Assembly: GCA_964596615.1 (NCBI GenBank)
Contig: CAZQUN010000006.1
Span: 1 to 55,309, forward strand
Direction: 5' to 3'
Origin: an uncultured Candidatus Saccharibacteria bacterium
Lineage (GTDB): Bacteria > Patescibacteriota > Minisyncoccia > Portnoybacterales > UBA2143
Length of the DNA stretch: 55,309 bases
Shown here: piece by piece, positions 1 to 55,309 of the stretch
Layout: every line of letters begins with the position of its first letter
How positions within the stretch are numbered: the stretch's first letter is position 1
Translations under genes and position numbers: made by a program
The notes under the pieces: model-generated
The model's input: only the letters and a program-made list of their open reading frames with translations
What the model was told of the DNA's origin: nothing
Databases searched by the model: none

Positions 1-1191
1 ATATGGCCTGACAGTATAAGTAACTCTAATTGCTGGATGAGGAACAATTTGAGGTTTATAACCTAAATCGGCAATCTCTTCAGCTAATTTAATTGTGCCT
101 TGTTTTTTGCCTTGGTTAATAAACCCATAGCCACCTTTTATTTTCATATAGGGTTCGATTGCTTTTTTTACTTCATTGATGGCAGCTGCTTTTTCTTTTA
201 CCTCTAAGGAAATTTTGCTCGGGATAGTTATTATTTCTCCTTTCTTCCTTATTATTTTTGCGATTTCTGGATTGATTGCTTTTTTGGCTACTTTTTCGGC
301 TGGTAAAGCTGTTGTTTTCGACACTTCTTTTTTGGCTATCTCTTTTACTCCCGCAGTTACCCGTAATGCTCTTTCGTAAATATCTTTAGCTAAATTTTCT
401 CCTTTTATTCCTAAAGTCTTCAAGGTTTCTTGTTCCTCTTTAGGTAATCCTTTTATCACAATCGTGGTCGGCTTTTTGACTAATCCCTTTAGAGCATTGC
501 TTGCCACTTTCATCATTGGCTTAGTAATTGGCTTTAGGGCCGCGCCCGCTAATGGGAAAGCCGCTCCAAATAATGCCCCGTGTGCTACTGCTTCTTCTCT
601 AGTTTGGCCTTCAGTTGGTCTTTCTAATCCGCTGATAGCAGCGAATGGCAATGCTACTTTCGCCATCTTTTTAACTAGGCCCGGCATAACTTTGGTTCCT
701 ATTTTTGCTATCTTGGCTATCTTGGGCGCTTTAAGCGCTAATTTCCCTGCTATTGCCAATCCTTTTTCTGCTGCTCCAAAAGGAATCAACCAAGATTCCA
801 TTTCGCCAATCGGCCTGGTAATCTTGGCTGCTTTTTCTTCGATTTCTGTTTTTTTGAACTTAGGGAACCAATAACCCAATGTTAAGCCCTTAGCCACTCC
901 CGTAGCCATTCCTTTTAATGCTCCAGTGGTTGCTTCCGGGATTGGGCTTACTCGTTTCCCAACTCCAAATAGCTGCTTGGTAGTTTCGTGCTTCAGGGGA
1001 GTAATCGGTTTAGTCAGCTCTTTTGTTTTTTTCTCGGCTGTTACTTTCTGTTCTGGCGTTAATCCCGCCCCCACTTTAAAAGTCATTGCCTTCTTTTCAG
1101 GTTTTTTTTCTGTCTTTTTCTTAAACCATTCGTCAATGGTTTTGCCCACTGTTTTGAATGGAGATGTAAATTGCTTCCAAAAACTTGGCAT
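1..1191 (-). CDS. Phage virion/internal protein; N-terminus present, C-terminus cut by the window edge (397 codons visible)
   Basis: ATG at 1191 (plus-strand cat at 1189-1191) with the frame open down to position 1. It is absent from the supplied track because there is no stop in the window. My translation begins MPSFWKQFTSPFKTVGKTIDEWFKKKTEKKPEKK... and is Ala/Gly/Lys-rich with hydrophobic stretches (GAAEKGLAIAGKLALKAPKIAKIAKIG, HGALFGAAFPLAGAAL). The plus-strand ORFs at 176-1504 are shadows of this frame. Confidence 0.7.
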   Translation of the reverse strand, partial: MPSFWKQFTSPFKTVGKTIDEWFKKKTEKKPEKKAMTFKVGAGLTPEQKVTAEKKTKELTKPITPLKHETTKQLFGVGKRVSPIPEATTGALKGMATGVAKGLTLGYWFPKFKKTEIEEKAAKITRPIGEMESWLIPFGAAEKGLAIAGKLALKAPKIAKIAKIGTKVMPGLVKKMAKVALPFAAISGLERPTEGQTREEAVAHGALFGAAFPLAGAALKPITKPMMKVASNALKGLVKKPTTIVIKGLPKEEQETLKTLGIKGENLAKDIYERALRVTAGVKEIAKKEVSKTTALPAEKVAKKAINPEIAKIIRKKGEIITIPSKISLEVKEKAAAINEVKKAIEPYMKIKGGYGFINQGKKQGTIKLAEEIADLGYKPQIVPHPAIRVTYTVRPY

Positions 1192-1299
1192 AGTAACAAT
1201 AGATGAGTAAATGGGTCGTCTCCTCTTTGAATCGTCGCACACGGGCGATTCAGTGGCGTCATTTTGCCGCAAATTGATTGGGATCAGCTACTTAGTGAA

Positions 1300-2631
1300 C
1301 TATTTTCCCCAAAGACGGGCCCACCATGATTTCGGTTCATTTGCTGCCAACCACTCATCTGGAACCTCTGCATACACTACATTACTAACTTCTTCTGGAG
1401 TAAGATCCGCTAATTTCCCTATCATCTCTATTACGAATTCCTCCCTTGTGCCAGCCCCCTCATCGCCTTCCTTTGCCCATTCTTCTTTATATTTCCCAAT
1501 ATAATCACTTAAAAGTTTTTTCTCTCTATCTGCAGCTCTTTCTTGAGTAGGAGTACGTCCTTCTTCTTTAGCTGTCAGCCACTCCATATAGGACATTCCC
1601 GTGCCAGCTTCTCCGCCTGCTAATTCCCATTCTTGATAAGAAGTAGGCGGCTTATATCCTCCAGCTTCTCCTTGCTGAGTTTTATACCAATCTAATTTCT
1701 GTTGGTCCTCCCATCTTTTTCTCTCTTCTTCTGCTTCAGCTAATCGTTGAGCAAAATCCATCTGCCATCTCTCTTGTTCTGTCCCGGTAGCTAGTTCTTG
1801 ACTTCTAATAGTTTGATAAGTAGCCAATTGATTACTTAACCAATTTAGATTGTTTTGCATATTCTGAACTTCTTGTTGTTTATCTGAAGTTTCCATTGCT
1901 ATCTTTTTAGTCACTTCATCTAAAGTGGTGTTGTAAGAATCTGCCAATCCGTTTCTCTGATTTATTAAATTATTGATATTGGCATTGGCTAACTTTTCTA
2001 TCTCTGACGCTTCTCCTGTGATAGTGGCCGCCGAATAATAAGGGTTTCTTCTAACTTTGCTAATTGAAGCATCTTTAACATTTTTTTCATCTGATATCTG
2101 ACTATCTATTTTAGCAATCTTGTCTTTGATGTCTGTCAGTCCTTTATTGTTATATTCTTCTTCATACCTTTTTGTCTGATATCCTACTAAAGCGCTTTGC
2201 GCTGATTCTAATTGACTCTTGGTATTTTCCATATCTGTCTGTAGTTTAGGGATATCGTAAACGCCGCCAGTGACGCTGGTTTTTGGCTCGGCGCCTGCGC
2301 CTTTAATTGCCGTGTACTGACTCACAAAATCATCATAACTTACAGATTTTTTCTCGGCCGGCTCGCTCGTTTTTGACTTGCTCCATTCACTTGGCACCTT
2401 GGACTGATACTCTGTGGGTATTGCCTTTAAGGTATCTTCAATCTGTCCCCAGATATTCTTTTCTTGGGCCTCTTCATAGGGAATATATCTGCCTGTTGTT
2501 TTTTCAAATACATGGGGACTTCCTTGATATCTGATATAAGATTTCTGCTTCGGTTCTGTCTTTATTTTTGTCTTAGACAATTCTTCTAAAGTCATTGGCA
2601 ATTGTGAAATTGGTGTATAATTTGTTGGCAT
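1300..2631 (-). CDS. Phage coiled-coil protein (putative internal virion/ejection protein)
   Basis: 443 aa with an ATG start. The central region is long and Q/E/K-rich with heptad-like character (LESAQSALVGYQTKRYEEEY..., NNLNWLSNQLATYQTIRSQELA). It lies downstream of the tail fibre, as internal proteins do in T7-like gene orders. No catalytic motif was seen. Confidence 0.45.
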   Translation of the reverse strand: MPTNYTPISQLPMTLEELSKTKIKTEPKQKSYIRYQGSPHVFEKTTGRYIPYEEAQEKNIWGQIEDTLKAIPTEYQSKVPSEWSKSKTSEPAEKKSVSYDDFVSQYTAIKGAGAEPKTSVTGGVYDIPKLQTDMENTKSQLESAQSALVGYQTKRYEEEYNNKGLTDIKDKIAKIDSQISDEKNVKDASISKVRRNPYYSAATITGEASEIEKLANANINNLINQRNGLADSYNTTLDEVTKKIAMETSDKQQEVQNMQNNLNWLSNQLATYQTIRSQELATGTEQERWQMDFAQRLAEAEEERKRWEDQQKLDWYKTQQGEAGGYKPPTSYQEWELAGGEAGTGMSYMEWLTAKEEGRTPTQERAADREKKLLSDYIGKYKEEWAKEGDEGAGTREEFVIEMIGKLADLTPEEVSNVVYAEVPDEWLAANEPKSWWARLWGK

Positions 2632-2635
2632 AATT

Positions 2636-2863
2636 TTATGATTTTTTCTCGACCTTTGACGGTTTTACTTCTTTAATTTTGCCAGTAGTTAAATCTATGT
2701 CATAAGTCTTGCTGGCATCCAATCGATATTTTGGATACTTATTCAATAAAAAATTCTGCCTTTGGGTCTCTAAGGCCTGAGCAATTAAGAGATACTGGTT
2801 GATTAACTCAACTCGCTTTCTTAATTCCTCTAAATCTGTTTTGTCTAATTTTTTTGAAAACAT
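2636..2863 (-). CDS. Small phage protein, unknown function
   Basis: 75-aa ORF with an ATG start, tightly packed between neighbours. Its 3' end contains one copy of the AAAGGTCGA motif. Confidence 0.6.
   Translation of the reverse strand: MFSKKLDKTDLEELRKRVELINQYLLIAQALETQRQNFLLNKYPKYRLDASKTYDIDLTTGKIKEVKPSKVEKKS
2649..2657 (-). promoter_or_regulatory. AAAGGTCGA motif copy (plus strand TCGACCTTT), 18 nt upstream of the 2631 start
   Basis: Exact 9-mer. See the motif finding. Confidence 0.6.
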
Positions 2864-2876
2864 CGTTTTTGCTTTT

Positions 2877-3980
2877 TTAAATTATTGAGCTTTCTATTTT
2901 TGACAGCCGCTTGTCTAAATCTTTTAATACCCCAACTGAAGCTAATATTAATGTATCCATTCTCATTCCCTGATTCTCACCTTTCCCGTCTTTAAGCTCT
3001 GATGCCATGCTGCTCGGGTCAATCCTGACATTATCTGATTTATTCTTTAGCTTTCTGATAATGTCTATCGCCTTTCTTACATCCATTAAGGGCTGGGAAT
3101 GAGAGACCAATCCGCCGCTGCCGTAATGAACCGAATACCAATAATTAGTGGCTATGCCTAATTGAGCTGAATTGCTTAAACTGCTGTCTGGAACGAAATG
3201 CGCGTTAGCTAAACCATTGATATAAATATGAGTGCCGTCAGCTCCGATTGAATTATTTCCGCCCCCCAAAGCCATTACTTCCCCCTCAATAGTAACGCTT
3301 GAATTGATATTGACTCCCAAACTGATATCGGCCGCTTCTACTTTAAACACACTTCCCACTGAATCGCCATAAATTATGGCTCTAGTTACACCACTGGCGT
3401 CATAGAAATGCAGAGCTTCGGTAGTTAGTTTTACCCTTAAATAAGTCGCATCATAACATTGCAGAAAATTCGTACTGTCTAATATGACCATTGGTTTAGT
3501 GGCCGAGGTTCTAACTGTCCTTCCAGTTAAAATTCCGGTGGTGATTTTATCAGCGCTCAAATCGGCAATCTTGGCATTTGTTACTTGCAAATTCCCGATA
3601 TGAGCATTAAGAATCTGACCCGTGCCAATATGAGCCGATTGAATGACTGCGTCATCTACCTGAATTGATAATGTGATTATCGCTTCGCTCTGAATTAACT
3701 TTTGAGCATTCACAGCTCCATTCTTTATTTTCTGAGTGGCTACGGCCGCGTCAGCTAATTTTTGTTCGGTTACCGCCAATGCTTTAAGGTGCTGCGTCCA
3801 GACCGCCTCATCTTCTATTTTTGCGGTCCCTACTGCTCCTGATTTTATCTGGACGCTTCCTATTGATGACGGAGCGAGCATTGGCGAATTATTGCCATCG
3901 TGAGTATGCGGAGTTGTCTCTGGAAACGGTTGATCGTCTATTTCTCTGTTTATGAAAATTTTTTTGACAAGTTTTAACAT
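2877..3980 (-). CDS. Phage tail fibre protein
   Basis: Shaft-like repeats are present: GAVGTAKIEDEAV, LADAAVATQKIKNGAVNAQKL, SAHIGTGQILNAHIGNLQVTNAKIADLSADKITTG. The C-terminal ~90 aa (LMDVRKAIDIIRKLK...VLKDLDKRLSKIE) resembles intramolecular-chaperone ends of fibres. The ATG at 3980 sits 1 nt after the upstream stop; the track start at 4016 is a TTG inside the upstream gene. Confidence 0.65.
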   Translation of the reverse strand: MLKLVKKIFINREIDDQPFPETTPHTHDGNNSPMLAPSSIGSVQIKSGAVGTAKIEDEAVWTQHLKALAVTEQKLADAAVATQKIKNGAVNAQKLIQSEAIITLSIQVDDAVIQSAHIGTGQILNAHIGNLQVTNAKIADLSADKITTGILTGRTVRTSATKPMVILDSTNFLQCYDATYLRVKLTTEALHFYDASGVTRAIIYGDSVGSVFKVEAADISLGVNINSSVTIEGEVMALGGGNNSIGADGTHIYINGLANAHFVPDSSLSNSAQLGIATNYWYSVHYGSGGLVSHSQPLMDVRKAIDIIRKLKNKSDNVRIDPSSMASELKDGKGENQGMRMDTLILASVGVLKDLDKRLSKIESSII

Positions 3981-3981
3981 G

Positions 3982-5427
3982 TTAGAGAATTCCCAATGAT
4001 TCAAAATAATTAGCAACAGCGATTACTTCTGGAGTCTCGTTGCCTGCTGGATAAAGATTTAGAGCAATTTCATATTCTTCCCCCCTGCCTTTTTCTTCTC
4101 CTTCCCCATCTCCAGTCTCAATAGTAAAGACCGCTTTGGTCATTCCCTCTTTATCAAATTGTTCTGCTCCATCTTCCATTGTTGCCTTTTTCCAGCTTTC
4201 CTCTTCGTTTAATCGGTAATAAACCTCTATGCTGCAATTTTTAGGCAATGCTCTAGTCAGAAGTTTAATATGTCGGAATCCCTTCTGAACAAATGGCTCA
4301 CCAGCGTCAAAGACCAATCCTTCATATCTGGCTTCTGCTTTATTATCTTCGTCTATGGTATCCACTCCGTAATTTGTACCATCCCTCCATGAAATATAAG
4401 GTTTATCGCTATACATTCCGATCGCCCCTATTTCGACATCCACCATTTTTCCGTGTGATAGAATATAGTCCAAATTCAAGGCATAAGGGTCATTCTTGTT
4501 TAATCTGCCGTAAGAATAAACTCCGCACTTATCTGAACCGATTAATCCAAGGACCGGCAATCCGTTCATGTTGGCTATGCCTTGTGGGTTAACCCATCCT
4601 CCGCCTGGAAGCTGCTTAATCCGAATCAAGCTCGCCGTATCCCAGAAATAAAGTCCGCCATTAACCCCTGCCTGAATGATGAGAAATTCCGCATTTAGTA
4701 TTGCGTTGATTCCTTTCTCGGCTATCATCCTTTTCTGAATCCAAGATGGTTCAATCTTATCCCAAGTCCAAAGCCATCCTTCTTCTACTTTGTCGCCTTT
4801 GGTTGAACCAATCACAACTAATTGATCGGTGTCTAATAAACATTTCGCCCGGTTGCCTGGAATTAAATCCAGGGCCTGATTGTTAAAATTTCCTTCATAA
4901 TCCACCATTGCCATGTATCTGCCATCACAAATCATTAATACTCCGCAAGCCATTCTCATCGTATGCCAAGACACATCGCCATTAAGATTTCCCCAATTAT
5001 GCTCTACATCAGTTGCCCAATTTCCAGCCAGTGGGATCCTGCTTAATTTAGTCTCGGTTGCCCAATAAAGGTATGTTTTGTATGTTCCGCCACCGTCATT
5101 ATTTGTGTATTCGCCCGCCCCGGTTATCTTTCCGTTAGCATCGGTATATTTTAACTCCCAAGCCGAAGACGGCGTGTCTTTGCTGTAAATATTTCCCGAA
5201 TTGCCGAATCCATAAATTTTGCCGTTGGTGGCTGGAACGAAGAATAAAATCAAATCGGTTACTACTGTTCCCGAATCTTTTTTTAAGGCCTGGTTGCATT
5301 TCAGAGTGTCGCCGCCTGAACGAATATCTAATCCATAACCGAATCTAAAGGCTCCCTTTACTCCTTTGTAAGCGTCATCAGCAATCCCGCCGCGGAATCC
5401 CTGAATTTTGTAAACGTTCAAGGACAT
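3982..5427 (-). CDS. Phage tail structural protein (position of tail tubular/nozzle protein B)
   Basis: 481 aa, beta-rich and W/G/N-rich. It lies between a 204-aa protein and the fibre, matching the gp11/gp12/fibre order of podoviruses. The call rests on position only. Confidence 0.4.
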   Translation of the reverse strand: MSLNVYKIQGFRGGIADDAYKGVKGAFRFGYGLDIRSGGDTLKCNQALKKDSGTVVTDLILFFVPATNGKIYGFGNSGNIYSKDTPSSAWELKYTDANGKITGAGEYTNNDGGGTYKTYLYWATETKLSRIPLAGNWATDVEHNWGNLNGDVSWHTMRMACGVLMICDGRYMAMVDYEGNFNNQALDLIPGNRAKCLLDTDQLVVIGSTKGDKVEEGWLWTWDKIEPSWIQKRMIAEKGINAILNAEFLIIQAGVNGGLYFWDTASLIRIKQLPGGGWVNPQGIANMNGLPVLGLIGSDKCGVYSYGRLNKNDPYALNLDYILSHGKMVDVEIGAIGMYSDKPYISWRDGTNYGVDTIDEDNKAEARYEGLVFDAGEPFVQKGFRHIKLLTRALPKNCSIEVYYRLNEEESWKKATMEDGAEQFDKEGMTKAVFTIETGDGEGEEKGRGEEYEIALNLYPAGNETPEVIAVANYFESLGIL

Positions 5428-5432
5428 AAATT

Positions 5433-6047
5433 TTAAAGCTGCCTTGAGCTTATTGCCCGTCCCTTATAAACACCCGAGGGTTCTTCATCTTCTCTGTTTT
5501 TTATTTCTTGAATCATGGCGCTGGCTTCTAATATTTCTTCTTTTGCGTCGTTTTTCCGCCCTGGCTCTTTTTTAAGACAAACAGCCAAAGCAAACTTTAC
5601 AATCGGTTCGTCCATTTCTTCTGGCGTAATTGGCTCATCAGTCAGCTCTACCAATCTTACTGGTCTTCTAATGTGATAAATGTCTATGGTTTTGCCGTCT
5701 TCTCCTATGGTTGGATTGATTAAAAACTGGTCTCCCATAATGGTATAAACTCTTTCCCAAGCATAGTTTCCACCTTGGTAATCTTCTGGATCTACTGGAT
5801 GATAAATCTTGCCGTCTACCTTTAGAGAAATCATTGATTTGTAATCAAATGGCAGATAATAAGCTTCTTTGTCTTTTTCGGTATTTATAGTGGAAGGTTT
5901 TTTTAGAAATTTCCATCTGGCAAAATTGCACGCCCTAACGATAGCTTTATTTATCCATCCTTTTTTATCTTCTTCACTCCAAAAGCCAGTTGTCTTTGAA
6001 GCTGACATTCTGGCATTTAGGTCCTGTAAAAATTCTTGTAGTTGCAT
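5433..6047 (-). CDS. Phage structural protein (position of adaptor/tail tubular protein A)
   Basis: 204 aa with an ATG start, directly upstream of the putative nozzle gene. The call rests on position only. Confidence 0.35.
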   Translation of the reverse strand: MQLQEFLQDLNARMSASKTTGFWSEEDKKGWINKAIVRACNFARWKFLKKPSTINTEKDKEAYYLPFDYKSMISLKVDGKIYHPVDPEDYQGGNYAWERVYTIMGDQFLINPTIGEDGKTIDIYHIRRPVRLVELTDEPITPEEMDEPIVKFALAVCLKKEPGRKNDAKEEILEASAMIQEIKNREDEEPSGVYKGRAISSRQL

Positions 6048-6049
6048 AA

Positions 6050-7696
6050 TTAGGTTAAACTGCCTGTTCTTCTATATTGTTGAACATAGGGCAGTAAATT
6101 ATCGCCAGGACAATCAGTTGATGATTCTGGCACTTCTCCGTGTCCAAATACTTTTTCTTTGGGAATGCCCTTTTTCTTGCAAAGGTCGTCTAATAATGTC
6201 TGTAAGGTTGCTAATTGAGCCACCGATGGCGTTTCGTTTAATCCACTACTCTCGAAATCCCCGCTTAAACAAATCCCTATACTGCGGTAATTCTGTTTAT
6301 TGTCATTGCAATGAGCTCCAATTTTATTTTCTGGTCTTCCTTCTATTAACTCGCCATCTCCATCAGCGGCCCCAGCAATCCATTTATGATATCCAATATC
6401 ACCCCAACCATAGCCAATATGATTATTTTTAATCGTCTCAAATTGAGTAGTATCTCTGGCTGTACCTGAATGATGGACAATAATAAACTCTGGATAATTC
6501 GCTTTTTCCCAATCGGCCATATCTTTTTTCGTTGACTGAATCGTTCTTTTCCTCTGCCAAGCAATGACTAATTGAGCTGGAAACTCTCCGCTATTTTTAC
6601 TGTAATCCCAAGGAAGTTTAAAATTCCCGCTGTGACTTTTCCAATCTTCTATTACTAATCCAATCTTATTGCTTTTTAACCATCCACTTCTATCAATAAT
6701 TTCTTGAATAATTTCTTTTAAATCTGGTGATTCATAGACGCTTTCGGCTGACCAATGTTCTCCTACTATCACCCCTGATTCTGTGTATCCAATAAACCAT
6801 TCTGTTTGAGCTATTGTCTTTTCTCTGGTTGAAGGTCTATTTGAACCATCTAATTGAAATGGCGCGGCGTCATCTTCAGCAAACCCCTTGATTAATAAAT
6901 TTGGGTAAGCGTTGTTCTGATTTGATTGAATTAGTAATAATACTGCTGAAATAATTCTCGCTCCTTTGGGAATATCTATACCGCTGAAAATAAATCCGCC
7001 ATCGCAAGAACCGCTACCGTCATTTCCTATAGTGATTAAATTTCCAAATCCATCCCCATACCAAGTAGTTTTATAATCTTCTTCGCCATCTCTATCATTT
7101 GCCGCCAAATAACCAACTGTTACTTCTTGGTCAAAATACCAAATTTCTAATTCTGCTTGATATCCTTCGCCTTTGTTTTTATCCCAACAGGTTTCAGTTT
7201 GCCCATCCACCGAGCCATTATCTTCAATAACAAAAGCGATAGCGTTACCTGGTTTCCAGTCGGCCTGGGCAACAATCTCTTCTACTATCAAATGGAAATT
7301 AGGACTTTGAACCCACTCATGAACTTCCCACTTTTTGATAATATGCCAAGTCTTATTGTTAAGGGTCTTACTTCTCTGACTCGGTCTATTGCTTTGACTA
7401 AACGGTTTTGTATCTGCTTCTTTAATTCCTTTAATGATTAGTTTTACATCTGGGTCTACGCTATCAGTGTAAGCTGGCTTCAATTTTAATCGGGCCAACA
7501 TTATTTTTGCGTCTTTGGGAATGTTCACATCCCTAAACCTGAATGCTGCATGCTGGACAACCTCGTCGTATCTACCGAAACTTATGATATTGCTTGTGTT
7601 GCCTTCTGAATACCAGGTCTCGTTATTCTTTTCTCTGCCGTCATCATTGTTTTGATTGACAGCGGTTTTAAGTTTTAAGACCTGATATTTTGGCAT
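6050..7696 (-). CDS. Virion-module N-acetylmuramoyl-L-alanine amidase (Amidase_2/PGRP type) with two N-terminal copies of an unknown ~150-aa domain
   Basis: The C-terminus has a T7-lysozyme/PGRP-like pattern: EFIIVHHSGTARD...IGYHKWI...GRPENKIGAHCNDNKQNYRSIGICLSGDF...GHGEV...TDCPG. The N-terminal two thirds contain two repeats that are paralogous to the adjacent 198-aa protein. Confidence 0.85.
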   Translation of the reverse strand: MPKYQVLKLKTAVNQNNDDGREKNNETWYSEGNTSNIISFGRYDEVVQHAAFRFRDVNIPKDAKIMLARLKLKPAYTDSVDPDVKLIIKGIKEADTKPFSQSNRPSQRSKTLNNKTWHIIKKWEVHEWVQSPNFHLIVEEIVAQADWKPGNAIAFVIEDNGSVDGQTETCWDKNKGEGYQAELEIWYFDQEVTVGYLAANDRDGEEDYKTTWYGDGFGNLITIGNDGSGSCDGGFIFSGIDIPKGARIISAVLLLIQSNQNNAYPNLLIKGFAEDDAAPFQLDGSNRPSTREKTIAQTEWFIGYTESGVIVGEHWSAESVYESPDLKEIIQEIIDRSGWLKSNKIGLVIEDWKSHSGNFKLPWDYSKNSGEFPAQLVIAWQRKRTIQSTKKDMADWEKANYPEFIIVHHSGTARDTTQFETIKNNHIGYGWGDIGYHKWIAGAADGDGELIEGRPENKIGAHCNDNKQNYRSIGICLSGDFESSGLNETPSVAQLATLQTLLDDLCKKKGIPKEKVFGHGEVPESSTDCPGDNLLPYVQQYRRTGSLT

Positions 7697-7697
7697 A

Positions 7698-8294
7698 TTA
7701 GGTTATTGGTTTTAGCTTCAAAATTAGCTGAACCTCTTTTCCTGTTCCCGCGCTGCTATCCGAAATAATCTTGTATTTGCCGCTGGCGCTTGAATCATCC
7801 TCAATTACCAATGCGATTGCTTTGCCGTCATACTCTGGCTGTTCTATGATTTCTTTAATAACATCCTTGATGTCTGGCGATTCATGCCATTGGCCTGTTG
7901 TCCAAGCCCCAGCGATATCCCAATCCACTACCGCCGTAGTCTTTGCCCTGATTGAAGGTCTGTTGCTGCCGTCTGCAGCAAAGGTATTTGGACTAACTTC
8001 TTTAATCCCTTTAATTTTCAGATTAACTGGGGTAAAACTTGCGTTGGCGTTTGCTCTTACTCTTAATTTCGCCGAGACAATTTCGCAGTTATTTGGGATA
8101 TTAGGTCTCAAAAACCGCAACCCTGCATCACAACTACCTGTGCCATCATGCCCTACGCTAATTCCGTTACTTGCGTAGCCATTCTGATACCAAGTAGTAT
8201 CATAATCTTCTTCGCCGTCATCGCTATTTAAAATAATATGTAAGCCCTGAAAAAACCTTCGCAGGTCTTGGCTTGATGGAATGAACTTAGCCAT
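7698..8294 (-). CDS. Stand-alone copy of the unknown repeat domain found in the adjacent amidase
   Basis: It shares these blocks with both repeats of the 6050-7696 protein: DGEEDY.TTWY, (L/F)RF...IP, L(K/I)IKGI.E, GSNRPS.R.KT, W.ESPD(I/L)K..I.EII, I.LVIED. Confidence 0.75.
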   Translation of the reverse strand: MAKFIPSSQDLRRFFQGLHIILNSDDGEEDYDTTWYQNGYASNGISVGHDGTGSCDAGLRFLRPNIPNNCEIVSAKLRVRANANASFTPVNLKIKGIKEVSPNTFAADGSNRPSIRAKTTAVVDWDIAGAWTTGQWHESPDIKDVIKEIIEQPEYDGKAIALVIEDDSSASGKYKIISDSSAGTGKEVQLILKLKPIT

Positions 8295-8298
8295 AAAT

Positions 8299-8616
8299 TT
8301 ATAACTCCATTATGTATTCCACGCCCTCTCCAGCTATTTCTGCCCCAACCAAAATTTTATCTGGCGAATCAACACGAAGATTAACCGATTCATTCGGCTC
8401 TAATCTAAACGGGTGAATCTTTGAGGCGTAGACATCGGCTGCTATATAAATCTTGCCTGTGTTTGCTTTTTTGGCTTTAATCACCAATTCGCAAGCGTTT
8501 CCGACTCTTTGGGCTGTTGCCAATGAATAATAATTACTCCAGGCCCCGCCATTATTTACATCAGCCGCGCAATCCTTTTCACCTGTAGTAAAATTTGGTC
8601 TGCTTTCTACTGGCAT
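8299..8616 (-). CDS. Small phage structural-module protein, unknown
   Basis: 105-aa ORF with an ATG start. An AAAGGTCGA motif lies 26 nt upstream. Confidence 0.6.
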   Translation of the reverse strand: MPVESRPNFTTGEKDCAADVNNGGAWSNYYSLATAQRVGNACELVIKAKKANTGKIYIAADVYASKIHPFRLEPNESVNLRVDSPDKILVGAEIAGEGVEYIMEL

Positions 8617-8641
8617 CTTTGTTTTATTTAATTAATCTAAA

Positions 8642-8650
8642 TCGACCTTT
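8642..8650 (-). promoter_or_regulatory. AAAGGTCGA motif copy, 26 nt upstream of the 8616 start
   Basis: Exact 9-mer in an intergenic gap, followed by TTAAAT. Confidence 0.6.
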
Positions 8651-8672
8651 ATAAAAACCCAATCCTAATCGC

Positions 8673-9089
8673 TTAGAACTTGGGCTTTTGCGCCTCTTTA
8701 GTTGATTTTGTGCTTCTGATTCCTTTAGCAGAGGCCTTTGCTCTCTCTTCTTTGCCTTGTCCTTTTAGCTTCATTTCTTTCTTTGCTACCGCTTCTTCCC
8801 GAGCTTTTACTTTTGTTTCTCTCTCTTCCAATGTTTCCAACATCTTAGCTCTCTCTTTTGCCACATTCTTTTCAACCTTAATAAAGACATTGCCGCAGTT
8901 TGGATGATTGTCTAAAAATGCGATCTCGTCTTTATCGTCAGTCTCATAGACGCCATTTTCAAACTGAATGGCGCTTCCTTGCATAACTATTACTTTGCCA
9001 CCCACCTCTTTGCTATAAGAGGCCTTATTAACCAACTTAAGATTATGGTACTTTGAGATATACTTTATCTTTTGTTTTTTTGTAGTCAT
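8673..9089 (-). CDS. Phage protein with a Lys/Glu-rich C-terminal tail (possible head accessory protein)
   Basis: 138 aa, located immediately downstream of the capsid gene and its structured 3' region. An AAAGGTCGA motif lies 30 nt upstream. Confidence 0.55.
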   Translation of the reverse strand: MTTKKQKIKYISKYHNLKLVNKASYSKEVGGKVIVMQGSAIQFENGVYETDDKDEIAFLDNHPNCGNVFIKVEKNVAKERAKMLETLEERETKVKAREEAVAKKEMKLKGQGKEERAKASAKGIRSTKSTKEAQKPKF

Positions 9090-9118
9090 TGTTTTATTGA
9101 CTCTTAATTTAACTTTGT

Positions 9119-9127
9119 TCGACCTTT
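9119..9127 (-). promoter_or_regulatory. AAAGGTCGA motif copy, 30 nt upstream of the 9089 start
   Basis: Exact 9-mer, followed after 6 nt by TTAAAT. Confidence 0.6.
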
Positions 9128-9135
9128 TAACTATG

Positions 9136-9193
9136 TAGCAGGCTCTCTTGCTCGGCTGATCCAGAGAGCCGTTTCAGCCGAGCAACTTTGCTA
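9136..9193 (-). ncRNA. Structured element in the capsid gene 3' region (interleaved 12-bp and 7-bp helices within a 5-bp closing stem)
   Basis: TTGCTCGGCTGA (9148-9159) pairs with TCAGCCGAGCAA (9174-9185). GGCTCTC (9141-9147) pairs with GAGAGCC (9164-9170). TAGCA (9136-9140) pairs with TGCTA (9189-9193). Confidence 0.5.
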
Positions 9194-9269
9194 CAAGGAT
9201 ATAGCGTTCCCGGGTTTCTGTTCACAAGCACCGAGAAAGCTCGGAATCTTATTCAGGATTTAAAACTGG

Positions 9270-10436
9270 TTATAGGGCAGCCTTACTCATGATGGCATGA
9301 CGTGATTCCTGTTCCATTTGAAGACCGCATTCGGTCAAGTATTCATCTACTCGGCTATCTTCGCCTGGGGCCTGTCGATTAGTTAACAGCTTGGTATCTC
9401 GATTGCTCAAATAACAATAGGTTAAACCTTCCATATCTACCATGACAGCGTAATTGCCATAGGTCGTCCCAGCTAATAACGGATGCTTAATCATATGGAC
9501 AAGTCCGTGCGGTGAAATATAATCTATAATCTGCAATCCGTAGGCCTTGGCTTTATCTACCACCTGTAACTTTCCTTTGGCCCAACTATTTACCATTGAA
9601 ATCACGGCCGCTGCGGCAAAAAGATATTTTTCCACATTTCCGTGAGCAAAGGCGCTTTCTAACCAACTTTCAAATTCAGCCTCTGTATCCACATTAGCCG
9701 TAGCGTAACTGGAAATCTTATCTATAACTCCACCAGTAAATCTCTTGGGATGAGTTCCGCTGGTGTCTTCGGCTCTTTTGCCAAACATAAACGCCCTTTC
9801 AATATCCACCATATGCTCCACCGCTTTCTTCCTTCTCTGATAATCGAAGTCATTTTCTTTAGTCCATCCTTTAGTGTTTTTGGCGGTCTCAGTAATTCCA
9901 ATCGGGGTTCTGAAAATCTGACAGTAATTATACGGCTGGCTAATTGTGGTCGTCTTAATATCTCTCAATCCAGCACCTTCCTCGTTGACATTACCAATAA
10001 TCCAAACATCGCCTGTTGCGTCTGCGGCCGCTCCAGTTGCTCCGCCTTTTTCCGCTCCAACCGTTACGGTGTTAGCATCTACAATAGCCGTAACCTCAAA
10101 CACCCATTTCTGAAGCGCGACTAAAAGCACGTCTCCGACTTGGCAGTATTGACTTTGCCCCGTAATAGTGAGGTTTCCGCCATCTGGATCAAGCGTTCCC
10201 GAACCAGTTAACTTCCTTTTACCATACTCGTCCTCAAACCATTTAAATGTAGGGTCGGTCGTCTCTCTCTTCTTCATTGCCTTTCCTTGATTGGTTACCG
10301 GGTCTTTCCCAGCATTAGTCAGAATTCCTATCAGCGGATATCGATTTATGTCCAATAAAGAAATTACATCGGCTACATCATATTTCCGACTCACGCCTAA
10401 ATTACCAGTTCCTCTAATTCCTGTTGCTGAAGGCAT
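9270..10436 (-). CDS. Major capsid protein (HK97-fold expected)
   Basis: 388 aa, directly downstream of the acidic scaffold gene. Among the phage gene starts I examined, this is the only one with a clear SD (AAGGAG, 9 nt before the ATG). It is followed by a 180-nt structured untranslated region. Size and position are typical of a major capsid protein. Confidence 0.7.
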   Translation of the reverse strand: MPSATGIRGTGNLGVSRKYDVADVISLLDINRYPLIGILTNAGKDPVTNQGKAMKKRETTDPTFKWFEDEYGKRKLTGSGTLDPDGGNLTITGQSQYCQVGDVLLVALQKWVFEVTAIVDANTVTVGAEKGGATGAAADATGDVWIIGNVNEEGAGLRDIKTTTISQPYNYCQIFRTPIGITETAKNTKGWTKENDFDYQRRKKAVEHMVDIERAFMFGKRAEDTSGTHPKRFTGGVIDKISSYATANVDTEAEFESWLESAFAHGNVEKYLFAAAAVISMVNSWAKGKLQVVDKAKAYGLQIIDYISPHGLVHMIKHPLLAGTTYGNYAVMVDMEGLTYCYLSNRDTKLLTNRQAPGEDSRVDEYLTECGLQMEQESRHAIMSKAAL

Positions 10437-10574
10437 TTTTATTTTCTCCTTAAATTACTATTGAGAGATTCGACTAAATTCTCTCAAGAGTTTTTAGCCA
10501 CCAACTTGCGGAACTGTCTGCAGATTCACTGGCAGAGTTCTCGATTGGAGAGCAGGGCCACTGCTTCTCCCTTT

Positions 10575-11405
10575 TTATACTCCCAACCCACCAAGAGGCG
10601 AGTCCGACCCAGAAGGCTCAAGGGCTTTTTGAATTCTTTTAGTTTCCTTGCTCGGTTCCTTGGCGGGCGAAGACGGAGCTCCTGCTCCGCTTTCAACTTG
10701 AGCTTTTGCTTTTTTAAGACGACTCTTTTCTTTTTCAGAAATTTCTTCTTCGCCCTTTTCCTTACCAGCAAAAGCATCAACTTTCTGACAAGCTTCTTTT
10801 AAAGGCATTGCCTTGCCCTTAGACGCTGAAGCGTCTATTACGGCCAGGACTAATTCTCGATACTCTGGATTGGTTTTAAGAAGAGGGTGGTCTTTTTGAG
10901 CTTCTCTGATTTCCTTGGCTACTGCATCTCTGGCAGCGCTTTTTTCTTCGTAGGTCTTGCTGACTTTCTCATCAATTTTATCTAATATCCAGATAGCGAA
11001 TTTTCTGGGAGTCATTTTCGCCATTTCCTCATCAGCCGGGAGCTCTATCTCTTCTTGACTCTCTTCTTCCTTTTCTTCTTTTTCTTCTTCTTCCTCGCTG
11101 CCTCCTTCGCCTTTAAGCTTTTCTTCTAATTCTTTATTTTTCTTTTCTATATCTTCGTGAGCTTTAATGACCTCTTCTCTGCTTTTGCCGTGCCATCTAT
11201 CCTTTTTAGGAGCCTCGCCTTCTTTTTCTCCACCCTCTTCCTTGTCCTCTTCGCTTTCCTCATTTTCCTCTTCTTCGGTTTCTTCGGTTTCTTCTTTATT
11301 TTCTTCGGTCTCTTTTTCTGGATTCTCTTCGTTTTCATCTATTTCTTCCTCATCTTCAGATGGAGTGTTGAGGAGACGATCAAGTTCCTTTGTTTCTTTT
11401 GGCAT
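10575..11405 (-). CDS. Scaffolding protein (highly acidic)
   Basis: 276 aa with long Glu-rich low-complexity tracts (EEEIDENEENPEKETEENKEETEETEEEENEESEEDKEE) and a helical remainder. It lies between the portal-side genes and the capsid gene. Confidence 0.65.
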   Translation of the reverse strand: MPKETKELDRLLNTPSEDEEEIDENEENPEKETEENKEETEETEEEENEESEEDKEEGGEKEGEAPKKDRWHGKSREEVIKAHEDIEKKNKELEEKLKGEGGSEEEEEKEEKEEESQEEIELPADEEMAKMTPRKFAIWILDKIDEKVSKTYEEKSAARDAVAKEIREAQKDHPLLKTNPEYRELVLAVIDASASKGKAMPLKEACQKVDAFAGKEKGEEEISEKEKSRLKKAKAQVESGAGAPSSPAKEPSKETKRIQKALEPSGSDSPLGGLGV

Positions 11406-11438
11406 AATTCAATTATTTTTAGTTATTTAAATTAGGGT

Positions 11439-11447
11439 TCGACCTTT
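11439..11447 (-). promoter_or_regulatory. AAAGGTCGA motif copy, 34 nt upstream of the scaffold start and overlapping the upstream TAA stop
   Basis: Exact 9-mer, followed after 6 nt by ATTTAAAT. Confidence 0.6.
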
Positions 11448-11661
11448 ATCCCAATTTTTTTCTAAATTCTTTACTTCTGATTATTGCCACCTTACAAATT
11501 TTAATGGCTGCTTGCTCTTTAGTTTCTTTCTTGTTCTTCGACTTAAAATCAGGATCAGCCATTAAATCACTGACGCAATTTTCAATTCTGCGGTCTATTT
11601 CCTGACCTGTCTTGGTTTTTTGCTCCCATTTTTTAGTTTTGCCTTTAATTCCATATGGCAT
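11446..11661 (-). CDS. Small phage protein, unknown
   Basis: 71-aa ORF with an ATG start. Its stop codon overlaps an AAAGGTCGA motif. Confidence 0.55.
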   Translation of the reverse strand: MPYGIKGKTKKWEQKTKTGQEIDRRIENCVSDLMADPDFKSKNKKETKEQAAIKICKVAIIRSKEFRKKLG

Positions 11662-11662
11662 G

Positions 11663-11917
11663 TTATTTTTCTCTCATGGCTTCGGCTGCCTCTTCTTTTC
11701 CCTGAAGAGTAATCTCTACCATATTGAGGATTTTTTTATAAACCCTGATGGATTCTCTGTGTTGAATATATTGCTCTGGTTCACAATCTAAAATCTCGTT
11801 GATTTCTATTTCAATTTCTTTTTCAATCCAAGCTTTAATGACTTGCCAGCCTTTTGTTCTAATCATTTCCAAAATGGCTAATCCTTCTTCAAATTTTTCT
11901 TCGTTTGTCTCGGGCAT
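11663..11917 (-). CDS. Small phage protein, unknown
   Basis: 84-aa ORF with an ATG start and 1-2 nt spacing to its neighbours. Confidence 0.55.
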   Translation of the reverse strand: MPETNEEKFEEGLAILEMIRTKGWQVIKAWIEKEIEIEINEILDCEPEQYIQHRESIRVYKKILNMVEITLQGKEEAAEAMREK

Positions 11918-11919
11918 AA

Positions 11920-12213
11920 TTACTCGTCAATTGCTATTGCTTCTTCTCCTTCAATCCCAAGTCCGCCTAACTTAAATTCACCTTCTTTGATCTTCTGCAA
12001 GACCTCTATCAAATCACCGATCGCTTTTTCAAAACTCACTGTTTTTTCTGTATCTCTTGGCTCGAAACTTCCTATATAGGCTTGCCGGGCCACCCGAACA
12101 GCATCGTCCACCGTATTCCATCTCTTTTGCTTGTTTTCTCTGGATTGGTCTTTTTTAAACTTATCCAAGACAACATTCCCTTTTGTTTGATTTTCGTCTT
12201 TTTTTTCAGACAT
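11920..12213 (-). CDS. Small phage protein, unknown
   Basis: 97-aa ORF with an ATG start. An AAAGGTCGA motif lies 25 nt upstream. Confidence 0.55.
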   Translation of the reverse strand: MSEKKDENQTKGNVVLDKFKKDQSRENKQKRWNTVDDAVRVARQAYIGSFEPRDTEKTVSFEKAIGDLIEVLQKIKEGEFKLGGLGIEGEEAIAIDE

Positions 12214-12237
12214 GATTTTGAATAATAATTTAATTAT

Positions 12238-12246
12238 TCGACCTTT
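12238..12246 (-). promoter_or_regulatory. AAAGGTCGA motif copy, 25 nt upstream of the 12213 start and overlapping the upstream TAA stop
   Basis: Exact 9-mer, followed after 3 nt by ATTAAAT. Confidence 0.6.
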
Positions 12247-12677
12247 TACGAATTATCTATATCGTCTGCGCTTAAACGCGGGAAAGGTTTGACAGCATTC
12301 CATAAAATAAAGACTCCAAAGCATTCGACCGTCGGAGTCGTTCCGCCAGCCGTTGTCACCACTATCCTTAAATATCTTTTCATTCTCCTAATCTCCATGG
12401 TGTAGCTATGGTCTTGGGCTATAGTTATCTCTGCCCCGCCATCTGCCACACTGGCGCTTCCAAACGCGCTATCATCATCCTCTTCAATTTTTACCTTTAC
12501 CGATGTTGGAGTTCCAGTGATATTTCCGATTTCTATAAAAGCTAAAGCAGTATCAAAGGCAAAACCATCGGTCAGGTAAGTATCAACCGCATTCCCATCC
12601 AACGAACCAGTACTGGGAATTATTTGAATTGGAATGCTAATTGATTTTGAAAAATTTTGTCTTAATTCTTTTGGCAT
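12246..12677 (-). CDS. Phage head-module protein, unknown (beta-rich)
   Basis: 143-aa ORF immediately after the portal gene. An AAAGGTCGA motif lies 26 nt upstream. Confidence 0.55.
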   Translation of the reverse strand: MPKELRQNFSKSISIPIQIIPSTGSLDGNAVDTYLTDGFAFDTALAFIEIGNITGTPTSVKVKIEEDDDSAFGSASVADGGAEITIAQDHSYTMEIRRMKRYLRIVVTTAGGTTPTVECFGVFILWNAVKPFPRLSADDIDNS

Positions 12678-12702
12678 TTTGTTATCTTATTAAATGAATT
12701 CG

Positions 12703-12711
12703 TCGACCTTT
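12703..12711 (-). promoter_or_regulatory. AAAGGTCGA motif copy, 26 nt upstream of the 12677 start and 1 nt after the portal stop
   Basis: Exact 9-mer, followed after 7 nt by ATTTAAT. Confidence 0.6.
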
Positions 12712-12712
12712 A

Positions 12713-14623
12713 TTATCCCATCTTCCGCAAAAGAGGAATTCTATTTATTATCCGCCTCATAATCCCTGGTGATTGAACCGGCGGCTTTACTCCTATTGAA
12801 GGACTAACTTCTGGCAATTCCGTTGGCACAACTTGCTCGATTTCTTCTTTTTTAATCTCTTTTTCTTTTTTAGGCGTAATTTCTTCTTCCTCTTTGCCAA
12901 GCAAAACCTCTTCATAAGCTTCTTTGCCTAACTCTTCTAATAGCATTTTTTGTAATTCTCTCTTTCTCTTTTGCCACTGTCTTACCTCTTTTTCGTTATT
13001 TGGGTCTGGCTTATCTTCGGCTACAAATTTGTCGTAGAGCAGAATGGTTTGATTTAGCCTAGTTTCTCTGTCTGGCGGAATAACTGGTTCGACATCCACA
13101 ATAGCGTCTACTTTTATCTCTTTGTCCTTTTTATTAAATTCTTTAAAGCTCGTTTTATCTCCCACGATTCGGTAATATTTATCTTCAGTAATAAATTCTT
13201 CGTTTAATTGAATGAGAATATTGGCTAATTGAGTTAGGGCCTCTGCCACAATAGAAGCATTCAAGTTTAATCTTAGATTGCCCTGGCCCAAAAGAGTTTT
13301 GATCTTCTCTGCCGGCTCTTGCTTACTCTTGGGGACGCCCTGCATATATTCACTTAACGCCAATGTCCTTTCTATTTCGTTTCTCATCAACTGGTCTTCA
13401 GTAATTCCTATGGCGCTAATTTCTGGTGGCCTTTCTATAACTACATCATCATGCCGTCTCAATTCCCATTTCGCTCCAGGAGCAAAAATAATGTCGTTCT
13501 TTGAAATACCAGCATCCTTGCGTATTTTAGTAACCGGGTCGAGCATCAGAATGACATCATCCATTCTTTGATTTCTTAAATCCGCAATCTCAAGAATAGT
13601 AGTTTCTACCGGCTCTATATGCCCCATAGCCCATAATTCCCAGTTAAGTGGATGGTCAGGCAAATCTATGAATATTCTGCCGTTATTTATATTTTGATAG
13701 GGATTTTCATCGTTCCTAATCAGTACCTCTTCATTGGCAATAACTATTAATTTACCTTCTTCGTAATCCCAAATTTCCCAAAGTTCCACTTGCTGCTCAT
13801 ACTCTGATTTTTCTGCTAAGGCCTCTCCTTCTTCTTTGTTATCGCTGCCTGCAATTTGTCCCATCTTCTTAGTATTGATTTCGTATCGCTCTTTTTTCCA
13901 ATCCTCTACCTTTTTCGGTTTGACGCATTCTAAGTTCTTATAAAGCTTACCGCTCTGAACCTCGCCATTTTCATCTTCAGCTTTAACTATCTCTCGCGCT
14001 TTTTCTTCTTTCTCAATCTGCTCTTTGGTTTTTACAATCCTATGAATTAACCAAGGACAATCTTCTTGTAGGTCGGTAGTTTCTGGAGCCGGCAGGATAT
14101 CCCATAAATCTACGACTTGAAGGTTTGGATCGTCATATTTGTTTTTCTCTGCTTCTTTACTCTTGGTTCCTTTATCATTGTCAGTTCGCCAAGTCACTTT
14201 AGCTATTCCATTGCCATAAAGTCCTGATGAATTTAGCCATCGCGGCAATTTCTTTTTCAGCTTAATAATGTCAAAGTCGTAATTAACTAAATCGTCCCAA
14301 GAATCAATTGATTCTGATTCCACGTCGTCTTTATTTCTTGGTAGAATTCTTACCTTTCTTTTAGCCGTAGCCAATCTCGAGACCACAGTTTCTACAATCT
14401 CAAAAGCAATTGCAGGCATCAGTCTTGTCTGATAAGCGTAATTTTCTTTACTCTGATAAGCCCGATAGAGCTTATACATCCGCAGCCATTTAGCTTGAAA
14501 TGGGTCCCTAAATTCTTTTGCTCGCTTAAATCTCTTTTTCCACTTCTCTATTAATTCTTTTTCCTCGGTTGAGGGTCTATACTCGGTGACTGTTTTTTGT
14601 TCGGTTTTTGTTTCTTCTGCCAT
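12713..14623 (-). CDS. Portal protein (putative)
   Basis: 636 aa from the ATG at 14623; an alternative ATG at 14686 lies inside a hairpin. It is the largest head-module protein and sits between the terminase and scaffold genes, with an acidic C-terminus. No motif-level support was found. Confidence 0.55.
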   Translation of the reverse strand: MAEETKTEQKTVTEYRPSTEEKELIEKWKKRFKRAKEFRDPFQAKWLRMYKLYRAYQSKENYAYQTRLMPAIAFEIVETVVSRLATAKRKVRILPRNKDDVESESIDSWDDLVNYDFDIIKLKKKLPRWLNSSGLYGNGIAKVTWRTDNDKGTKSKEAEKNKYDDPNLQVVDLWDILPAPETTDLQEDCPWLIHRIVKTKEQIEKEEKAREIVKAEDENGEVQSGKLYKNLECVKPKKVEDWKKERYEINTKKMGQIAGSDNKEEGEALAEKSEYEQQVELWEIWDYEEGKLIVIANEEVLIRNDENPYQNINNGRIFIDLPDHPLNWELWAMGHIEPVETTILEIADLRNQRMDDVILMLDPVTKIRKDAGISKNDIIFAPGAKWELRRHDDVVIERPPEISAIGITEDQLMRNEIERTLALSEYMQGVPKSKQEPAEKIKTLLGQGNLRLNLNASIVAEALTQLANILIQLNEEFITEDKYYRIVGDKTSFKEFNKKDKEIKVDAIVDVEPVIPPDRETRLNQTILLYDKFVAEDKPDPNNEKEVRQWQKRKRELQKMLLEELGKEAYEEVLLGKEEEEITPKKEKEIKKEEIEQVVPTELPEVSPSIGVKPPVQSPGIMRRIINRIPLLRKMG

Positions 14624-14630
14624 CAAAATA

Positions 14631-14695
14631 AAGCCGAGCCCTGTTAAAGGCTCGGCTTCTTCCTTAATGGAGCATCGCTGAACCATTAAAGGAAG
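14631..14695 (-). terminator. Tandem hairpins immediately upstream of the portal ATG; the proximal one is terminator-like
   Basis: CTTCCTTAATGG (14659-14670) pairs with CCATTAAAGGAAG (14683-14695). AAGCCGAGCC (14631-14640) pairs with GGCTCGGCTT (14649-14658), and on the minus strand this hairpin is followed by UUAUUUUG-AUG. Confidence 0.5.
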
Positions 14696-14880
14696 AAACT
14701 AAACCCTTAAAAGGCCTGCGATGCTTTTCTTAAATTTTAATTATCCAAATAAAAACAGGGCCACAATCTCAATTCTTGACTCCTTAGAATTCTCTCTTTC
14801 TATTTTTTGGAATTCTTTAGATTCAAGGACTAAGATTATAGCCCCGTTATTTTATATTTCTATCTTGCTATTCTACTTTT

Positions 14881-14910
14881 ATTTTAACGTTCCTTAAAAA
14901 CAGATGTCAA
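14881..14910 (-). promoter_or_regulatory. Candidate sigma-70-type promoter upstream of the portal/structural operon
   Basis: The minus strand reads TTGACA (14905-14910), then 18 nt, then TAAAAT (14881-14886). Confidence 0.45.
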
Positions 14911-14915
14911 GGCTT

Positions 14916-16043
14916 TTATTCGGAGGTTAAATATCTTTTGATATTTTCTTTATGCCCTTCATAGGTTCTAGCACAGTGGATTTGTTTATTTTGATCATGT
15001 AGATAATACAAACAATCCGTTTCAGCTGAATTTAACACAGCGTCAATGGCGTCTATCCCCGGGTTGGCAATCGGATGAGGCGGAAGCCCCTTGTAAAGAT
15101 AGGTGTTGTATTCTGAATCAATCTGTTTATCTTCTATTGAAATCGGCTTCCACCAAGTTTCGATTCCTTTATAATATCCTTTCCGCATATAACAATTATC
15201 TTTTTCTTCTTCGCAATTACATTGCCACTGCTCCTGGTTGCCCGGACTATGACAAACATCATCAAAGGCAAGTTCACTGTCCCGTGCGTATTGAAGGGTA
15301 GCATCAATTTCTAACTTCATGCCACTAAGCAATCTGTTCCAAATAATACCTGCGATCAAAGGCATATCATTTTTGCCAGCCGCTTCTCTTTGAATGATTG
15401 AAGCGATTTTTAAAGCAGTGGTCCATTTAACATTTTCTTCAAGAAGCTTGTCAGAATAGACTACGAATTTTTCATTGAACTTATTGATAAATCTCTGAGC
15501 GATTTCTAACCCGGTCTCGTCTACTGGAATGAGATAGGTATCAGGAAAATAGACTCCCTCAAGGTAATCATATTCCATAGCGGTGAATTTCGTAACCCAG
15601 TCGCTTTTTTGTTGTTTATTCCAATCTAATGCTTGGGACAGAATTTCGGCAATTTCTTCTTTTCTCAATCCTTCGGGAATCACAACCCACTTCATATAAG
15701 GACCTCTTTTAAATACTTTAGCAATTTGCCAAACACTCATCGACTTAGAAATCTTATAGGCGCCGGGTGAAATACAATCAACACAGACTGAACTCATTCC
15801 TTTTAATCCAAGTAGAGCGATATGGAAACCTTTTTCGTTCTTAATGAATCCTTGCTCTCTCAATTGCTCTGCTATTTCTCTTGAATCGTCGTTGCCAATG
15901 ACGACTGTAAATTGTTCGAGTTCTGCCTTGCTTTCTGGGGCTGAAAATAAGGATTGATAAAATAAAGCAAAAGCGACAAGCCCTATCATTAAGATTGTTA
16001 TACCGATAATTGCGATTTTTCTATTAATAACCATTACTACCAT
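14916..16043 (-). CDS. mltG: MltG/YceG-like endolytic murein transglycosylase with an N-terminal TM anchor, phage-borne
   Basis: YceG family blocks are present: YFPDTYLIP, ASIIQREA (catalytic Glu context), IAGIIWNRL, MKLEIDATLQYA, YNTYLYKGLPPHPIANPG, YYLHD. The track start at 16088 is a TTG abutting a terminator, so the ATG at 16043 is preferred. Confidence 0.8.
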   Translation of the reverse strand: MVVMVINRKIAIIGITILMIGLVAFALFYQSLFSAPESKAELEQFTVVIGNDDSREIAEQLREQGFIKNEKGFHIALLGLKGMSSVCVDCISPGAYKISKSMSVWQIAKVFKRGPYMKWVVIPEGLRKEEIAEILSQALDWNKQQKSDWVTKFTAMEYDYLEGVYFPDTYLIPVDETGLEIAQRFINKFNEKFVVYSDKLLEENVKWTTALKIASIIQREAAGKNDMPLIAGIIWNRLLSGMKLEIDATLQYARDSELAFDDVCHSPGNQEQWQCNCEEEKDNCYMRKGYYKGIETWWKPISIEDKQIDSEYNTYLYKGLPPHPIANPGIDAIDAVLNSAETDCLYYLHDQNKQIHCARTYEGHKENIKRYLTSE

Positions 16044-16090
16044 TATCTTTTGGTGACCAAACAAAGTCAAGACTTTTGGCTCTAGCAAGC

Positions 16091-16118
16091 AAAAATCTCT
16101 GGATTGGCAGAGATTTTT
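16091..16118 (-). terminator. Rho-independent terminator after the 16142-16663 gene
   Basis: The minus strand reads AAAAATCTCTG-CCAATC-CAGAGATTTTT. A perfect 24-nt palindrome, CCTGACTAATTTAAATTAGTCAGG (16127-16150), lies next to it. Confidence 0.65.
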
Positions 16119-16141
16119 AGGGATTTCCTGACTAATTTAAA

Positions 16142-16663
16142 TTAGTCAGGACAGGTGACAGCCCAGGCGTCTAAATCAACGTGGTGACTATATTTGCTTT
16201 CATTACTAGTCCAATCGGAAAGTTTGAATCCATCATCCCAATCCCAATCAACTGTCGACATATATGCCCAACCATAAGTATTATACTGGTCCACAACTCC
16301 TATACATAAATAGTCGCTGAGCCCCCAACGATAGTAATGAGCATAACTGGTTTGATAGCCATCTGGAGAAGGAATATAGGCTGCTGAAGATACATTGCCC
16401 GGATCATCAAAAGTGCTGTAACCACATAACTGGTAATGAGGAGCGGTCAACATCCACGATTCTTCACCTCCTAAGCTTGTCGTATTCCAAGTATAATAAC
16501 TCTCATCGCATAAACGATAGGTGGGATAGAAACTTCCCCACCAACCGCTCAAGCCCCCTTCAGTTGTACAAGCAGAAAACCAATAAGCATCAGCTATCCC
16601 AACTCCTGCCAACAAAATCCCTACAGCTACTAATGGAAATAATGCAATTTTTATTTTTTCCAT
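16142..16663 (-). CDS. Secreted Trp/Tyr/Asp-rich, Cys-containing protein, unknown
   Basis: The N-terminus looks like a signal peptide (MEKIKIALFPLVAVGILLAGVGIADA). The mature part is aromatic-rich with 6 Cys. The gene is followed by a terminator. Confidence 0.6.
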   Translation of the reverse strand: MEKIKIALFPLVAVGILLAGVGIADAYWFSACTTEGGLSGWWGSFYPTYRLCDESYYTWNTTSLGGEESWMLTAPHYQLCGYSTFDDPGNVSSAAYIPSPDGYQTSYAHYYRWGLSDYLCIGVVDQYNTYGWAYMSTVDWDWDDGFKLSDWTSNESKYSHHVDLDAWAVTCPD

Positions 16664-17466
16664 AATAATTTTACTTTGCTGTAGTGGATTATATCGCCAG
16701 TTACTTTGTCTACTAACACTCTCGCCTCATTATCACCATAAACAAACCCTATACCAGCTTCCCCAATTGATTCTACCGCAACCTGCCCTTCAAGACCCTG
16801 TGCCTCTTCTTGATCAAAAAGCTTGTTAATAACCTCATCAGCAACATCTCGACTTTGGACTTCGTCAAAGGCTAAACTTGCTTTTTGCCCACCATTAAAA
16901 TACGGATAAGCCTGCTCCCATTTTTGTCTCAAGTTGCTGGTTATACCAATCTGCTTATTAACCAATTCACCGTCGACAAAATTGTATTGAGAACCCTTCT
17001 CGTCTGTATAAGCCCCGATTATTGAATTGAAGCTAATTTCCCCTTCCGTACCAAACACTCTTCTAATCTCGGCTATGTCTTTTTCTTGTTGTGTTATTTG
17101 AGGAGTACGAAGAGATTGAGCTTCAATATCTTCATCAATTCGTGCTTTTGTATCAGTTAAATCCCCTAACCTTGTAGGTGGGACTACAAGCGTATATCCT
17201 CGGTAATCCAATATCTGCACATCCTCTTTTGCATATACCTTTTCATAATCGGGCAGGACAGCGGCAACTTCGGCTTCAAGGCTTGGAGGAAATATCCCAA
17301 TACGATTTACGGCTTGTTGATCTTCGGCAACTTCAGGCTTCATCTCTTGCTTCAGGGCTACTTCGTCTCCCTTAGTAAGCCCCTTCATGGCTTGAACGCC
17401 CAATGTTCCCGCTAAGGCAAGTCCTAAAAGCGCAATTCCGATGATTAAGTAACTCTTTTTTGTCAT
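16651..17466 (-). CDS. Secreted/anchored protein, unknown
   Basis: The N-terminus is hydrophobic (KKSYLIIGIALLGLALAGTLGVQA). 271 aa with an ATG start. Confidence 0.6.
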   Translation of the reverse strand: MTKKSYLIIGIALLGLALAGTLGVQAMKGLTKGDEVALKQEMKPEVAEDQQAVNRIGIFPPSLEAEVAAVLPDYEKVYAKEDVQILDYRGYTLVVPPTRLGDLTDTKARIDEDIEAQSLRTPQITQQEKDIAEIRRVFGTEGEISFNSIIGAYTDEKGSQYNFVDGELVNKQIGITSNLRQKWEQAYPYFNGGQKASLAFDEVQSRDVADEVINKLFDQEEAQGLEGQVAVESIGEAGIGFVYGDNEARVLVDKVTGDIIHYSKVKLLWKK

Positions 17467-17499
17467 AATCCATCTATTAATTTATTTTATTCTTTTTCC

Positions 17500-17570
17500 T
17501 TATCCTCCCGACCTTTGCCTCTTGTGTGCTGGTCGTTGCGCCAATCCACAAGCCAACGAGACGAGGATAA
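17500..17570 (-). ncRNA. Structured intergenic element between terL and the cargo genes
   Basis: The closing stem is TTATCCTC (17500-17507) with GAGGATAA (17563-17570). Inside, two helices interleave: CTTGTG (17521-17526) with CACAAG (17547-17552), and TCGTTG (17533-17538) with CAACGA (17554-17559). Confidence 0.4.
17508..17516 (-). promoter_or_regulatory. Variant motif AAAGGTCGG, 42 nt upstream of the 17466 start
   Basis: One mismatch. It is embedded in the 17500-17570 structured element. Confidence 0.4.
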
Positions 17571-17668
17571 CATTTCTCTCGTTTTCTCGCAGTCAACATT
17601 ATTACCAGCATACTCTTTTCAAGTCAAATTAAATTAAAATAAAAATAACGAAAATATAAAAAATTTCT

Positions 17669-19201
17669 TTAGCGATTCGGCTCATACCTAACTCGCTTTC
17701 TTAGAGCAATATGCCAATAAATAAGAGCTAACCAGAAATGATCGGCTCCCAAATTGGCCCATTCTCTTCTTTCTTGACCATATCTGTCAGTAACTGTTCG
17801 AGCATAGACGGCCTGGGCATGCTTGATTAACAACTGGAAGGTCGGACTATCTTTTGGCAAAGCAAATCTTGTCTGCCCTCTTTTTAGGGCTGAAATAGTA
17901 TCATCGTAAATTCGGTTTCTGGAACTAAGCACTTTTATCTCTTCTTCAAACTCATCTGGCAATTTCTTTTTTTCATCGCCAAACCTCACCACTTCTAACA
18001 TCTTCGGATCATCCCTGAAAAAGTTTAAGTAAATCCGATATGGAAATTTCTTTGCTAATGCTTGAGCTTCTTCGGTATAAGGCAGCGCATCTATGACTCC
18101 AACTCTTACATCATAGAATTGAATTAACTCTTCCATCTGCTGCCATCTGGTGTTGTTCGGCTTGTCTTTTAATACTCCTATCCAAAATATCCCTTTTTTA
18201 TTACCAATGACGACATGGTTAACCTCGCCTGTATCCGCACCCATTATATTCCATTCTTCTCCGCTTGCTTTTTCTTTAATGATATTTCGTAAGAACAGAC
18301 TGGCTTCAATTTTCTGTTCGGCCGATAAATAAGGTAATCCCAAAACAAAATTATAGAAGTATTCTTCATCCTCTGCATCTTCTCTTTCTTTGATTAAATC
18401 CGCGGCAGTCCGCCAAGGACACATCATTTGACTTATCCAATAACCACTGATTGCTCGACCCGGGAATCTCTTTTCCCACTTTCCTAACTCACTTATCTGC
18501 CAAGGCGTTATTTCTTTTCGACATCTCTGACAAACATAAATCTGCCGTTCAAAATCTACGTTCTTTTCCCACTCCATATGCTGCTCATATTTACAATAAG
18601 GACATTCAAACCTCCAGTGTTTTTGATCGGATTTGGCAAAAAGATCATCTATTCCAAAATCAGGGATAGTTGGCGTTGAAAAATAATGCTGACTCCTTAT
18701 TTCTGAATAACCCATTCGGGAGGTATAATCTTGGATTACTTCTGGTTTTGACTTATCCAGTTCATCATGGATATTTCTGTCACTACTCAACATTATTGCT
18801 TCTTTCTCAGTATGAGTGCCCTTAAAGAAAATGAATGATTTGCCAATTTGCTTTTGTTCTACTGAATCTATGTCTTTTGGACTCACTCCTTCTTTAATAC
18901 AAGGATTCAATTTTATCACTCGGTTTACCTTACTTTTTACAAATTCGCCTACATCATCTACTGTTGGTAAAGTATAAATCTGATTAATACCTAAAAATTT
19001 TGCGTTATGGAGTGTTTTCAAAATTTCCATTGTACTTGCACCTACCTGCGACGCCTTCATTATCACCTGAACTGGCTCGCTATCCATATAAATATCTTCC
19101 ATGAATTTATGGTCGATAAATTCAATCTTTTGTCCCTTTTCTCCTCTTATGTTGTTTCTGTCTATCCAAAATAGGATACTTTCTCTTTCGAAGTTGCTCA
19201 T
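17669..19201 (-). CDS. terL: Terminase large subunit (GpA-like)
   Basis: It has a Walker-A-like KASQVGAST, the Zn-ribbon pair CPYC...CQRC that is typical of the GpA family, and a C-terminal nuclease-sized domain. 510 aa. Confidence 0.8.
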   Translation of the reverse strand: MSNFERESILFWIDRNNIRGEKGQKIEFIDHKFMEDIYMDSEPVQVIMKASQVGASTMEILKTLHNAKFLGINQIYTLPTVDDVGEFVKSKVNRVIKLNPCIKEGVSPKDIDSVEQKQIGKSFIFFKGTHTEKEAIMLSSDRNIHDELDKSKPEVIQDYTSRMGYSEIRSQHYFSTPTIPDFGIDDLFAKSDQKHWRFECPYCKYEQHMEWEKNVDFERQIYVCQRCRKEITPWQISELGKWEKRFPGRAISGYWISQMMCPWRTAADLIKEREDAEDEEYFYNFVLGLPYLSAEQKIEASLFLRNIIKEKASGEEWNIMGADTGEVNHVVIGNKKGIFWIGVLKDKPNNTRWQQMEELIQFYDVRVGVIDALPYTEEAQALAKKFPYRIYLNFFRDDPKMLEVVRFGDEKKKLPDEFEEEIKVLSSRNRIYDDTISALKRGQTRFALPKDSPTFQLLIKHAQAVYARTVTDRYGQERREWANLGADHFWLALIYWHIALRKRVRYEPNR

Positions 19202-19742
19202 GATGTTTTTTGATTAGTTCATCTATTTCCCTACCTTCTTCTTCCTCTTCTGGGGTTAACGGCCTCTGTTCCTCTTCTTTTAGTGCGAATCTACTTGTTG
19301 GCTTTCCTAATTCAACCTGAAGCATCTCCCAAAGCTCTTTCACTTCATGAACAGTCGATCCTTCACCTTCCCTTACTTGCTTCCTTAGCTTTTGTATTTT
19401 TTCCCAGAATGCTTCGGCTATAATATATATCTTCTTACGAGTGATTTCTTGGGCCTTCTTCTTTAATCCCTCTAAATCCTCGGATAATTTTAGATCTGTT
19501 CTTTTAACCCATCTATATTTTATCGACCATCTTTTGATCGTGCTTTTGGCCAAAGGACTACCCAATCTCTTTATTATTTCACTCAATTCTGGTCTCACTT
19601 CGGTCTCATTAAGTCTCACGCCTTTCCAGAATCTAATTAGTTTATCTATGCTTCCCAATTCACAATACAAAAGCCAAGCCGTGTATTGTTTCTCGGTTTC
19701 TTCGGGCCTTTTTGAAGTTGTTAATTCTGGTTTTTTAGGCAT
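19122..19742 (-). CDS. Terminase small subunit (putative, HTH-like N-terminus)
   Basis: 206 aa, immediately upstream of terL and overlapping it by 80 nt. It has a basic N-terminus, a coiled-coil centre and an acidic/basic tail. Confidence 0.45.
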   Translation of the reverse strand: MPKKPELTTSKRPEETEKQYTAWLLYCELGSIDKLIRFWKGVRLNETEVRPELSEIIKRLGSPLAKSTIKRWSIKYRWVKRTDLKLSEDLEGLKKKAQEITRKKIYIIAEAFWEKIQKLRKQVREGEGSTVHEVKELWEMLQVELGKPTSRFALKEEEQRPLTPEEEEEGREIDELIKKHHEQLRKRKYPILDRQKQHKRRKGTKD

Positions 19743-19746
19743 GTTT

Positions 19747-21096
19747 TTAAAACAAAGGTTGTTGAGCTAATCTTCTTTTGATGATTTTGATGTATTCAGG
19801 ATTTAATTCTATACCAATCCAATTCCTGCCAAGACTTTGAGCTACCAAAGCGGTGGTGCCTGCCCCCATAAAAGGATCTAGAACTATCCCTGCTTTATAT
19901 TCTGGATTTTTACAATCACATTTTGTCCAACCAATAGTTTTACCAGCATATTTGACAGTATTATCACCTTTTCTTTCCCCCTTTTGACGCCTTTTAAGAT
20001 ATTCTCCCGAGGTGGCGCCAATTCCTTTATGCTTTCCTTTATTTAAATTCTCTATTAATCTTTCTCTGGCTTTTCCGCATTTGACACAAATTTCAGCCGG
20101 GCAAGAACTCTTAATCATTGGCTCTATTAATTTAGCTGGAAATGTGGCGAAATGCGCCTCGGGAAATCCTCTCGTAGATATAGTCCATACATCTCCTGGA
20201 TTCTTCCCGCCTTTTGGCAACTCAATCATTTTTCTTTTACCGCCTGATTTTAAGGAACCGGTCATTCTCGCCTTGCTTCCAGTTCCCTGATCTCCATAAG
20301 GATTCATTAAATATTTTGCCCGTTGAATAGACGCTGTCTTATGAGGTTTCCTGATAGCATCTAAATCAAAATAATATCTATTGGCTTTGGTCAAGAAAAA
20401 TACCAGTTCATAGCAAGTAGTCAGGCGGTCTTTCACGCTTGAAGGCATTGCGTTGGGCTTATGCCATATGATTGAATTTCTAAGTACCCAGCCCTGTTCA
20501 TCAATCATTCTCAAAATCAGACGATAATTCTGAAGCATTAAACATTTAGCAGGATAATTTTGGGGCTGTGGGGGTTTATTTTTATCAGGCACCCAATTGA
20601 TTTCTTTTGAAGAACTAATATTGTCATAGGTTGTCCTCCTGCCATGACTTCCTAATCCCGTTGAATAATTATCGCCATGATTCCAAAACATTACTCCAGT
20701 CGGCTTTAAAACTCTTTTAAGTTCAGCTGCAATTTGAAGAATATGTTCTATAAATAATTCTAAGGTCGGCTCTAACCCCAATTGCCCATACCAGGCCCCG
20801 CATCTTTGACAAAAACCTTCCTTCCTGATTCTATTAACATCCATATTCGCCGCTATTCCTTTTTTATCAAATTGACCATGCCCGCCCCTGTAATTCGGGT
20901 CCCTCTTTTTTTCTAACTTAAATTTATGTTTGCATTTTAAGTCGCCGCCCCAAACGATTCTGGTTTGATCACCATAATCCCTTAACCCCCAGTAAGGCGG
21001 ACTAGTGACTATTGTGTCTATGGTATCTGCTGGAAAAGTTCGTAAAATTTCAATCGCATTTCCACAAATAACTCTGTTTATTGGCAGCTTTTTCAT
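19747..21096 (-). CDS. DNA methyltransferase, beta class, SPPY motif IV (N4-cytosine or N6-adenine)
   Basis: Motif IV is IVTSPPYWGLRDYG near the N-terminus and motif I is VLDPFMGAGTTALVA near the C-terminus. An LGLEPT block is also present. No partner endonuclease is seen. Confidence 0.85.
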   Translation of the reverse strand: MKKLPINRVICGNAIEILRTFPADTIDTIVTSPPYWGLRDYGDQTRIVWGGDLKCKHKFKLEKKRDPNYRGGHGQFDKKGIAANMDVNRIRKEGFCQRCGAWYGQLGLEPTLELFIEHILQIAAELKRVLKPTGVMFWNHGDNYSTGLGSHGRRTTYDNISSSKEINWVPDKNKPPQPQNYPAKCLMLQNYRLILRMIDEQGWVLRNSIIWHKPNAMPSSVKDRLTTCYELVFFLTKANRYYFDLDAIRKPHKTASIQRAKYLMNPYGDQGTGSKARMTGSLKSGGKRKMIELPKGGKNPGDVWTISTRGFPEAHFATFPAKLIEPMIKSSCPAEICVKCGKARERLIENLNKGKHKGIGATSGEYLKRRQKGERKGDNTVKYAGKTIGWTKCDCKNPEYKAGIVLDPFMGAGTTALVAQSLGRNWIGIELNPEYIKIIKRRLAQQPLF

Positions 21097-21123
21097 GAAG
21101 CGTGTAATGTATCTACCTTTTCA

Positions 21124-21153
21124 GAAAAACCGCACACAAGCCCATCTGTGCGG
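21124..21153 (-). terminator. Rho-independent terminator after the ParB-methylase gene
   Basis: The minus strand reads CCGCACA-GATGGGCTTG-TGTGCGG followed by TTTTT, starting right after the stop codon. Confidence 0.7.
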
Positions 21154-22431
21154 CTACTTCTTGGGTAATTGGCTAATTCTTGTCCATCTCTGGCGAATTA
21201 CATCGCACCAGCGCGGGTCCAACTCCATTAGGTAGGCTGTTCTTTCCAACTTATGAGCTGCCATCAAAGTTGATCCACAGCCCGCAAATAAGTCCACTAC
21301 TAATTGTCCGACCTTGCTTGAATTTTTAATCGTTCTCATTATAAGCCATTCTGGTTTCTCGGTTGGGTGAAGCATCTTGGTAATAGCTTTCCTGGGCATT
21401 TCCCAAACATCGCTTTGACTCAAGTCGCCATAAAAATAATGTCTCTGCCCTTTTTTCCAGCCGTAGATAATTGGTTGCGCCTTACTACCACTTCTTCCCT
21501 TTTTACCTTTCATCACTTGTTCGTATTGTTTTTTATAATCTCCCCAGCCCATTGAGAAAGATGGCTTGACCCAAACAATCGTGGTCGAAAACTCAAATCC
21601 TGCATTAAGCATTTGGTAATAAAATAAGGGATAGGATGTATAGCCGGTGCAGATATAAATTGTCTTGCCCGGTTTTAGTAGCCGATTATAGCTATCAAAA
21701 AATTTTTGGGTGAACTCACTAAATTCCTCCTGGCTTTGCTGGTCCCCAAGAATCTTTCCTTTCTCGGTTGGAAATTTTCCTCTTTTCTCATGGCTAATAT
21801 GGGATACATTATAAGGCGGGTCGGTAAAAACCATATCTGCTTGCTCTTCGCCCATTAGCTTTTCGATATCTTCTATCTTGGTAGAATCGCCGCACATTAG
21901 TTTATGCCTGCCCAAATTGTAAATCTCGCCATATTTTGATTGGGATTTTTTCTTTAACATCTCTTGTTCTTTTTCTATCTCTGTCTCCGGGTCTCCTTCT
22001 TTTCGTAGCATTTGCGTATCCAATAAATTACTAATTTCTACTTCATTGAATCCGCTCAAAGTTAAATCAGCGTCTGCCCGACTTAAATCATGGATTAATT
22101 CTGCTAATTTACTTTCATCCCAATCCGCTTTGATTCTATTCAATGCTAAATTAAGAAGTTTTTCTTTATTCTCTGACAAATTTACTTCTACATAAGGAAT
22201 TGATTCCCATCCTAATTCTGTTGCCGCCTTTACTCTCATATTGCCTCCGACTACAATATTTTCTCTATTTTTATACTTATTTATTACTATTGGCTCTACA
22301 CATCCAAACCCGCTCATTGATCTTTTGAGCGACTCGTATTCTTTGGCTGACATTTCTCTAGGATTATAATAAGCCAGTTTCAGCTTCTTTATTTCTATTT
22401 CTGGATAGTTTTTTTGGTTAGTTTTCGCCAT
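21154..22431 (-). CDS. ParB-like N-terminal domain fused to an N6-adenine-type DNA methyltransferase (DPPY)
   Basis: The N-terminus is ParB-like (VEPIVINKYKNRENIVVGGNMRVKAATELGWESIPYVEV). Motif IV is VFTDPPYNV and motif I is VVDLFAGCGSTLMAA. Confidence 0.85.
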   Translation of the reverse strand: MAKTNQKNYPEIEIKKLKLAYYNPREMSAKEYESLKRSMSGFGCVEPIVINKYKNRENIVVGGNMRVKAATELGWESIPYVEVNLSENKEKLLNLALNRIKADWDESKLAELIHDLSRADADLTLSGFNEVEISNLLDTQMLRKEGDPETEIEKEQEMLKKKSQSKYGEIYNLGRHKLMCGDSTKIEDIEKLMGEEQADMVFTDPPYNVSHISHEKRGKFPTEKGKILGDQQSQEEFSEFTQKFFDSYNRLLKPGKTIYICTGYTSYPLFYYQMLNAGFEFSTTIVWVKPSFSMGWGDYKKQYEQVMKGKKGRSGSKAQPIIYGWKKGQRHYFYGDLSQSDVWEMPRKAITKMLHPTEKPEWLIMRTIKNSSKVGQLVVDLFAGCGSTLMAAHKLERTAYLMELDPRWCDVIRQRWTRISQLPKK

Positions 22432-22697
22432 AATTTTTTAGAGTAAAATTTAACTCTTAGCCAAATCTTCAACCAGAAAGGCAACTGTCTATATGCTTGG
22501 CTCATAACTTCTTTTTTCATTCTTGATATTCTTCGTCTTTGGGCCTCAGCTAATAATTCTGGATTAATATAAGTCCCGCCGATTAATCTCTCTCGGTTTT
22601 TTCTTCTGGCCCACCGATCTTTCTTTGGGTTATTCAACCCCATTACTTCTCTTCTTTTTTCTTTTTGTTGTTTATTTTCCTTCTCCATTTTCTTCAT
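22395..22697 (-). CDS. Small, very basic phage protein, unknown
   Basis: 100-aa ORF with an ATG start (alternative ATG at 22643). It overlaps both neighbours. Confidence 0.4.
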   Translation of the reverse strand: MKKMEKENKQQKEKRREVMGLNNPKKDRWARRKNRERLIGGTYINPELLAEAQRRRISRMKKEVMSQAYRQLPFWLKIWLRVKFYSKKLWRKLTKKTIQK

Positions 22698-22941
22698 TGA
22701 TTATTTTTTCTATAGTCTTTAAAGCTTGCTCCCGTTTTAAGATTTGCGATTTATAGTCTTTGACCAAATCTTTTTTTGTAATCTCTTGTTCTCTTCTGCC
22801 GAACGGAGTCTGTTTAGCAGTAATATCAATAATTTCACTGTCTTTGCGATCATCAAGATTACGAATGGCCACTTCCATTCGAATTTTATCTTCCAAAACA
22901 GAGTCATGAATGATTTCTAAAATTTGTCGTTTGGTTTTCAT
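22672..22941 (-). CDS. Small phage protein, unknown
   Basis: 89-aa ORF with an ATG start, preceded by a large structured intergenic element. Confidence 0.55.
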   Translation of the reverse strand: MKTKRQILEIIHDSVLEDKIRMEVAIRNLDDRKDSEIIDITAKQTPFGRREQEITKKDLVKDYKSQILKREQALKTIEKIINEENGEGK

Positions 22942-22973
22942 GACACACGATTTTACAACTATCCTGATTCCAA

Positions 22974-23055
22974 CCCAGGCCGCCTCTGCTTTTTATCCCT
23001 CAGTTCTTTATTTTCAAAAGGTCGAAGAGGGTCGACCTAACAGAGACGGCCCGGG
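22974..23055 (-). ncRNA. Large intergenic stem-loop (15-bp closing stem that is only fully paired on the minus-strand RNA)
   Basis: CCCAGGCCGCCTCTG (22974-22988) pairs with CAGAGACGGCCCGGG (23041-23055). The two non-Watson-Crick positions are G.U on the minus strand and A.C on the plus strand. Confidence 0.55.
23017..23037 (+). promoter_or_regulatory. Inverted-orientation motif copy AAAGGTCGA plus the palindrome GGTCGACC
   Basis: The plus strand reads AAAGGTCGAAGAGGGTCGACC. This is the only copy in the opposite orientation, and it sits inside the 22974-23055 stem-loop. Confidence 0.5.
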
Positions 23056-23063
23056 CGAATCTT

Positions 23064-23363
23064 TTAGATGTCTAGATTATCCAACCCTGAATCTTTGCCA
23101 ATGCGGCTCCCTGGTTGAGCTGGGACTTCCAACTTGATATTTAATCTGGCTCGATTCTTGGCTCCTATCGCATTCATTACCATTCTGATGGCTTGAATGG
23201 TTTTCCCTTGTCGTCCAATAACCAATCCTGCATCTCCATCGCCAAGTTTAACCGAAAGCAAAACCCCCATCTCATCGGTTGTTTTCGCCACCTTTACCTC
23301 TTCAGGCTTAGTGACAATCGCTTTTAGAATAGTTTCTAAAAGTTCTGTGATTTTATCGTTCAT
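23064..23363 (-). CDS. khpA: Phage-encoded KH-domain RNA-binding protein (KhpA/UPF0109-like), paralogous to the host gene at 29959-30303
   Basis: The protein begins MNDKITELLETILKAIVTKPEEVKVAKTTDEMGVLLSVKLGDGDAGLVIGRQGKTIQAIRMVMNAIGAKNRARLNIKLEVP. It aligns by eye with the host protein through DEMGVLL, the GXXG loop IGRQG, AIR and KN.AR.N.K.E.P. The ATG at 23363 is preferred because the track start is a TTG. Confidence 0.8.
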   Translation of the reverse strand: MNDKITELLETILKAIVTKPEEVKVAKTTDEMGVLLSVKLGDGDAGLVIGRQGKTIQAIRMVMNAIGAKNRARLNIKLEVPAQPGSRIGKDSGLDNLDI

Positions 23364-23393
23364 TGTTTTATCTTTATTCCTTAAATTATTTTT

Positions 23394-23402
23394 TCGACCT
23401 TT
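23394..23402 (-). promoter_or_regulatory. AAAGGTCGA motif copy, 31 nt upstream of the phage khpA-like start and overlapping the upstream TAA stop
   Basis: Exact 9-mer, followed after 7 nt by ATTTAAG. Confidence 0.6.
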
Positions 23403-23943
23403 ATTTATCCCAGCAATTCTGACTCTGTTGCCAGTGCTGGCTTCCTTCAATTTTTAATAAATATAAAGCAGCTTGATAATTTAACTCGGCATCAAAAGGA
23501 CTCCCATCTGTTCCCATTCCTCTCATCACATAATCCCAAGTGTCTGGAATAAATTGAGCCAAGCCCATTCCGCCTTCGCATCCATACTCTTTATTGCAAA
23601 CGCTTGCATCCCACTCACTTTCGCAGGTTATAATTCTCTCAAGAAGTAATCTTCTTTGTATCTCTGATTCTGGCTCTATTTTCTCCTCAAGTTTTCCTTC
23701 TGGCGTCATGATATAAACCCTGCCTTTAATAATGGCTTTTTCGCCTTCTGGCAAAACTTCAAGAATGCTATTCATCATTTCCTTTTCTATGCATTTACAT
23801 TCCGGGCATATCCATTCGTCACAACATTCCCATCCCTTCTTCCACTCTGTATATGTCCCATAAATAAAACTAACTAAAAACAAAATTATCATTGTTGCAA
23901 TAATTAGGGTTACTCGAAAAATTCTGACTTGATATCGATTCAT
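23401..23943 (-). CDS. Membrane-anchored lytic transglycosylase (SLT domain)
   Basis: It has an N-terminal TM segment (VTLIIATMIILFLVSFIYG). SLT blocks are ITCESEW (catalytic Glu-Ser), GGMGLAQFIPDTW and YQAALYLL. The ATG at 23943 forms an ATGA overlap with the upstream stop; the ATG at 23961 is also possible. Confidence 0.75.
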   Translation of the reverse strand: MNRYQVRIFRVTLIIATMIILFLVSFIYGTYTEWKKGWECCDEWICPECKCIEKEMMNSILEVLPEGEKAIIKGRVYIMTPEGKLEEKIEPESEIQRRLLLERIITCESEWDASVCNKEYGCEGGMGLAQFIPDTWDYVMRGMGTDGSPFDAELNYQAALYLLKIEGSQHWQQSQNCWDK

Positions 23944-24347
23944 TGTTTTAATTCTGCCCATGATGGAAGAAAATATTCCCTTTCTACTCTATATTGGATA
24001 CATTCATTAAAAGCTATCCGTACTAATTCCTTACTGTCTAAATCGCTTAACTCTGGTTGTAGTTCAAATTTTCTTTCAATAAAATGCAAAAGATGATGAC
24101 AAAAATCATGCATTTCTGACTCTATCCTTTCCTCGGCATCTCGTTTTCCTCTTCCATAAATTTCCTGAATCAATGCTTGAGGAATTTTATCTTCAGTTAT
24201 CGGCTCTTTATTTTGTGATGCCTTATACCAAAACCATCCTGAAAATTTTGAACACCACCTGTAATCCTTTGGGCATTCTTTTGGATCGCAACGAAAAGAA
24301 AAATGATTTTTAATTGGACAAATTTGGGGAGTTAGATTTTTTTTCAT
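23940..24347 (-). CDS. Phage protein, unknown (Cys/His-containing N-terminus)
   Basis: 135-aa ORF with ATGA overlaps at both ends. Confidence 0.55.
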   Translation of the reverse strand: MKKNLTPQICPIKNHFSFRCDPKECPKDYRWCSKFSGWFWYKASQNKEPITEDKIPQALIQEIYGRGKRDAEERIESEMHDFCHHLLHFIERKFELQPELSDLDSKELVRIAFNECIQYRVEREYFLPSWAELKQ

Positions 24348-25195
24348 GATTTTGATTCCTTATAAATAGCTCTCATAACTTTAGTCCCGTCTGGCCGAAC
24401 AATTTCTTCCCATCTAATTATTTTTCGACCTTTCTTTTTCTTCTGGGCAACTACTTCATCTATGAATTTAGTAATGGTTTCCAGGGTAAATTTCTTGATA
24501 TAATCTGTGTTTTTAACTGCTTTGACGGTATCGCAAATATCCTCATTGCTATAACCATTTAAGAGTCGGGCTGGCTTACAATTCCTCTGAATAATGGACT
24601 GGATTTGCTCGTCGTTTTCTGGGTGCAGCTCTTTTTCTTTTATCCAAATCCCGATTATTTGGATGTGTCGCTTCTGATCTTTTAAAAGATTTTCTATCTC
24701 TTTTTCTAAATCCCAGTCCGTCGGCTTGTCCGACATATTCTTTTTGTAAACAGATTTGTTTTGTAAGGCGGTTTGTTTTGTAGCACGCATTTTTTGCTTA
24801 GTTATTTTTGCCACGCATTTTTTGCTACCTTTTATCCTGCCTATAAAAGTTTTTCCTAATCTGTAGAAAATTTTACCGCCGCGACCTATTCTTTCTCTTT
24901 TTCTCGGCGTATCTAATAATTCGCCGTTTTCATCTCTGGCCTCTATCCATTCTTGCTTGATGCAGTTGTTAATTGCATCTGTTATTGATCTACCTTTCTT
25001 GCCAGTCAATCGTATTAGTTGACTTCTTGAAATCCAGTCTTCTTCTTTCCTCATTCCTGTTTCTGGATCTGCTATCCAGCCCAATGTTTTTCTGGTCACT
25101 ATCAACACAATCCTTAATTCGGTATCTTTCATTTTTGCCATTTCCCCGTTAAGTAATTTATTGGGAACTTGAGTTGTGTTTGGAAGATTTGACAT
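24344..25195 (-). CDS. Replication initiator/replisome organiser (phage RepO-like winged-helix N-terminus)
   Basis: The N-terminal pattern is TTQVPNKLLNGEMAKMKDTELRIVLIVTRKTLGW...DWISRSQLIRLTGKKGRSITDAINNCIKQEWI. This matches the 'vPN..l...L...E.rv.l.i.R.T.GW...is.sql...TG' signature of phage O-type initiators. Confidence 0.65.
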   Translation of the reverse strand: MSNLPNTTQVPNKLLNGEMAKMKDTELRIVLIVTRKTLGWIADPETGMRKEEDWISRSQLIRLTGKKGRSITDAINNCIKQEWIEARDENGELLDTPRKRERIGRGGKIFYRLGKTFIGRIKGSKKCVAKITKQKMRATKQTALQNKSVYKKNMSDKPTDWDLEKEIENLLKDQKRHIQIIGIWIKEKELHPENDEQIQSIIQRNCKPARLLNGYSNEDICDTVKAVKNTDYIKKFTLETITKFIDEVVAQKKKKGRKIIRWEEIVRPDGTKVMRAIYKESKS

Positions 25196-25257
25196 AACAT
25201 GGAACGAAACAAGCCCTCTGCTATTAGGACAAGTTTCTTTATTTAATTTATTCGCCT

Positions 25258-25341
25258 CTCATCTCTGCTCCCGCTTGCTCGGCTCATGCCCCTGCGGTGA
25301 ACCTACAAGGAAGGAGCAAGGAAAGGAGCAGAGTCAGGGGC
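25258..25341 (-). ncRNA. Structured element B (conserved ends CTCATCTCTG...CAGAGTCAGGGGC), directly after the ATPase gene stop
   Basis: The 9-bp outer stem is CTCTGCTCC (25263-25271) with GGAGCAGAG (25325-25333). The inner stem is CTTGCTC (25274-25280) with GAGCAAG (25314-25320). Confidence 0.55.
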
Positions 25342-25344
25342 GAA

Positions 25345-26457
25345 TTACCGCTTATTCTTATCTTCTTTTCTTTGAATTACTAACATTGTCTGTCCGCCTT
25401 TTTTCTTGTATTCAGCCCTTCCAGCTTCTACCACTAAATCCATAATTTCTCGATATCCATCCTTCAATGCATCAGGCATCAATCCTTTGATCGCTGTCAT
25501 GCTGGTCGTGCCAAACGCCTTGTAAAGAGTGTCTAGCTTAAACTGCTTGTCTGCTCCGTTGTATCCTGGGGCAACTCGGGCAAGCAATCCTTCAATTTCT
25601 TCAATCCATTTATCTCGTTCTTTTCTGAATACCAGCTTTTGTTCTTCGGTCTTAAACAGGACTGCCGCATCTCCTTCTGGTGTTAATATAGATTTCTTAT
25701 CGAACGGATTATCCATCATCGCTTCGATAGTTGGGGCAAAATTCTCAAAAGTCGGGTTTTTGAATGTCTTGCCGTCCAGTAACGCTGCTCTATCTTTTAA
25801 GACAGTCGCTTCTCTCCAAACTTTCTTTTCATCTTTTCCGATCACTTCCTCGTATCTTTCCATTAAAAGCAGCATATCTGGCTCGTAGGCGGTTTCTCCC
25901 TCTACTTTCATCTTGACACCTGACTTATAGATTTCTCGCTTGCGAGTATCTGGATTGATTTCACTCTCATACTCATAACCGGCCCGGCCACACATAATAA
26001 TGTGATAAGGCTCATTGACGAATGGTTCAGAAAATTCTTGCTTCCAAGTCGGCTTGATAATCCCCCAATCCTGAAATTGCAGAAATGTCCGATTGGCCTT
26101 CTTCCGATACGCTTCAAGGAAGTTCTCCCAGACATGCGAGATTGAATCTATAATCAGGATATCCCCGGCTCCTTCTTTCATTCTTCTCATCGTTTCTTTT
26201 AAGTCGGCTAGCGACTTTGACTCGCGCACTAAGAGTTTAATTTTCTTTTCGGCAAATAACGGCTTTAAGAATTTAGCTGCCTTTTCAGTGTCAAATATCA
26301 CTATCGGCTTTTTTGATTTAATTCTCTGATGCAACCCTCTGGCAATTAAGGATGCGGTGTAAGTCTTGCCGCTGCCAGCGAAACCTTCTAAAGCTGCTTT
26401 AAAGAACGGCTTGGTGTTATCGGCTGCGGTAAAGAAATCATCTTTCTTTCTGGTCAT
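25345..26457 (-). CDS. P-loop ATPase (AAA_24/Sak4-like phage NTP-binding protein) with a C-terminal extension
   Basis: Walker A is GFAGSGKTYTA and Walker B is ILIIDSISHVWE. It lies in the replication module. 370 aa. Confidence 0.7.
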   Translation of the reverse strand: MTRKKDDFFTAADNTKPFFKAALEGFAGSGKTYTASLIARGLHQRIKSKKPIVIFDTEKAAKFLKPLFAEKKIKLLVRESKSLADLKETMRRMKEGAGDILIIDSISHVWENFLEAYRKKANRTFLQFQDWGIIKPTWKQEFSEPFVNEPYHIIMCGRAGYEYESEINPDTRKREIYKSGVKMKVEGETAYEPDMLLLMERYEEVIGKDEKKVWREATVLKDRAALLDGKTFKNPTFENFAPTIEAMMDNPFDKKSILTPEGDAAVLFKTEEQKLVFRKERDKWIEEIEGLLARVAPGYNGADKQFKLDTLYKAFGTTSMTAIKGLMPDALKDGYREIMDLVVEAGRAEYKKKGGQTMLVIQRKEDKNKR

Positions 26458-26574
26458 GGTAGTTATCCTATTGACCTCGCCAAAGTTCTCAATTATACTT
26501 TCTTTAGGTGAGGACTTCTGGCTTCGGTCAGAAGTTCTTTCTATTTCAGATGGTTTTTACAAGTTTTCCTTCTT

Positions 26575-26583
26575 GCGACCTTT
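26575..26583 (-). promoter_or_regulatory. Variant motif AAAGGTCGC upstream of the ATPase gene
   Basis: One mismatch. It lies 118 nt upstream of the 26457 start, just after structured element C. Confidence 0.35.
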
Positions 26584-26600
26584 TAGCGAGCGGTTAGCCG

Positions 26601-26720
26601 CTCATCTCTGGGCTGGTAAGTCTTGAGGTTTATGACCACCATCTTCTGACTTACGCTGAGAATAGTGCGCTCCATCCCAGACAAGGTGGATTGTCTCCCT
26701 CACAGCCCAGAGTCAGGGGC
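26601..26720 (-). ncRNA. Structured element C (same conserved ends as B), directly after the 26720-26944 gene stop
   Basis: The 10-bp outer stem is CTCTGGGCTG (26606-26615) with CAGCCCAGAG (26703-26712). Inner hairpins are GTAAGTC/GACTTAC and GACAA/TTGTC. Confidence 0.55.
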
Positions 26721-26944
26721 TAATCTTCTGTCACTTTAATTTTCCCGTTTGAAAGAGCTTGCCTTTCTATTTCTAAATCCAGATTGTAGATTATTTCTTT
26801 ATTAGGAAGTTTAACTGCTCTGTTTCTAACTGTGATTTCCACTTTATCGCCATCGTCATTATGAATTCTTATCTTCCTGGTCCTATTCTTAACATCGGTT
26901 TTTGGCAAAATGATATGGGGAAATTGTTTGCCGCGCGGCTTCAT
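26720..26944 (-). CDS. Small phage protein, unknown
   Basis: 74-aa ORF with an ATG start forming an ATGA overlap with the upstream 57-aa ORF. It is followed immediately by a 120-nt structured element. Confidence 0.55.
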   Translation of the reverse strand: MKPRGKQFPHIILPKTDVKNRTRKIRIHNDDGDKVEITVRNRAVKLPNKEIIYNLDLEIERQALSNGKIKVTED

Positions 26945-27114
26945 AGTTGTATCGCTTTAATAGCTACTTCTTTTACCTTCTTGCTACTTATTTCTTTACG
27001 GTGTTTATCCATGGCTCGTTTTACTGCTACTGCCATTCTACTTGCTCCTTCCCGGTATTCCTTTTCTACGGGGTAGGGAAGTTCAACTTTGATTTTTATA
27101 AGATAATTTTTCAT
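26941..27114 (-). CDS. Small phage ORF (57 aa), below the track cutoff
   Basis: My translation is MKNYLIKIKVELPYPVEKEYREGASRMAVAVKRAMDKHRKEISSKKVKEVAIKAIQL. Its TGA overlaps the ATG of the next gene (ATGA). It fills an otherwise empty 250-nt gap on the coding strand. Confidence 0.45.
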   Translation of the reverse strand: MKNYLIKIKVELPYPVEKEYREGASRMAVAVKRAMDKHRKEISSKKVKEVAIKAIQL

Positions 27115-27161
27115 TATTCTTTCCTTTCTCTCTTTCTCTAGTTTAACCAGATCTCGCTGGC

Positions 27162-27170
27162 CCGACCTTT
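27162..27170 (-). promoter_or_regulatory. Variant motif AAAGGTCGG, 48 nt upstream of the 57-aa ORF
   Basis: One mismatch. It lies directly after the HTH-gene terminator. Confidence 0.4.
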
Positions 27171-27177
27171 GACATAA

Positions 27178-27215
27178 TAAAAAGCACGGCTAAATTACCT
27201 TGCCGTGCTTTTTTG
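27178..27215 (-). terminator. Hairpin terminator at the end of the HTH gene (symmetric, could act in both directions)
   Basis: AGCACGGC (27183-27190) pairs with GCCGTGCT (27202-27209). The stem is flanked by A-runs and T-runs on both sides. Confidence 0.65.
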
Positions 27216-27372
27216 CTAGTAGTTTTTTAATTTTAAATCTCTTAAGGATTTCACTAACCCTTTGGATTGAAATATTATATTCGTTGGCTATCCTTTTTTG
27301 CGACCAGCCCTTTTTTCTTAACTCTTTGATTTTATTATTGCGTTCGTTTTTCGCTAAGTGTGTGTTTTTCAT
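27190..27372 (-). CDS. Small HTH DNA-binding protein (resolvase/sigma-70 region-4-like HTH)
   Basis: It is a 60-aa ORF containing KIKELRKKGWSQKRIANEYNISIQRVSEILKRF. It forms an isolated unit between two strong hairpin terminators. Confidence 0.65.
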   Translation of the reverse strand: MKNTHLAKNERNNKIKELRKKGWSQKRIANEYNISIQRVSEILKRFKIKKLLAKKHGKVI

Positions 27373-27416
27373 ATATCAAAAACCGCACATCTATGAAAGT
27401 GCGCGGTTTTTGATAT
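27373..27416 (-). terminator. Long hairpin terminator downstream of the 16S precursor stem, abutting the phage HTH gene start
   Basis: ATATCAAAAACCGCAC (27373-27388) pairs with GTGCGCGGTTTTTGATAT (27399-27416), giving about 16 bp with a 2-nt bulge. Confidence 0.65.
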
Positions 27417-27430
27417 GTTTGATATCTAAT

Positions 27431-27454
27431 TTGCAATCTTGTGCAGTTGCCCCA
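27431..27454 (-). promoter_or_regulatory. 3' half of the 16S precursor processing stem
   Basis: TTGCAATCTTGTGCAGTTGCCCCA is complementary to 29130-29153. The stem is 24 bp, with two G.U pairs on the minus-strand RNA. Confidence 0.75.
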
Positions 27455-27583
27455 AGTGGCCGATATTTAGGGCTGTTCGGCCGACACCCACAGGTTAAAG
27501 TAAGAATTCTCATACTTCAACCCGTATCGACACCCCATATATTCGAGTCTGACACGGATTTTGTGTAACGACTCAATATATAG

Positions 27584-29120
<1,537 letters not shown>

Positions 29121-29129
29121 AAATATATT

Positions 29130-29153
29130 TGGGACAACTGCACAAAATTGCAA
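29130..29153 (-). promoter_or_regulatory. 5' half of the 16S precursor processing stem
   Basis: TGGGACAACTGCACAAAATTGCAA pairs with 27431-27454. This is the classic RNase III-type stem enclosing a mature 16S. Confidence 0.75.
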
Positions 29154-29183
29154 TTATCTATTTGGTTGTCAAAGATTGTTCCC

Positions 29184-29212
29184 ATCTTATCCTATTTAAA
29201 GACCTCTGTCAA
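29184..29212 (-). promoter_or_regulatory. Candidate sigma-70-type promoter for the 16S gene
   Basis: The minus strand reads TTGACA, then 17 nt, then TAAGAT, located just after the trmD stop. Confidence 0.4.
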
Positions 29213-29214
29213 CT

Positions 29215-29877
29215 TTACTTAAAAACCTTCGAATGTCTCTTCTGCCATTCTTCAATCCTTCTATGATTGCCAGATAAAAGTACCGGAGGAACTTTTCTCT
29301 CTTTCCCATTAATGGATATTTTCTCCGGACGGGTATAGTGAGGGAATTCCAAATTATGTTCTTTGGTAAAACTTTCTTCTTCCAATGACCCTTTGGCGAT
29401 TACTCCTGGCATCAACCGGGTGGTCGCATCAACAATAACCATAGCTGGTAATTCACCACCGGTCAAAACATATTCGCCGATAGAAACTTCTTCATCAGTA
29501 ATATATTTTACCCGCTCATCAATTCCTTCATAACGTCCAGAGATAATGATTAACTGGTCTAATTTAGAAAACTGTCGAGCCATTTTCTGGTTAAACTTTT
29601 TCCCTTTGGCTGAAAGTAAAATTACTTTTCTTTTTTTAGCCCGTGATTTCTTTTTAATATTTTTAACTGCTTTTAGAATTGGTTCAACCATTAGAACCAT
29701 CCCAAATCCACCGCCGTAAGGTTTATCATCAACCGTCTTATGCCGGTCAGTCGTATAATCCCTCAAATCATGAAGATTAATTTTAATTAATTTCCTTTTC
29801 TGGGCCCGACCTAAAATACTCTCGTTAAAATACGGTTTAAAAACTTCGGGAAAGATTGTAATAATATCGAATTTCAT
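29215..29877 (-). CDS. trmD: tRNA (guanine37-N1)-methyltransferase
   Basis: MKFDIITIFPEVF..., DDKPYGGGFGMVL and SIGEYVLTGGELPA are canonical TrmD blocks. Confidence 0.95.
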   Translation of the reverse strand: MKFDIITIFPEVFKPYFNESILGRAQKRKLIKINLHDLRDYTTDRHKTVDDKPYGGGFGMVLMVEPILKAVKNIKKKSRAKKRKVILLSAKGKKFNQKMARQFSKLDQLIIISGRYEGIDERVKYITDEEVSIGEYVLTGGELPAMVIVDATTRLMPGVIAKGSLEEESFTKEHNLEFPHYTRPEKISINGKERKVPPVLLSGNHRRIEEWQKRHSKVFK

Positions 29878-29958
29878 AAAACAAACAAAAACTGCCTACT
29901 AAAAAGAGTAGCACAGCCTTTGCTTCGTAATCTAAACGAATAGTCGAACTGTAAAGAA

Positions 29959-30303
29959 TTACAGTTTCAATTCATCAACTACTTCATCAACGCCTTTTTT
30001 TGCCTCGCCTTCAGAAGCAGCTGGTCTTTCCTGGGGTCGAACTCTTCCGCCTTCCGGCTCTTCGATCTTAAGGTTAATTCGGGCATTATTCTTCAGACCG
30101 ATTACCCTAAGAATAGTTCGAATCGCCTTGGCAGTAGAACCTTGTCGTCCAATAATCTGACCCATATCTTCTGGGTTGACTTTGAGGGTCAAGAGAACCC
30201 CCATTTCATCAACAACCCGGCTGACTTTAACATCATTAGGATTATTGACTATGGACTTAACAACGAACTCAAGAAAGTCTGCATCAACATTCTTAGTAGC
30301 CAT
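29959..30303 (-). CDS. khpA: KH-domain RNA-binding protein (KhpA/UPF0109 family) with a C-terminal extension
   Basis: It contains VDEMGVLLTLKVNPEDMGQIIGRQGSTAKAIRTILRVIG and lies between rpsP and trmD, as in the conserved operon. The ATG at 30303 is preferred because the track start at 30327 is a GTG. Confidence 0.85.
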   Translation of the reverse strand: MATKNVDADFLEFVVKSIVNNPNDVKVSRVVDEMGVLLTLKVNPEDMGQIIGRQGSTAKAIRTILRVIGLKNNARINLKIEEPEGGRVRPQERPAASEGEAKKGVDEVVDELKL

Positions 30304-30403
30304 ATTCTGATTTTTATTCTTAAACACGGCAGCAGCCCGACCATTTCTTTAATAACTGCTACTCTTCTGTTATTCTACTCTTAATTCTCGGATTGTCAAT
30401 AAA

Positions 30404-30814
30404 TTATTCTTTTTCTGGTTCTTTTTTTTCTTCAACCGGTTTTTTTTCTTTCTTCTCTTTTTCAACCGGTTTTTCCTTTATTTCCTCTTCAACTGGCTTT
30501 TCCTTTTTTTCTTCCTTCCTCTTAACTTTAATTTTCTTTTTGATCTTGGGTTCTTTAATAATTCCTTGTTTAACTAAAAGATTATGAACTGTATCAGAAG
30601 TTTTAACTCCCTGGGAAAGCCAATACTTTATTCTCTCCCCATCCAAACTAAGTTGCTTCTGTCCGGTCTTTTTATCAACAACCAACCGCGGATTGTAGTT
30701 TCCGAGCACTTCCAAAAACTTGCCGCTTTTAGGACCGGCGCTTTTTTCTATTAAAACCACTCGATAACTCGGGGCGTTCTTTTTTCCAATTCTAATTAAT
30801 CGAATAACTAACAT
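30404..30814 (-). CDS. rpsP: 30S ribosomal protein S16 with a Lys/Glu-rich C-terminal extension
   Basis: MLVIRLIRIGKKNAPSYRVVLIEKS...GNYNPR is canonical S16. The tail carries EKPVE-type repeats. Confidence 0.95.
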   Translation of the reverse strand: MLVIRLIRIGKKNAPSYRVVLIEKSAGPKSGKFLEVLGNYNPRLVVDKKTGQKQLSLDGERIKYWLSQGVKTSDTVHNLLVKQGIIKEPKIKKKIKVKRKEEKKEKPVEEEIKEKPVEKEKKEKKPVEEKKEPEKE

Positions 30815-30817
30815 ATC

Positions 30818-31516
30818 TTATTCCCATCCTTTCTTTTTTAAAGCTTCTTTAGCTGCTTTTTCCTGGGCTTCTTGTTTGGAAACGCCTTGGCCATGGGCGA
30901 TTTCCTCTTTGTCTAAAAAGACACCGACAATGAAATTCTTGGCGTGATCAGGACCCCATTCTTCCAAAACATCATAAGTTGGCGTCAAACCGACTCTTTC
31001 CTGGGCTTCTTCCTGAAAAGAGCTTTTCGGATCCCGGTCTAATCCTTGTTTAATAATCTCGGGCAATTCTTTTAGAATTTCTTTTTCAATAAATTCTTTG
31101 GCTTTTTCGTATCCCTGGTCAAGGTAAATGGCGCCGATTATTGCTTCAAGAGCGTTAGCCAGGATATATCGTCTTGCCCGGCCAGTATCCTTGTTTTCTC
31201 CCTTGCTTAAAAGCAGGTGGTCATTAATTCCCAGGCGATCGCTGACTTTAGTCAGCATCTTGGCATTAACCAGGGCAGCCCGCCAATTGGTCAGATCTCC
31301 TTCCGGATTTGGATAATTTTGATAAAGATATTCTGTTACGACCATTTCTAAAACAGCGTCGCCTAGAAATTCAAATCTTTCATTATCTTGTAAAGAAAAT
31401 CCCGGGTTTTCGTTAAGATAGGATCGATGAACCAGGGCCTGCTTTAAAAGGTCTTGATTATTAAACTCTATTTGAATATTTTTTTCAAGAGATTTCAATT
31501 CTGCCATATTATTCAT
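30818..31516 (-). CDS. rnc: Ribonuclease III
   Basis: The signature [15 protein letters not shown] and a C-terminal dsRBD (GPDHAKNF...[18 protein letters not shown]) are present. ATG at 31516 or 31507 is possible; the track start is a TTG inside nusB. Confidence 0.93.
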
Positions 31517-31946
31517 CTTTGCCCGGTTCGCCGATTTCCCGATAAACCGTACCCAGGACGCCGTTAATAAATCTACCTGATGATTCCCCGCCAAATGTCT
31601 TAGCCAGTTCTATAGCTTCGTTAATGGCAACTTTAGGAGGAACTTCATCCCGACTGCCAAAAAGAAGTTCATAAAGTCCGATGCGTAAAACATTCCTGTC
31701 AACAATTGTTATCTGATCTAAAGGCCATTCCGGAGCAGATTTTTCAATAATTTTATCTAATTTATTTAAATTTTCACTGACTCCATTAACAATCTGCCAG
31801 ACAAATTCAGTCCCTTCCAGTCCCGGACCAAATTCTTCAATATTCCGCTCAACAATTTTTTTGAACCTATTAGAATCCTTGCCCTTAAAATCCCACTCGT
31901 AGAGGGACTGCATGGCGATACTTCTTGAAAGATGACGATTAGCCAT
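31509..31946 (-). CDS. nusB: Transcription antitermination factor NusB
   Basis: [13 protein letters not shown]..., [15 protein letters not shown] and INEAIELAK are NusB blocks. Confidence 0.9.
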
Positions 31947-31955
31947 AATTTAAAA

Positions 31956-32240
31956 TTACTTTTTTGATAATTCTTCCATATTTAGCCCTTTTTCCTGGGC
32001 CTGTTCTTTTTCCTGACCGGTTAGTTCTTTTTCTTTTGCTTTTTTCTCTTTTTTGCTCAGTTTTGCTGTGACATCAATAACTTCCATTCCCCGATAAGTT
32101 CCGCAGTTTTGACAAAGCCGGTGAGGTAAAATATTTGTCCCGCATTTAGGACAAGACGAAAGTCCTTGCTTTTTTAAAGCATGGTGAGAACGTCTCCTGT
32201 TTCTTCTTGATTTAGTATGTCTTTGTTTTGGGACTGCCAT
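31956..32240 (-). CDS. rpmF: 50S ribosomal protein L32 with a Lys/Glu-rich C-terminal extension
   Basis: MAVPKQRHTKSRRNRRRSHHAL...CPKCG...HRLCQNCGTYRG is present. Confidence 0.93.
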   Translation of the reverse strand: MAVPKQRHTKSRRNRRRSHHALKKQGLSSCPKCGTNILPHRLCQNCGTYRGMEVIDVTAKLSKKEKKAKEKELTGQEKEQAQEKGLNMEELSKK

Positions 32241-32275
32241 AGTTCCTCTATTCTATAATTAAAGAATTGTTTCTG

Positions 32276-32641
32276 TCAATTTTCCCTTTGATACTTCTCT
32301 ATTGCCTTTCTTAATGTTTCAACTGCTAATCCAGCGCAATGAACCTTAATTAAAGGCAATTGGCCCAATTCATCTGTTACATCCTGGTAGGATATTTTTT
32401 TAGATTCCTCCAGCGTTTTTCCCTTGGCCATTTGAGTAATCATGGAAGAGGTCGCAATGGCTGAAACACAGCCCATGGTTTCAAAAGAAATATCTTTTAT
32501 CCGGTTTTTTTCAACTTTAAGGTAGATGCGCATTAAATCACCGCATTTTTTGTTATCAACCTCTGCCATAACATCCGGGTTTTTCATTTTCCCCATATTC
32601 TTTGGATTCTGAAAATGTTCAATTACTTTTTTGCTATACAT
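32276..32641 (-). CDS. iscU: Fe-S cluster scaffold protein IscU/NifU-like
   Basis: It contains MYSKKVIEHFQNPKNMG, NKKCGDLM, GCVSAIATSS and VHCAGLA (three Cys ligands). The ATG at 32641 is preferred because the track start is a TTG. Confidence 0.9.
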   Translation of the reverse strand: MYSKKVIEHFQNPKNMGKMKNPDVMAEVDNKKCGDLMRIYLKVEKNRIKDISFETMGCVSAIATSSMITQMAKGKTLEESKKISYQDVTDELGQLPLIKVHCAGLAVETLRKAIEKYQREN

Positions 32642-33824
32642 GTTTGTATCCTGCAATTTTTCTCAATCGAGAAACAATTGAAGGCAGAATCTTTAAAACG
32701 TAGTTAATATCGGAATCGGTTGTTTGTTTGCCCAAAGTAAAGCGAACACTTGAATGAGCGTCTTCTGGTTTCAAACCGATGGCAAGTAAAACATGGGAGG
32801 GTTTTAAGGAATGACTGGCGCAGGCTGAACTGGTTGAAGCATAAACGCCTTTGGAAGATAAATCAAAGACAATTCCTTCTCCTTCAATTCCATTAAAGCT
32901 GAAATGGGCGTTATTAGGCAATCGTTCCTTGACTGAACCATTAAGAGAAACATCCGGAATATCTTTCGAAATGCCTGTGATTAATTTATTCCTTAATTTT
33001 TTAATCTTTTCGTTCTCTGAATAATTTATTCTTTTAATTGCTTCGCCTAAGCCAACAATCCCAGGAATATTTTCTGTTCCGGAACGCATTCCTTTTTCAT
33101 GGCCGCCGCCCCGGATTAAAGGACTGATTGGAGTTCCTTTTTTAATATACAAAAGCCCGATTCCTTTTGGCCCGTAAATCTTATGAGATGACATTGCTAA
33201 TAGATCAACACCTAAATAATCAACCTTAGAATTTAAATAGTTAATTGCCTGGACAGCGTCGGTATGGAAATATATTTTGTTTTTTCTTTTGCTATTTAAT
33301 TTCTTAATTAACAGGCCGATTTCTCTGATTGGCTGGATTGTCCCAATTTCGCTGTTGGCAGACATGATTGAAATTAAAGCGGTCTTCTTTTTGACTGCTT
33401 TTTCTACATCTTTAATTTCAATTAAACCCTCTTTGTTAACCGACAAGACAGATAATTTAATTAATCCTTTTTTTTCTAAAACCTGGCAAAGTTCTAAAAC
33501 GGCCTTATGTTCAATAGCAGAAGTAATTAAATGAGGTTTTTTGTTTCCAAGGAAAACAGCCTTTTCAACAACTCCTTTAATCGCCCAGTTATCATTTTCA
33601 GTCGCCCCGGAAGTGAAAAATATTTCATCGGGTGAGCAGTTAAAAAAATTAGCTACTTGCTGACGGGCATTTTCTACTGCCTGCCGGGCCTCTTGTCCCA
33701 TTTGATGAATACTGGAAGCATTGCCATATTTCTCCATAAAATATGGCTTGATTTTAGCAAAAACAGCCGGGTCAACCGGCGTTGTCGCAGCGTTATCAAG
33801 ATAGATTGTTTTCTTTCCAACCAT
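32634..33824 (-). CDS. iscS: Cysteine desulfurase (class V aminotransferase, NifS/IscS type)
   Basis: It contains YLDNAATTPVDP, SSHKIYGPKGIGLLY (PLP lysine) and SSACAS (active-site Cys). Confidence 0.92.
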   Translation of the reverse strand: MVGKKTIYLDNAATTPVDPAVFAKIKPYFMEKYGNASSIHQMGQEARQAVENARQQVANFFNCSPDEIFFTSGATENDNWAIKGVVEKAVFLGNKKPHLITSAIEHKAVLELCQVLEKKGLIKLSVLSVNKEGLIEIKDVEKAVKKKTALISIMSANSEIGTIQPIREIGLLIKKLNSKRKNKIYFHTDAVQAINYLNSKVDYLGVDLLAMSSHKIYGPKGIGLLYIKKGTPISPLIRGGGHEKGMRSGTENIPGIVGLGEAIKRINYSENEKIKKLRNKLITGISKDIPDVSLNGSVKERLPNNAHFSFNGIEGEGIVFDLSSKGVYASTSSACASHSLKPSHVLLAIGLKPEDAHSSVRFTLGKQTTDSDINYVLKILPSIVSRLRKIAGYKHV

Positions 33825-33855
33825 TGGGAGATTATATCAGATAATGGGAAGATTG

Positions 33856-34530
33856 TCAAAATCTGTGTTTAATAATTGTCCATAAACCCTTAATTCCATC
33901 GTTAAATCTTATCTTCTTCCCCTCTCTAAATTTGCGGGGGTTGTAATCAATCGGAATTTCTTTAATAGGAATTCCTTTTTTTAATAATTTAGCTGTTAAC
34001 TCGGCTTCAATTTCAAATCCATTGCTTTCTAAATTAAGAGATTGCATTACTTTTGTTGGAATTAATTTATAACAGGTATAGGTATCAGTTAATTTTGAGT
34101 TAAAAAGCAGGTTATTAACCTTGGTTAAAAACCAAACACCAAGGATATAGTGAGAGTATCCTTTTCTTTTGGGATTAATATTTCTTGAGCCGTAAACAGC
34201 GTTGTTTTGGTTAAACTGACTCAGCATTTCTTTCCAGTTTTCCGGATTGTATTCTAAATCAGCATCCTGGATAATCACTGTCTCTCCACTAATGGCATCT
34301 ATCCCCGTTTTAAGAGCAGCTCCCTTGCCCTGATTCTTTTTATGGATTAAAAGAATGAAATTAAATTCTTTTTTTAATTCTCTTAAAATCTGATTGGTTT
34401 TATCAGTTGAGCCGTCACTGACAACAATCAGTTCTTTTTCAAGGCCAAGAGAAAGATTAATTACTTTTCTAATGACCTGTTCAACGGTTTTTTCTTCGTT
34501 GTAGACAGGAATGATAATTGATAATTTCAT
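33856..34530 (-). CDS. Family 2 glycosyltransferase (polyprenol-phosphate sugar transferase-like)
   Basis: It contains LSIIIPVYNEE, VSDGSTDKT and IQDADLEY (DxD). Confidence 0.85.
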   Translation of the reverse strand: MKLSIIIPVYNEEKTVEQVIRKVINLSLGLEKELIVVSDGSTDKTNQILRELKKEFNFILLIHKKNQGKGAALKTGIDAISGETVIIQDADLEYNPENWKEMLSQFNQNNAVYGSRNINPKRKGYSHYILGVWFLTKVNNLLFNSKLTDTYTCYKLIPTKVMQSLNLESNGFEIEAELTAKLLKKGIPIKEIPIDYNPRKFREGKKIRFNDGIKGLWTIIKHRF

Positions 34531-36032
34531 CTTATTCCAAAATTATTCTTTGAAATCTCGTATTGATTAATAATTGGTTGATTCAAATCATTCCTCTTCA
34601 GAAATATTATAGTAAATTGGTCAGCAAAAACAGGCGCCCAATCCGGATCACTTACCCGTTCAATTAAGAAATTCTGTCCCCAGGGAGTATAGTCCCGGTG
34701 AGAAAAGAATACGGCGTTAAAACTATACTTCTGACTTAAATTCTTCCAAGCAATATTATCCTGCTGAGCAGGGATATATTCATCTTTAAAATGAGAAACT
34801 GAATAGGCCTCGGGCCGGTTGTCAGTGAAAACTTTTTCAGGATAGAGATGATAAATTAAATATCCGCCAATATCGTAATTATTAAAAACCGGTCCTTTTA
34901 GATTCAATTCCTTAAAGAATTGAGCTGATTGATTATTGCCCGGATAAAGTCCGAATCCAAATCGCCCTTTTTGAAATGGTAATTTAGTTTGATAAGTGAC
35001 AAGAATTATCAGAAATATGGCCAGGCCTAAAATGACAAATCCGAATTGATAATCCCTCTTCCTTATTCTAACCCCCAATTGGCTAATATTAAAAGAAATG
35101 ATTGGCAGGGCGAATAAGCCAAAAAGAGGGAAATTGCGGATAGCCAACCAGCCAAGAATACTAAAAACAATTCCTAGTATTAAATGGGTTAAATTAAATT
35201 TCTTTTTCAGCCAGACAAGGATAAAGCTTAAAACCAAAAGGCCAAAAGTAATCTTAAAAAGAGTTAAATTGGGATTCTGAATAACACCCAATCTTTCCAA
35301 AAACCAAATTGATTGGTTTTCGACAATCTTATAGCCGTAATTTCTGAAAATATTAAAAGGATAAAGAAGTCCTTTGATAAAAAAAGGATTAATCAAGGTT
35401 GTCAGAAAAGTTAATCCTAAAATTGACCAGAGTTTTTTATTTTTTAATTCTTTAAGCAAAAACAATCCGATTAAAGCCGGACCAAAGACAAAGTAAATAT
35501 GAGTATTAACCCAGATAACTTCTAAAATTGGCAAAAGCCAGAGCCATTTATTTCCTAATTCATTATTTCTCCAACGCCATAAAATCCAAAAGAAAAAAGC
35601 AATAAAGAAATATGAAAATATTTCTGGCCTAATTTCAGTTCTTGAAGCCATTAAAGGAATCAAAGGCAAACTAACCAAAGCAGAAATCCAGAAACCGGAT
35701 TCTTTTTCTGAAATATTGAAGAAAAGATAAAAGATAATTAGAGATAAAATTAGATAAAAAAGGCCTAGTCCCCAGAAACCGGATATTTTTTCGATCAGGA
35801 AAAATATTACTCCCCCTCCCCAGTGATGATTAACAACAGGAAAATCGGGCTCGGTATATGAATAGAAATTTTTTCCTAAAATACCAAAATCACCATTAAG
35901 AATTAATTCTCCGTTTTTAAGGTGCCTGCCTAAATCAGCTGTGGTCAAATCAATTTTATGAACAAAAAAAAGCCCGTAGAAAGCTATTAATAATATTAGA
36001 ATAGAAATCTGAATGATCCTTTTCTTACTCAT
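34527..36032 (-). CDS. Polytopic membrane protein (possible GT-C-type glycosyltransferase partner of the GT2)
   Basis: 501 aa with more than 10 hydrophobic segments and a soluble C-terminal domain. It has a 4-nt overlap with the GT2 gene. Confidence 0.5.
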   Translation of the reverse strand: MSKKRIIQISILILLIAFYGLFFVHKIDLTTADLGRHLKNGELILNGDFGILGKNFYSYTEPDFPVVNHHWGGGVIFFLIEKISGFWGLGLFYLILSLIIFYLFFNISEKESGFWISALVSLPLIPLMASRTEIRPEIFSYFFIAFFFWILWRWRNNELGNKWLWLLPILEVIWVNTHIYFVFGPALIGLFLLKELKNKKLWSILGLTFLTTLINPFFIKGLLYPFNIFRNYGYKIVENQSIWFLERLGVIQNPNLTLFKITFGLLVLSFILVWLKKKFNLTHLILGIVFSILGWLAIRNFPLFGLFALPIISFNISQLGVRIRKRDYQFGFVILGLAIFLIILVTYQTKLPFQKGRFGFGLYPGNNQSAQFFKELNLKGPVFNNYDIGGYLIYHLYPEKVFTDNRPEAYSVSHFKDEYIPAQQDNIAWKNLSQKYSFNAVFFSHRDYTPWGQNFLIERVSDPDWAPVFADQFTIIFLKRNDLNQPIINQYEISKNNFGIR

Positions 36033-36056
36033 ATCTCTATCTTATCAGAAACAATC

Positions 36057-36617
36057 CTATTGGTTAATCCCTAAAAGCTCAACTTCGAAGATTAATAAGG
36101 CGTTGGGTGGAATTACTCCCGAAGCCCCGCTCTCGCCATAGCCGAATTGAGGTGGAATTATTAATCTCCTGACTTCTCCGACTTTCATGCCATTAATTCC
36201 TAAATCCCAACCCTGGATTACTTGTCCAGCGCCTAAATCAAAACTAAAGGGCTGGCCCCTGTCTAAAGATGAATCAAATTTAGTTCCATCCTCCAGGTAG
36301 CCGGTATAGTGGGCAGTAATTTTATCGCCGTTTTTAGCGACTTGGCCTGTTCCCTCTCTTAAAATCTGGGCAGTAATTTTAGTTCGGTCAATTTCCATTG
36401 CCTGTGTATTTTCCTCTGAATTATTTGATTCTTCCTTGGTATCTTCCCGATTAAAATCTATTCCTTCAATTTTATCTTTATCACCCTGAAAAAGCTGGAA
36501 AAGGAAATATATGCCGCCGATAAGAACGAGGGAAATGACAATTAGATAGATTACTATTTTAGTTTTATTAGACATAGTAAAACGGCTGACCATCGTGGAC
36601 AACGTTCGGACTATCAT
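36057..36617 (-). CDS. FKBP-type peptidyl-prolyl cis-trans isomerase, membrane-anchored
   Basis: It contains [59 protein letters not shown]...LIFEVELL. The start is uncertain, with ATGs at 36617, 36593 and 36575. Confidence 0.9.
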
Positions 36618-36701
36618 CCAGCGACAGAAAGATTATATCTACATTCCAGATTTAAGCCCGCAAGGTTAATTTATTAGATGTAGTTTCTACCAGAATTACA
36701 A

Positions 36702-36887
36702 TCATTTCATAAAAAAATCTTTAAACCGCATCCAAATAGAAAACAAAGGATTGGATTCAAATGAACCATATTCGCCATAAATTTTTATTGTATAGGGATA
36801 TTTAATAGATACAACAATCCAAAGTCCTAAATACAGAAATACCAAAAATCCGATAACTAATAAAAAAATTTTAGACTTTTTAGACAT
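36702..36887 (-). CDS. Small membrane protein, unknown
   Basis: 61 aa from the ATG at 36887 (MSKKSKIFLLVIGFLVFLYLGLWIVVS...). The track start at 36959 is a TTG. Confidence 0.4.
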   Translation of the reverse strand: MSKKSKIFLLVIGFLVFLYLGLWIVVSIKYPYTIKIYGEYGSFESNPLFSIWMRFKDFFMK

Positions 36888-37103
36888 AAAAATCAATAAT
36901 TGAAGTATATCAAATTTTACCCCACCCTTCAACTCGCCTATATTATAAAAAAGAGGCAAGAGCCGTAATTCTGGCTTTTACCCCCTTAACCTTAACAGAC
37001 CAACTACATTTTGAGATTTGGATTCCTCTCCTTTGGTTCTTTGAGTTCTCTGTGGATGTCTTTCGGCTTTGGGTTCTGTCTGCCATAAATTTGTTTTAAC
37101 TAC

Positions 37104-38117
37104 CTATTCTATTGGGGAAGCCGTAAGAACATTTTTTATTTTCCAAAAGGATTGTATAATACCCAGATTCTCATAATCACCACCACTAAGCCAAGTTGCT
37201 ATACCAACAATACATATTTCGCCGTCTATTTTTGAAACAGCCAATCCACCCGAAATACCAGAATCAATTTTTGCAGTAGTATAAAAATCCCCATTACTAT
37301 CTATACCGCTAATTATTCCATCAAGAACAATTAAATTTCTTTCGGAAATAACCAGTTCTGGTTCTCCTACACAAGGAAATTTAGGATTTAATTTGTTTAG
37401 AAAACAAGGGTCTGACATTTGATATTCTGCACCAGCTGAAGGATACCCGAAAACATATACTTTTTGACCAATAATGCCTTCGTCTGGGAAAACACCATCA
37501 AAAATATTCCCCTTTGAAGAACAAATAGGATAGTAGCTTAATAAAAGAGACTGCAAAACATCATCGGGAATAGAGGGTCTGTCTTCAACTTTTTCGCCGT
37601 GAATTTCTTCTGGATATTTAAGCAAGGCTATATCTATATCATCATCTAAGAAATGAGTTTTTTCATCATAAGTATACATACCAAGATATCTTCCATATTT
37701 TCCTTGAATTTCATTAAAGAAAATAGAACAGAAATTGAAATTATACCCCTCTTTAGTCATCTTTTTTAATTGGGCTACGTGGGCGTTGGTTAATATATAA
37801 CCCTTATTGTAATTAAATCCTTCTTCTGTGAGATTCTTTCCAGTGATTGAATTTTCAGAAAGATAAATCCCAGAACCATAAATGTCTTCACCCCATTGAC
37901 CATCACCATCTTCATCATACAAACATTCTAATCCTACTATTGATTTTGATATCGTTTCTATTTCTTCATTTGTTAGTTCTTGTGTTTGAATATTTTCTTG
38001 AGAGTCTTTATGAGATTTGGTAATTTGGGTGTAGACAAGATAACCGCCAACCGAAAGCAAGATGACAGCTCCCACAATAACGATTATAAGAACCATTGAA
38101 AGTCTTTCCTTTTTCAT
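37104..38117 (-). CDS. Trypsin-like (S1 family) serine protease, membrane-anchored
   Basis: The putative triad contexts are ILTNAHV (His), DIDIALLKY (Asp) and KIDSGISGGLAV (Ser). It has an N-terminal TM segment. Confidence 0.7.
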   Translation of the reverse strand: MKKERLSMVLIIVIVGAVILLSVGGYLVYTQITKSHKDSQENIQTQELTNEEIETISKSIVGLECLYDEDGDGQWGEDIYGSGIYLSENSITGKNLTEEGFNYNKGYILTNAHVAQLKKMTKEGYNFNFCSIFFNEIQGKYGRYLGMYTYDEKTHFLDDDIDIALLKYPEEIHGEKVEDRPSIPDDVLQSLLLSYYPICSSKGNIFDGVFPDEGIIGQKVYVFGYPSAGAEYQMSDPCFLNKLNPKFPCVGEPELVISERNLIVLDGIISGIDSNGDFYTTAKIDSGISGGLAVSKIDGEICIVGIATWLSGGDYENLGIIQSFWKIKNVLTASPIE

Positions 38118-38146
38118 AGATTTATTTCCTCTTATTTTATCCTACT

Positions 38147-38196
38147 CCTTAACTCACTATTTTCAAGGTTTTACCCTGCCCCTCAACTCACTATTT
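38147..38196. repeat. Two 16-nt direct repeats, CCTTAACTCACTATTT (38147-38162) and CCTCAACTCACTATTT (38181-38196)
   Basis: The two copies differ by 1 mismatch and start 34 nt apart. They lie in the gap between the protease gene start and the first gene of the R-M block. Confidence 0.6.
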
Positions 38197-38388
38197 ATTA
38201 AATTTCCTTTTTGGCTTCTTAATGTATCTTTCGGGATTTTCTCTCATATCAATTTTAAGCAATAAATCAAAATAGCCAACAAGGTTATTGACCATCTCGC
38301 TGGCTTCGGCGAATGAAACCTCTCTATCATAGTCTTCTTTTATTATTTTTTGAAATTCTAAAATGCGTTCTTTTGAAACTTGGGTCAT
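38191..38388 (-). CDS. Small acidic/basic protein, unknown, downstream of res
   Basis: 65-aa ORF with an ATG start, 4 nt after the res stop. Confidence 0.5.
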   Translation of the reverse strand: MTQVSKERILEFQKIIKEDYDREVSFAEASEMVNNLVGYFDLLLKIDMRENPERYIKKPKRKFNK

Positions 38389-38392
38389 TTGA

Positions 38393-40924
38393 CTAAATTT
38401 TCTTTACGGCTTCTGATAATTCTTGTTGTCTCTTTTGGAGCGAGGCGTCAAAGATAATATGATACTCAAAGTTTTTATTGGCTTGCTGAAATTCCCTAAA
38501 TCCCACCTCTTTAGCAAACACCTCATCAAAAAGGTCTTCTACCTTGCCCTTGTATTTCTTCTTGTTCTCCTCATAAGTCGTTTTCTCTTTGTTGGATTTT
38601 ACTTCAACCACTAAAAATCTGCCTTTTGTTGTTTCTATGAGAAAATCTGGAAAATAGCGGGCAATACGCTTTTCTCTTGGATTGTAGTATTCAAAGTAAA
38701 AATCGTTGTGCGTTGAGTCGGTTGCTCCGCCTGTAAAATAAATATCGGCAATCGCTTCATCTTTATTTAAGACATCTCGCAAATATCTAAAAAGGTCTTT
38801 CTCGTCAGAGCTGTCAAAATTATACGGGTTAATATGAAATCCCAAACGGCTTTTGCCGTATGCTTTTTCCATTTTCTCTTTGTAAATTACAAGGATATTT
38901 CTGCCCTGCTCAACACTGATTTTGAACGGATATAATTTTGCCAACTCTAATTCTTCTTCAATGGTCTCTGTCTTTTCTTGATATTGATAAGCCCCAGCCA
39001 AGATATTTTGAGTAATGAACAATAGAAATGCTGGACTCTTATTTACTTTCTTGGTTATATCATTCTTTGATAATCCATTATTCTCTAAAACCTGCTCAAT
39101 AGCCAAGCAAGGCAAATGAGTATAACGATTGATAACTTCCATAACCTCATAAAATGTAAAACCGCCTCTCTCTTTTATTTCTTTTTTTATTCTTGCTTCT
39201 TTATAGCCAGCCTGTTTGGCTTCATCTAAAAATATGCCGCCTTCCGTAATGAAAGAAAAATAGTTTTCGGGCTTGAATTTTCTAAGGTCAAATTTGATTT
39301 TATCTAAATCTTGATTTTGAACTGATAAAATTTCTTTAAGTGTCTTTTTTACTTTTAGTTTCTTCTTTTTCTCTATTTTAAGAGTATGTTCAATGGTTTT
39401 TTGGTCTTGAGCTGACAATTCTTCAATATCAGTAGCAAAGTTATTTTTAAGCTCTTTATCTAAAATGCGATAGTTTTCTTCTGAAAGGAAAATTGAAGCC
39501 AGCGTTGAATTATCGCCTATACTACGCAGGCAACGGGTTGAAGATTGTAAGACAAAAATGGCACTTCTTGGTCTCCTGTATAAAGCACAAGCGGCAAGCG
39601 AACGGCAATTCCAACCCTCTGTGCCTTTGCCAACGAGCAGAATAAATTGCTTCCTACTATCAATTGTATCAACAACAATAAACTCATCTTTATTTTCTTC
39701 GGCTTCGGTATGATATTCTAAAATCTTATCCAGAGAGATTTTTCTCTGTGTTAAAATCTTTTCCAGTTTTGGTCTTAAATCTTTTTGTAAGTCATCAATA
39801 CTGGCAGAGTAAAAAGCTATTTTAGGCAAGCGTCCTTCAAGCCGATTTTCTCCGTATTCGCCCCAGAACTTATCTACTACATCTTCAATAAATTTCTCCG
39901 TTCTTACTTTGCTATACTCAAAAAACCTTACCTGCTTCAAAATGCCTTTTTCAATACCCTGTTTCAGCCCGAAGTGATAAACTACATCAGCAATCATTTT
40001 ATTGCTCACATAAGGCGTGCCAGTAAGATTTATTACGCCCACGACAGGCGTCTTGCCTTCTTGATGGATATAGTTAATGGTCTGACGGGTTTTCTTTAGT
40101 GTGCCCTCAAGCGTCTTGCCGTAAGAGTGATGGGCTTCATCAACAAATACGATTAAATCTGTCAATTGTCTAATAGCCTGCAAACGCCTGTTTTCTATCT
40201 CACGCTTCGTCATATACTGCCAGTCAGAAAACAATCGTTGAGTGTTATTATTGTTTCGTTGGGTCTTCAAAATTATCTTCTGGGAATTAGAAATAATGAC
40301 ATTGTAATTACCGATTGGCGACAATGGCGTGGCGACATCTTCTAAGTAGTGATATTTAATGTTCAAAAGAATGTTCTGGTATTCTTTCGGGATTACCCGT
40401 GTATAATCAAAGGTTTTAATTTCCTTCAAGCTTTCAATAATTGTCGTGTCTGGGGCAAACACTAAAGCGTTTTTGGCAAAGCGTTTGTCTTCTGGATGAT
40501 AAAAAGACAATACAAAGTCATACAACATCATCACTGCCATTAAAATCGTTTTGCCAGCTCCCATTGTAAGAGCATAAACTTGATTGGGATAGTCAGAAAC
40601 ACCGAAGCGGTCTTCCATCAATTCAGCAATCTTTTTCTCGTTATCCATCAAATCAAATGCTTCTTCTTTAGAAATTCCTAAACCGAGAAGCATATCTTTT
40701 TTATTTCCGAAAAGCGACTTAAAGACTTCCAAAGATGAATTATTACCGACAACTTCTTTTAAGTAGATATAGGTTTCCAATGCTTCAACCTGTGGCTTAT
40801 GCAAAAAACCCACTCGCTTAATGTGGGTCAAAATGTTCAGCGTTTCTTTTTCCACACCCTTATAATTATCGTCTCGCCAGAGAGCTACTTTCTGCTGGAT
40901 GTGTTGTAAAAAGGGATTTTCCAT
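38393..40924 (-). CDS. res: Type III restriction enzyme, Res subunit (SF2 helicase plus PD-(D/E)XK nuclease)
   Basis: Motif I is TMGAGKT and motif II is VFVDEAHH (DEAH). The C-terminal nuclease motif is PDFLIETTKGRFLVVEVKS. The ATG at 40924 lies 4 nt after the mod stop; the track start is a TTG. Confidence 0.9.
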   Translation of the reverse strand: MENPFLQHIQQKVALWRDDNYKGVEKETLNILTHIKRVGFLHKPQVEALETYIYLKEVVGNNSSLEVFKSLFGNKKDMLLGLGISKEEAFDLMDNEKKIAELMEDRFGVSDYPNQVYALTMGAGKTILMAVMMLYDFVLSFYHPEDKRFAKNALVFAPDTTIIESLKEIKTFDYTRVIPKEYQNILLNIKYHYLEDVATPLSPIGNYNVIISNSQKIILKTQRNNNNTQRLFSDWQYMTKREIENRRLQAIRQLTDLIVFVDEAHHSYGKTLEGTLKKTRQTINYIHQEGKTPVVGVINLTGTPYVSNKMIADVVYHFGLKQGIEKGILKQVRFFEYSKVRTEKFIEDVVDKFWGEYGENRLEGRLPKIAFYSASIDDLQKDLRPKLEKILTQRKISLDKILEYHTEAEENKDEFIVVDTIDSRKQFILLVGKGTEGWNCRSLAACALYRRPRSAIFVLQSSTRCLRSIGDNSTLASIFLSEENYRILDKELKNNFATDIEELSAQDQKTIEHTLKIEKKKKLKVKKTLKEILSVQNQDLDKIKFDLRKFKPENYFSFITEGGIFLDEAKQAGYKEARIKKEIKERGGFTFYEVMEVINRYTHLPCLAIEQVLENNGLSKNDITKKVNKSPAFLLFITQNILAGAYQYQEKTETIEEELELAKLYPFKISVEQGRNILVIYKEKMEKAYGKSRLGFHINPYNFDSSDEKDLFRYLRDVLNKDEAIADIYFTGGATDSTHNDFYFEYYNPREKRIARYFPDFLIETTKGRFLVVEVKSNKEKTTYEENKKKYKGKVEDLFDEVFAKEVGFREFQQANKNFEYHIIFDASLQKRQQELSEAVKKI

Positions 40925-40928
40925 AAAA

Positions 40929-42683
40929 TTATACCGATACCTCAAAAGTCTCAAAGTATTCTTCGCCAAGCACATCAACAATTTTTACCGCTACCGCATA
41001 CTTGCCTTTTTTCTCGTAATCCCAATCATACTTGCCCTTAATAATTTCTTTCTTGCTTGGCAAATCCATAATTTCAGCATTAAAAAGTTTGCCGTTATAA
41101 TCAACATCAATCGCAACGCTATCTACAATCTGCCTAAAATCTTTTACTTTGGCTTGATATTCTTTTTTAAGTGTTCTGGCGTTTTCAATTTCCAATTTCC
41201 TCATCAAAATTGGCGAATAAAACTCTTTAATCTCTACCAATAGTTTTTTATCCTTAGCTTTTGCTGTGATTTTTGCTTCGGGCTTTTTCTTGAAAATGAG
41301 ATTTTTCTTATCGGTTAAAATATCTCGGATTTCAACTTTTACGCCAGTCTTATTTTCCTTTTTTAAAAAATCAGATACATCAAGCTCCATCCCAGAACAA
41401 ATAATCAAAACACCTTCTTCATAAACTGGCTCGCCTGATTTTGATTTTCTCTTAACCGAGAAAGTATCAATTTTATCTTCAACATTTTTCAACGCCGTCT
41501 TAATATCCAACTTATTCAACACTCGGTTCATCGGCATTACCCTCACAAAATTATTATCCAGAACGCCATCAAAATAACTTCGCTTTATCGGTTCTACGCC
41601 ATACATTTCCATTACGATTTCTTTTGCTTCCAGTTCATTCTTGAAAACATCGTAATCATTAACATTGTAGATTTTGAACGCAGGCAAACCCTTAAAATCT
41701 TTATGCTTTTCTTTTTGTTGCCCTTGAATAACTTGATTAAGTCGTTTGGCTGTCGTTTGTATCGCTCCCAAGTTAATATCACAGGCAATCCAGCGTCTGC
41801 CAAGTTTTTGAGCTACCGCAGAAGTTGTGCCAGACCCAACAAAAAAATCAGCAACAATGTCCCCTTCATTTGAGGATGCCTTGATTATTCGTTCTAAAAG
41901 AGCTTCTGGTTTTTGAGTTGGATATCCTATATGTTCTTCGCTCATTGCATTAACTTTAATATCCCAGACATCTGACGGGATTTTGCCCTTTGGCATTTCT
42001 TTTCCTTTCTGACCGCCTCTTGTATATCTCCATTCAGTCATTTTACTTTTATAGGGAACAAGTATTGCTTCTGTATTAAAAATAAAATCTTTATTTTTTG
42101 AATATCCGTATATGTTGTCGTGTTTATAGCCAAATCTTTCCTTGCCTCGTGCTCCATAATCATAATGCCATATAATCTCATTTCTAAAATTATCCTCTCC
42201 AAAAACCTCGTCCATTATCAATCTTAAAAATGCTCCTTTGTGCCAATCGCAATGCAAATAAATGCTCCCTGTGTCAGCAAGGAGTTCACGCATAATTAAA
42301 AGCCGCTCATACATAAACTGCAAATACTCGTCTTTTTCCCAAATGTCAGTGTATTGTTTTTCTTCTAACAAACTATGCTGTTCGCCTTCTACTTTTTCAC
42401 CTCTGATTTTTACCTTCTTTACATACTCGGCTTTGCTGTCAAAAGGCGGGTCAATGTAAATCAAATCAATCTTACCCCGATATTCTTTTAAGAGATGGGC
42501 TAAAACTTGAAGGTTGTCGCCCCAGAAAAGTTTATTAAATTCTTTGGAATTTTTATCACCATAAATTTCTTTTTCTTGAGCTGGATAGTATTCTATTTTA
42601 TCCAAAGGTTTTTTGCCCGCCCATTGAAGCATTGGTCTACCTTTGGCTTTTTCAATTGATTGTAATTGTAATTTTTTAGTCAT
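40929..42683 (-). CDS. mod: Type III restriction-modification methyltransferase, Mod subunit (N6-adenine, beta class)
   Basis: Motif IV is [10 protein letters not shown] and motif I is [15 protein letters not shown]. The central variable region is TRD-sized. It lies directly upstream of res. Confidence 0.9.
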
Positions 42684-42686
42684 ATT

Positions 42687-42831
42687 GTCGCTGAGGTTTT
42701 AAGCGTGTATCAGAGAACCAAAAAGGGTCTCCCGACACACCGACAGCCCCTTTCGGGAACTGCCCTATACCCTTTCGGATATAGACCTCAGCGACGAAGT
42801 AGTGGTCAGAAGACCCTTTTCATCGCTGAGG
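42687..42831 (-). ncRNA. Structured 5' leader of mod, with mutually exclusive helices and two GAAA-capped hairpins
   Basis: GTCGCTGAGGT (42687-42697), ACCTCAGCGAC (42785-42795) and TCGCTGAGG (42823-42831) can pair in alternative ways. AAAAGGGTCT (42721-42730) pairs with AGACCCTTTT (42811-42820). On the minus-strand RNA there are two hairpins, CUAUAUCC-GAAA-GGGUAUAG and CAGUUCCC-GAAA-GGGGCUG. Confidence 0.55.
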
Positions 42832-42882
42832 ATTTTGTGCCATACCTTATAAATAAGGGTTAGGCAATTCAATTGTTAATAC

Positions 42883-43080
42883 TTATGTCTTTTCTTTCTG
42901 ATTTAACAATTTCAAAATATCTTCTTTCCTGTATCGTCTATCTTTCCTATCGCCAAAACGAACCGCAACCAAAATACCCTTTTTGTCCCATTGACGCAAG
43001 GTATTCGGATGAACCTTTAAAGCCTCGCAAGCCTCTTGAAGTGTTAATAACTCTGGCAATTCTAATTTCATCTTTCCCAT
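42883..43080 (-). CDS. Excisionase/MerR-family HTH DNA-binding protein
   Basis: LLTLQEACEALKVHPNTLRQWDKKGILVAVRFGDRKDRRYRKEDI is an HTH_17-like pattern. The alternative ATG at 43071 forms an ATGA overlap with the upstream stop. Confidence 0.7.
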   Translation of the reverse strand: MGKMKLELPELLTLQEACEALKVHPNTLRQWDKKGILVAVRFGDRKDRRYRKEDILKLLNQKEKT

Positions 43081-43574
43081 AATTTTAATTTATCCCATTT
43101 GTTTTTTCTTTGTTCTAATTCTTGACGGAAATCCCTAAAATCAAACCAACGAAATCCTACGTCCTTTCTCTGACCCCCGCCTCTTTTAGGTTTAGAAAGA
43201 TATTTTTGATAATTTTCTTTCACTAATTTTGCTAACTCGTCTCTATTAAAAATATAAAATTCTGGTATCTGTCCGTGCTCAATCAAATTTACAAGAATAA
43301 CAAAAAATTTCTTTGTGCCAATTTTTTCTTCAATATTTTTATTTAATTTCCAACCTTGTTTATTACCTACGGACATTGTCTTTACTTGAATGTTTGCGAA
43401 CCTTGAACCATCTGGGGTAGTAGCAATAACATCAATCTCTGGGTTATTCTTAGGGGCTAAAACAGCAACAATTCCCCTGCTGGATAATTCTGCACAAACA
43501 AAATACTCTCCGCTTAGGCTAACTAATATGTTTTTTGAAATCTCTCTCATAAGATTTGATTTACAACCTAACAT
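43068..43574 (-). CDS. Hjc-like PD-(D/E)XK-fold protein (putative nuclease), unknown role
   Basis: The pattern GEYFVCAELSSRGIVAVLAPKNNPEIDVIATTPDGSRFANIQVKT matches G..E....L...G....(D)-(I/V)(I/V)A...(E/Q)VK of resolvase/restriction-type folds. The C-terminus is basic. Confidence 0.45.
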   Translation of the reverse strand: MLGCKSNLMREISKNILVSLSGEYFVCAELSSRGIVAVLAPKNNPEIDVIATTPDGSRFANIQVKTMSVGNKQGWKLNKNIEEKIGTKKFFVILVNLIEHGQIPEFYIFNRDELAKLVKENYQKYLSKPKRGGGQRKDVGFRWFDFRDFRQELEQRKNKWDKLKLWER

Positions 43575-43642
43575 TTGATAACATTATTATACAGCAGAGA
43601 AAAGCAATCTGCAACATTAAATGATTATTACCAGAAATTACT

Positions 43643-45604
43643 ATGACCCCAGAGGAAAAATTTAATCAAGAAATTTGGTGGATTTTGCAGGAAATAAAGA
43701 GAGATAACTATCTTACCCCGAAAGGACAGAAGATTGAATTTTCTTTACGAAGCCTACCGAAAACAAGAAGCGTAAGACGAAGGGATGTTGATTACGGCTT
43801 TCCGCAGGAAGAAGTCCAGCGAAAACTTTTATTCAAATTACAGGAATGGAAAGCTCTTGAGGTTCAGCCAATAGATAACGTTTTACGAGGGGGCGATATT
43901 TTCAACCCACGTATTTATGACTTAATAATCAAACAGCCAAAATTTGATGAGCTTTATAAAAAATACGAACTCGCCAATAGCCCAAAGGGAACTGAGCAAC
44001 AGGTTAAACCGATTTTAAGAAAAATTGAAAACGGAAAACTCCCATACAAAAAAGATGGGATATTTTATTCGCTCTGGAAATATGCCAACGCAAGCAGATT
44101 GACAGGAAAGAACTTAATCTCGTTTATGGATTTAGCACCTCTGGAAGGAAATCCCCGTTTCGCTATTTTTGATTTTTTAAACAGCTTGCAGGAATTAAAA
44201 ATTGAACTGGAAGACATAACCTTTCACAAAGATATTTACAAAAAATACTGCAAAACAGAACACGATTATATAACCGACTACATCACTAAAAATCCCAAAG
44301 CAGACTTCAGTAAAGCGATTAAAAAATTATTCAAAAATAAAGCTACTTTTGATGATATTTCTAAGATACTCGGCAAATTTGATGAATTTGTAAAAATGAA
44401 ATTGCAACTTAATGGGCTTTTAGAATTTGTTGAATTTAGCCCGTCTCCATCAGCAAAAAATATAAAACCCCTTAAGAAGGATTTGGAAACATACATTAAC
44501 TGCTTCATTGAGGATAAACTTTTTTCTCCCGAATTAAAGAATTTTTATAGATTTTCAAGACAGAAAGAAATCTTTTTACAACAAATAGAAAATGATGTGC
44601 AGGACTATGGATTAAATTTTGTATTCAGACAAGGAGAAATTATAGGAGTCAGAAAAGGTCGTGGTGCGACAATAGGCAAAGACGAAGCATATTTGTTCAT
44701 CCATACCTTATCAGCTTTAGAAAAGCAGGGCTTCTTTGAAATAGAGAGTATTTTAATTATAGATATGGACGTCCCACCAGAAAAACAAACTGATGACTAT
44801 AAAATTAAAATAATGGCTTCAGAAAAATTATTAAGTGAATATGGAAACAAAAAGGAAGAAACGACTTTAATAAGTAGTAAGAAGAAAATAGATTATAACA
44901 GCAAAGCAGAACGTCTGGCGTGGGAGAAAAAATGGGATACTCTCCAAACCATTAAAACAGCCTATGTTTCGTCTGGTTGGGCAAATAACATAATTATACC
45001 CATTAAAAAACTCACTATAAAAGACAGGACTACCGAAGAAATAGACAGCATTATTTCTGGTTTTCAAAAAGAAGATTATTTTAAAAAATGGGTCAGAGAA
45101 AAAGAGATTTATGTAATTGAAAATATCAATCACGATGAATTTGACAAACTCTACGCTCAAACAAAAAACATTTATAAGAAGTTTGCTAAAACCCATCAAG
45201 AAAAGAAGAAGAATCACGAAACAGCCGACCAGCCTTCAATCATTGCCCAAAAAACAAAATTTGATTCTATGACTGGCGTCTTAGCCCATAAAAACACACT
45301 TCACAAGTTTCAAAGAGGGACAAGAGGAGATAAAACAAGATTATTATTATTTAGAAAGCTATGGAATGAAAGACGTTATATCAAAAACGGAATGGTAAAA
45401 AGAAAAGGCAAACCCCTAATGCCAGAGTTTTTAGCTGTCCAATTAAACATTACCAGCGACGCCCAAACATTTAACCGCAACAAAAAAGCAAAGGACAACC
45501 TCTTTAATCTCATCAAAGGAATAAATAGAATACTAAGAAACAAAGGATTCCCAGCAAAAATAGAAAGACAAAATGCTATTCAGTTAGTAATCACGGAAAA
45601 ATAA
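43643..45604 (+). CDS. Large Lys-rich orphan protein, no recognisable domain
   Basis: 653 aa with an ATG start, followed by a clean intrinsic terminator. It is divergent from the nuclease-like gene. Confidence 0.7.
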   Translation: MTPEEKFNQEIWWILQEIKRDNYLTPKGQKIEFSLRSLPKTRSVRRRDVDYGFPQEEVQRKLLFKLQEWKALEVQPIDNVLRGGDIFNPRIYDLIIKQPKFDELYKKYELANSPKGTEQQVKPILRKIENGKLPYKKDGIFYSLWKYANASRLTGKNLISFMDLAPLEGNPRFAIFDFLNSLQELKIELEDITFHKDIYKKYCKTEHDYITDYITKNPKADFSKAIKKLFKNKATFDDISKILGKFDEFVKMKLQLNGLLEFVEFSPSPSAKNIKPLKKDLETYINCFIEDKLFSPELKNFYRFSRQKEIFLQQIENDVQDYGLNFVFRQGEIIGVRKGRGATIGKDEAYLFIHTLSALEKQGFFEIESILIIDMDVPPEKQTDDYKIKIMASEKLLSEYGNKKEETTLISSKKKIDYNSKAERLAWEKKWDTLQTIKTAYVSSGWANNIIIPIKKLTIKDRTTEEIDSIISGFQKEDYFKKWVREKEIYVIENINHDEFDKLYAQTKNIYKKFAKTHQEKKKNHETADQPSIIAQKTKFDSMTGVLAHKNTLHKFQRGTRGDKTRLLLFRKLWNERRYIKNGMVKRKGKPLMPEFLAVQLNITSDAQTFNRNKKAKDNLFNLIKGINRILRNKGFPAKIERQNAIQLVITEK

Positions 45605-45632
45605 TCGGAGTGCTAAAAAGGTGATTAAATTT

Positions 45633-45657
45633 GCCCTCAATTAAGAGGGCTTTTTTA
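45633..45657 (+). terminator. Rho-independent terminator after the 653-aa gene
   Basis: GCCCTC-AATTAA-GAGGGC followed by TTTTTT. Confidence 0.75.
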
Positions 45658-45806
45658 TTTTTGCCTATTTTATCAACTAATTTAAGTTTGGCTATGGGGT
45701 AAATTTTTGCACCCCAGTTTTTATTTCAATCACTATGAGAAAATAAAAATGTCTCTGAAAAAGAAACACAAGGTCGCCTTTAATCTATTAACCTAACAAA
45801 AATTAT

Positions 45807-46079
45807 ATGACCAAAAAATTACAAAAAAGTCGGGCTTATGATGACCCAGATATTTACTGGGCAACTTTTGATTTGGGTTGTGCCTCTGCCGTCATCACAG
45901 CAGGATTTGAACTTATTTCATTAGAAAAATCCAATCCACGCAAAGTCCAATTTATCTTTCGCCGAGAAGTCGGAATAGAAAAAGTCGTTGATGACTACTG
46001 GGCAGACCGCTTAGAAATTAAGGCACGAACATTTTTTGATAATGTCAAAATGTTAAAAAATCGTATCTACAGCGAATAA
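45807..46079 (+). CDS. Small protein resembling DUF5659-type proteins of small mobile elements
   Basis: 90 aa containing TFDLGCASAVITAGFELISLEKSNPRKVQFIFRRE...DDYWADRLEIKARTFFDNVKMLKNRIY. The family assignment is from memory of the pattern only. Confidence 0.4.
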   Translation: MTKKLQKSRAYDDPDIYWATFDLGCASAVITAGFELISLEKSNPRKVQFIFRREVGIEKVVDDYWADRLEIKARTFFDNVKMLKNRIYSE

Positions 46080-46081
46080 AT

Positions 46082-46279
46082 ATGCTATCGGAAGAACAAA
46101 TCACAAAATTCCAGATACTTTATAGAAATCGCTTCGGCAAAGAAATTAGCCGAGAAGAAGCCTATGAAAAAGGAAGTAAGCTTATTCGGCTTGTGGAACT
46201 AATTTATAAGCCAATGACAAAAAATGACTATAAACGACTACAAAAACGCCGCAAGGAAACCGAAAAAGATTTGACTTAA
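46082..46279 (+). CDS. Small protein, unknown
   Basis: 65-aa ORF starting 3 nt after the previous stop. Confidence 0.5.
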   Translation: MLSEEQITKFQILYRNRFGKEISREEAYEKGSKLIRLVELIYKPMTKNDYKRLQKRRKETEKDLT

Positions 46280-46341
46280 AAATTACGCTTGGAGTATTCC
46301 CCGAAATTTCGGGACAACAAAATTAAGTCATTAAGACAATT

Positions 46342-47544
46342 ATGGATACTTCAAGACAAATAAAAAAGCAGGATTATATGCTTGATACGATAGCTATAAA
46401 AGTAATACACCCAGAATTTAAGGTTGCCAACCCCAACCTTTTTACTCCTGCTTTTGTCATTCAAAGCAATTATTTTAATTATCAATACGGACACAATAGA
46501 TTTAGAAAATACAAACAAAATCCAAGTGCCCAAGATAAGCAAAATGACATACACAATCCACGCCTTACGGCTTATCAACGATTTAGAGAAAATATACCAA
46601 CCTATGACTTGCACATTGAATTTTCCATACCAAAACTGATTTTGGGGAATAGCGTCCAAGAATTAGAAGATAGCGACCTCAAAACAATAATCTCATTGCT
46701 AAAAACACGCCTTTTCAGAATGGGTATAGAGGTATCCGAAAAAGCATTAAACGACGCCGTTGTGGTAAAAGCACATTTCGGGAAGAATATACCATTATCG
46801 CACCAATTAACGGCACAGGACGCAATTTCTGGACTTTACAAGGCAGATTTAGGCAAAAGGAAAGATATAAACATAAGGCATTACGGGAACGATGGGCAAG
46901 CACTCTATTTCTACGCTTCATCTGCCAACATTATTTTCTATGATAAGCTACGAGATATAGCTACGCCAAAAAACAAAGCGATGGACAAAATCAAACTCAA
47001 ACAGGAAAAACAATTGCTACAAGGAATGGACATAGATAAACAACAAGAAATACTGCGATTTGAAGTTAGACTAACAAGACAACAAAGCCTTAATGCCTTT
47101 TTATCAAAAGCTCTTGATTCAAAGATTGAAAAAATAACCTTTGAAAAAATATTCAGTAAAGAACTTTGCCAAAAAGTATTGCTTGCAAGCTGGGAAGAAA
47201 TTCTAAACAGACCAGCCAATCAATTAGCTTTGAAAATTGAAAAACCGCCAGAAGAAGTGCTTGATGTAATAATTAAAAGATTAAATACAGACCAAAAGAA
47301 AAAAGCTCATTCTCTTAACAAAACACTGGCAAGCTTTGGATTATATATGTTGATTAACCATTGCGGTGCTCGGAAAACAAGAAATAAAATTGAGAAAAAC
47401 TGGACAAATAAAAGTTGGGTGCGTTTAGGCGAAAAAGTAAAAGAATCTGCTGTAATGTTAGAAGAAATACCTACTCTGCCTATAATGAACGACATACAAT
47501 CAGCTTTAGAAAAATTTGAAAAGTATAATTGGCGAACCGAATGA
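46342..47544 (+). CDS. Putative replication initiation protein (gene II/Rep_trans-like), weak call
   Basis: 400 aa. An internal M-L-D-T-I-A-I-K-V start context and ILRFEVRLTRQQ resemble rolling-circle initiator blocks. It lies next to the recombinase in a small element. Confidence 0.3.
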   Translation: MDTSRQIKKQDYMLDTIAIKVIHPEFKVANPNLFTPAFVIQSNYFNYQYGHNRFRKYKQNPSAQDKQNDIHNPRLTAYQRFRENIPTYDLHIEFSIPKLILGNSVQELEDSDLKTIISLLKTRLFRMGIEVSEKALNDAVVVKAHFGKNIPLSHQLTAQDAISGLYKADLGKRKDINIRHYGNDGQALYFYASSANIIFYDKLRDIATPKNKAMDKIKLKQEKQLLQGMDIDKQQEILRFEVRLTRQQSLNAFLSKALDSKIEKITFEKIFSKELCQKVLLASWEEILNRPANQLALKIEKPPEEVLDVIIKRLNTDQKKKAHSLNKTLASFGLYMLINHCGARKTRNKIEKNWTNKSWVRLGEKVKESAVMLEEIPTLPIMNDIQSALEKFEKYNWRTE

Positions 47545-47563
47545 TTTATCCACTTCAATAAAC

Positions 47564-47592
47564 TTGCTTATTATTGACCAAAGCGATATAAT
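47564..47592 (+). promoter_or_regulatory. Candidate sigma-70-type promoter for the recombinase
   Basis: TTGCTT (47564-47569), then 17 nt, then TATAAT (47587-47592). Confidence 0.45.
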
Positions 47593-47598
47593 GAAAAC

Positions 47599-47712
47599 GT
47601 AGCCCAAGTTGTATTAAATCCGTAAGTTTTTTATTAGGTTTCTGTCCTTTAAGGGGCATCTGCCAGAAGCCTATCCTTACGGAAAAGCAACTGGGCTACC
47701 AGATGTCCCTTT
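47599..47712 (+). ncRNA. Rod-like structured 5' leader of the recombinase gene
   Basis: Three stacked helices are present: 47599-47611/47688-47699, 47619-47626/47676-47683, and 47636-47644/47664-47672. The apical AAGGGGCATCTG (47651-47662) is also complementary to CAGATGTCCCTT (47700-47711), which lies just before the ATG. Confidence 0.5.
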
Positions 47713-47720
47713 GAGTTTTA

Positions 47721-49490
47721 ATGGAAAATAAAACTGATAAAATTAAATACTTCCTCTACGCCAGAAAATCATCAGAGAGTGAAGACCGACAGGTTCAGTC
47801 CATTGAAGACCAAGTTAATCGGCTAAAGCAACTTGCCACTGATTTGAATTTGGATATTAAGAAAACCTATACCGAATCAAAGTCAGCCAAGAAGCCAAAC
47901 AATCGTCCTATCTTTGACGAAATGATACAAAGGATTGAAAACAAGGAAGCCGATGGGATTTTATGCTGGCAAATAAACCGATTATCCCGTAATCCGATTG
48001 ATAGCGGCAAATTAAGCTGGTTATTACAGCAAGGGACACTTAAATCAATCCAAACCATAGACCGCCAGTATCTGCCTGATGACAATGTTCTGCTCTTTAA
48101 TGTTGAGAGTGGAATGGCTAACCAGTATATTTTAGATTTAAGAAAGAATGTTAAAAGAGGCACGGAAAGCAAACTGCAAAAGGGATGGAAACCTAATCTT
48201 GCCCCGCTTGGCTACCTAAACGATAAGGCGGAAAAAACAATTATAAAAGACCCTGAACGATTTAACCTTATTCGCAAGATGTGGGACTTAATGCTAACAG
48301 GAAATTATACGCCACCAAAGATTTTAGATATTGCCAATGATGAATGGGGTTTTAGAACCAGAAAGTTTAAGAAAATCGGCGGCAAGGAATTATCCAGAAG
48401 CGGAATTTACAAAATTTTTACTAATATCTTCTACGCTGGCATTATTGATTACTATAATACTCAATATCAAGGCAAGCACGAACCAATGATAACGCTTGAA
48501 GAATATGACCGAGTGCAAATGCTTTTGGGAAGAAAAGGAAAGCCCAGACCGCAAAAACATCAATTCGCTTTTACAGGATTTATCCGTTGCGGCGAGTGCG
48601 GCTGTCTGCATACCGCAGAAATTAAAAAGAAACTCATTAAAAACACTGGCAAGATTAAAACATATACTTATTATCACTGCACCAGAAAAAAGAAAGACAT
48701 TAAATGTTCTCAAAAGAAATTCATTAAAGAGGATGATTTAGAACTACAAGTTGAAAAAGAAATAGAAAAATACACCATCCTGCCAGAATTTCTGAATTGG
48801 GCTTTAGAAGGATTAAATAACAAAAACGACAGAGAGATTGAAGACAGGACGAAAGTCTACGAAACACAGCATAAGGCAATAGCCCAGACTCAAAACGAAT
48901 TGGACGAGCTGACTAAAATGAGATACCGCCTATTGATTGATGACGAGACCTTTCTTAAAGAAAAAAACGAACTCAAAGCTAAAATAAGCCAGTTAAAAGG
49001 CAAATTAAGAGAAACCGAGAAAAGAGCCGAAAGATGGCTGGAAATAACTGAAAAGACCTTTAATTTCGCTACCTACGCTCGCCACAACTTCATTAAAGGC
49101 GGCTTAGAGACCAAGAAAGAGATTTTAATGGCATTAGGTCAGAACCCGACCATAAAGGACGGAAAACTTAGTATTAAAGGCAATGAATGGCTACAACCTA
49201 TCGCTGACGGCTATCCTGCCTTAGAAAAAGAATACCTAAGGTTAGAACCAGCCAAAAACCGCACCAATAAAGCAAAAAACGAGCAGTTATGCTCGCTTCG
49301 TGCACAATGGCTGGGGAGGAGGGATTCGAACCCCCGATCATGGAGCCAGAGTCCATTGCCTTACCGCTTGGCTACTCCCCATTATTCCTCTTCCAGATAT
49401 CTTCGGATGGCAACCAGGCTACTGACTGTCCCCAGGGCAATACCAACCCCAACCTGGAGCAGAAACAGAGCCAGAAAGTTTGTCTGGTAG
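47721..49490 (+). CDS. Large serine recombinase; the last ~70 codons are read from host sequence (terminator, antisense tRNA-Gln, antisense ftsX 3' end)
   Basis: The N-terminal resolvase domain is YARKSSESEDRQVQSIEDQ (catalytic Ser). A recombinase domain, a Zn-ribbon (CGECGC...YYHCTRKK) and a coiled coil follow. The tail ...WLGRRDSNPRSWSQSPLPYRLATPH is a typical antisense-tRNA translation. Confidence 0.9.
   Translation: MENKTDKIKYFLYARKSSESEDRQVQSIEDQVNRLKQLATDLNLDIKKTYTESKSAKKPNNRPIFDEMIQRIENKEADGILCWQINRLSRNPIDSGKLSWLLQQGTLKSIQTIDRQYLPDDNVLLFNVESGMANQYILDLRKNVKRGTESKLQKGWKPNLAPLGYLNDKAEKTIIKDPERFNLIRKMWDLMLTGNYTPPKILDIANDEWGFRTRKFKKIGGKELSRSGIYKIFTNIFYAGIIDYYNTQYQGKHEPMITLEEYDRVQMLLGRKGKPRPQKHQFAFTGFIRCGECGCLHTAEIKKKLIKNTGKIKTYTYYHCTRKKKDIKCSQKKFIKEDDLELQVEKEIEKYTILPEFLNWALEGLNNKNDREIEDRTKVYETQHKAIAQTQNELDELTKMRYRLLIDDETFLKEKNELKAKISQLKGKLRETEKRAERWLEITEKTFNFATYARHNFIKGGLETKKEILMALGQNPTIKDGKLSIKGNEWLQPIADGYPALEKEYLRLEPAKNRTNKAKNEQLCSLRAQWLGRRDSNPRSWSQSPLPYRLATPHYSSSRYLRMATRLLTVPRAIPTPTWSRNRARKFVW
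49274..49295 (-). terminator. Rho-independent terminator downstream of tRNA-Gln
   Basis: The minus strand reads CGAGCA-UAAC-UGCUCG followed by UUUUUU, 12 nt after the tRNA CCA end. The stem is only 6 bp. Confidence 0.5.
49308..49381 (-). tRNA. tRNA-Gln (anticodon CUG), CCA encoded
   Basis: The reverse complement is TGGGGAGTAGCCAAGCGGTAAGGCAATGGACTCTGGCTCCATGATCGGGGGTTCGAATCCCTCCTCCCCAGCCA. It has the U1-A72 pair and GCCAAGCGGTAAGGCA D-arm seen in bacterial tRNA-Gln, and the anticodon loop is CUCUGGC. Confidence 0.9.
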
Positions 49491-50293
49491 AAGTAAAACA
49501 GGTCAGTCCCTGGTAAATAGGACGTCACCTTGGGTGAAATATACCAGACTAATGGATACAAAATCAAGAGTGAAATCAGGGCGGCAATAACTCCGTAAAG
49601 CGCCCCTTCGACAACAAAAGGGCCTCTAACAAACCAATTACTTGCTCCAACCAGTTTCATTACCTTAATTTCCTTCCGAGCGGAGTAAATTGTTAATCGG
49701 ATGGTATTAAAACTAACAACAACCGCCATAATTGCCAGAATGACTAAAATGATGAAACCGAGTTGGCGAATAGTATTGGTAATGGAAGAAAGACGGGCGA
49801 TAACGGCTTTGTTTTCCAGGTAATTTATCTTATCAATAATTTGATCGTAACTGCTCTGGTTAAAAAAGCCGACAATGGTTTCGTATTGAGAGGCCTGCTG
49901 GGCCTTAATATTCAAACTGGCTTCTAAAGGATTGGATTCAAGTTCTTCCAGGCTTTGGATTAAAACATCATTATCCTGATGCTTTTCCTTGAATCTTAAA
50001 AGAGCCTCCTCGGTTGAAACGTATTCAACGCTTTTAACTTCTGATAATTTAATCAAATCACCTCTTAGGTTCAGAATATCATCCTCATCAGCATCAAGGT
50101 TAAAATAGACGCTAACATCAATCTTATCCTCCAGATTAGTTGTCAAAGAATCAACTAAAACATTAACTAAAAGCAAACTCGTCAGGCCCAGAATTGCCAG
50201 ACTCATGATTGAAATGGCGGCTGAGGAAAGCCATTTATTCCTCCAAAAACTTAACCAGCCAGATTTGAAAATGCGTGAAATTGTTTCAAGCAT
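49382..50293 (-). CDS. ftsX: Cell division ABC transporter permease FtsX
   Basis: 303 aa with an FtsX topology: a TM segment, a periplasmic domain and three C-terminal TM segments. It lies directly downstream of ftsE. Its stop codon abuts the tRNA-Gln 5' end. Confidence 0.88.
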   Translation of the reverse strand: MLETISRIFKSGWLSFWRNKWLSSAAISIMSLAILGLTSLLLVNVLVDSLTTNLEDKIDVSVYFNLDADEDDILNLRGDLIKLSEVKSVEYVSTEEALLRFKEKHQDNDVLIQSLEELESNPLEASLNIKAQQASQYETIVGFFNQSSYDQIIDKINYLENKAVIARLSSITNTIRQLGFIILVILAIMAVVVSFNTIRLTIYSARKEIKVMKLVGASNWFVRGPFVVEGALYGVIAALISLLILYPLVWYISPKVTSYLPGTDLFYFYQTNFLALFLLQVGVGIALGTVSSLVAIRRYLEEE

Positions 50294-50297
50294 AGTA

Positions 50298-50981
50298 TTA
50301 GAATAGGATGTATTTTCCTTTCTCGTCGTCTTTAATAACTTTTCCTTTTTCCAAGGTGATTACTCTCTTATCCAATCCGTTAATTACTTCCCGATTATGA
50401 GTTGATAAAATGACGGTTGTTCCTAATTCATTAATTTTAATCAAAAGACGGATAATTTCCCAGGCATGAAGAAGGTCTAAATTGCCGGTTGGCTCGTCAG
50501 CAATCAGGATTTCCGGCCGATGGGCCAAAGCCCGGGCAATGGCAACTCTTTGTTTTTCCCCGCCGGAAAGTTGATTAGGAAAATGGTCAGTCCTCTCAGC
50601 CAGATTGACCAGTTTTAAAAGCTGGGGAATATCTTTTTCAATATCCTGATTAGGCCGACCGCTGACTTCCATGGCAAAAGCAATATTCTCGTAAGCGGTT
50701 TTATCAGGTAGAAGACGAAAATCCTGAAAAACCATACCAATTTTTCTTCTCCACAAGGGAATATTCTTGTCAGGAATATCATTAATATCCTGCTTGTTAT
50801 ACAGAATCTGTCCTTTAGATGGTATTTCTTCCCTGATTAAAAGCTTAATCAGGGTTGTTTTGCCGGCTCCGGAGCGGCCGGCAATTGAAACAAATTCTTT
50901 GTCGTCGATATCCAAATTAATGCCTTCTAAGGCCCGGCAATCGCCCCCATATATTTTAGAAACTTTTCTGAATTTTATCAT
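50298..50981 (-). CDS. ftsE: Cell division ATP-binding protein FtsE
   Basis: Walker A is GRSGAGKTT, the ABC signature is LSGGEKQRVAIARAL and Walker B is ILIADEPTGNLD. Confidence 0.93.
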   Translation of the reverse strand: MIKFRKVSKIYGGDCRALEGINLDIDDKEFVSIAGRSGAGKTTLIKLLIREEIPSKGQILYNKQDINDIPDKNIPLWRRKIGMVFQDFRLLPDKTAYENIAFAMEVSGRPNQDIEKDIPQLLKLVNLAERTDHFPNQLSGGEKQRVAIARALAHRPEILIADEPTGNLDLLHAWEIIRLLIKINELGTTVILSTHNREVINGLDKRVITLEKGKVIKDDEKGKYILF

Positions 50982-51736
50982 TTAATATTTTCTTTAAGAA
51001 ACTTATCTAATTTGCCGTCTAGAACTGCTTCTGGATTGCCTGATTTAATTCCGGTCCGATGGTCTTTAACCATCTGATAAGGATGAAGAATATAGGAGCG
51101 AATCTGGCTTCCCCATTCAACGGCAGTTGGCTGACCCCTTAAAACCTCTTTTTCTTTTTGCCGGCTCTTTAACTGATGCTGGTAAAGTTTGCTTGTTAAA
51201 AGTTTCATTGCTGTTTTTTTGTTTTCTCCCTGAAGACGTTCGTTCTGGCAGGAAACAACAATACCGGTTGGTAAATGGGTAATCCGGACAGCTGATTCCG
51301 TCTTATTAACATATTGACCACCTGGTCCAGAGGCCTTGTAGGTTTCTACTCTTAAATCCTCCGGCCTGATTTTAATTTCTTTGACTTCTTCCAATTCAGG
51401 CAGAACTTCAACCAGAGCAAAGGAGGTGTGACGCAGATTATTAGCATTAAAAGGAGAAAGTCGGACAAGCCGATGAACTCCGGATTCTCTTTTTAAAAGA
51501 CCGTAGGCAGCAGGAGCTTTAATTATTAAAGTCGTATTTTTTATCCCAGCTTCTTTGCCTTCCTTGATTTGCAAGACCTGAGCTGACCAGTTTTTTTTCT
51601 GGGCAAATTTCAAATACATCCGTAAAAGCATTTCAGCCCAATCTTGGGCATCAACTCCTCCTGCTCCGGCGTAAATCGACAGAATCGCATTTTTCTTGTC
51701 GTAGGAATCTTTTAATTTTTCGACTACGTCTTTCAT
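50978..51736 (-). CDS. prfB: Peptide chain release factor 2 lacking N-terminal domain 1 (252 aa)
   Basis: It contains the SPF tripeptide (RLSPFNANNLRHTSF), GGQ (ASGPGGQYVNKTESAVRITH) and WGSQIRSYILHPY. The ATG is at 51736. The 29 track codons upstream are a GTG-initiated read-through of the tRNA-Thr gene. Confidence 0.85.
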   Translation of the reverse strand: MKDVVEKLKDSYDKKNAILSIYAGAGGVDAQDWAEMLLRMYLKFAQKKNWSAQVLQIKEGKEAGIKNTTLIIKAPAAYGLLKRESGVHRLVRLSPFNANNLRHTSFALVEVLPELEEVKEIKIRPEDLRVETYKASGPGGQYVNKTESAVRITHLPTGIVVSCQNERLQGENKKTAMKLLTSKLYQHQLKSRQKEKEVLRGQPTAVEWGSQIRSYILHPYQMVKDHRTGIKSGNPEAVLDGKLDKFLKENIK

Positions 51737-51765
51737 TTTATCATAATTTCTATTTTTAGCAAATG

Positions 51766-51837
51766 AGCCGAAGGTCGGACTTGAACCGACGACCTGAGCT
51801 TTACGAAAGCCCTGCTCTGCCACTGAGCTACTTCGGC
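51766..51837 (-). tRNA. tRNA-Thr (anticodon CGU), CCA not encoded
   Basis: The reverse complement is GCCGAAGTAGCTCAGTGGCAGAGCAGGGCTTTCGTAAAGCTCAGGTCGTCGGTTCAAGTCCGACCTTCGGCT. The cloverleaf folds by hand and the anticodon loop is TTCGTAA. Confidence 0.88.
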
Positions 51838-51911
51838 TGGAGCGGATGAAGGGAATCGGACCCTCGTCATCTGCTTGGGAAGCAGACGCTCTGCCATTGA
51901 GCTACACCCGC
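51838..51911 (-). tRNA. tRNA-Gly (anticodon CCC), CCA encoded, unusual T-loop
   Basis: The reverse complement is GCGGGTGTAGCTCAATGGCAGAGCGTCTGCTTCCCAAGCAGATGACGAGGGTCCGATTCCCTTCATCCGCTCCA. It has a U73 discriminator and a 4-nt variable loop, as in bacterial tRNA-Gly. The T-loop reads TCCGATT instead of TTCGATT. Confidence 0.85.
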
Positions 51912-51914
51912 CTA

Positions 51915-52343
51915 TTACTTAAAAAAATATTCCCACCATTTCCAATGATTAGGCAAATCACTTTTTCCGTTAACTTCCTGTTTCCTGGCCTGTTCCAGGC
52001 GTTCTTCTGCACTTTCGCTTTCTGAAATTTCTTCTTTACGAGGAGAAAGAATGACTACTTTTTCTCCTGGTTTTTTTAAATTAAGTTTCAGCCGGGCTTC
52101 TTTTTCCAGATATGACTCGTCCTTAAAATATTCCATCATATCAGCCAGTTGTTTGTTTTTGCCTTCAAGTTGATTAATTTCTGATTCTAACTTATTAATC
52201 TCTTTAGTCAATTGATATTTACGATAACTCTCCCGGCCAAGATTTACAACCAGGACAGATAGGATTAAAATAGCAGAGAAAAGAAAAGCCTTTGAGCTCA
52301 AAAGTTTTCTGACAAATCTTTTGGGTTGAGTTTGTTGAGTCAT
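51915..52343 (-). CDS. ftsB: Septum formation initiator (FtsB/DivIC family)
   Basis: It has an N-terminal TM segment, a coiled coil (LTKEINKLESEINQLEGKNKQL) and the YLEKEARLKLNLKKPGEKVVIL block. Confidence 0.8.
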   Translation of the reverse strand: MTQQTQPKRFVRKLLSSKAFLFSAILILSVLVVNLGRESYRKYQLTKEINKLESEINQLEGKNKQLADMMEYFKDESYLEKEARLKLNLKKPGEKVVILSPRKEEISESESAEERLEQARKQEVNGKSDLPNHWKWWEYFFK

Positions 52344-52360
52344 TTTGGTATTCTAAGAAT

Positions 52361-52465
52361 ATGAAGCCGTCAACTCAAAGAAAACTATTCCGTTCGATCT
52401 GGATTGTTCTAGCCAGTTTAGTTGTTCTGAGCATGCTGGTCTTTCTGCTTGCTCCCCTATTCTAA
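52361..52465 (+). CDS. Possible 34-aa single-TM micropeptide (below the track cutoff)
   Basis: The ATG-initiated ORF translates as MKPSTQRKLFRSIWIVLASLVVLSMLVFLLAPLF and exactly fills the ftsB-lepA gap on the opposite strand. There is no other support. Confidence 0.25.
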   Translation: MKPSTQRKLFRSIWIVLASLVVLSMLVFLLAPLF

Positions 52466-52473
52466 CAAAAAAA

Positions 52474-54255
52474 CTACTTTTTCAAAACTTTTAAAAAGAC
52501 GTCTGAGGGAAGATTAATTTTGCCAACCTGTTTCATTTTCTTCTTCCCTTTTTTTTGTTTCTCAAGAAGCTTTCTTTTTCTGGTGTAATCCCCACCGTAA
52601 AGATAGCCGGTAACATCTTTTCTCATTGCCCGGATTGTTTCCCTGGCGACAATATTACTTCCAACTGCTGCCTGAAGAGAAACCGAAAAGAGTTGGGGCG
52701 GAATAACTTCTTTTAATCTTTTAACCAGGGCTTTTCCTTCGGAAAAGGTTTTTTCCTGGTGAATAATCCGGGAAAAGGCCTCAACCTTATCGCCGGCAAC
52801 TAAAATATCCATTTTAACCAGATTGCCGGAACGATAATCGTTAACCTCGTAATTCATTGAAGCATAGCCGGAACTAATATTCTTCAACCGGTCATAAAAA
52901 TCAATAATGATTTCGGATAAAGGAGTTTCGTATTTGATTAAAACTCTTTCAGGGCTTAAATATTTTGTTTCTTTGTATTCGCCTCTTAAACTTTTTAATA
53001 ACTTCATGACCGAGCCCAGATACTGATTAGGAGTAATGACTTCCAAACTAACCCAGGGTTCTTTGATTTCCTCAATCTGATTTGTTTCCGGCAAATCAGA
53101 AGGAGAGGAAACAGAAATCAAATCTCCTTTTTTATCTTTAACCTGGTAATTAACCGAAGGAGTCGTGACAATTAAATCAAGTTTCTTTTCTCTTTTTAAT
53201 CTTTCAGAAACAATTTCTAAATGAAGCATACCCAGAAATCCGGAACGAAAACCTCTTCCCAATCCTTCTGATGATTCTGGTTCATAGGAAAGAGCAGCAT
53301 CATTTAATTTCAATTTAGCCAGGCTGTCTTTTAATAGATTGTAGTCGTTGGCTTGGGCCGGATAAAAACTGGCAAAAACAACCGGTTGGGGCTCCTGGTA
53401 ACCCGGTAATGATTCGGTTTTCTGGCCGGATAAAGCTAATGTTTCTCCGACCCGGCATTTTGAAATATCTTTTAAGCCGGTAGCGATATAGCCGATTTCT
53501 CCGGCTTGAATTGATTCAGTTTTAACAGGACTAGGAGAAAAAACGCCAACTTCTATTATCTCACTTTCTGCTTTTGAAACCAGCATTTTAATTTTCTGGC
53601 CTTTTTTAATTTCTCCGTCAATTGCTCTGACGTAGGCAATAACTCCTTTAAAATCATCATAACTTGAATCAAAAATTAAAGACCGGAATGGTTTTTCTAA
53701 TTTTCCTTGGGGCGAAGGAATTCTTTTGATAACGGCTTCTAAAACCTGTTCTATGCCTTGTCCTGTCTTAGCTGAGATTCTTAAAATATCTTTTTTGTTA
53801 ATTCCGAGTAGTTGGCTCATTTCATCAGTAGTTTCTTCAACCTGAGCATGAGCCAGATCAATTTTGTTAATAACCGGGATAATGACTAAATTCTGTTTTT
53901 TAGCCAGATGTAAATTGGCCAGGGTCTGGGCCTGGACTCCCTGGCTGGCATCAACTAAAAGTATTACCCCCTCAACAGCCGCCAGGCTTCTTGAGACCTC
54001 GTAAGTAAAATCAACATGGCCAGGAGTATCTATCAGATTTAAAACATACTCTTGGTATTCCATCCGAACCGGTTGGAGCTTAATGGTAATACCTTTTTCT
54101 CTTTCCAAGTCCATCATATCAAGAAACTGTTCCTTCATTTTTCTTTTCTCAACAGATTGGGTCAATTCCAAAAAACGGTCAGCCAGAGTTGACTTACCGT
54201 GATCAACATGACTAATGATACAAAAATTTCTAATGTTTGATTGATTTATTACCAT
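52474..54255 (-). CDS. lepA: Elongation factor 4 (LepA)
   Basis: IRNFCIISHVDHGKSTLADRFLE, DTPGHVDF and NKIDL are GTPase motifs. The LepA-specific C-terminus is present. 593 aa. Confidence 0.95.
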   Translation of the reverse strand: MVINQSNIRNFCIISHVDHGKSTLADRFLELTQSVEKRKMKEQFLDMMDLEREKGITIKLQPVRMEYQEYVLNLIDTPGHVDFTYEVSRSLAAVEGVILLVDASQGVQAQTLANLHLAKKQNLVIIPVINKIDLAHAQVEETTDEMSQLLGINKKDILRISAKTGQGIEQVLEAVIKRIPSPQGKLEKPFRSLIFDSSYDDFKGVIAYVRAIDGEIKKGQKIKMLVSKAESEIIEVGVFSPSPVKTESIQAGEIGYIATGLKDISKCRVGETLALSGQKTESLPGYQEPQPVVFASFYPAQANDYNLLKDSLAKLKLNDAALSYEPESSEGLGRGFRSGFLGMLHLEIVSERLKREKKLDLIVTTPSVNYQVKDKKGDLISVSSPSDLPETNQIEEIKEPWVSLEVITPNQYLGSVMKLLKSLRGEYKETKYLSPERVLIKYETPLSEIIIDFYDRLKNISSGYASMNYEVNDYRSGNLVKMDILVAGDKVEAFSRIIHQEKTFSEGKALVKRLKEVIPPQLFSVSLQAAVGSNIVARETIRAMRKDVTGYLYGGDYTRKRKLLEKQKKGKKKMKQVGKINLPSDVFLKVLKK

Positions 54256-54290
54256 AAGAAAAACTGCCCCAAGGCAGTCCCTTTAATAAT

Positions 54291-54509
54291 CTATAGCTCC
54301 AAAAACTCATCTTTAGGAATGCTAATTTGTTCAATAATCCTTTTTACCAAAGGTAGTCCAATATCTTTTCCATGAGGATTCGGGATGAATATTTTCTGCT
54401 TTCCCTTAATCATATACTCATGCTTTGTAGCAACAAAAGGACCGGTAAAACCTAATTTCTTTAACTTCTTAATCAGAATTCGTCTTTTAAGAGGAACTAG
54501 TTTGGGCAT
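54291..54509 (-). CDS. hicA: HicA-family toxin (mRNA interferase)
   Basis: 72 aa with the pattern LIKKLKKLGF...TKHEYM..GKQKIFIPNPHGKDIGLPLVKRIIEQ. It overlaps the upstream antitoxin gene. Confidence 0.7.
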   Translation of the reverse strand: MPKLVPLKRRILIKKLKKLGFTGPFVATKHEYMIKGKQKIFIPNPHGKDIGLPLVKRIIEQISIPKDEFLEL

Positions 54510-54756
54510 AGGAAAGCGGCTTTTGAAAATCTATTTTTTTGAAACCGGGGAGCGAATGATGATTATGTAAACTAACCAAAACATAATCTTCAATTACTTC
54601 AGCCAATTGTTCTCTAACTTCTTCTACTGTTTCTGCCTGCGCATAAGCGCCGGGTAAAATATCAAGACTGGCACACCAGTTTTTAGTCTGCTTATCGTAT
54701 TCGTAATTTGCTTTTTTGAGAAGTTTCTCAATGTAAGAATTAATAAAAAGCTTCAT
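54487..54756 (-). CDS. hicB: HicB-family antitoxin (N-terminal UPF0150-like domain only)
   Basis: 89 aa with the pattern YEYDKQTKNWCASLDILPGAYAQAETVEEVREQLAEVIEDYV. Confidence 0.65.
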   Translation of the reverse strand: MKLFINSYIEKLLKKANYEYDKQTKNWCASLDILPGAYAQAETVEEVREQLAEVIEDYVLVSLHNHHSLPGFKKIDFQKPLSYAQTSSS

Positions 54757-54802
54757 AGTTTAATAATACCACCCTTAAATCTCCTGTCAACTATCACTGG
54801 TA

Positions 54803-54831
54803 TTGACATATCTAATCTTATTAAGTATATT
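54803..54831 (+). promoter_or_regulatory. Candidate promoter for the 54892 gene, overlapping a TGTCAA/TTGACA inverted repeat shared with the divergent hicBA promoter
   Basis: TTGACA (54803-54808), then 17 nt, then TATATT (54826-54831). The minus strand reads TTGACA (54785-54790), then 16 nt, then TATTAT just before the hicB ATG. Confidence 0.4.
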
Positions 54832-54891
54832 AACAATATTCAAAATGGCAAGTCCTTTTCAACATTAACCTTAACGAAAGAGAGGGAACAA

Positions 54892-55158
54892 ATGGACCAA
54901 ATAATTGACAAAATAAAAAAGGAGATGGCAGGGAGCAATGATTTTTTTGACCTTTTTGCAGAATACTGGACAGAGGCTAAAAAAACCAAGAGATTTCAAA
55001 CAGACAGAGAAAGAATCAGATTTTTCTTTCTGAGCTGTGGTTCTACGCTCACAGCTAAACTCGCCGAATCCCTTGCCAAATCGGGCCAAGAAAGGAAAGA
55101 GGCCTTTAAAGAAGCATGTTCAATAGCGCTTCAAGTCTATGGCCATTTATATAGTTAA
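54892..55158 (+). CDS. Small helical protein, unknown
   Basis: 88 aa with an ATG preceded by GAGGG. A promoter-like element lies upstream and a clean terminator downstream. Confidence 0.6.
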   Translation: MDQIIDKIKKEMAGSNDFFDLFAEYWTEAKKTKRFQTDRERIRFFFLSCGSTLTAKLAESLAKSGQERKEAFKEACSIALQVYGHLYS

Positions 55159-55179
55159 AACCGATAAAGCAAACACGAA

Positions 55180-55211
55180 GGGGGTGGTCAGAAATGATCG
55201 CCCTCTTTTTA
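55180..55211 (+). terminator. Rho-independent terminator
   Basis: GGGGGTGGTCA-GAAA-TGATCGCCCTC (11 bp with 3 G.U pairs and a GNRA loop) followed by TTTTT. Confidence 0.7.
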
Positions 55212-55309
55212 TTCCCCTATTTCTGTTGTCTTTACCTTCTTCCAAGGCAGACGACTGGTCAAAGGCAGCAAAAAGATATCTAATCCGCTTAATCTTAAAA
55301 ACCAGGCAG

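Follow-up and report, generated by a model that had tools for sequence, protein, structure and literature searches.

Phage genes next to the only 16S rRNA gene

The window analysed is an entire contig, C6, of 55,309 nt, from an ultra-small bacterium with a Portnoybacteria-like Patescibacteria genome and a single 16S rRNA gene; C7 is a second contig of the same genome. C6:1-27372 is a tailed-phage genome, with terminase, portal, capsid, lysin, methylase and replication genes, and all long open reading frames in it lie on the minus strand. PHROG matches thus bore out the original prediction of co-oriented phage genes up to position 27372, and the genes for the large terminase subunit (TerL), the portal and the major capsid protein stand in one co-oriented module, as in Caudoviricetes.

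In the direction of transcription (minus strand throughout), the first gene of the insertion encodes a 60-aa helix-turn-helix (HTH) protein (C6:27190-27372; PF13518 HTH_28, 1.9e-5, and other HTH families). It is followed by a Sak4-like ATPase (25345-26457; phrog_1366/124), a replication-initiator-O-like protein (24344-25195; phrog_18020), an SLT-like protein (23401-23961; PF01464, weak), a KhpA-like KH-domain protein (23064-23450; PF13083, 1e-18) and two DNA methyltransferases, the second with a fused ParB-like domain (19747-22431; phrog_67 and phrog_498). Then come the small (TerS, 19122-19742; phrog_6299) and large (17669-19201; phrog_675, 1.4e-96) terminase subunits, a phage-carried YceG/MltG-like lytic transglycosylase (14916-16088; PF02618, 9.5e-65), the portal protein (12713-14686; phrog_332, 2.5e-22, and phrog_156) and the major head protein (9270-10436; phrog_1328, 7e-29). 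The tail/baseplate module (1300-7696; PHROG matches, collinear with IMG/VR phages) includes a 443-aa and a 481-aa protein, and in the same interval PHROG matches identified a 548-aa protein with a C-terminal amidase domain (6050-7696), a virion structural protein (5433-6047) and a tail fibre (2877-4016). At the contig end (C6:1-1272) lies the N-terminal part of a giant tail-fibre-like gene, 424 aa without a stop, the rest of which corresponds to C7:1-3360, as indicated by the open reading frame and by homology to the IMG/VR phage G041.

That these genes might be conserved core synteny is contradicted by the lack of TerL in all 40 related genomes and by the existence of IMG/VR phage relatives. 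TerL was 52-85% identical to that of ten IMG/VR contigs, and only 26% identical to that of the best GenBank phage.

The 16S rRNA gene itself (C6:27584-29121, minus strand) is intact (Rfam RF00177, 1412.6 bits, model positions 1-1533 fully matched) and is preceded by the leader strand of its processing stem (29129-29153, minus) and, upstream of the leader, by a predicted promoter-like site (29184-29212, minus). As originally noted, no 23S, 5S or spacer tRNA gene follows it in the window; these lie on C7 (tRNA-Ile, 44093-44167; 23S, 45265-49033; 5S, 49093-49202). Elsewhere in the window, a large serine recombinase gene (C6:47721-49490) is part of a different island.

A 13-bp core at the 16S 3' end marks both junctions

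The core sequence CACCTCCTTTCTA (attL; C6:27581-27593, minus strand) forms the 3' tail of the 16S gene and takes in the anti-Shine-Dalgarno sequence. A second copy (C7:43285-43297) stands directly ahead of the displaced trailer, tRNA-Ile, 23S and 5S, and the 13-bp core has exactly two exact copies in the genome. Both junctions are therefore 16S 3' ends in direct repeat, and the 16S gene is left intact. Homology to the host type departs from C6 at ~27425 and resumes at C7:43285-44043. The true junction is formed by the final 13 bases of 16S (27581-27593), and not, as first proposed, by the phage end at the terminator.

The site is uninterrupted in relatives. Related genomes, including one of the same genus, carry tRNA-Ile, 23S and 5S within 1.2-2.3 kb downstream of 16S; the trailer directly follows 16S in eight of them, and the 23S gene starts 1.2-1.4 kb past 16S in four (G018, G020, G021 and G012). 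In the same-genus genome G001, a single 3.7-kb contig runs from 16S through an ITS that matches C7:43320-45546 into 23S, and these five genomes show the site uninterrupted. C7:1-43285 is without counterpart in G001, except for a 3-kb block placed elsewhere there. This 16S gene is thus not natively stand-alone, and the remainder of its operon is on C7. Contig C5, considered as the missing phage end via a rearrangement, was rejected as it is collinear host DNA.

No integrase is encoded in C6:1-27420, and the expectation that the integrase and the other junction would lie outside the window proved correct: C7 carries both. The integrase (C7:41837-43069; PF00589, 1.2e-39; phrog_1, 4e-53) is a Xer-like tyrosine recombinase of 410 aa with a C-terminal double zinc-ribbon, and its translation retains the catalytic R, K, HxxR and Y (motifs GMRIGE, GKGNKER, HILRH and RFY). 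The gene ends 216 nt before the second core, inside the right arm described below. None of the 40 related genomes has an orthologue (best match 33%, to the Xer of relatives), and its relatives in species genomes and viral contigs were Xer-like and 22-36% identical. In a large protein collection the only close relatives were P0001 (91%, on a 1.4-kb contig) and P0002 (39%), the latter sharing the C-terminal double zinc-ribbon. We infer that this integrase catalysed the insertion event. Neither an excised circle, an attP nor an empty attB of this element was seen among contigs, where rare forms cannot show, and no alternative joint at the core was listed among them; scans of viral contigs for attP with the right-arm end, the leader-complement, the core plus trailer and an invariant 23-mer were all empty.

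The phage probably continues onto a second contig

The best relative of the phage is IMG/VR record IMGVR_UViG_3300035698_027858 (G041; 33,839 bp), at 81-83% nucleotide identity and collinear in gene order with C6:23760-1 and C7:1-4489. It bridges the two contigs: the record aligns to C6:296-1 and then, ~1 kb further on, to C7:1-4489, and a single reading frame of 1998 aa (G041:23114-29107) spans the homologues of both fibre-gene pieces. C6:1 thus probably continues into C7:1 inside a ~2000-aa fibre gene, a join drawn from the homologous phage and not from reads.

The phage part of C7 holds the remainder of the fibre gene, an endolysin (amidase) and a diversity-generating retroelement, which comprises a reverse transcriptase (phrog_1423, 1e-109), an Avd protein (phrog_3206, 1e-21) and template and variable repeats (TR/VR) of 119 nt each (C7:6645-6763 and 7361-7479); all 14 differences between VR and TR fall at TR adenines. 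G041 resembles the phage on C6 and C7 in its giant fibre gene, endolysin and reverse transcriptase/Avd pair, but differs in that its record is without the early end and without any attachment site. More distant IMG/VR relatives (TerL 65-69%) carry unrelated integrases beside the lysin, without 16S-like sequence. With the early end missing from G041 and other integrases in the distant relatives, the attachment system need not belong to the phage lineage. Sequence resembling the 16S tail or the trailer was absent from five related phage records; one record, G044, has an 18-bp end repeat of its own. Relatives of an 843-aa Big-domain protein and of the reverse transcriptase were not found in viral contigs.

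Two arms predicted to repair the split operon

Between the core and the first phage gene lies the left arm, a replacement 16S trailer of 155 nt (C6:27425-27580, minus strand), and beyond it a terminator hairpin supplied by the insertion (27373-27416, minus). The hairpin is real as originally described (-25.7 kcal/mol, z -8.0; none of 200 shuffles folded as well), and the ATG of the HTH gene at 27372 is 5 nt beyond its T-run. However, it is not the 16S gene's own terminator as first proposed, since the hairpin and the 155 nt before it (27373-27580) belong to the inserted element: the trailer is unlike the host-type trailer of C7 and of G001, and most resembles those found next to 16S in two further insertions (L073 and L076). 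Sequence similarity to relatives and to other elements ends at ~27425-27430, short of the hairpin. Within the left arm, 27431-27455 can pair with the 16S leader (29129-29153) at 23 of 25 positions. The left arm would thus give the 16S transcript a processing partner and a stop.

The right arm (~255 nt) lies on C7 between the integrase end region and the second core. Its promoter-like motif TTGACT-N16-TATAAT (TATAAT at C7:43065-43070) is conserved in seven of eight copies. Pairing between its leader-like strand and the trailer that comes next was predicted for each of the seven copies examined (-16 to -28 kcal/mol, z -2 to -8.6); the right-arm stem of one of them, L077, shows a U-A to C-G change. 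The whole RNA from arm to terminator also folds with a long-range leader/trailer stem (z -5.2). The right arm would accordingly equip the displaced tRNA-Ile, 23S and 5S with their own promoter and with a leader mimic able to pair with the host trailer. Tested as a stand-alone structured RNA, it showed almost no covariation for local hairpins (RNAalifold), and its internal TGTAATGGATTT repeats were therefore taken for candidate protein-binding sites. The functions of the arms as promoter, leader mimic and terminator are predicted from sequence.

The same arms enclose other cargo elsewhere. In metagenome contigs L073 and L076 the order is 16S, core, left arm, a 7.7-kb defence island, right arm, core, trailer, tRNA and 23S; in L074, L077 and L078 it is right arm, core, tRNA, 23S and 5S; and on contig C34 of genome G006 two right arms are separated by 3.7 kb. 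Four of 36 family genomes, each from a different genus, have the right arm. No integrase was present in the available sequence of these other elements, so that the link between integrase and arms is drawn from one locus.

A proposed composite insertion of ~72 kb

Since G041 bridges the left end of C6 and the start of C7, the whole insertion would be ~72 kb. Our preferred reading, to which we give a probability of roughly 0.7, is that site-specific recombination placed a composite mobile insertion of this size, which may have arrived in one step or in two, into the final 13 bp (CACCTCCTTTCTA) of the genome's one 16S gene. Its established base consists of both junctions, the unoccupied site of relatives, the contig link and the identification of the phage, together with the finding that both arms recur around cargo of unrelated kinds. 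The large phage region first reported is thus indeed phage, but the phage, which looks complete, accounts for only ~37 kb of the insertion; apart from the integrase, the rest is ~33 kb of accessory genes that are not phage genes.

Along rRNA transcription, the proposed order would be: i) 16S, core and left arm, whose trailer could still pair with the leader and whose terminator is strong; ii) the ~37-kb phage, which begins with early HTH and replication genes and proceeds via methylases, terminase, portal and capsid to the tail; iii) its late end, with the ~2000-aa fibre, the endolysin and the diversity-generating retroelement; iv) ~33 kb of accessory genes, the 410-aa integrase and the ~255-nt right arm; and v) the second core, the original host trailer, tRNA-Ile, 23S and 5S. 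The arms would act as a two-sided repair kit that keeps both operon halves working, in which the right-arm leader mimic and the host trailer may form a miniature pre-16S stem. As a 72-kb unit is too big for a capsid sized for ~37 kb, the phage may be stranded in the insertion.

A more general reading, on which we are evenly divided, is that Patescibacteria harbour a family of elements that use the near-universal anti-Shine-Dalgarno tail of 16S as attachment site and carry a two-sided operon repair kit (trailer and terminator on one side; promoter, boxA/hairpin-like segment and leader mimic on the other) that would maintain expression of tRNA-Ile, 23S and 5S, here with a whole phage, and that such elements are one route to rRNA unlinking.

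The strongest competitor, less probable than the preferred reading but a serious possibility, is that two independent insertions are stacked at one site: an integrase-bearing accessory island would have come first and the phage later, at the 16S-proximal copy or into the left arm of the island, with the internal junction since lost. The related phages, which are complete at 33-39 kb and have their own integrase beside the lysin, would suit such a history, as would the non-phage islands enclosed by the same arms elsewhere and the tandem right arms of G006. However, a search for a third att-like copy that would set the phage apart from the accessory genes, allowing at most 2 mismatches in the core and 6 in the trailer, came up empty. 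C6 and C7 have no further core, trailer or right arm anywhere, and no second integrase lies between phage and accessory block.

It is rather unlikely that a split rRNA operon instead inherits the arms as a resident bay for cargo, the phage included, which cells would exchange by homologous recombination in the arms without an integrase. Most arm copies have no integrase nearby, and the arms are long (155 and 255 nt), 77-82% conserved and apparently functional for the host, all of which this explanation would accommodate; but the site is plain and uninterrupted in the same-genus G001 and most of the family, the right arm is confined to the four genomes in four genera, an intact tyrosine integrase terminates within the right arm here, and the duplicated core matches an att core exactly in length and position.

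An assembly chimera of a free phage with a host 16S contig at 27373-27600 is very improbable. The phage end of C6 is a dead end in the assembly graph and 16S regions are prone to misassembly, but the sequence shared at the joint is 13 bp only, against the 55-bp overlaps of this assembly, and Logan contigs from runs of three studies cover the junction: one (X1, record 4) spans 25069-27801 with a depth of ~5-6x on either side, and two others (X4, records 13 and 14) jointly span 26515-27665. The join that the original prediction singled out for checking, over 27300-27600, is thus bridged by independent contigs from several runs, at equal depth on both sides. Moreover, the reciprocal junction with the displaced operon half is present on C7, and the same architecture occurs within the single metagenome contigs L073 and L076.

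Least probable of all is a natively unlinked 16S gene with a phage merely adjacent, the first of the two alternatives originally offered (the other, a phage where the rest of an rRNA operon is expected, stands): unlinked rRNA genes are reportedly frequent in Patescibacteria and the window has no 23S, 5S or tRNA, but 16S and trailer are contiguous in the eight relatives, 16S, ITS and 23S share one contig in four of those eight and in G001, and the missing ITS with tRNA-Ile is directly behind the second core on C7.

Relation to known systems

Few phages of Patescibacteria are tied to their host more firmly than by CRISPR spacers or binning. The phage described here, whose lineage has ten relatives in metagenomes, has a physical join to its host's only 16S gene, and the attachment site is among the most conserved sequences in biology, inside an operon essential for growth.

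In working, the insertion resembles the elements of tRNA and tmRNA genes (P4-, lambda- and Islander-type): i) a tyrosine recombinase lies at one end; ii) each junction has a copy of a short core identical to a stable-RNA gene's end; iii) the displaced 3' sequence is replaced by the element's own, so that the target gene stays intact; and iv) relatives have a precise empty site, and derivatives without integrase have the same ends. It is not a member of that group by target, which is the 16S rRNA 3' tail inside an operon, so that tRNA-Ile, 23S and 5S are also cut off from their upstream context. It also differs in its long arms (155 and 255 nt), apparently a trailer with terminator and a promoter with leader mimic. 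A single-operon organism that tolerates 72 kb at this point, with end repair features, would extend the logic of tRNA-gene integration to rRNA; we found no description in the literature of integration at the 16S 3' end.

A wide separation of 16S and 23S is shared with the unlinked rRNA genes of CPR/Patescibacteria (Brewer et al.); unlike there, the separation is a datable mobile insertion at a defined 13-bp site, the distance being 1.2-2.3 kb in close relatives. Such insertions would provide a mechanistic explanation of why split rRNA operons are so puzzlingly frequent in reduced genomes. In practice, bins and links from 16S to genome will often be broken at just this point in lineages of this kind.

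The R1 and R2 elements of animal 28S genes are likewise mobile DNA specialised on a highly conserved rRNA gene sequence. However, they insert within the coding part by target-primed reverse transcription and inactivate the copy, in a multicopy rDNA, while the element here has a tyrosine recombinase, sits at the very 3' end and spares the only 16S copy.

The rRNA operon is split between two contigs

The full-length 16S rRNA gene lies on the minus strand of contig C6 at 27584-29121, and the only 23S (45265-49033) and 5S (49093-49202) genes of the genome (724 kb, 15 contigs, 93% complete; the window is all of C6, 55,309 bp) lie mid-contig on a second contig, C7. The original prediction placed the phage either beside an unlinked 16S gene or where the rest of an rRNA operon would be expected. 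The lack of linkage is not native, because the two genes are linked in relatives: the 23S gene begins 1.2-1.4 kb past the 16S gene on the same strand in four related genomes (G018, G020, G021 and G012), and in the same-genus genome G001 one 3.7-kb contig holds the 16S gene, then a match to C7:43320-45546, then the 23S gene. When the loci of relatives were aligned to the genome, homology exited C6 at ~27425 and picked up at C7:43285-44043, with a canonical tRNA-Ile(GAU) in the spacer at C7:44093-44167. This exit and resumption indicate that the operon is cut just behind the 16S gene, with its remainder (tRNA-Ile, 23S and 5S) on C7 and the phage in the place where that remainder was expected.

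The native 16S-23S spacer of the genus (C7:43339-44998; L018 3339-4998) has two small membrane-protein ORFs flanking the tRNA-Ile, one of 228 aa with a weak CDP-alcohol phosphatidyltransferase match and one of 230 aa with an MS-channel TM-helix match, and terminator-like hairpins after the trailer and after the tRNA. The 23S gene, 3769 nt long where the model has 2925 positions, contains ~0.8 kb of insertions; in related metagenome contigs the 23S gene contains group I introns, and the 16S gene a group I intron and a fragment of a group II intron.

The junction at 27300-27600 is not a chimeric product of assembly. The two junctions share a core of 13 bp, whereas the overlaps of this assembly are 55 bp, and runs from three sea water studies hold the junction stretch. 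Among the Logan contigs, one from run X1 covers 25069-27801, two from run X4 match 26515-27448 and 27429-27665 exactly, and one from run X5 covers 27019-27572; the depth in X1 was ~5.4-6.3 on the phage side and the host side alike. X1 is perhaps the source sample and X4 shares its study with another possible source, which limits the independence of these runs.

Arms and integrase of the insertion

The 16S gene ends in the 13 bases CACCTCCTTTCTA, of which the genome has exactly two copies, C6:27581-27593 and C7:43285-43297. Ahead of the C7 copy is a degenerate look-alike of the 16S end, and behind it a trailer of the type found in G001 and other relatives. The trailer behind the genuine 16S gene on C6 differs from that type by a 17-nt deletion and many substitutions, and is closest to the trailers found next to the 16S gene in two other inserted elements; nevertheless it pairs with the 16S leader (29129-29153) at 23 of 25 positions, all Watson-Crick or wobble. 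Thus 27425-27580 and the terminator behind it were brought by the insertion, and the crossover is within the 13-bp core. The hairpin at 27373-27416, earlier taken as the terminator of the 16S gene itself, belongs to the insertion, and the real junction is the core at 27581-27593.

The integrase and the other junction had been predicted to lie outside the window, and both were found on C7. A 410-aa tyrosine integrase (C7:41837-43069; PF00589 1e-39, phrog_1 4e-53) ends 216 nt short of the second core. The enzyme retains its catalytic residues, and its C-terminal extension with two CxxC...CxxC motifs recurs in a 39%-identical relative from a large protein collection (P0002). Across 40 related genomes, only their own Xer proteins matched it, at ~33% identity.

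The left arm, beside the 16S gene, would supply a substitute 16S trailer, including the processing-stem strand, plus a terminator; the 16S rRNA would still be matured, and transcription would be halted before the phage genes. The right arm, before the second core, is ~255 nt long and 77-80% conserved. It starts with TTGACT-N16-TATAAT directed towards the 23S gene (kept in seven of eight copies), followed by the invariant CTTCACAATCAAACC, a 10-bp hairpin and a leader-like strand. In each of the seven copies tested, this strand can form a stem with the trailer that follows the second core (-16 to -28 kcal/mol, z -2 to -8.6), and in metagenome contig L077 a U-A pair of that stem is changed to C-G. 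Folding of the RNA between the predicted start and the host terminator gives this long-range stem round a 140-nt "mini-16S" (z -5.2). The right arm is therefore read as probably a replacement promoter and leader for the displaced operon half, which also has promoter-like sites of its own before the tRNA-Ile and before the 23S gene. The integrase may bind at two or three TGTAATGGATTT-like repeats in the right arm.

The insertion follows the logic of integration into tRNA and tmRNA genes, but the target here is the tail of the 16S gene, for which full-text literature searches found no paper. This locus contributes three things: an entire phage as cargo, with relatives in databases; an integrase, intact and beside the arm; and the reading of the right arm as a promoter and leader mimic.

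The same arms flank different cargo elsewhere

A search with 22 nt from the right arm plus the core retrieved six metagenome contigs. Two of them, L073 and L076, each hold on one contig the 16S gene, the core, a left arm resembling the one on C6, a 7.7-kb island, the right arm, the core, the trailer, the tRNA and the 23S gene; the island encodes a LexA-methyltransferase fusion, DUF3644 and other genes, and no integrase was found in it. Three others (L074, L077 and L078) run from the right arm through the core and tRNA to the 23S and 5S genes. The family genome G006 carries, on its contig C34 (L070) at 2719-6425, two identical core-bearing right arms separated by 3.7 kb, between which lie GNAT, radical SAM/SPASM and histone-deacetylase-family proteins; downstream of these arms are an IS3-type transposase pair and a NYN nuclease. 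Homology of arm-bearing contigs to this genome did not extend beyond C6:27430-27714 and C7:43033-43377. Of 36 family genomes, four, each of a different genus, carry the invariant 23-mer of the right arm, and none of ~390 class genomes sampled outside the family does. The scattered distribution, the varied cargo and the precise empty sites are consistent with a family of mobile elements, most copies of which are without an integrase of their own, either lost or never present.

On contig C19 of G004 (L007 122-319), the interval from the 16S trailer to tRNA-Ile contains a right-arm-like sequence that lacks the core; a Shine-Dalgarno-like sequence and an ATG come after it. It could be what is left of an element after decay, or a native sequence related to the arm.

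The cargo includes an apparently complete phage

The predicted run of phage genes over 1-27372, up to the hairpin, was borne out. All long ORFs left of the 16S gene are on the minus strand, and phage signatures cover the terminase large and small subunits, portal, major head protein, a tail protein with an amidase domain, tail fibre, a structural protein, two DNA methyltransferases, a replication-initiator-O-like protein and a Sak4-like ATPase; a YceG/MltG-like enzyme, an SLT-like protein and a KhpA-like KH protein (23064-23450, minus strand; PF13083, 1e-18) are also encoded. The region starts with a 60-aa HTH protein (minus strand), whose ATG at 27372 adjoins the strong hairpin (-25.7 kcal/mol, z -8.0). 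This ATG is 5 nt past the terminator T-run, which leaves no space for a promoter or ribosome-binding site; the gene may rely on transcription that starts at the 16S promoter and reads through, or its true start may lie further in. A host KhpA-like copy lies beside rpsP at 29959-30327, 6.5 kb from the phage copy, and the distant phage relative G042 encodes such a KH-domain protein too.

That these genes are conserved core synteny rather than a phage is contradicted by the terminase, which was absent from all 40 related genomes searched and is 52-85% identical to those of ten IMG/VR contigs, of which five measure 33-39 kb; among GenBank phages the closest was only 26% identical. The nearest IMG/VR record, IMGVR_UViG_3300035698_027858 (G041; 33,839 bp), is collinear with C6:23760-1 at 81-83% DNA identity.

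The left end of C6 showed no k-mer overlap with any contig of the assembly. The last ORF of C6 is open, as is the first of C7 at its 5' end. G041 aligns to C6:296-1, then, 981 nt on, to C7:1-203 and C7:244-4489, and one 1998-aa frame in it covers homologues of both interrupted ORFs; the phage thus appears to run on from C6 into C7. There it encodes an endolysin (C7:3745-4305) and a complete diversity-generating retroelement (DGR; C7:4727-8757; L016), comprising a 679-aa target with its variable repeat at C7:6645-6763, Avd (C7:6826-7185), a 119-nt template repeat (C7:7361-7479) and, on the opposite strand, a reverse transcriptase (C7:7498-8757). All 14 differences between template and variable repeat fall at template adenines; the RT/Avd pair is inverted in G041. 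From the HTH gene to the reverse transcriptase the phage spans ~37 kb, consistent with the 33-39 kb of its relatives.

Between phage and integrase, the ~33 kb of C7:8766-41836 gave no phage signature. This block encodes a Big-domain protein, a LOOT RNA, nucleases, a D12/N4-N6 methyltransferase, an ECF sigma factor, a MacAB/HlyD-type exporter, a CbiA-ferredoxin protein with a cation-efflux protein, a histidine kinase with a response regulator, a polyprenyl synthetase (only 31% identical to the G001 protein) and a methyltransferase. In G001 the counterpart of C7:1-43285 was limited to one 3-kb block located elsewhere, namely the CbiA/ferredoxin ATPase and cation-efflux protein (C7:32390-35302; L017 12390-15302). 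Its identity to other genera (84-86%, G018 and G020) exceeds that to G001 (79%), which together with the different location suggests recent lateral transfer. No third core, trailer or right-arm copy was found inside; therefore the insertion measures, core to core, ~27.6 + 1 + 43.3 = 72 kb. A tandem array was looked for at this locus and not found, and the insertion may have come in as one unit or as two.

Host genes and a second island

The genome was rightly called CPR-like: its LepA is 79% identical to a protein named Candidatus Portnoybacteria, and the remaining named relatives are all labelled Patescibacteria group. Right of the 16S gene are host genes (trmD, KH protein, rpsP, rnc, nusB, rpmF, iscU and iscS). 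Further on, a second, lower-GC island (38393-49490; 33-36% GC) encodes an 862-aa SNF2-like protein, a 584-aa N6/N4 DNA methyltransferase, several orphan ORFs and a 589-aa large serine recombinase (47721-49490, plus strand), whose 3' end is overlapped on the opposite strand by tRNA-Gln(CUG) (49308-49381); it is possibly a serine-recombinase island at tRNA-Gln. Rfam detected two LOOT RNA motifs, both within mobile or accessory DNA: one at C7:11974-12096 (L016; 85.3 bits) and one at 42742-42866 (minus strand; 75.8 bits), just upstream of the 584-aa methyltransferase gene.

Follow-up and report, generated by a model that had tools for sequence, protein, structure and literature searches.

A strand-specific 9-mer upstream of late genes in a family of CPR prophages, a candidate core of phage-specific late promoters

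The late promoters of phage T4 consist of a single 8-nt element, TATAAATA, located at -10 with no -35 element. It is recognized by gp55/gp33 acting together with the sliding clamp, and is found dozens of times before late genes with short leaders. T4 middle promoters rely on the MotA box, (a/t)(a/t)(a/t)TGCTT(t/c)A, a 9-bp asymmetric site for a phage activator that works with AsiA and replaces the -35 element, and that requires a sigma-70 -10 element 11–13 bp downstream. Phage mRNAs also carry short single-stranded intergenic words near translation starts, such as the GGAG cleavage sites of T4 RegB, the RegA operators, and the 9-mer boxA of lambda nut. To our knowledge, a sharply bounded 9-nt word repeated before many genes is nearly always a promoter in characterized phages. 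We know of no experimental work on gene control in phages of CPR/Patescibacteria, and of little on how their hosts start translation. In phiEco32, promoters built on the element tAATGTAtA were mapped experimentally, with starts 6–8 bp downstream (PMC8948821).

The window (the whole 55,309-nt stretch of DNA analyzed here) comes from a very small, uncultured CPR/Patescibacteria bacterium and includes a prophage, among whose genes are those for two DNA methyltransferases. All phage ORFs within 1–27400 lie on the minus strand, so that the phage 9-mer, TCGACCTTT in its plus-strand form, reads AAAGGTCGA in gene sense. As a first-pass annotation of this DNA had listed, the exact word occurs at eight plus-strand positions (2649, 8642, 9119, 11439, 12238, 12703, 23394, and 24425) and once inverted, on the minus strand, at 23017. 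These nine matches compare with 0.49 ± 0.69 expected in 100 shuffles (maximum per shuffle, 2), which upholds the claimed over-representation. Six of the eight same-strand copies are intergenic, rather than seven as first counted, since the copy at 2649 falls within the final codons of one gene and that at 24425 is internal to another. The placement upstream of starts is right, with a spacing from motif end to ATG that we measured at 17–33 nt for the exact copies instead of 18–34 nt, and the TAA stop of the upstream gene indeed overlaps or abuts the word at four sites (11439, 12238, 12703, and 23394). The one-mismatch variants proposed to precede three more units exist (AAAGGTCGG at 17508 and 27162, AAAGGTCGC at 26575), but single-mismatch hits taken together show no enrichment (22 vs. 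16 expected). The 28-kb host portion of the window, from which the motif had been reported missing, has zero exact copies, and the 7-mer core occurs there at chance frequency. The A/T box suggested as a following element did not hold up: AATTAA-like strings have two preferred offsets in a generally A/T-rich, G-poor leader and do not make up a further element with constant spacing.

We then located each copy relative to its neighboring genes, all features being on the minus strand. The copy at 2649–2657 lies 17 nt upstream of the ATG (2631) of gene 1300–2631, within the last 7 codons of gene 2636–2863, and its ortholog is at position 17840 of contig L001. The copy at 8642–8650, 25 nt upstream of the ATG (8616) of gene 8299–8616, immediately follows the U-run of a terminator-like hairpin (8651–8689, folding at -18.6 kcal/mol, z -3.7), an order of hairpin and motif kept in L001, L008, L012, and L036. 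The copy at 9119–9127, 29 nt upstream of the ATG (9089) of gene 8673–9089, is found downstream of the hairpin that follows the capsid gene (9141–9170); both elements are present at this junction in L001, L008, L010, L012, and L014, with stem bases varying among these relatives. At 11439–11447 the word overlaps the TAA stop of gene 11446–11661, 33 nt upstream of the ATG (11405) of an acidic scaffold-like gene (10575–11405); at the orthologous junction, relatives using Shine-Dalgarno (SD) sites have stop-GAGGT-8 nt-ATG in place of the motif. The copy at 12238–12246 overlaps the stop of gene 12246–12677, 24 nt upstream of the ATG (12213) of gene 11920–12213, while that at 12703–12711 is placed 1 nt past the portal stop codon, 25 nt upstream of the ATG (12677) of gene 12246–12677. 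The latter junction carries the motif in L001, L008, L012, L036, L051, and L052, and one of the variants AAAGGTCGC or AAAGGTCGG in L013, L017, and L020. The copy at 23394–23402, kept in L045, overlaps the stop of gene 23401–23961, 30 nt upstream of the ATG (23363) of a KH-domain (KhpA-like) gene (23064–23363). As for the variants, the AAAGGTCGG at 17508–17516, 41 nt upstream of the ATG (17466) of gene 16651–17466, is replaced by the exact 9-mer at the orthologous position in three relatives, L001 (2340), L008 (3144), and L012 (324). That at 27162–27170 lies 5 nt past a terminator-like hairpin (27176–27214) and 47 nt upstream of the ATG (27114) of gene 26941–27114, the leader of which also has an SD-like AAGGA. 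The AAAGGTCGC at 26575–26583 is about 117 nt upstream of the ATG (26457) of an AAA_24 ATPase gene, an atypical geometry that makes its membership doubtful. Lastly, the copy at 24425–24433 is inside a RepO-like gene (24344–25195), where it encodes KKGRK. Within 60 nt of it there is no start of a long ORF, the matching part of the L050 homologue has no copy, and this occurrence is probably a coding coincidence.

The comparison with relatives agrees with the initial description of a phage- and gene-strand-specific signal, mostly intergenic upstream of starts. Seven non-redundant relatives contain the word 45 times in sense and once in antisense orientation; 34 of the 45 are intergenic, against a 14.6% share of intergenic DNA in the sequence (p=7e-20). 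Exact copies are found at the same junctions despite capsid proteins only 55–95% identical and diverged flanks. In a logo built from 56 sites, positions 0–8 are near-invariant, the 9-mer boundary is sharp and the flanks are uninformative, the downstream side being an A/T-rich, G-poor leader. The distance from motif start to ATG is 39 ± 6.6 nt; it varies from 29 to 50 nt among orthologous sites, and in the window and the 56 logo sites the ATG never comes less than 17 nt after the motif. The seventh base past the motif, a possible start site, is an A in 42 of 61 sites, and the pyrimidine-purine step peaks there. The word precedes genes for virion structure, lysis, and accessory functions, the endolysin gene of the L001 contig among them. 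The word is entirely absent from fully syntenic relatives with strong SD sites, where no promoter-like word occupies the corresponding junctions of the same gene order; at such orthologous junctions, the motif cassette replaces stop-SD-ATG, and SD-like sites precede 25/157 genes in motif-bearing phages vs. 84/215 in SD-type relatives. The word divides otherwise syntenic phages into SD-using ones that lack it and SD-poor ones that bear it.

Based on these features, we favor, with some reservation, the view that AAAGGTCGA is the core of phage-specific single-element late promoters, read on DNA. What defines such promoters, namely one sharp 8–9-bp element with no -35, repeated upstream of late genes in gene orientation, is what we find here, and the logo architecture is, by analogy, that of experimentally mapped single-element phage promoters. 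We infer that a phage-specified factor, either a sigma-like protein or an activator, would bring the host RNA polymerase to the single 9-bp element, which would sit at about -15 to -7, and that transcription would start ~7 nt downstream of it, typically at an A after a pyrimidine, giving transcripts with a short (~10–40 nt), A/U-rich, and G-poor leader. The hosts of these phages would hardly use SD sites, and the early genes there would be leaderless. For this reason, each late gene lacking tight coupling to an upstream stop would have its own motif copy, which would account for the 8–10 copies per genome, often fused to a TAA or placed right after a terminator-like hairpin. Early genes of the relatives have ordinary TTGACA/TATAAT promoters 6–9 nt upstream of the ATG, as do host genes, clearly, at 6–10 nt. 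Besides the structural kinship with phiEco32, we counted in favor of the promoter the minimum spacing, the copies after hairpins, the late regulon that the word defines, and the serial order of the word and an SD-like AGGA in L014.

The kinship with phiEco32, whose middle/late promoters depend on the phage sigma gp36, lies in the same SU10/phiEco32-type capsid and adaptor domains. The element sequence is unrelated, however, and neither a gp36-like sigma nor a gp79-like cofactor is detectable in the present phage; phiEco32 has six such promoters, compared with about 8–10 in a phage genome of roughly 38 kb here, where the word often merges with the preceding stop codon and the starts are predicted from sequence alone. 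As in T4 late promoters, the word is a single element without a -35, before late genes and followed by a short leader. It differs by its G/C-rich core GGTCG, the T4 element being A/T-only, and by leaders most of which lack the SD sites of T4 leaders; no homologues of gp55, gp33, or the clamp were found. A T4 MotA-type middle promoter (box centered at -30 and a -10 element 11–13 bp downstream) was rejected, the present word having no -10-like element at a fixed offset. A sigma-70-type promoter, with TTGACA- and TATAAT-like hexamers spaced by 16–18 bp, was also rejected, in agreement with the initial remark that the motif does not resemble a -35/-10 pair: no logo position beyond the 9-mer is informative in the 56 sites, TAnnnT shows no preferred offset, and sigma-70 consensus matches in 8000–27600 number 35 vs. 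42.8 expected.

We counted against the promoter that neither the window nor two nearly complete relatives (contigs A and B) showed a detectable sigma factor, RNA polymerase, or late activator of a known kind; searches of every ORF of these sequences with Pfam and PHROGs gave no Sigma70_r2, ECF, or gp55-like match. The sigma of phage 7-11 is only 15% identical to gp36, so such factors can diverge past detection (PMC8948821). If the word is a promoter, a sigma-like or activator protein is to be expected among the small ORFans. The sole phyletic lead, a weak candidate for the factor reading the motif, is a basic 100-aa ORFan (22395–22697, minus strand), the full-length form of which is found only in motif-bearing contigs, SD-type relatives having a 48–61-aa C-terminal-only version at the same position. 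Its structure model is of low confidence (pTM 0.28), and L077 has the motif but no gene of this type in its 15.9-kb locus. A further point against the promoter is that the capsid gene, the most expressed one, is preceded only by a weak variant. Promoters at these junctions would be no ancestral necessity, given that SD-type relatives have no promoter-like word there.

The first-pass annotation had left open a promoter, an operator, or an RNA processing or re-initiation signal. While our results lean to the promoter, a site acting at the RNA level keeps a minor yet real share of the probability: AAAGGUCGA in a polycistronic late mRNA would serve as the binding site of a phage protein or as a ribonuclease target, thereby controlling stability or translation of the downstream cistron, and would be read single-stranded, whether within A/U-rich RNA free of structure or from a hairpin loop. 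The capsid-gene leader, a structured region of 138 nt, speaks for such a site. Its last hairpin (10458–10490, minus strand) displays AGTCGAA (10469–10475) in the loop, 33 nt upstream of the ATG (10436); each of its 10 predicted pairs has at least one sequence changed on both sides with pairing kept, while the loop GTCG, GUCG(A)A in the RNA, is invariant in 8 relatives. The loop reads GGTCGAA in L014; in L040, which lacks the leader, cAAGGTCGA is found at the corresponding place, and in L040 and L050 the motif itself sits within hairpin loops. We counted this occurrence of (A/G)GTCGAA in a covarying loop and of the motif in loops against the promoter, as a word displayed in a loop better suits a factor that reads RNA or single strands. 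The predicted RNA accessibility of intergenic copies, also counted against it, is slightly higher than in shuffled flanks (0.58 vs. 0.51, p=3e-4). In addition, a sense variant, (tt)AGGTCGA, is sequestered after the KH gene in a terminator-like hairpin (23019–23038, minus strand; -10.3 kcal/mol upon folding), where it pairs with the sole inverted copy, TCGACCT, followed by UUUU; this hairpin, kept in the L001 contig, corresponds to the palindrome noticed earlier at 23017–23037 and is the only place where a motif variant forms part of a stem. The variable distance to the ATG among orthologous sites and the ability of SD-type relatives to handle the same junctions without a promoter-like word fit an RNA site as well. 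Yet the word often abuts a terminator-like U-run, so terminated transcripts would not contain it, and sense AAGGTCGA is not avoided in coding regions (20 vs. 14.3 expected), which argues against a cleavage site. The phage's one RNA-binding protein, the KH protein, is equally present in relatives without the motif. Compared with known mRNA sites, RegA operators are less sharply conserved, RegB sites much shorter, and nut occurs once or twice per genome, unlike the 8–10 identical 9-mers per genome seen here. A bolder version, to which we give only a small chance, is that a dedicated phage protein reads the signal as single-stranded RNA, free or in a hairpin loop, and licenses translation or stabilizes each late cistron in hosts without SD initiation. 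The signal would then be a phage-encoded, sequence-specific replacement of the ribosome-binding site, a module gained or lost on moves between SD-using and SD-less CPR hosts. If it acts on RNA, the word would be a new route to internal-cistron expression without SD sites.

It is improbable that the word itself substitutes for the SD site by recruiting or retaining ribosomes, through standby or re-initiation after the fused stop, for internal cistrons in non-SD hosts. The motif cassette standing in place of stop-SD-ATG, the few SD-like sites in motif-bearing phages, and the stop overlapping the word at four sites in the window are what such a role would predict. However, the host 16S rRNA has no complementarity to the word, its best match being 8/9 with G-U pairs needed and its 3′ tail being the canonical CCUCCU; host genes in the window lack the word; and non-SD relatives such as L022 and L021 manage without it. 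Re-initiation, as first suggested, is weakened by the terminator-like hairpins that part several copies from the upstream stop codon and by L014, where the word and an SD-like AGGA lie in series within the same leaders, the classical order of promoter, leader, and ribosome-binding site. The motif was likewise rejected as an SD site, which would pair with the 16S tail 5–10 nt ahead of the start codon, as the 16S tail GAUCACCUCCUUUCUA could pair with AAAGG only and the motif ends 17–47 nt from the ATG.

An operator has a similarly slim chance, by which a phage repressor or activator, such as the HTH protein (27190–27372) named earlier as a possible binder, would occupy DNA sites flanking promoters with a degenerate A/T-rich core downstream. 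An asymmetric 9-bp site suits a monomeric HTH protein, this one has weak profile matches to Sigma70_r4 and a "late transcriptional activator," and TAAAT-like A/T-rich strings follow the word. Against this, a -10-like element with constant spacing is missing and sigma-70-like matches are not enriched (35 vs. 43 expected). We found no support for this protein as the binder: one relative has a weak homologue next to its integrase, and scanning the collection with an alignment of the two sequences gave unrelated contigs only. It is very unlikely that the word has no regulatory role and is a Chi-like or DUS-like recombination or uptake signal, a methylation or restriction site for the phage's two methyltransferases, or a mobile-cassette relic, because, although Chi and DUS are likewise strand-biased, over-represented 8–12-mers, the word is almost only intergenic, 17–47 nt upstream of start codons at conserved junctions, unlike Chi, DUS, or methylation sites, and has no flanking repeats or target duplications; its intergenic share and its distance to the ATG led us to reject a Chi/DNA-uptake-type word.

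Under either of the two leading readings, the promoter or the RNA site, the 9-mer is conserved, clean, and simple to score; it defines a late regulon in a widespread CPR prophage family and offers a concrete means of marking transcription units when uncultured phages are annotated. The identity of an intrinsic terminator was rejected, the motif being unpaired in most contexts though adjoining G+C-rich hairpin/U-run structures. The motif regions and the capsid leader matched no Rfam family at E<=1, and the entire Rfam yield at gathering threshold consisted of the 16S rRNA, 3 tRNAs, and LOOT.

Positions 1 to about 27400 of the window are occupied by a prophage with every gene on the minus strand. 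The late genes include those for the small terminase (19122-19742), the large terminase (17669-19201), the portal (12713-14686), a scaffold-like acidic protein (10575-11405) and an SU10-type capsid protein (9270-10436), together with an SU10-type adaptor, tail proteins and a tail-associated amidase; the prophage also carries two DNA methyltransferases, a KhpA-like KH protein (23064-23363) and early genes for a RepO-like protein, an AAA_24 ATPase and a small HTH protein. The first-pass annotation had described an over-represented, oriented 9-mer here, TCGACCTTT on the plus strand of the window and AAAGGTCGA in gene sense. The over-representation was borne out, with eight copies on the plus strand and one on the minus strand for 0.49 expected, and at most two in any shuffle. 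Seven of the eight copies had been assigned to intergenic positions just upstream of gene starts; we find that six are intergenic, while one falls in the last codons of the gene at 2636-2863, 17 nt 5′ of the next ATG, and another, at 24425, is within the RepO-like gene, this intragenic copy being the exception to a placement in which the word ends 17-33 nt before a start codon. As claimed, the copies at 11439, 12238, 12703 and 23394 overlap or abut the TAA stop of the upstream gene, and no exact copy occurs in the host part, where the 7-mer core is found at chance frequency. As a class, one-mismatch matches show no enrichment (22 versus 16 expected); at the region corresponding to the variant at 17508, three relatives (L001, L008, L012) carry the exact word.

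Relatives collected via the capsid protein comprised 25 viral contigs and 19 genome contigs, their loci being seen as windows of up to 10 kb either side rather than as full-length prophages; a search through the tail gene at 1300-2631 found none. The genomes in which these capsid relatives sit as prophages are from CPR/Patescibacteria and bear the labels Woesebacteria, Daviesbacteria, Doudnabacteria and Nomurabacteria. In loci L001, L008, L010/L011, L012, L014, L015/L016 and L036-L040 the exact word ranks first or nearly first among 9-mers, and does so only on the gene strand, and L043 has three sense copies and zero antisense; capsid identity to the window in the word-bearing loci goes from 95% down to 59%. 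Across seven non-redundant loci (135.6 kb), 45 copies are sense and one antisense (binomial p = 1e-12), and 34 of the 45 are intergenic, versus 14.6% of the sequence (p = 7e-20), so that the word is equally abundant neither inside and outside genes nor on both strands. Most of the non-intergenic copies are accounted for by conserved peptides, such as KVDA in the portal and KKVE in the capsid protein. Nor is the word missing from related phages, since in diverged relatives it is present at orthologous junctions: downstream of the portal gene, ahead of the scaffold gene, past the capsid hairpin, past the terminator of the gene following capsid, and ahead of a tail gene; in the L001 contig a copy also precedes the endolysin. 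The bases around conserved copies have diverged between phages, and distant relatives have TAAAGGTCGC, TAAAGGTCGG or TAAAGGTCTA at the same junctions in place of the exact word; the variants AAAGGTCGC, AAAGGTCGG and AAAGGTCTA occur in L013, L017 and L020. Taken together, these results show a genuine cis-regulatory signal that has been conserved.

In a logo built from 56 intergenic sites (12 loci), the 9-mer has sharp boundaries; the sites were found by positions 1-7, leaving only the end positions free, and these are A in 52/56 and 49/56 sites. The 5′ flank has a weak T/A preference and nothing more, and the 3′ flank is A/T-rich and nearly G-free. The A/T box that had been proposed to follow the word did not hold up, as no second box lies at a fixed distance and AATTAA-like strings show two peaks (offsets 10-15 and 19-20). 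At the seventh base 3′ of the word, 42 of 61 sites have A, and the pyrimidine-purine step has a peak at this point and further ones 4 and 8 nt on. From motif start to ATG the distance is 39 ± 6.6 nt, with a minimum of 26 (56 sites), and at the post-capsid junction the distance to ATG ranges from 29 to 50 nt among relatives. Several copies are directly 3′ of stable U-run hairpins; in the window, hairpins with a U-run lie on the minus strand at 8651-8689 (-18.6 kcal/mol) and 27176-27214 (-19.6 kcal/mol).

The word is most likely a single-element late promoter and, as such, a new form of a phage promoter type whose logic is also that of the T4 late promoters. The closest characterised case is phiEco32, which has in common with this phage the SU10/phiEco32-type capsid and adaptor folds, and in which six middle/late promoters each consist of a single 9-nt element (tAATGTAtA), transcripts begin 6-8 bp downstream of it, and its reader is the phage sigma gp36, a protein without region 4 (PMC8948821). 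Were transcription to begin at the favoured A, the seventh base 3′ of the word, the 9-mer would span -15 to -7 and leaders would measure 11-41 nt. If initiation in the host relies chiefly on leaders that are absent or short and unstructured, each late gene uncoupled from an upstream stop would get its own start, and the many copies would make sense because such uncoupled genes need one. It does not fit the promoter reading that searches of the window and of two nearly complete relatives, contig A (L045 and L055) and contig B (L053 and L056), turned up no sigma factor, polymerase or known activator. Literature searches for the word sequence gave primers and unrelated matches only, and found no work on CPR promoters, leaderless genes or late-promoter motifs of CPR phages; the public contigs carrying the gene at 8673-9089 are ordinary metagenome assemblies and gave no transcript-end clues; the sources of SRR24302413 and SRR8146440 are among the samples in which this phage is present.

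A minority possibility, in our judgment a rather unlikely one, is that the word acts at the RNA level as a signal of a new kind with an RNA reader. It draws on a non-coding leader of 138 nt between the scaffold-like and capsid genes (10437-10575, minus strand), which is conserved in the window, L001, L008, L010, L012, L014 and L036, is missing from L040 and from the syntenic relatives that have Shine-Dalgarno (SD) sites and not the word (SD-type relatives), and has no Rfam match. The leader comprises an upstream hairpin (10547-10571, minus) and a last hairpin (10458-10490, minus) with a covarying stem, where for each of 10 predicted pairs at least one sequence has changed on both sides with the pair kept, and whose loop shows (A/G)GTCGAA, its GTCG invariant, with the customary spacing to the ATG. 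The word is likewise inside hairpin loops in L040 and L050, and 3′ of the KH gene a sense variant and the single inverted copy pair into a terminator-like hairpin. Moreover, predicted RNA accessibility of intergenic copies is 0.58 versus 0.51 with shuffled flanks (p = 3e-4), with no excess for coding copies. Alternatively, display in a loop could help a sigma-like reader of the non-template strand, which would save the promoter model. RNA cleavage at the word is less probable, since there is no avoidance or depletion of its sense copies within genes; antisense AGGTCGA occurs 4 times versus 7.6 expected, which is not significant.

Loci L009, L032, L033 and L035 share the gene order of the window and have zero copies of the word; their orthologous junctions are short, of the form stop-GAGGT-8 nt-ATG, while those of the motif-bearing phages read stop/AAAGGTCGA/24-41 nt/ATG. 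SD-like sequences precede 84/215 genes in SD-type loci versus 25/157 in motif-type loci. In host genes of the window and early genes of the relatives, a TTGACA-N16-18-TATAAT stops 6-10 nt short of the ATG, and these genes are apparently, to judge from this spacing, leaderless or nearly so; in the host part (29215-54756) many genes show TTGACA-N17-TATAAT without an SD, for instance upstream of 33824, 43574, 36617 and 32240. The host 16S tail is nevertheless the canonical CCUCCU. The word accompanies SD-poor gene expression and is not simply an SD substitute, because individual leaders of L014 combine the word with an SD-like AGGA located 9-11 nt 5′ of the ATG, L022 and similar SD-poor relatives lack the word, and the word has no 16S complementarity. 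A role as the -35 element of leaderless promoters fits the mean of 39 nt to the ATG, but the spacing ranges from 29 to 50 nt across orthologous sites, and neither motif nor ATG has a -10 element at a fixed offset, so we rejected it as a general model. Pairing with rRNA or tRNA was discarded, given that the best 16S match (8/9) needs G-U pairs in a non-functional region and the tRNA match is on the wrong strand.

As for the protein that would recognise the word, the ORF at 22395-22697 encodes a basic protein of 100 aa that is full-length solely in motif-bearing contigs, SD-type relatives having at this position a 48-61 aa version with the C-terminal part only. One locus, L077, has four good sites and no homologue of this ORF in the 15.9 kb seen. 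This phyletic pattern, with L077 as its one exception, is suggestive, and makes the ORF a lead, not a finding. It has three close homologues only in the indexed database, and its AlphaFold model is all-helical with a pTM of 0.28, which is not usable. The KH protein was rejected as specific reader, its identity level being the same in relatives with and without the word. It is a core gene of the whole phage family, found in nearly all relatives; in SD-type relatives it is inside the structural module with a strong SD upstream. The HTH protein (27190-27372), previously put forward as the binder, gained no support: it has a homologue beside the integrase of contig B, and the collection scan gave unrelated contigs only.

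Upstream of the portal gene (window 14620-14916), a near-consensus TTGACA-N18-TAAAAT is located at 14910-14881; relatives have TGTACA-N17-TATACT upstream of their portal genes. A strong hairpin with a U-run at 14659-14630 falls within the listed portal ORF, and the true start is therefore probably a later Met (MAEETK...). Between the terminase and portal genes, 14916-17466 holds three non-virion genes, predicted to encode a YceG/MltG-like protein and two proteins with N-terminal hydrophobic segments; their content differs among relatives, and a motif variant is upstream of them. In the closest relative (L055 17800-19600, on the L001 contig), a diversity-generating retroelement with a bAvd accessory protein and a reverse transcriptase comes after the lysis genes; the matching region is beyond the left edge of the window. 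Loci L002-L007 and L023, with terminase loci L069, L072 and L074-L076, are SD-type contigs of 54-62 kb in which the capsid/tail and terminase modules are about 30 kb apart and, unlike in the window, the portal gene is not beside the capsid gene.

The prophage boundary lies no more than about 200 nt from the 3′ end of the bacterial 16S rRNA gene (27584-29121, in the host part; window 27373-29121), after which no 23S gene is found within the window, and in contig B a tyrosine integrase precedes the homologous HTH gene. Given the proximity to 16S and this integrase, the attachment site may be just downstream of the 16S gene. The host part also holds three tRNAs and one LOOT RNA (Rfam RF03000, 75.8 bits; 42742-42866, minus), directly 5′ of a host N6/N4 DNA methylase gene (40929-42683). 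A low-GC (33-35%) gene block on the plus strand (43643-49490) is probably a second integrated element; its final gene encodes a large serine recombinase and adjoins the tRNA-Gln gene at 49308-49381. Within this block, cAAGGTCGc at 45769, 38 nt 5′ of the ATG of a DUF5659 gene (45807-46079), shares the geometry of the phage motif and is possibly a chance match.

Follow-up and report, generated by a model that had tools for sequence, protein, structure and literature searches.

The expression platforms of riboswitches and attenuators consist of terminator and antiterminator helices and of helices that sequester the start site. In toxin mRNAs of the hok/sok type, competing long-range pairings keep the start site closed. 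Control by C-proteins is protein-based, acts on transcription, and separates the timing of the methylase from that of the nuclease.

The Rfam 14 paper presents LOOT (Rfam RF03000), which derives from alignments by Weinberg and Breaker, as a 'metagenomic-based RNA' (PMC7779021). Two covarying pairs were added to it in the Rfam 15 paper (PMC11701678), and the CaCoFold paper gives it approximately 43 base pairs in six helices (PMC7657543). The passages on LOOT in these three papers assign it no function. The literature searched contained no functional study of LOOT, and the main text of PMC5737381 uses the word solely as the name of a cited author. In Rfam, the family type is 'Gene; sRNA'.

Here, we analyzed a stretch of 55,309 nucleotides from an uncultured Candidatus Saccharibacteria bacterium (GCA_964596615.1 CAZQUN010000006.1:1-55309), referred to as the window. 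The region at positions 42684–42882 precedes, on the minus strand, the Type III-like DNA methyltransferase gene mod. A preliminary description had portrayed this leader as a riboswitch-like element of no recognized RNA family that might serve as a timing device for a restriction-modification system.

The mod leader is a full-length LOOT RNA

A cmscan search against Rfam 15 assigned positions 42866–42742 of the minus strand to LOOT (RF03000), with a score of 75.8 bits against a gathering score of 46.4 and an E-value of 4.5e-14. The match spans positions 1–121 of the 121-position model and is not truncated. In the model alignment and the MFE fold, all four LOOT hairpins are present, comprising P1 with its internal loop, a long P2, a GAAA-capped P3, and a GNRA-capped P4. 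The leader before mod is a member of the LOOT family, and its supposed absence from the known RNA families is overturned by a match 29 bits over the cut-off. The first and second arm copies of the preliminary description correspond to the basal stem of P2, and its two GAAA hairpins to P3 and P4; the P1 hairpin (42866–42838) was missing from its list.

The locus shares with the catalogued family its full length, the four hairpins, the P1 internal loop, the P3 GAAA loop, and the small-genome phylum in which it occurs. It differs from the catalogued form in that the Rfam model stops at P4, whereas the tail helix, the U-run, and strands c and a2 described below all lie outside it. Furthermore, Rfam lists LOOT among small RNA genes, and the context observed here suggests a leader instead. 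The leader reading is new relative to the literature searched, while the RNA itself was already catalogued.

The letters of the P1 internal loop, CCUAA and AUGG, are near-invariant, each being invariant or at least 90% conserved across 52 sequences. The position next to this loop is occupied by A with C in 31 of the 52 sequences and by C with U in eight. Of the GAAA letters capping P3, the two in the middle never vary within the family, and the outer G and A are conserved to at least 90%; the P4 loop of the relatives is mostly GNRA. We take the P1 internal loop to resemble the classical 11-nucleotide GAAA-tetraloop receptor, for which the P3 GAAA loop would presumably be a possible docking partner. 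Judged by their letters, these two conserved elements look like tertiary-contact motifs, unlike a ligand pocket.

Directly 5′ of P1 lies a conserved box, ACAAUUGAAU (42876–42867, minus strand), which probably represents the first bases of the transcript. In 34 of 52 LOOT loci, the 20 nt preceding P1 contain the motif ACAAYU. A −10-like hexamer ending 12–24 nt upstream of P1 is found in 36 of 52, and was not called at the mod copy.

Distribution of LOOT and samples

The source genome (724 kb in 15 contigs, 93% completeness) carries three LOOT copies whose P2 sequences differ. Small ORFs of 65 or 47 aa begin within 24–40 nt after the second (L001, G000:C7:11974-12096, 85.3 bits) and the third (L003, G000:C2:35900-36012, 69 bits), and both copies are devoid of a2. 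LOOT was detected in 16 of 101 genomes of relatives, in 29 of 151 genomes of the class, and in 30 of 151 genomes of the phylum, in samples that overlap and in each of which the source genome is counted. None of the 14 control genomes contained LOOT over the cut-off, and one sub-threshold match was seen among them. The positive genomes measure 0.5–1.3 Mb and hold one to four copies each. In one of them, two copies (L020 and L008, G097:C11:12604-12722 and 13873-13996) lie 1.27 kb apart on one strand, the former preceding a 76-aa ORF and the latter a methyltransferase-Mrr fusion gene.

The first set for the comparative analysis comprised 55 matches. Two of these were removed, L018 for falling short of the cut-off with 36 bits and L019 for being truncated at the end of a contig; L046, a near-duplicate of L038, was additionally dropped in some of the counts. 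A hold-out set of 40 further matches from other classes of the phylum was gathered after the ideas had been formed. Gene starts were picked by a heuristic. The genomes are related to one another, and the cross-locus controls given below take the loci as independent of kinship.

Architecture of the leader

Every motif of the preliminary description was recovered at its position on the minus strand, between 42831 and 42687. The first arm copy, CCUCAGCGA (42831–42823), lies in arm a (42831–42819), which forms the 5′ strand of P2. It is followed by AAAAGGGUCU (42820–42811) in strand b (42820–42805). Strand b makes up the 5′ side and the loop of the P2 apex, and it can pair either locally (GGUC/GACC) or with the tail strand b″. 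The 3′ strand of P2 is the central copy, arm a′ (42798–42786, containing GUCGCUGAGGU), whose partner is a or a2. Pairing of the central copy with the upstream copy had been proposed over 9 bp; the pairing holds, and its actual extent is 13 contiguous pairs including one G·U. P3 (42784–42765) is an 8-bp hairpin with a GAAA loop in the model alignment, as had been reported. P4 (42764–42742), also GAAA-capped, had been assigned 7 bp and instead forms 9 bp with a one-base bulge in the MFE fold.

The 3′ tail (42740–42720) lies beyond the Rfam model. Within it, strand b″ (42736–42720), which contains AGACCCUUUU, pairs with b in a duplex of −32.6 kcal/mol and leads into the U-run. Strand c (42715–42705) can compete for the 5′ half of the tail (42740–42729), with a duplex of −14.7 kcal/mol; in the MFE fold, strand c is part of a hairpin whose loop contains the U-run. 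The third arm copy, strand a2, is ACCUCAGCGAC (42697–42687), followed by AAU and then by the mod AUG at 42683. In agreement with the preliminary description, a2 can pair with a′ over 11 bp, and 3 nt lie between its end and the AUG. The mod leader contains mutually exclusive helices, in which a′ is engaged by a or a2 and b″ by b or c.

The 221-nt minus-strand RNA folds with −84 kcal/mol, compared with −51.8 ± 4.8 kcal/mol for 200 shuffles (z = −6.79), and 0 of the 200 shuffles folded as well. The RNA of the plus strand in the same region gave a z of −4.14. The GNRA loops and the model match are strand-specific, which bears out the earlier remark that the GAAA loops exist only on the mod-sense strand.

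A covarying helix joins the P2 apex to the tail

In the LOOT loci, the stretch right after P4 can base-pair with the P2 apex, both with its 5′ strand and with its loop, and a U-rich run comes next. Helix b:b″ reaches at least nine contiguous pairs in 50 of the 55 first-set loci. Covariation was assessed over 15 column pairs of a MAFFT alignment of 52 sequences. The long-range helix of the preliminary description proved to covary, with 90.5% of the cells paired against 69.1% in shuffles and 45–51% when the partner was slid by 1–3 columns. Fourteen of the 15 pairs vary on both sides, and the covariation score of 0.70, compared with 0.27 in shuffles, was reached by 0 of 500 shuffles. In the hold-out set, 26 of 40 loci attained a score of at least 9, versus 8.4% of cross-locus pairs.

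Among 1000 b:b″ pairs, 202 are G·U; consequently, the pairing works only on the LOOT strand. This bears on an alternative in which the repeats act as DNA, as recombinase sites or in phase variation or cassette exchange, with no RNA structure involved. The location of the element within a low-GC stretch and the recombinase genes that immediately precede LOOT in 4 of 42 loci are in its favor. Against it, the 20% of b:b″ pairs that are G·U become A·C mismatches on the other strand, the GNRA loops and the covariance-model match are confined to one strand, and the arm sequences differ in nearly every locus with the pairing kept. We regard action as DNA as extremely improbable.

Since b:b″ and the short local apex hairpin of the Rfam model use the same strand, the two exclude each other. 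Loop L1 mostly measures 3–8 nt and loop L2 mostly 3–9 nt, and both stems have a median of 11 bp. These loop lengths would permit P2 and b:b″ to coexist as a pseudoknot, and the notion that the two helices are sterically incompatible was abandoned after the loops had been measured.

A U-run follows b″ in nearly all loci. It does so in the mod leader as well, where the stem partner of b″ in a putative terminator, however, lies approximately 70 nt upstream, across a′, P3, and P4. A simple scan called no classical terminator at all, and no promoter was called for the mod copy.

A third arm copy adjoins the start codon in a subset of loci

Strand a2, scoring at least 9 against the a′ of its own locus, is present in 12 of the 53 first-set loci, compared with 0.55% of cross-locus pairs. 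All 12 copies lie 38–64 nt after P4 and end 0–7 nt before an ATG or GTG, and the ORFs opened beside them span 85–481 codons. The duplex between a′ and the start region reaches −14 kcal/mol or lower in 12 of 46 loci, against 0.9% in the cross-locus control. The other 34 loci are at the null level for this energy, which identifies a2 as an optional module. The mod leader is among the loci that carry it. In the hold-out set, 8 of 40 loci scored at least 9 (cross-locus, 1.0%), and seven of these eight copies lie directly before or over an ATG; for the eighth, L072, there is none within 12 nt. Overall, a2 occurs in 20 of 93 loci. Because it is missing from the remaining 73, start-site gating cannot be the general function of LOOT. 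The statement that five of five differences between a and a2 keep the pairing was discarded as true by construction, since both helices are defined by contiguous pairing.

In four loci, the ORF beside an a2-type copy is cut by early stops, after 24 (L058), 37 (L075), 11 (L081), and 21 codons (L090); the copy in L090 scores 8 and is not among the eight of the hold-out set. Similar reading continues past these stops, and the ORFs may be decaying genes behind intact leaders.

A duplex of −12 kcal/mol or lower between strand c and the tail is found in 22 of 52 loci versus 18% cross-locus, a control value inflated by the similar tails that loci share. The c hairpin is present in 45 of 92 loci, namely 15 of 20 with a2 and 30 of 72 without it. 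Among loci with a2, 1 of 20 has a motif resembling a Shine-Dalgarno sequence before the start, versus 14 of 65 among those without a2, and the mod start region has no such sequence.

Competing folds are close in energy

Fold energies were calculated for nested structures only, with the pseudoknotted state outside their reach. On this basis, the forced a′:a2 fold of the mod leader has −78.2 kcal/mol against −80.5 kcal/mol for the MFE fold, a cost of 2.3 kcal/mol. Among the 12 first-set leaders with a2, the forced fold lies within 3.5 kcal/mol of the MFE in nine and equals it in three, and it costs 7.7–12.3 kcal/mol in the remaining three leaders. For RNAs ending at the U-run, 29 of 52 loci allow b:b″ to replace the base of P2 in a fold no more than 3 kcal/mol from the MFE. 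The alternative-pairing layout put forward in the preliminary description is real and conserved, with an a2 that matches the a′ of the same locus in 20 of 93 loci and with two folds of nearly equal energy at mod.

These results bear on the proposal that LOOT does not switch and instead forms a compact, pseudoknotted 5′ element of fixed structure, acting for instance to stabilize the mRNA or as a protein-binding platform, in which a2 and c are by-products or serve another purpose. The loop lengths that allow P2 and b:b″ to form together, the resemblance of the P1 internal loop and the P3 GAAA loop to tertiary-contact motifs, and the 73 of 93 loci without a2 are in line with such an element. A static structure does not account for an a2 that matches its own P2 in 20 loci, versus approximately 1% cross-locus, and that lies near a start codon (L072 excepted), for the company that c keeps with a2, or for competing folds of nearly equal energy in 9 of 12 loci. 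A purely static role for LOOT appears unlikely to us.

Gene context of LOOT

The mod gene (42683–40929, minus strand; start codon 42683–42681) encodes a Type III-like DNA methyltransferase, with matches to Pfam N6_N4_Mtase (2.7e-54) and to PADLOC MTase_III (5.3e-76, over residues 50–574). A nuclease/helicase-like gene (40924–38393, minus strand) follows, and since its ATG lies 4 nt after the mod stop, the two are placed in the same operon. Its matches are weak and partial, comprising the NCBIfam restriction endonuclease BPTD_3080 (97 bits against a cut-off of 800), Pfam SWI2_SNF2, and a TnsA-like N-terminal match, and none of the PADLOC Type III nuclease models matched it. Therefore, the Type III label is secure only for mod. 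On the other side of the leader, a 65-aa excisionase/MerR-type HTH gene (43080–42883, minus strand; Pfam HTH_17, 1.6e-11; PADLOC mad1, 1.4e-9) ends 17 nt before P1. With no promoter called between them, the LOOT of the mod locus may be co-transcribed with this gene.

A co-directional ATG ORF of at least 40 aa begins 21–98 nt after P4 in 47 of 53 first-set loci, and within 100 nt of P4 in 33 of 40 hold-out loci. Approximately 20 nt of this gap is taken up by the tail. Because the gap leaves no room for a promoter, we infer that the downstream gene must be read from the LOOT transcript.

This spacing weighs on the possibility that LOOT is a free-standing sRNA with its own promoter, ended by the apex:tail helix and the U-run, whose exposed a′ would pair in trans with the a2 of read-through mRNAs as a private antisense feedback. 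The 'Gene; sRNA' type in Rfam, the −10-like hexamer at a fairly constant upstream distance in 36 of 52 loci, and the nearly universal U-run after b″ agree with a small RNA of this kind. Of 52 terminated forms, 29 can likewise adopt the b:b″ fold, in which a′ is unpaired, no more than 3 kcal/mol from the MFE, and the different P2 sequences of the three copies in the source genome would make any trans pairing specific to its own locus. With the next gene starting 21–98 nt after P4 in 47 of 53 loci and no room for a promoter of its own, however, read-through must occur, and pairing within one molecule should then beat pairing in trans. In addition, strand c exists only in the read-through RNA, and the simple scan yielded no classical terminator. 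An independent sRNA therefore seems to us a rather improbable account of LOOT.

The genes downstream of LOOT are heterogeneous. DNA methyltransferases account for 5 of 92 (mod and those at L005, L008, L010, and L060). Others encode SNase, HNH, NERD, DUF2726, and TnsA-like nucleases, an MmeI-like N-terminus, six DUF4352 proteins, two subtilases, a glycosyltransferase, and zinc-ribbon proteins, and many encode small proteins without a Pfam match. A search for homologous leaders with covariation had been suggested as a check of the leader upstream of Type III mod genes. It returned homologues and the covarying b:b″ helix, and the tie to methyltransferase genes did not hold (5 of 92). Strand a2 is found in 4 of 5 methyltransferase loci versus 16 of 87 others, an association that is suggestive only, the loci being related; a methyltransferase gene thus follows in only 4 of the 20 loci with a2. 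A broader link of a2 to DNA-acting enzymes, seen in the first set (5 of 12 loci with a2 versus 3 of 34 without it), was dropped when the hold-out set failed to reproduce it (1 of 8 versus 3 of 32).

The two roles first envisaged, a metabolite riboswitch or a restriction-modification device that delays the nuclease, can be weighed against this context. The mutually exclusive helices, which do resemble an expression platform, and the frequency of a2 at methyltransferase loci (4 of 5 versus 16 of 87) speak for them. The label 'riboswitch-like' stands for these helices and is not supported in its sense of a ligand sensor, as the 92 downstream genes share no pathway and are too varied for one metabolite. 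The timing device is contradicted by the small share of methyltransferases, 5 of 92, and by the order of the genes. Since mod and the nuclease-like gene lie behind one leader, 4 nt apart, the leader would gate both jointly, and it could therefore not delay the nuclease relative to the methylase. The link of a2 to DNA-acting enzymes was also lost in the hold-out set. Taken together, we rate both roles as very unlikely.

C-protein control resembles the mod locus in that a regulator is placed upstream of a restriction-modification unit. The two differ in that LOOT is a single RNA leader before both mod and the nuclease-like gene, and the 65-aa protein encoded upstream is of the HTH_17/MerR/excisionase type.

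No conserved upstream partner of LOOT was found among the 42 nearest upstream ORFs. These include three large serine recombinases, a tyrosine integrase, a terminase, and an antirepressor. In L024, L043, and L044, LOOT lies 38–63 nt downstream of the large serine recombinase genes, and in L013, L045, and L022 it adjoins the tyrosine integrase, the terminase, or the AntA antirepressor. Such neighbors fit a home on mobile elements or prophages. In the window, the GC content is 0.33–0.36 across approximately 33000–47500 and 0.38–0.40 on both sides. A comparison of 49200–49560 with 34000–40000 for an attachment-site repeat gave one 12-mer only and nothing convincing, and a blastn search of the leader against a phage collection gave no match.

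Discussion

We propose, with somewhat more confidence than doubt, that LOOT in the mod transcript is a cis-acting 5′ leader with two folds. In the first, the native LOOT fold, P1, P3, and P4 would be formed and P2 would consist of a:a′. The P2 apex would pair with the tail through b:b″, ending in the U-run, and c and a2 would remain single-stranded, leaving the mod start region open. In the second fold, c would capture the tail and a2 would capture a′. The sequence would then be buried to within 3 nt of the AUG, and initiation would presumably be blocked. Helix b:b″ with the U-run may also end some transcripts before mod, and the two folds would interconvert in the cell. The two-state leader is supported by the family membership, the covariation of b:b″, the presence of a2 and c matched to their own locus, the near-equal energies, and the downstream gene. 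As for the trigger, we consider stabilization of the conserved scaffold, be it through ions, a protein, or the kinetics of folding, more likely than a metabolite, because the conserved letters look like tertiary contacts.

By analogy, such a leader would work like the expression platform of a riboswitch or attenuator and, more loosely, like hok-type mRNAs, while belonging to neither family. With the platforms it would share a strand that has two exclusive partners, a state that hides the initiation region, and a helix with a U-run upstream of the gene. Riboswitches differ from it in that no ligand or binding pocket is indicated for LOOT and its gene context is non-metabolic; furthermore, riboswitch helices are conserved, whereas the switching helix of LOOT varies greatly in sequence. 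The proposed likeness to hok/sok lies in competitor strands that act in cis within one mRNA to decide the translation of a potentially harmful gene, and in a mobile-element setting, which is putative for LOOT. LOOT is nevertheless unrelated to hok/sok in sequence and structure, no antisense partner gene is seen at its loci, and no processing step is known for it.

For the family as a whole, we tentatively suggest, a little short of even confidence, that LOOT serves the cargo genes of mobile elements in ultra-small bacteria as a bistable, self-contained 5′ leader. The conserved hairpins P1, P3, and P4 would be the scaffold that holds a fast-evolving 'address' hairpin in place, and c and a2 would dismantle this hairpin, closing the start site.

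For the window, these findings mean that the leader is to be annotated as LOOT, and neither as a new RNA class nor as a dedicated restriction-modification device. LOOT has been catalogued since 2017, and the literature searched offers no function for it. The own-locus a2 and the covarying tail helix turn an 'unknown small RNA' into the hypothesis of a cis gate that can be tested by mutation. If the bistable-leader reading is true, premature termination and translation control would be coupled to the folding state of one RNA. To our knowledge, almost nothing is known about gene regulation in candidate-phyla bacteria. The hypothesized gate would control accessory genes, some of them potentially harmful, in the mobile islands of these organisms.

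Follow-up and report, generated by a model that had tools for sequence, protein, structure and literature searches.

A large serine recombinase reading frame that runs out of a 12.7-kb integrative element through a host tRNA-Gln gene in a Patescibacteria genome

Results

The locus and its features

The window analysed here, a stretch of 55,309 nucleotides from a metagenome-assembled genome of a seawater sample, carries an integrative element between a host peptidyl-prolyl isomerase (PPIase) gene and the host tRNA-Gln and ftsX genes, and the open reading frame (ORF) of a large serine recombinase (LSR) at the right end of that element continues into the host sequence. The features are the following.

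36057-36575, minus strand: host FKBP-type PPIase gene, left flank (Pfam FKBP_C, E 4.5e-37)
36584-36588: attL core GGCTG, probable crossover TG at 36587-36588 (compared with attR and with the empty site of genome G001)
36586-36669, plus strand: stored native tail of the recombinase, L531 plus 26 residues and stop (motif match; tails of relatives; third-codon-position bias; TTCGGAC at half-site positions 18-24)
36589-49313: integrative element of 12,725 bp (absent from G001; lower G+C; change of AT skew; ends ambiguous within the 5-bp core)
37104-38117, minus strand: trypsin-like peptidase cargo gene, a weak match (Pfam Trypsin_2, E 1.6e-5, under the curated cut-off)
38393-40981, minus strand: large helicase/nuclease-like cargo gene (weak SWI2_SNF2 and PHROG DNA helicase matches)
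40929-42683, minus strand: DNA methyltransferase cargo gene (Pfam N6_N4_Mtase, E 2.7e-54)
42883-43080, minus strand: excisionase/MerR-type HTH gene of 65 aa (Pfam HTH_17, E 1.6e-11)
43643-47544, plus strand: element ORFs of 653 aa, 90 aa (DUF5659), 65 aa and 400 aa, upstream of the recombinase and on its strand; only DUF5659 was recognised
47721-49490, plus strand: LSR ORF, 589 codons
47721-49310, plus strand: element-encoded part of the recombinase, residues 1-530 (Pfam domains; homologue conservation; 4kis match)
49276-49299, minus strand: intrinsic-terminator hairpin with T-run (terminator scan), just 3' of the tRNA CCA end and antisense in codons 519-527
49308-49381, minus strand: host tRNA-Gln(CTG) gene (ARAGORN; 92-94% identity to the tRNA-Gln of relatives at the same locus)
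49309-49313: attR core GGCTG, probable crossover TG at 49312-49313, which are tRNA nucleotides 72 and 71
49314-49490, plus strand: host-encoded recombinase tail, codons 532-589 plus stop (translation; antisense to tRNA-Gln and the ftsX 3' end)
49382-50293, minus strand: host ftsX, right flank (ORF; 96% aa identity to G001)

The N-terminal catalytic domain of the protein is a Resolvase domain at residues 11-155 (E 2.8e-19), followed by the C-terminal domains of an LSR, Recombinase (182-269) and Zn_ribbon_recom (284-348), all from Pfam, and the family alignment shows no variation at Y13-A-R15-K-S17-S18. Among solved structures, the C-terminal domain of the A118 integrase comes closest (4kis, E 4e-9, a match across the recombinase and zinc-ribbon domains), and the model of the relative L170 contains two long antiparallel helices, at 361-408 and 414-465, predicted to form a coiled coil. 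In IMG/VR only distant relatives were found (at most 39% identity), with nothing there marking the element as a recognised phage, and a search of the published literature on serine recombinases or integrases with Patescibacteria, the candidate phyla radiation, tRNA genes or the T-loop did not find this recombinase family described.

From their domains, the cargo genes at 38393-42683 resemble a type III restriction-modification pair. The HTH_17 gene is a candidate directionality factor or regulator. Searches of the element ORFs showed neither a phage-integrase domain nor another gene with a resolvase domain; elsewhere in the genome, a single further LSR match, a weak one, lies on a different contig. 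A search of the window for a repeat of part of the tRNA gave nothing. With both that phage-integrase domain and a tRNA-derived repeat absent, integration of the tyrosine type, with its direct repeat of the tRNA, was rejected.

The junction and the rebuilt tRNA end

The earlier note held that the recombinase frame has no stop before 49490, that it passes antisense through tRNA-Gln and that it reaches the end of ftsX, and all of this is borne out: there are 589 codons, the last 36 of which are antisense to the ftsX 3' end. It had further placed the junction just left of 49274, with chromosome from about that position on and a host-derived tail of some 70 residues. However, the codons at 49274-49310 encode a block (...NKAKxExLxSxRxxW) that is conserved in all orthologues, so these nucleotides are element DNA. 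The limit of conservation in thousands of homologues is Trp530, whose codon TGG (49308-49310) is invariant, and beyond residue 531 the orthologues part ways, their tails tracking the local tRNA. The sharing of C-terminal sequence by orthologues in other contexts, named beforehand as a sign against a host-derived tail, thus holds for 49274-49310 and fails beyond. The ORF does cross an element-chromosome junction and the integrated protein does end in host-encoded residues, as the note supposed, but the junction lies in GGCTG at 49309-49313, about 38 nt further right, and the host-derived tail has 58 residues (49314-49487).

Identity between attL and attR is limited to GGCTG (about 5-6 bp), the short core of an LSR, and a pair of related sequences (L081/L085) that diverges past the sixth base supports the position of this core; the far end of the L081 element was not found in a regex search of 13 kb upstream. 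The empty site is present in G001, a genome of the same genus, where TGGCTG-tRNA-Gln-ftsX joins directly onto AATAAAA and the PPIase start codon; the PPIase (87% aa identity between the window and this orthologue) starts there 7 nt past the CCA end of tRNA-Gln, and there is no terminator hairpin. A genome of the sister genus, G004, carries a related element at the same locus, with an LSR 88-91% identical and the same read-through. Since one genome lacks the element and another holds a different relative, turnover at this site has been recent.

The same register extends over the family. In 64/80 genome loci the first base of the Trp codon coincides with the first base of an antisense tRNA, at its CCA end, over eight tRNA types (His 26, Gln 16, Asn 12, Ser 4, Trp 3, and one each of Lys, Asp and Glu), and 50 of the 78 metagenome contigs keep it as well. 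The shortest integrated tails at these loci have 2 residues and the longest about 60, the earliest stops being at WGG* or WGA*. In one genome (G041) a tandem array consists of a first LSR in the attP form, then an element of about 21 kb, a second LSR and tRNA-His; two others (G043 and G044) have analogous arrays at tRNA-Trp. All of the attP-form sequences that could be resolved on long contigs were tandem arrays, and none was a free circle.

Integration leaves the tRNA with an end that belongs to the element. The last four bases of tRNA-Gln, G73-C-C-A (49308-49311), are now element-supplied, the Trp530 codon TGG being the antisense of CCA. The hairpin and T-run had been ascribed by the earlier note (at 49274-49295) to the terminator of a host ftsEX-tRNA operon; a terminator-like hairpin with a T-run, read from 49299 to 49276 on the minus strand, is real, but it is not that of the host operon. 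Its register is conserved in 76 family members, with 74% of cells paired versus 58% in shuffles and 34-49% in slid controls, and the covariation score over the 76 sequences is 0.47 versus 0.21. Its place within conserved LSR codons and its covariation among family members show that the hairpin is element-borne.

Both junctions are bridged without mismatch by contigs from independent samples: run X3 yields a contig of 3,771 nt that covers 45984-49754, and run X2, from the same independent 2023 study, one that covers 36505-37333, each with 0 mismatches. Contigs of run X1, a possible source of the window, break exactly at 49308. Element depth in X1 was near zero even though X1 contains all the sampled words, and we treat this as a filter effect and not as absence. 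One joint was reported in the public-run contigs, from 37723 to 39171, with a side of 20 that is too short to trust.

The stored native tail

An excised form with another C-terminus had been anticipated, and that C-terminus was located at the opposite end of the element. The plus-strand frame at 36583 matches, nearly identically, the tails that follow W530 in the relatives P0078/L168, L157 and L170; its coding part (36586-36666) begins TIVDNVRT and includes YIYIPDL. It is joined in frame to the recombinase only in the attP configuration, circular or tandem, and would give a protein of 557 aa against the 589 aa of the integrated form (sequences only).

The stored tail is free of stops and frameshifts and differs from that of L157 almost only synonymously. 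In codons +10 to +27, at 30-80 bp from the crossover, the differences by codon position among the window, L157 and L170 are [0,1,8], [3,2,10] and [3,2,9], third positions taking 8/9, 10/15 and 9/14 of them, and YIYIPDL is preserved across the synonymous changes. A sequence whose differences fall almost only at third positions is a selected coding sequence, and the comparison thus indicates that the stored tail is under purifying selection as a translated frame. This bias is absent from the codons of the P' arm; the first 25 bp or so of the stored tail also make up the P' half-site. AlphaFold2 modelling of the attP-form relative L170, from a 35-sequence alignment, was of low confidence (pTM 0.36; tail pLDDT 36-62).

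Attachment sites and target recognition

When centred on the attR core TG, the P and P' arms both carry the symmetric consensus CCAnnGTGnACGA at positions 3-15. The B' half-site consists of the acceptor stem, T stem and T loop of the tRNA. Among 121 tRNA (B') arms, TTCGAAC fits best at half-site position 13 (6.40/7), and among 15 P' arms at position 18 (5.87/7); in the window, TTCGAAC occupies positions 13-19 of the tRNA arm and TTCGGAC positions 18-24 of the P' arm. For A118, the zinc-ribbon (ZD) motif lies at 11-19 in attB and at 16-24 in attP (Rutherford et al. 2013, PMC3783163), and the same 5-bp shift between attB and attP was found here in the right-hand arms only. From the symmetry and the spacing of the motifs, the crossover would lie exactly at TG.

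These positions suggest that the zinc-ribbon domain may read the T-loop TTCGAAC and the recombinase domain the acceptor and T stems. In the outer P arm, at positions 16-24, a T-loop-like motif was not found, so the assignment to the zinc ribbon would be valid for one arm per site only. The T-loop is universal to tRNAs, and its reading by the zinc ribbon, if it occurs, would explain how a single family is found on at least eight tRNA types.

Discussion

We consider it likely, with a probability of about 85%, that the ORF is the integrated-state (attR) form of the integrase gene of a 12.7-kb element in the 3' end of tRNA-Gln(CTG), that attP lies inside the recombinase frame, and that integration splits the gene and leaves its native tail at attL. 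According to this model, the LSR would insert the element into the tRNA 3' end, between ftsX-tRNA-Gln and the PPIase gene. The P arm of attP would be made of the last ten or so codons up to Trp530, the crossover TG would fall two bases past the Trp530 codon, at tRNA positions 72/71, and the P' arm would encode the first 8-9 residues of the 26-residue native tail. Integration would then fuse the gene body to host sequence, 58 unselected residues read antisense through the tRNA and into ftsX, with the native tail staying behind at attL, and the element would rebuild what its insertion cuts, TGG and the next base giving the tRNA its discriminator and CCA, and the hairpin with T-run in codons 519-527 being its predicted terminator. 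Excision would restore a tail of the native type, as would the insertion of a further element at that tRNA, and the circular or tandem junction is expected to read ...CACAATGGCTGACCATCGTGGAC...

The same anatomy may also be a neutral by-product, the overlap arising from compactness alone, the enzyme performing equally with a native tail, a tRNA-derived one or none, and the tail being conserved as a DNA signal. We regard this as plausible, though short of an even chance. With tails of anything from 2 to about 60 residues, an integrated enzyme that carries out excision must be able to work with whatever tail it has; no third-position bias is present in the first nine tail codons, which are those of the P' half-site, and the AlphaFold2 confidence for the tail is low. 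On the other hand, the bias returns past the half-site (8/9, 10/15 and 9/14), where YIYIPDL is kept by way of synonymous changes, and a third-position bias beyond the half-site implies selection on the translated frame, to which only the attP configuration supplies a start codon.

It is improbable that the element is the fixed remnant of one integration, no longer mobile, with a decaying ORF and a fossil of a tail. Neither a circular junction nor an empty-site molecule of the element was found in the assembled contigs of public runs, which cannot show rare forms; element and flank depths are roughly equal in X2 and X3, and the integrated protein goes without its selected tail. Against this, the 530-codon body is intact with all the invariant residues of the family, the stored tail is uninterrupted and nearly synonymous with that of L157, and the empty site in G001, with a different relative in the sister genus, speaks for recent turnover. 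The element is probably mobile at present.

A junction left of 49274, with the hairpin at 49274-49295 as the chromosomal ftsEX-tRNA terminator and about 70 host residues in the protein, is very improbable: the hairpin with its T-run is real, faces the tRNA and lies directly 3' of it, but the residues encoded by 49274-49310 are conserved in thousands of orthologues at different tRNAs and in different hosts, compensatory changes hold the hairpin register in 76 family members, the G001 empty site lacks the hairpin, and attL and attR are identical at GGCTG only, so that the orthologue alignment and the empty site refute this placement. The read-through is next to certainly no artefact, whether an error hiding the true stop, which the earlier note had considered, or a chimera of element and chromosome, because contigs from another study match with 0 mismatches, the sister-genus recombinase reads through likewise, and so do 64/80 and 50/78 independent loci, even if the window comes from a metagenome-assembled genome and the X1 contigs break at 49308.

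Under the preferred reading, in which attP lies within the recombinase gene, the exchange of tails may have a functional effect. In its boldest form, which we offer tentatively and hold to be rather doubtful, the tail would act as a sensor of state: only the 557-aa enzyme of the circular or tandem form would be competent or properly controlled, the integrated enzyme, junk-tailed or tail-less, would be altered in activity or stability, integration would reset the enzyme without a repressor, and a second incoming element could re-arm the resident one; in addition, the zinc ribbon would read the universal T-loop, leaving specificity for the tRNA only to contacts with the acceptor and T stems and to codon 531.

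Parallels exist among the tyrosine recombinases. In the integration-dependent immunity of mycobacteriophages, a tyrosine integrase acts on an attP inside the repressor gene, and what integration removes is a degradation tag whose role in regulation has been demonstrated. There, as here, an attP within a gene means that integration alters a C-terminus, and the form of the protein reports the state of the element; the gene cut is the repressor in the phages and the integrase here, and the recombinase is of the tyrosine and the serine type, respectively. The integrases of SSV1-type archaeal viruses, also tyrosine recombinases, carry attP in their own gene, and integration into a tRNA leaves two gene pieces at the ends of the provirus. 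Their gene is split near the middle and inactivated, whereas in our element only the last 26 codons are removed.

The nearest published case is DsiB, a CcrB-like large serine recombinase of the ssrA islands of Dehalococcoides (McMurdie et al. 2011, PMC3146451), whose gene, as in the window, always overlaps att at its 3' end. The earlier note considered such an arrangement unusual for a large serine recombinase, which was an overstatement, since the overlap of gene and att is published for DsiB (PMC3146451) and is the rule in a very large Patescibacteria family. Also in common are a stop codon beyond the island border, which for DsiB falls in the tmRNA gene or an adjoining island, tails that diverge in length and sequence, and tandem islands at one RNA gene. 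Unlike our element, with its crossover at tRNA-Gln 71/72 and 5-6 bp of identity, DsiB targets the T-loop of tmRNA with a 20-bp direct repeat, and it works with a second, small serine recombinase, the CcrA-like DsiA, in a six-gene module, whereas no partner was found here. An element-borne terminator and a selected stored tail are not described there, and the likeness to DsiB drawn here is one of architecture. The authors of the DsiB study suggested that full function of the gene may be confined to the circular element (PMC3146451); we found no published test of this 2011 proposal.

The A118 (LI) integrase is alike in att geometry, with symmetric half-sites around a 2-bp crossover and a distal motif of 7-9 bp at 16-24 in attP versus 11-19 in attB, a 5-bp offset like that of our family (Rutherford et al. 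2013, PMC3783163); it differs in inserting into comK, a protein gene, in having attP outside the integrase frame and in a distal motif that is no tRNA T-loop. Tycheposons and other tRNA-targeting islands of marine bacteria, of which 27/937 carry a large serine recombinase (bioRxiv 10.1101/2020.12.28.424599), are likewise small cargo elements at tRNA 3' ends that stack in tandem beside the tRNA. They overwhelmingly use tyrosine recombinases and direct repeats of partial tRNA, and an overlap of integrase and att is not described in the text consulted.

The overlap of gene and att is common in the ultra-small Patescibacteria, has a published precedent and is not unique to this locus. It means that the free and the integrated element inherently encode different enzymes, and an abundant family with a selected stored tail would make a good system for testing a proposal of the DsiB type. 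Serine integrases are prized tools of genome engineering that as a rule target one protein-coding gene each. The natural family seen here is very large and targets tRNA 3' ends, with an att geometry that fits the structural model of A118 to the base. If the zinc ribbon does read the T-loop, the family would offer dozens of natural specificity variants on one scaffold, on which the rules of att recognition and directionality would be directly testable; should the state sensor and the T-loop reading both be true, these would be naturally re-targetable integrases for sites that occur in every genome.

For annotation, long recombinase ORFs with tRNA-antisense tails should be taken as junction artefacts of the integrated state, and the embedded terminator and the CCA as parts of the element. 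As to the displaced host end, attL reads CGGCTG versus TGGCTG in attR and in the empty site of G001, so that either the host tRNA gene was without the final A or a mutation followed the insertion.

Recombinase gene and its native end

The large serine recombinase (LSR) gene at the right end of the element does read through the element-chromosome junction, as the earlier note had proposed. Its product carries the three LSR domains (Resolvase, Recombinase and Zn_ribbon_recom), and the frame continues antisense to the entire tRNA-Gln gene and to 36 codons of ftsX, whose end (49382) abuts the tRNA directly.

47721..49490, plus strand: LSR ORF, 589 codons without an earlier stop
49299-49276, minus strand: hairpin and T-run (terminator scan)
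49308-49381, minus strand: tRNA-Gln(CTG) (ARAGORN)
attL, core 36584-36588: aaacGGCTGaccatcgtggac
attR, core 49309-49313: cacaatGGCTGgggaggaggg

Contigs from two runs of another study cover 45984-49754 and 36505-37333 with 0 mismatches, and the sequence at both junctions is not an assembly artefact. A search of a large protein collection returned thousands of homologues from Patescibacteria/CPR metagenomes (72-82% identity, 525-597 residues), whose C-termini are conserved through ...NKAKTEALASVRARW and begin to diverge one residue later. The conserved Trp is W530 in the window, and its codon, TGG at 49308-49310, is the exact antisense of the tRNA CCA. Since conservation reaches W530, the stretch 49274-49310, formerly assigned to the chromosome, is recombinase coding sequence. 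Beyond it, the majority of homologues go on as xxxDSN(P/L/Q), the antisense reading of a tRNA T-loop, and a minority carry another, mutually similar tail (xIVDNVRT, xLxDxFRTxDW). The central idea of the earlier note thus stands, with the junction moved and the terminator reassigned to the element; the observation is real, and for the anatomy described here we give a probability of 0.85.

Far end of the element and the empty site

When the minority tail motif was searched in the plus-strand frames of the window, a stand-out match was found at 36583, ending in a stop codon. GGCTG is the sole sequence common to both junctions. Joining the recombinase to this left end yields a protein of 557 aa and the sequence ...GTGCACAATGGC-TG-ACCATCGTGGAC..., whose two halves around the central TG form an imperfect inverted repeat. 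The element so delimited measures 12,725 bp, has a G+C content below that of its flanks and encodes, besides the LSR, two genes reminiscent of a type III R-M system (one for a methyltransferase, one helicase/nuclease-like), a trypsin-like peptidase (weak match), an HTH_17 excisionase-type gene and several genes of no assigned function. The cargo at 38393-43574 includes the methyltransferase (40929-42683) and helicase/nuclease-like gene (38393-40981), which resemble a type III restriction-modification pair, together with the HTH_17 gene and a 168-aa protein matching unknown PHROGs only; similar mod/res genes occur at other positions in three related loci (L154, L155, L157).

In a genome of the same genus (G001), the gene for the FKBP-type peptidyl-prolyl isomerase (PPIase), tRNA-Gln(CTG) and ftsX are contiguous, in the order PPIase start codon, AATAAAA, TGGCTG of the tRNA, and this is the empty site (96% protein identity to the window for FtsX, 87% for PPIase). 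In a sister genus (G004), the ftsX-tRNA-Gln site holds a related element with an LSR 88-91% identical and with the same terminator sequence and read-through. Contigs of public runs showed neither a circular junction nor an excised site of the element.

The tRNA-Gln(CTG) of G001 (L007 1425-1498) is of quite a different sequence type from that of the window (49308-49381), its acceptor being CTGCCGGGC..., as in L027-L029; with orthologous position and flanks, the exchange appears limited to the tRNA body. Five unoccupied tRNA-Gln loci of family relatives (L009, L015, L019, L023, L025) end in ...CCCCAGC followed by non-CCA, so that CCA is not encoded. They were compared with L008, L018 and window 49308-49311; occupied loci have CCA from the Trp codon of the element. 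At L008 the CCA is followed by a P-arm-like trailer (CCAttgttgacgga), possibly left behind by an element since lost. A 2,587-nt contig of a public run that is a possible source of the window agrees with ftsX and the tRNA at every base and stops at precisely 49308; in other runs several different sequences abut 49306-49308, a weak hint that the occupants of this tRNA-Gln end may differ within the population.

Target register and att-site architecture

The same register recurs across the family. In 64 of 80 loci, taken from contigs of one genome per species, the Trp codon and an antisense tRNA gene begin at the same coordinate; these are distributed over tRNA-His (26), tRNA-Gln (16), tRNA-Asn (12), tRNA-Ser (4), tRNA-Trp (3) and tRNA-Lys, tRNA-Asp and tRNA-Glu (1 each); several more have tRNA-like tails with no ARAGORN gene call. 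Scorable metagenome contigs gave it in 50/78. Residue 531 tracks the target tRNA: L at Gln and Asn, G at His, R at Ser and Asp, Q or H at Trp, Y at Lys. This agrees with the make-up of codon 531, which is complementary to the discriminator base plus tRNA nucleotides 72 and 71.

The solved structure closest to the LSR is the C-terminal domain of A118/LI integrase, in which a 9-bp motif is recognised by the zinc-ribbon domain, with a 5-bp shift between attP (half-site positions 16-24) and attB (11-19) (Rutherford et al., PMC3783163). Numbering half-sites from TG and scanning TTCGAAC at every offset, the best offset was position 13 in 121 tRNA arms (6.40 of 7 matches) and position 18 in 15 P' arms (5.87 of 7); the outer P arm, formed by the terminator stem, lacks the motif. 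From this half-site geometry we infer that the T-loop is probably bound by the zinc-ribbon domain. The inner P and P' arms have CCAnnGTGnACGA in common at positions 3-15, which supports the TG centre. An integrated locus at tRNA-His (L081) and an attP-form one, with the recombinase joined to a native-type tail (L085), differ at a single site over the 45 nt that precede TGG and part ways after the sixth base, TGGGGT.

The genes of two serine recombinases only 26-29% identical to that of the window (L147, G043:C2 585373-587039; L148, G044:C17 24449-25991, split into two ORFs) likewise run over the 3' end of a tRNA-Trp encoded on the other strand, and more than one LSR family therefore shows gene/tRNA overlap. 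An attP-form member 65% identical (L063/L149, G042:C23 530783-532510) comes from a 5-Mb MAG labelled Bacteroidetes, on a contig of 636 kb where the next 15 kb downstream contain no tRNA; either the family is present outside Patescibacteria, or the contig is mis-binned or a long composite island.

Embedded terminator

The hairpin had been taken for the terminator of the host operon. Gapless alignment of 76 family members from CCA outward gave, on the tRNA strand, the consensus CCAnTGTGnACGAA-nnGAGGC-nAAA-GCCTCnn-TTTTT, with 74% of cells paired in the seven-pair helix (58% in shuffles, 34-49% with a slid partner), both sides changed in 93 cells against 45 expected, and a covariation score of 0.47 vs 0.21. 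Given this covariation and the lack of such a hairpin at the G001 empty site, the predicted terminator belongs instead to the element, within the codons for NKAKxExLxS, and would land directly 3' of any tRNA entered.

In the empty site only 7 nt separate tRNA-Gln from the PPIase start codon, and PPIase probably closes an ftsE-ftsX-tRNA-Gln unit, from which insertion and terminator therefore sever it. PPIase (36057-36588 side) now lies 12.7 kb from that unit, whose 3' side carries the hairpin (49276-49299). Because no terminator is predicted between the minus-strand genes of the element and PPIase (36400-37150), expression of the latter may now depend on read-out from those genes.

Stored tail

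The tail at the left end was compared at the DNA level among three close sequences, window attL, L157 and L170.

Nucleotide differences at codon positions 1/2/3 of the stored tail
Pair; codons +10..+27; codons +1..+9 (P' arm)
Window vs L157; 0/1/8; 2/2/4
Window vs L170; 3/2/10; 4/2/4
L157 vs L170; 3/2/9; 3/3/2

At 30-80 bp from the crossover, codons +10..+27 are outside any LSR half-site, and YIYIPDL is preserved despite nucleotide differences, these being synonymous. In the closest pair 8/9 differences fall at third positions (binomial probability ~0.001 under equal rates), and the tail frame is therefore under purifying selection. The frame gets a start codon in the attP configuration only. 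An AlphaFold2 model of the attP-form L170 places a long C-terminal helix (505-550) across the junction, at low confidence and with a disordered end, and offers no hint of function. A regulatory role for the tail swap seems to us less likely than not.

Relation to known systems

We found no description in the literature of LSR elements at tRNA genes of CPR bacteria. In Dehalococcoides, the stop codon of the serine recombinase gene DsiB lies outside the island only, tails diverge and islands are stacked in tandem, and its authors suggested that full function of the gene may require the circular element (PMC3146451). The overlap of gene and att site is thus of a kind already known, and the architecture in the window differs in detail: DsiB targets the tmRNA T-loop, whereas the present element targets tRNA positions 71/72, has neither the long repeat nor the partner recombinase, and possesses a terminator inside the gene as well as a stored tail under selection. 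Among tycheposons, too, a few elements at tRNAs carry an LSR (bioRxiv 10.1101/2020.12.28.424599). The element in the window is typical of its family, a very large group of serine-integrase elements that target tRNAs, apparently without prior publication.

Tandem arrays

The attP-form copies resolved on long contigs are tandem arrays. In G041 an attP-form LSR-A is followed by an element of ~21 kb and by LSR-B, the Trp codon of which falls at tRNA-His; in G043 and G044 an attP-form family member is followed, after 12-15 kb, by the distant LSR (26-29% identity) overlapping tRNA-Trp. Evidently the space between a resident element and the tRNA is open to a second one. The newcomer would use attR, where the inner P arm (GCCAttgt...) looks like a tRNA trailer, and the resident recombinase would then acquire the P'-encoded tail of the newcomer. 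Short attP-form contigs (L151, L157, L168, L170 and others) are without a tRNA and could be circles or arrays. At L164 (221-1665) the attP-form junction lies just 1.3 kb from tRNA-Ser(GGA), and a miniature or remnant element may separate the resident element from the tRNA.
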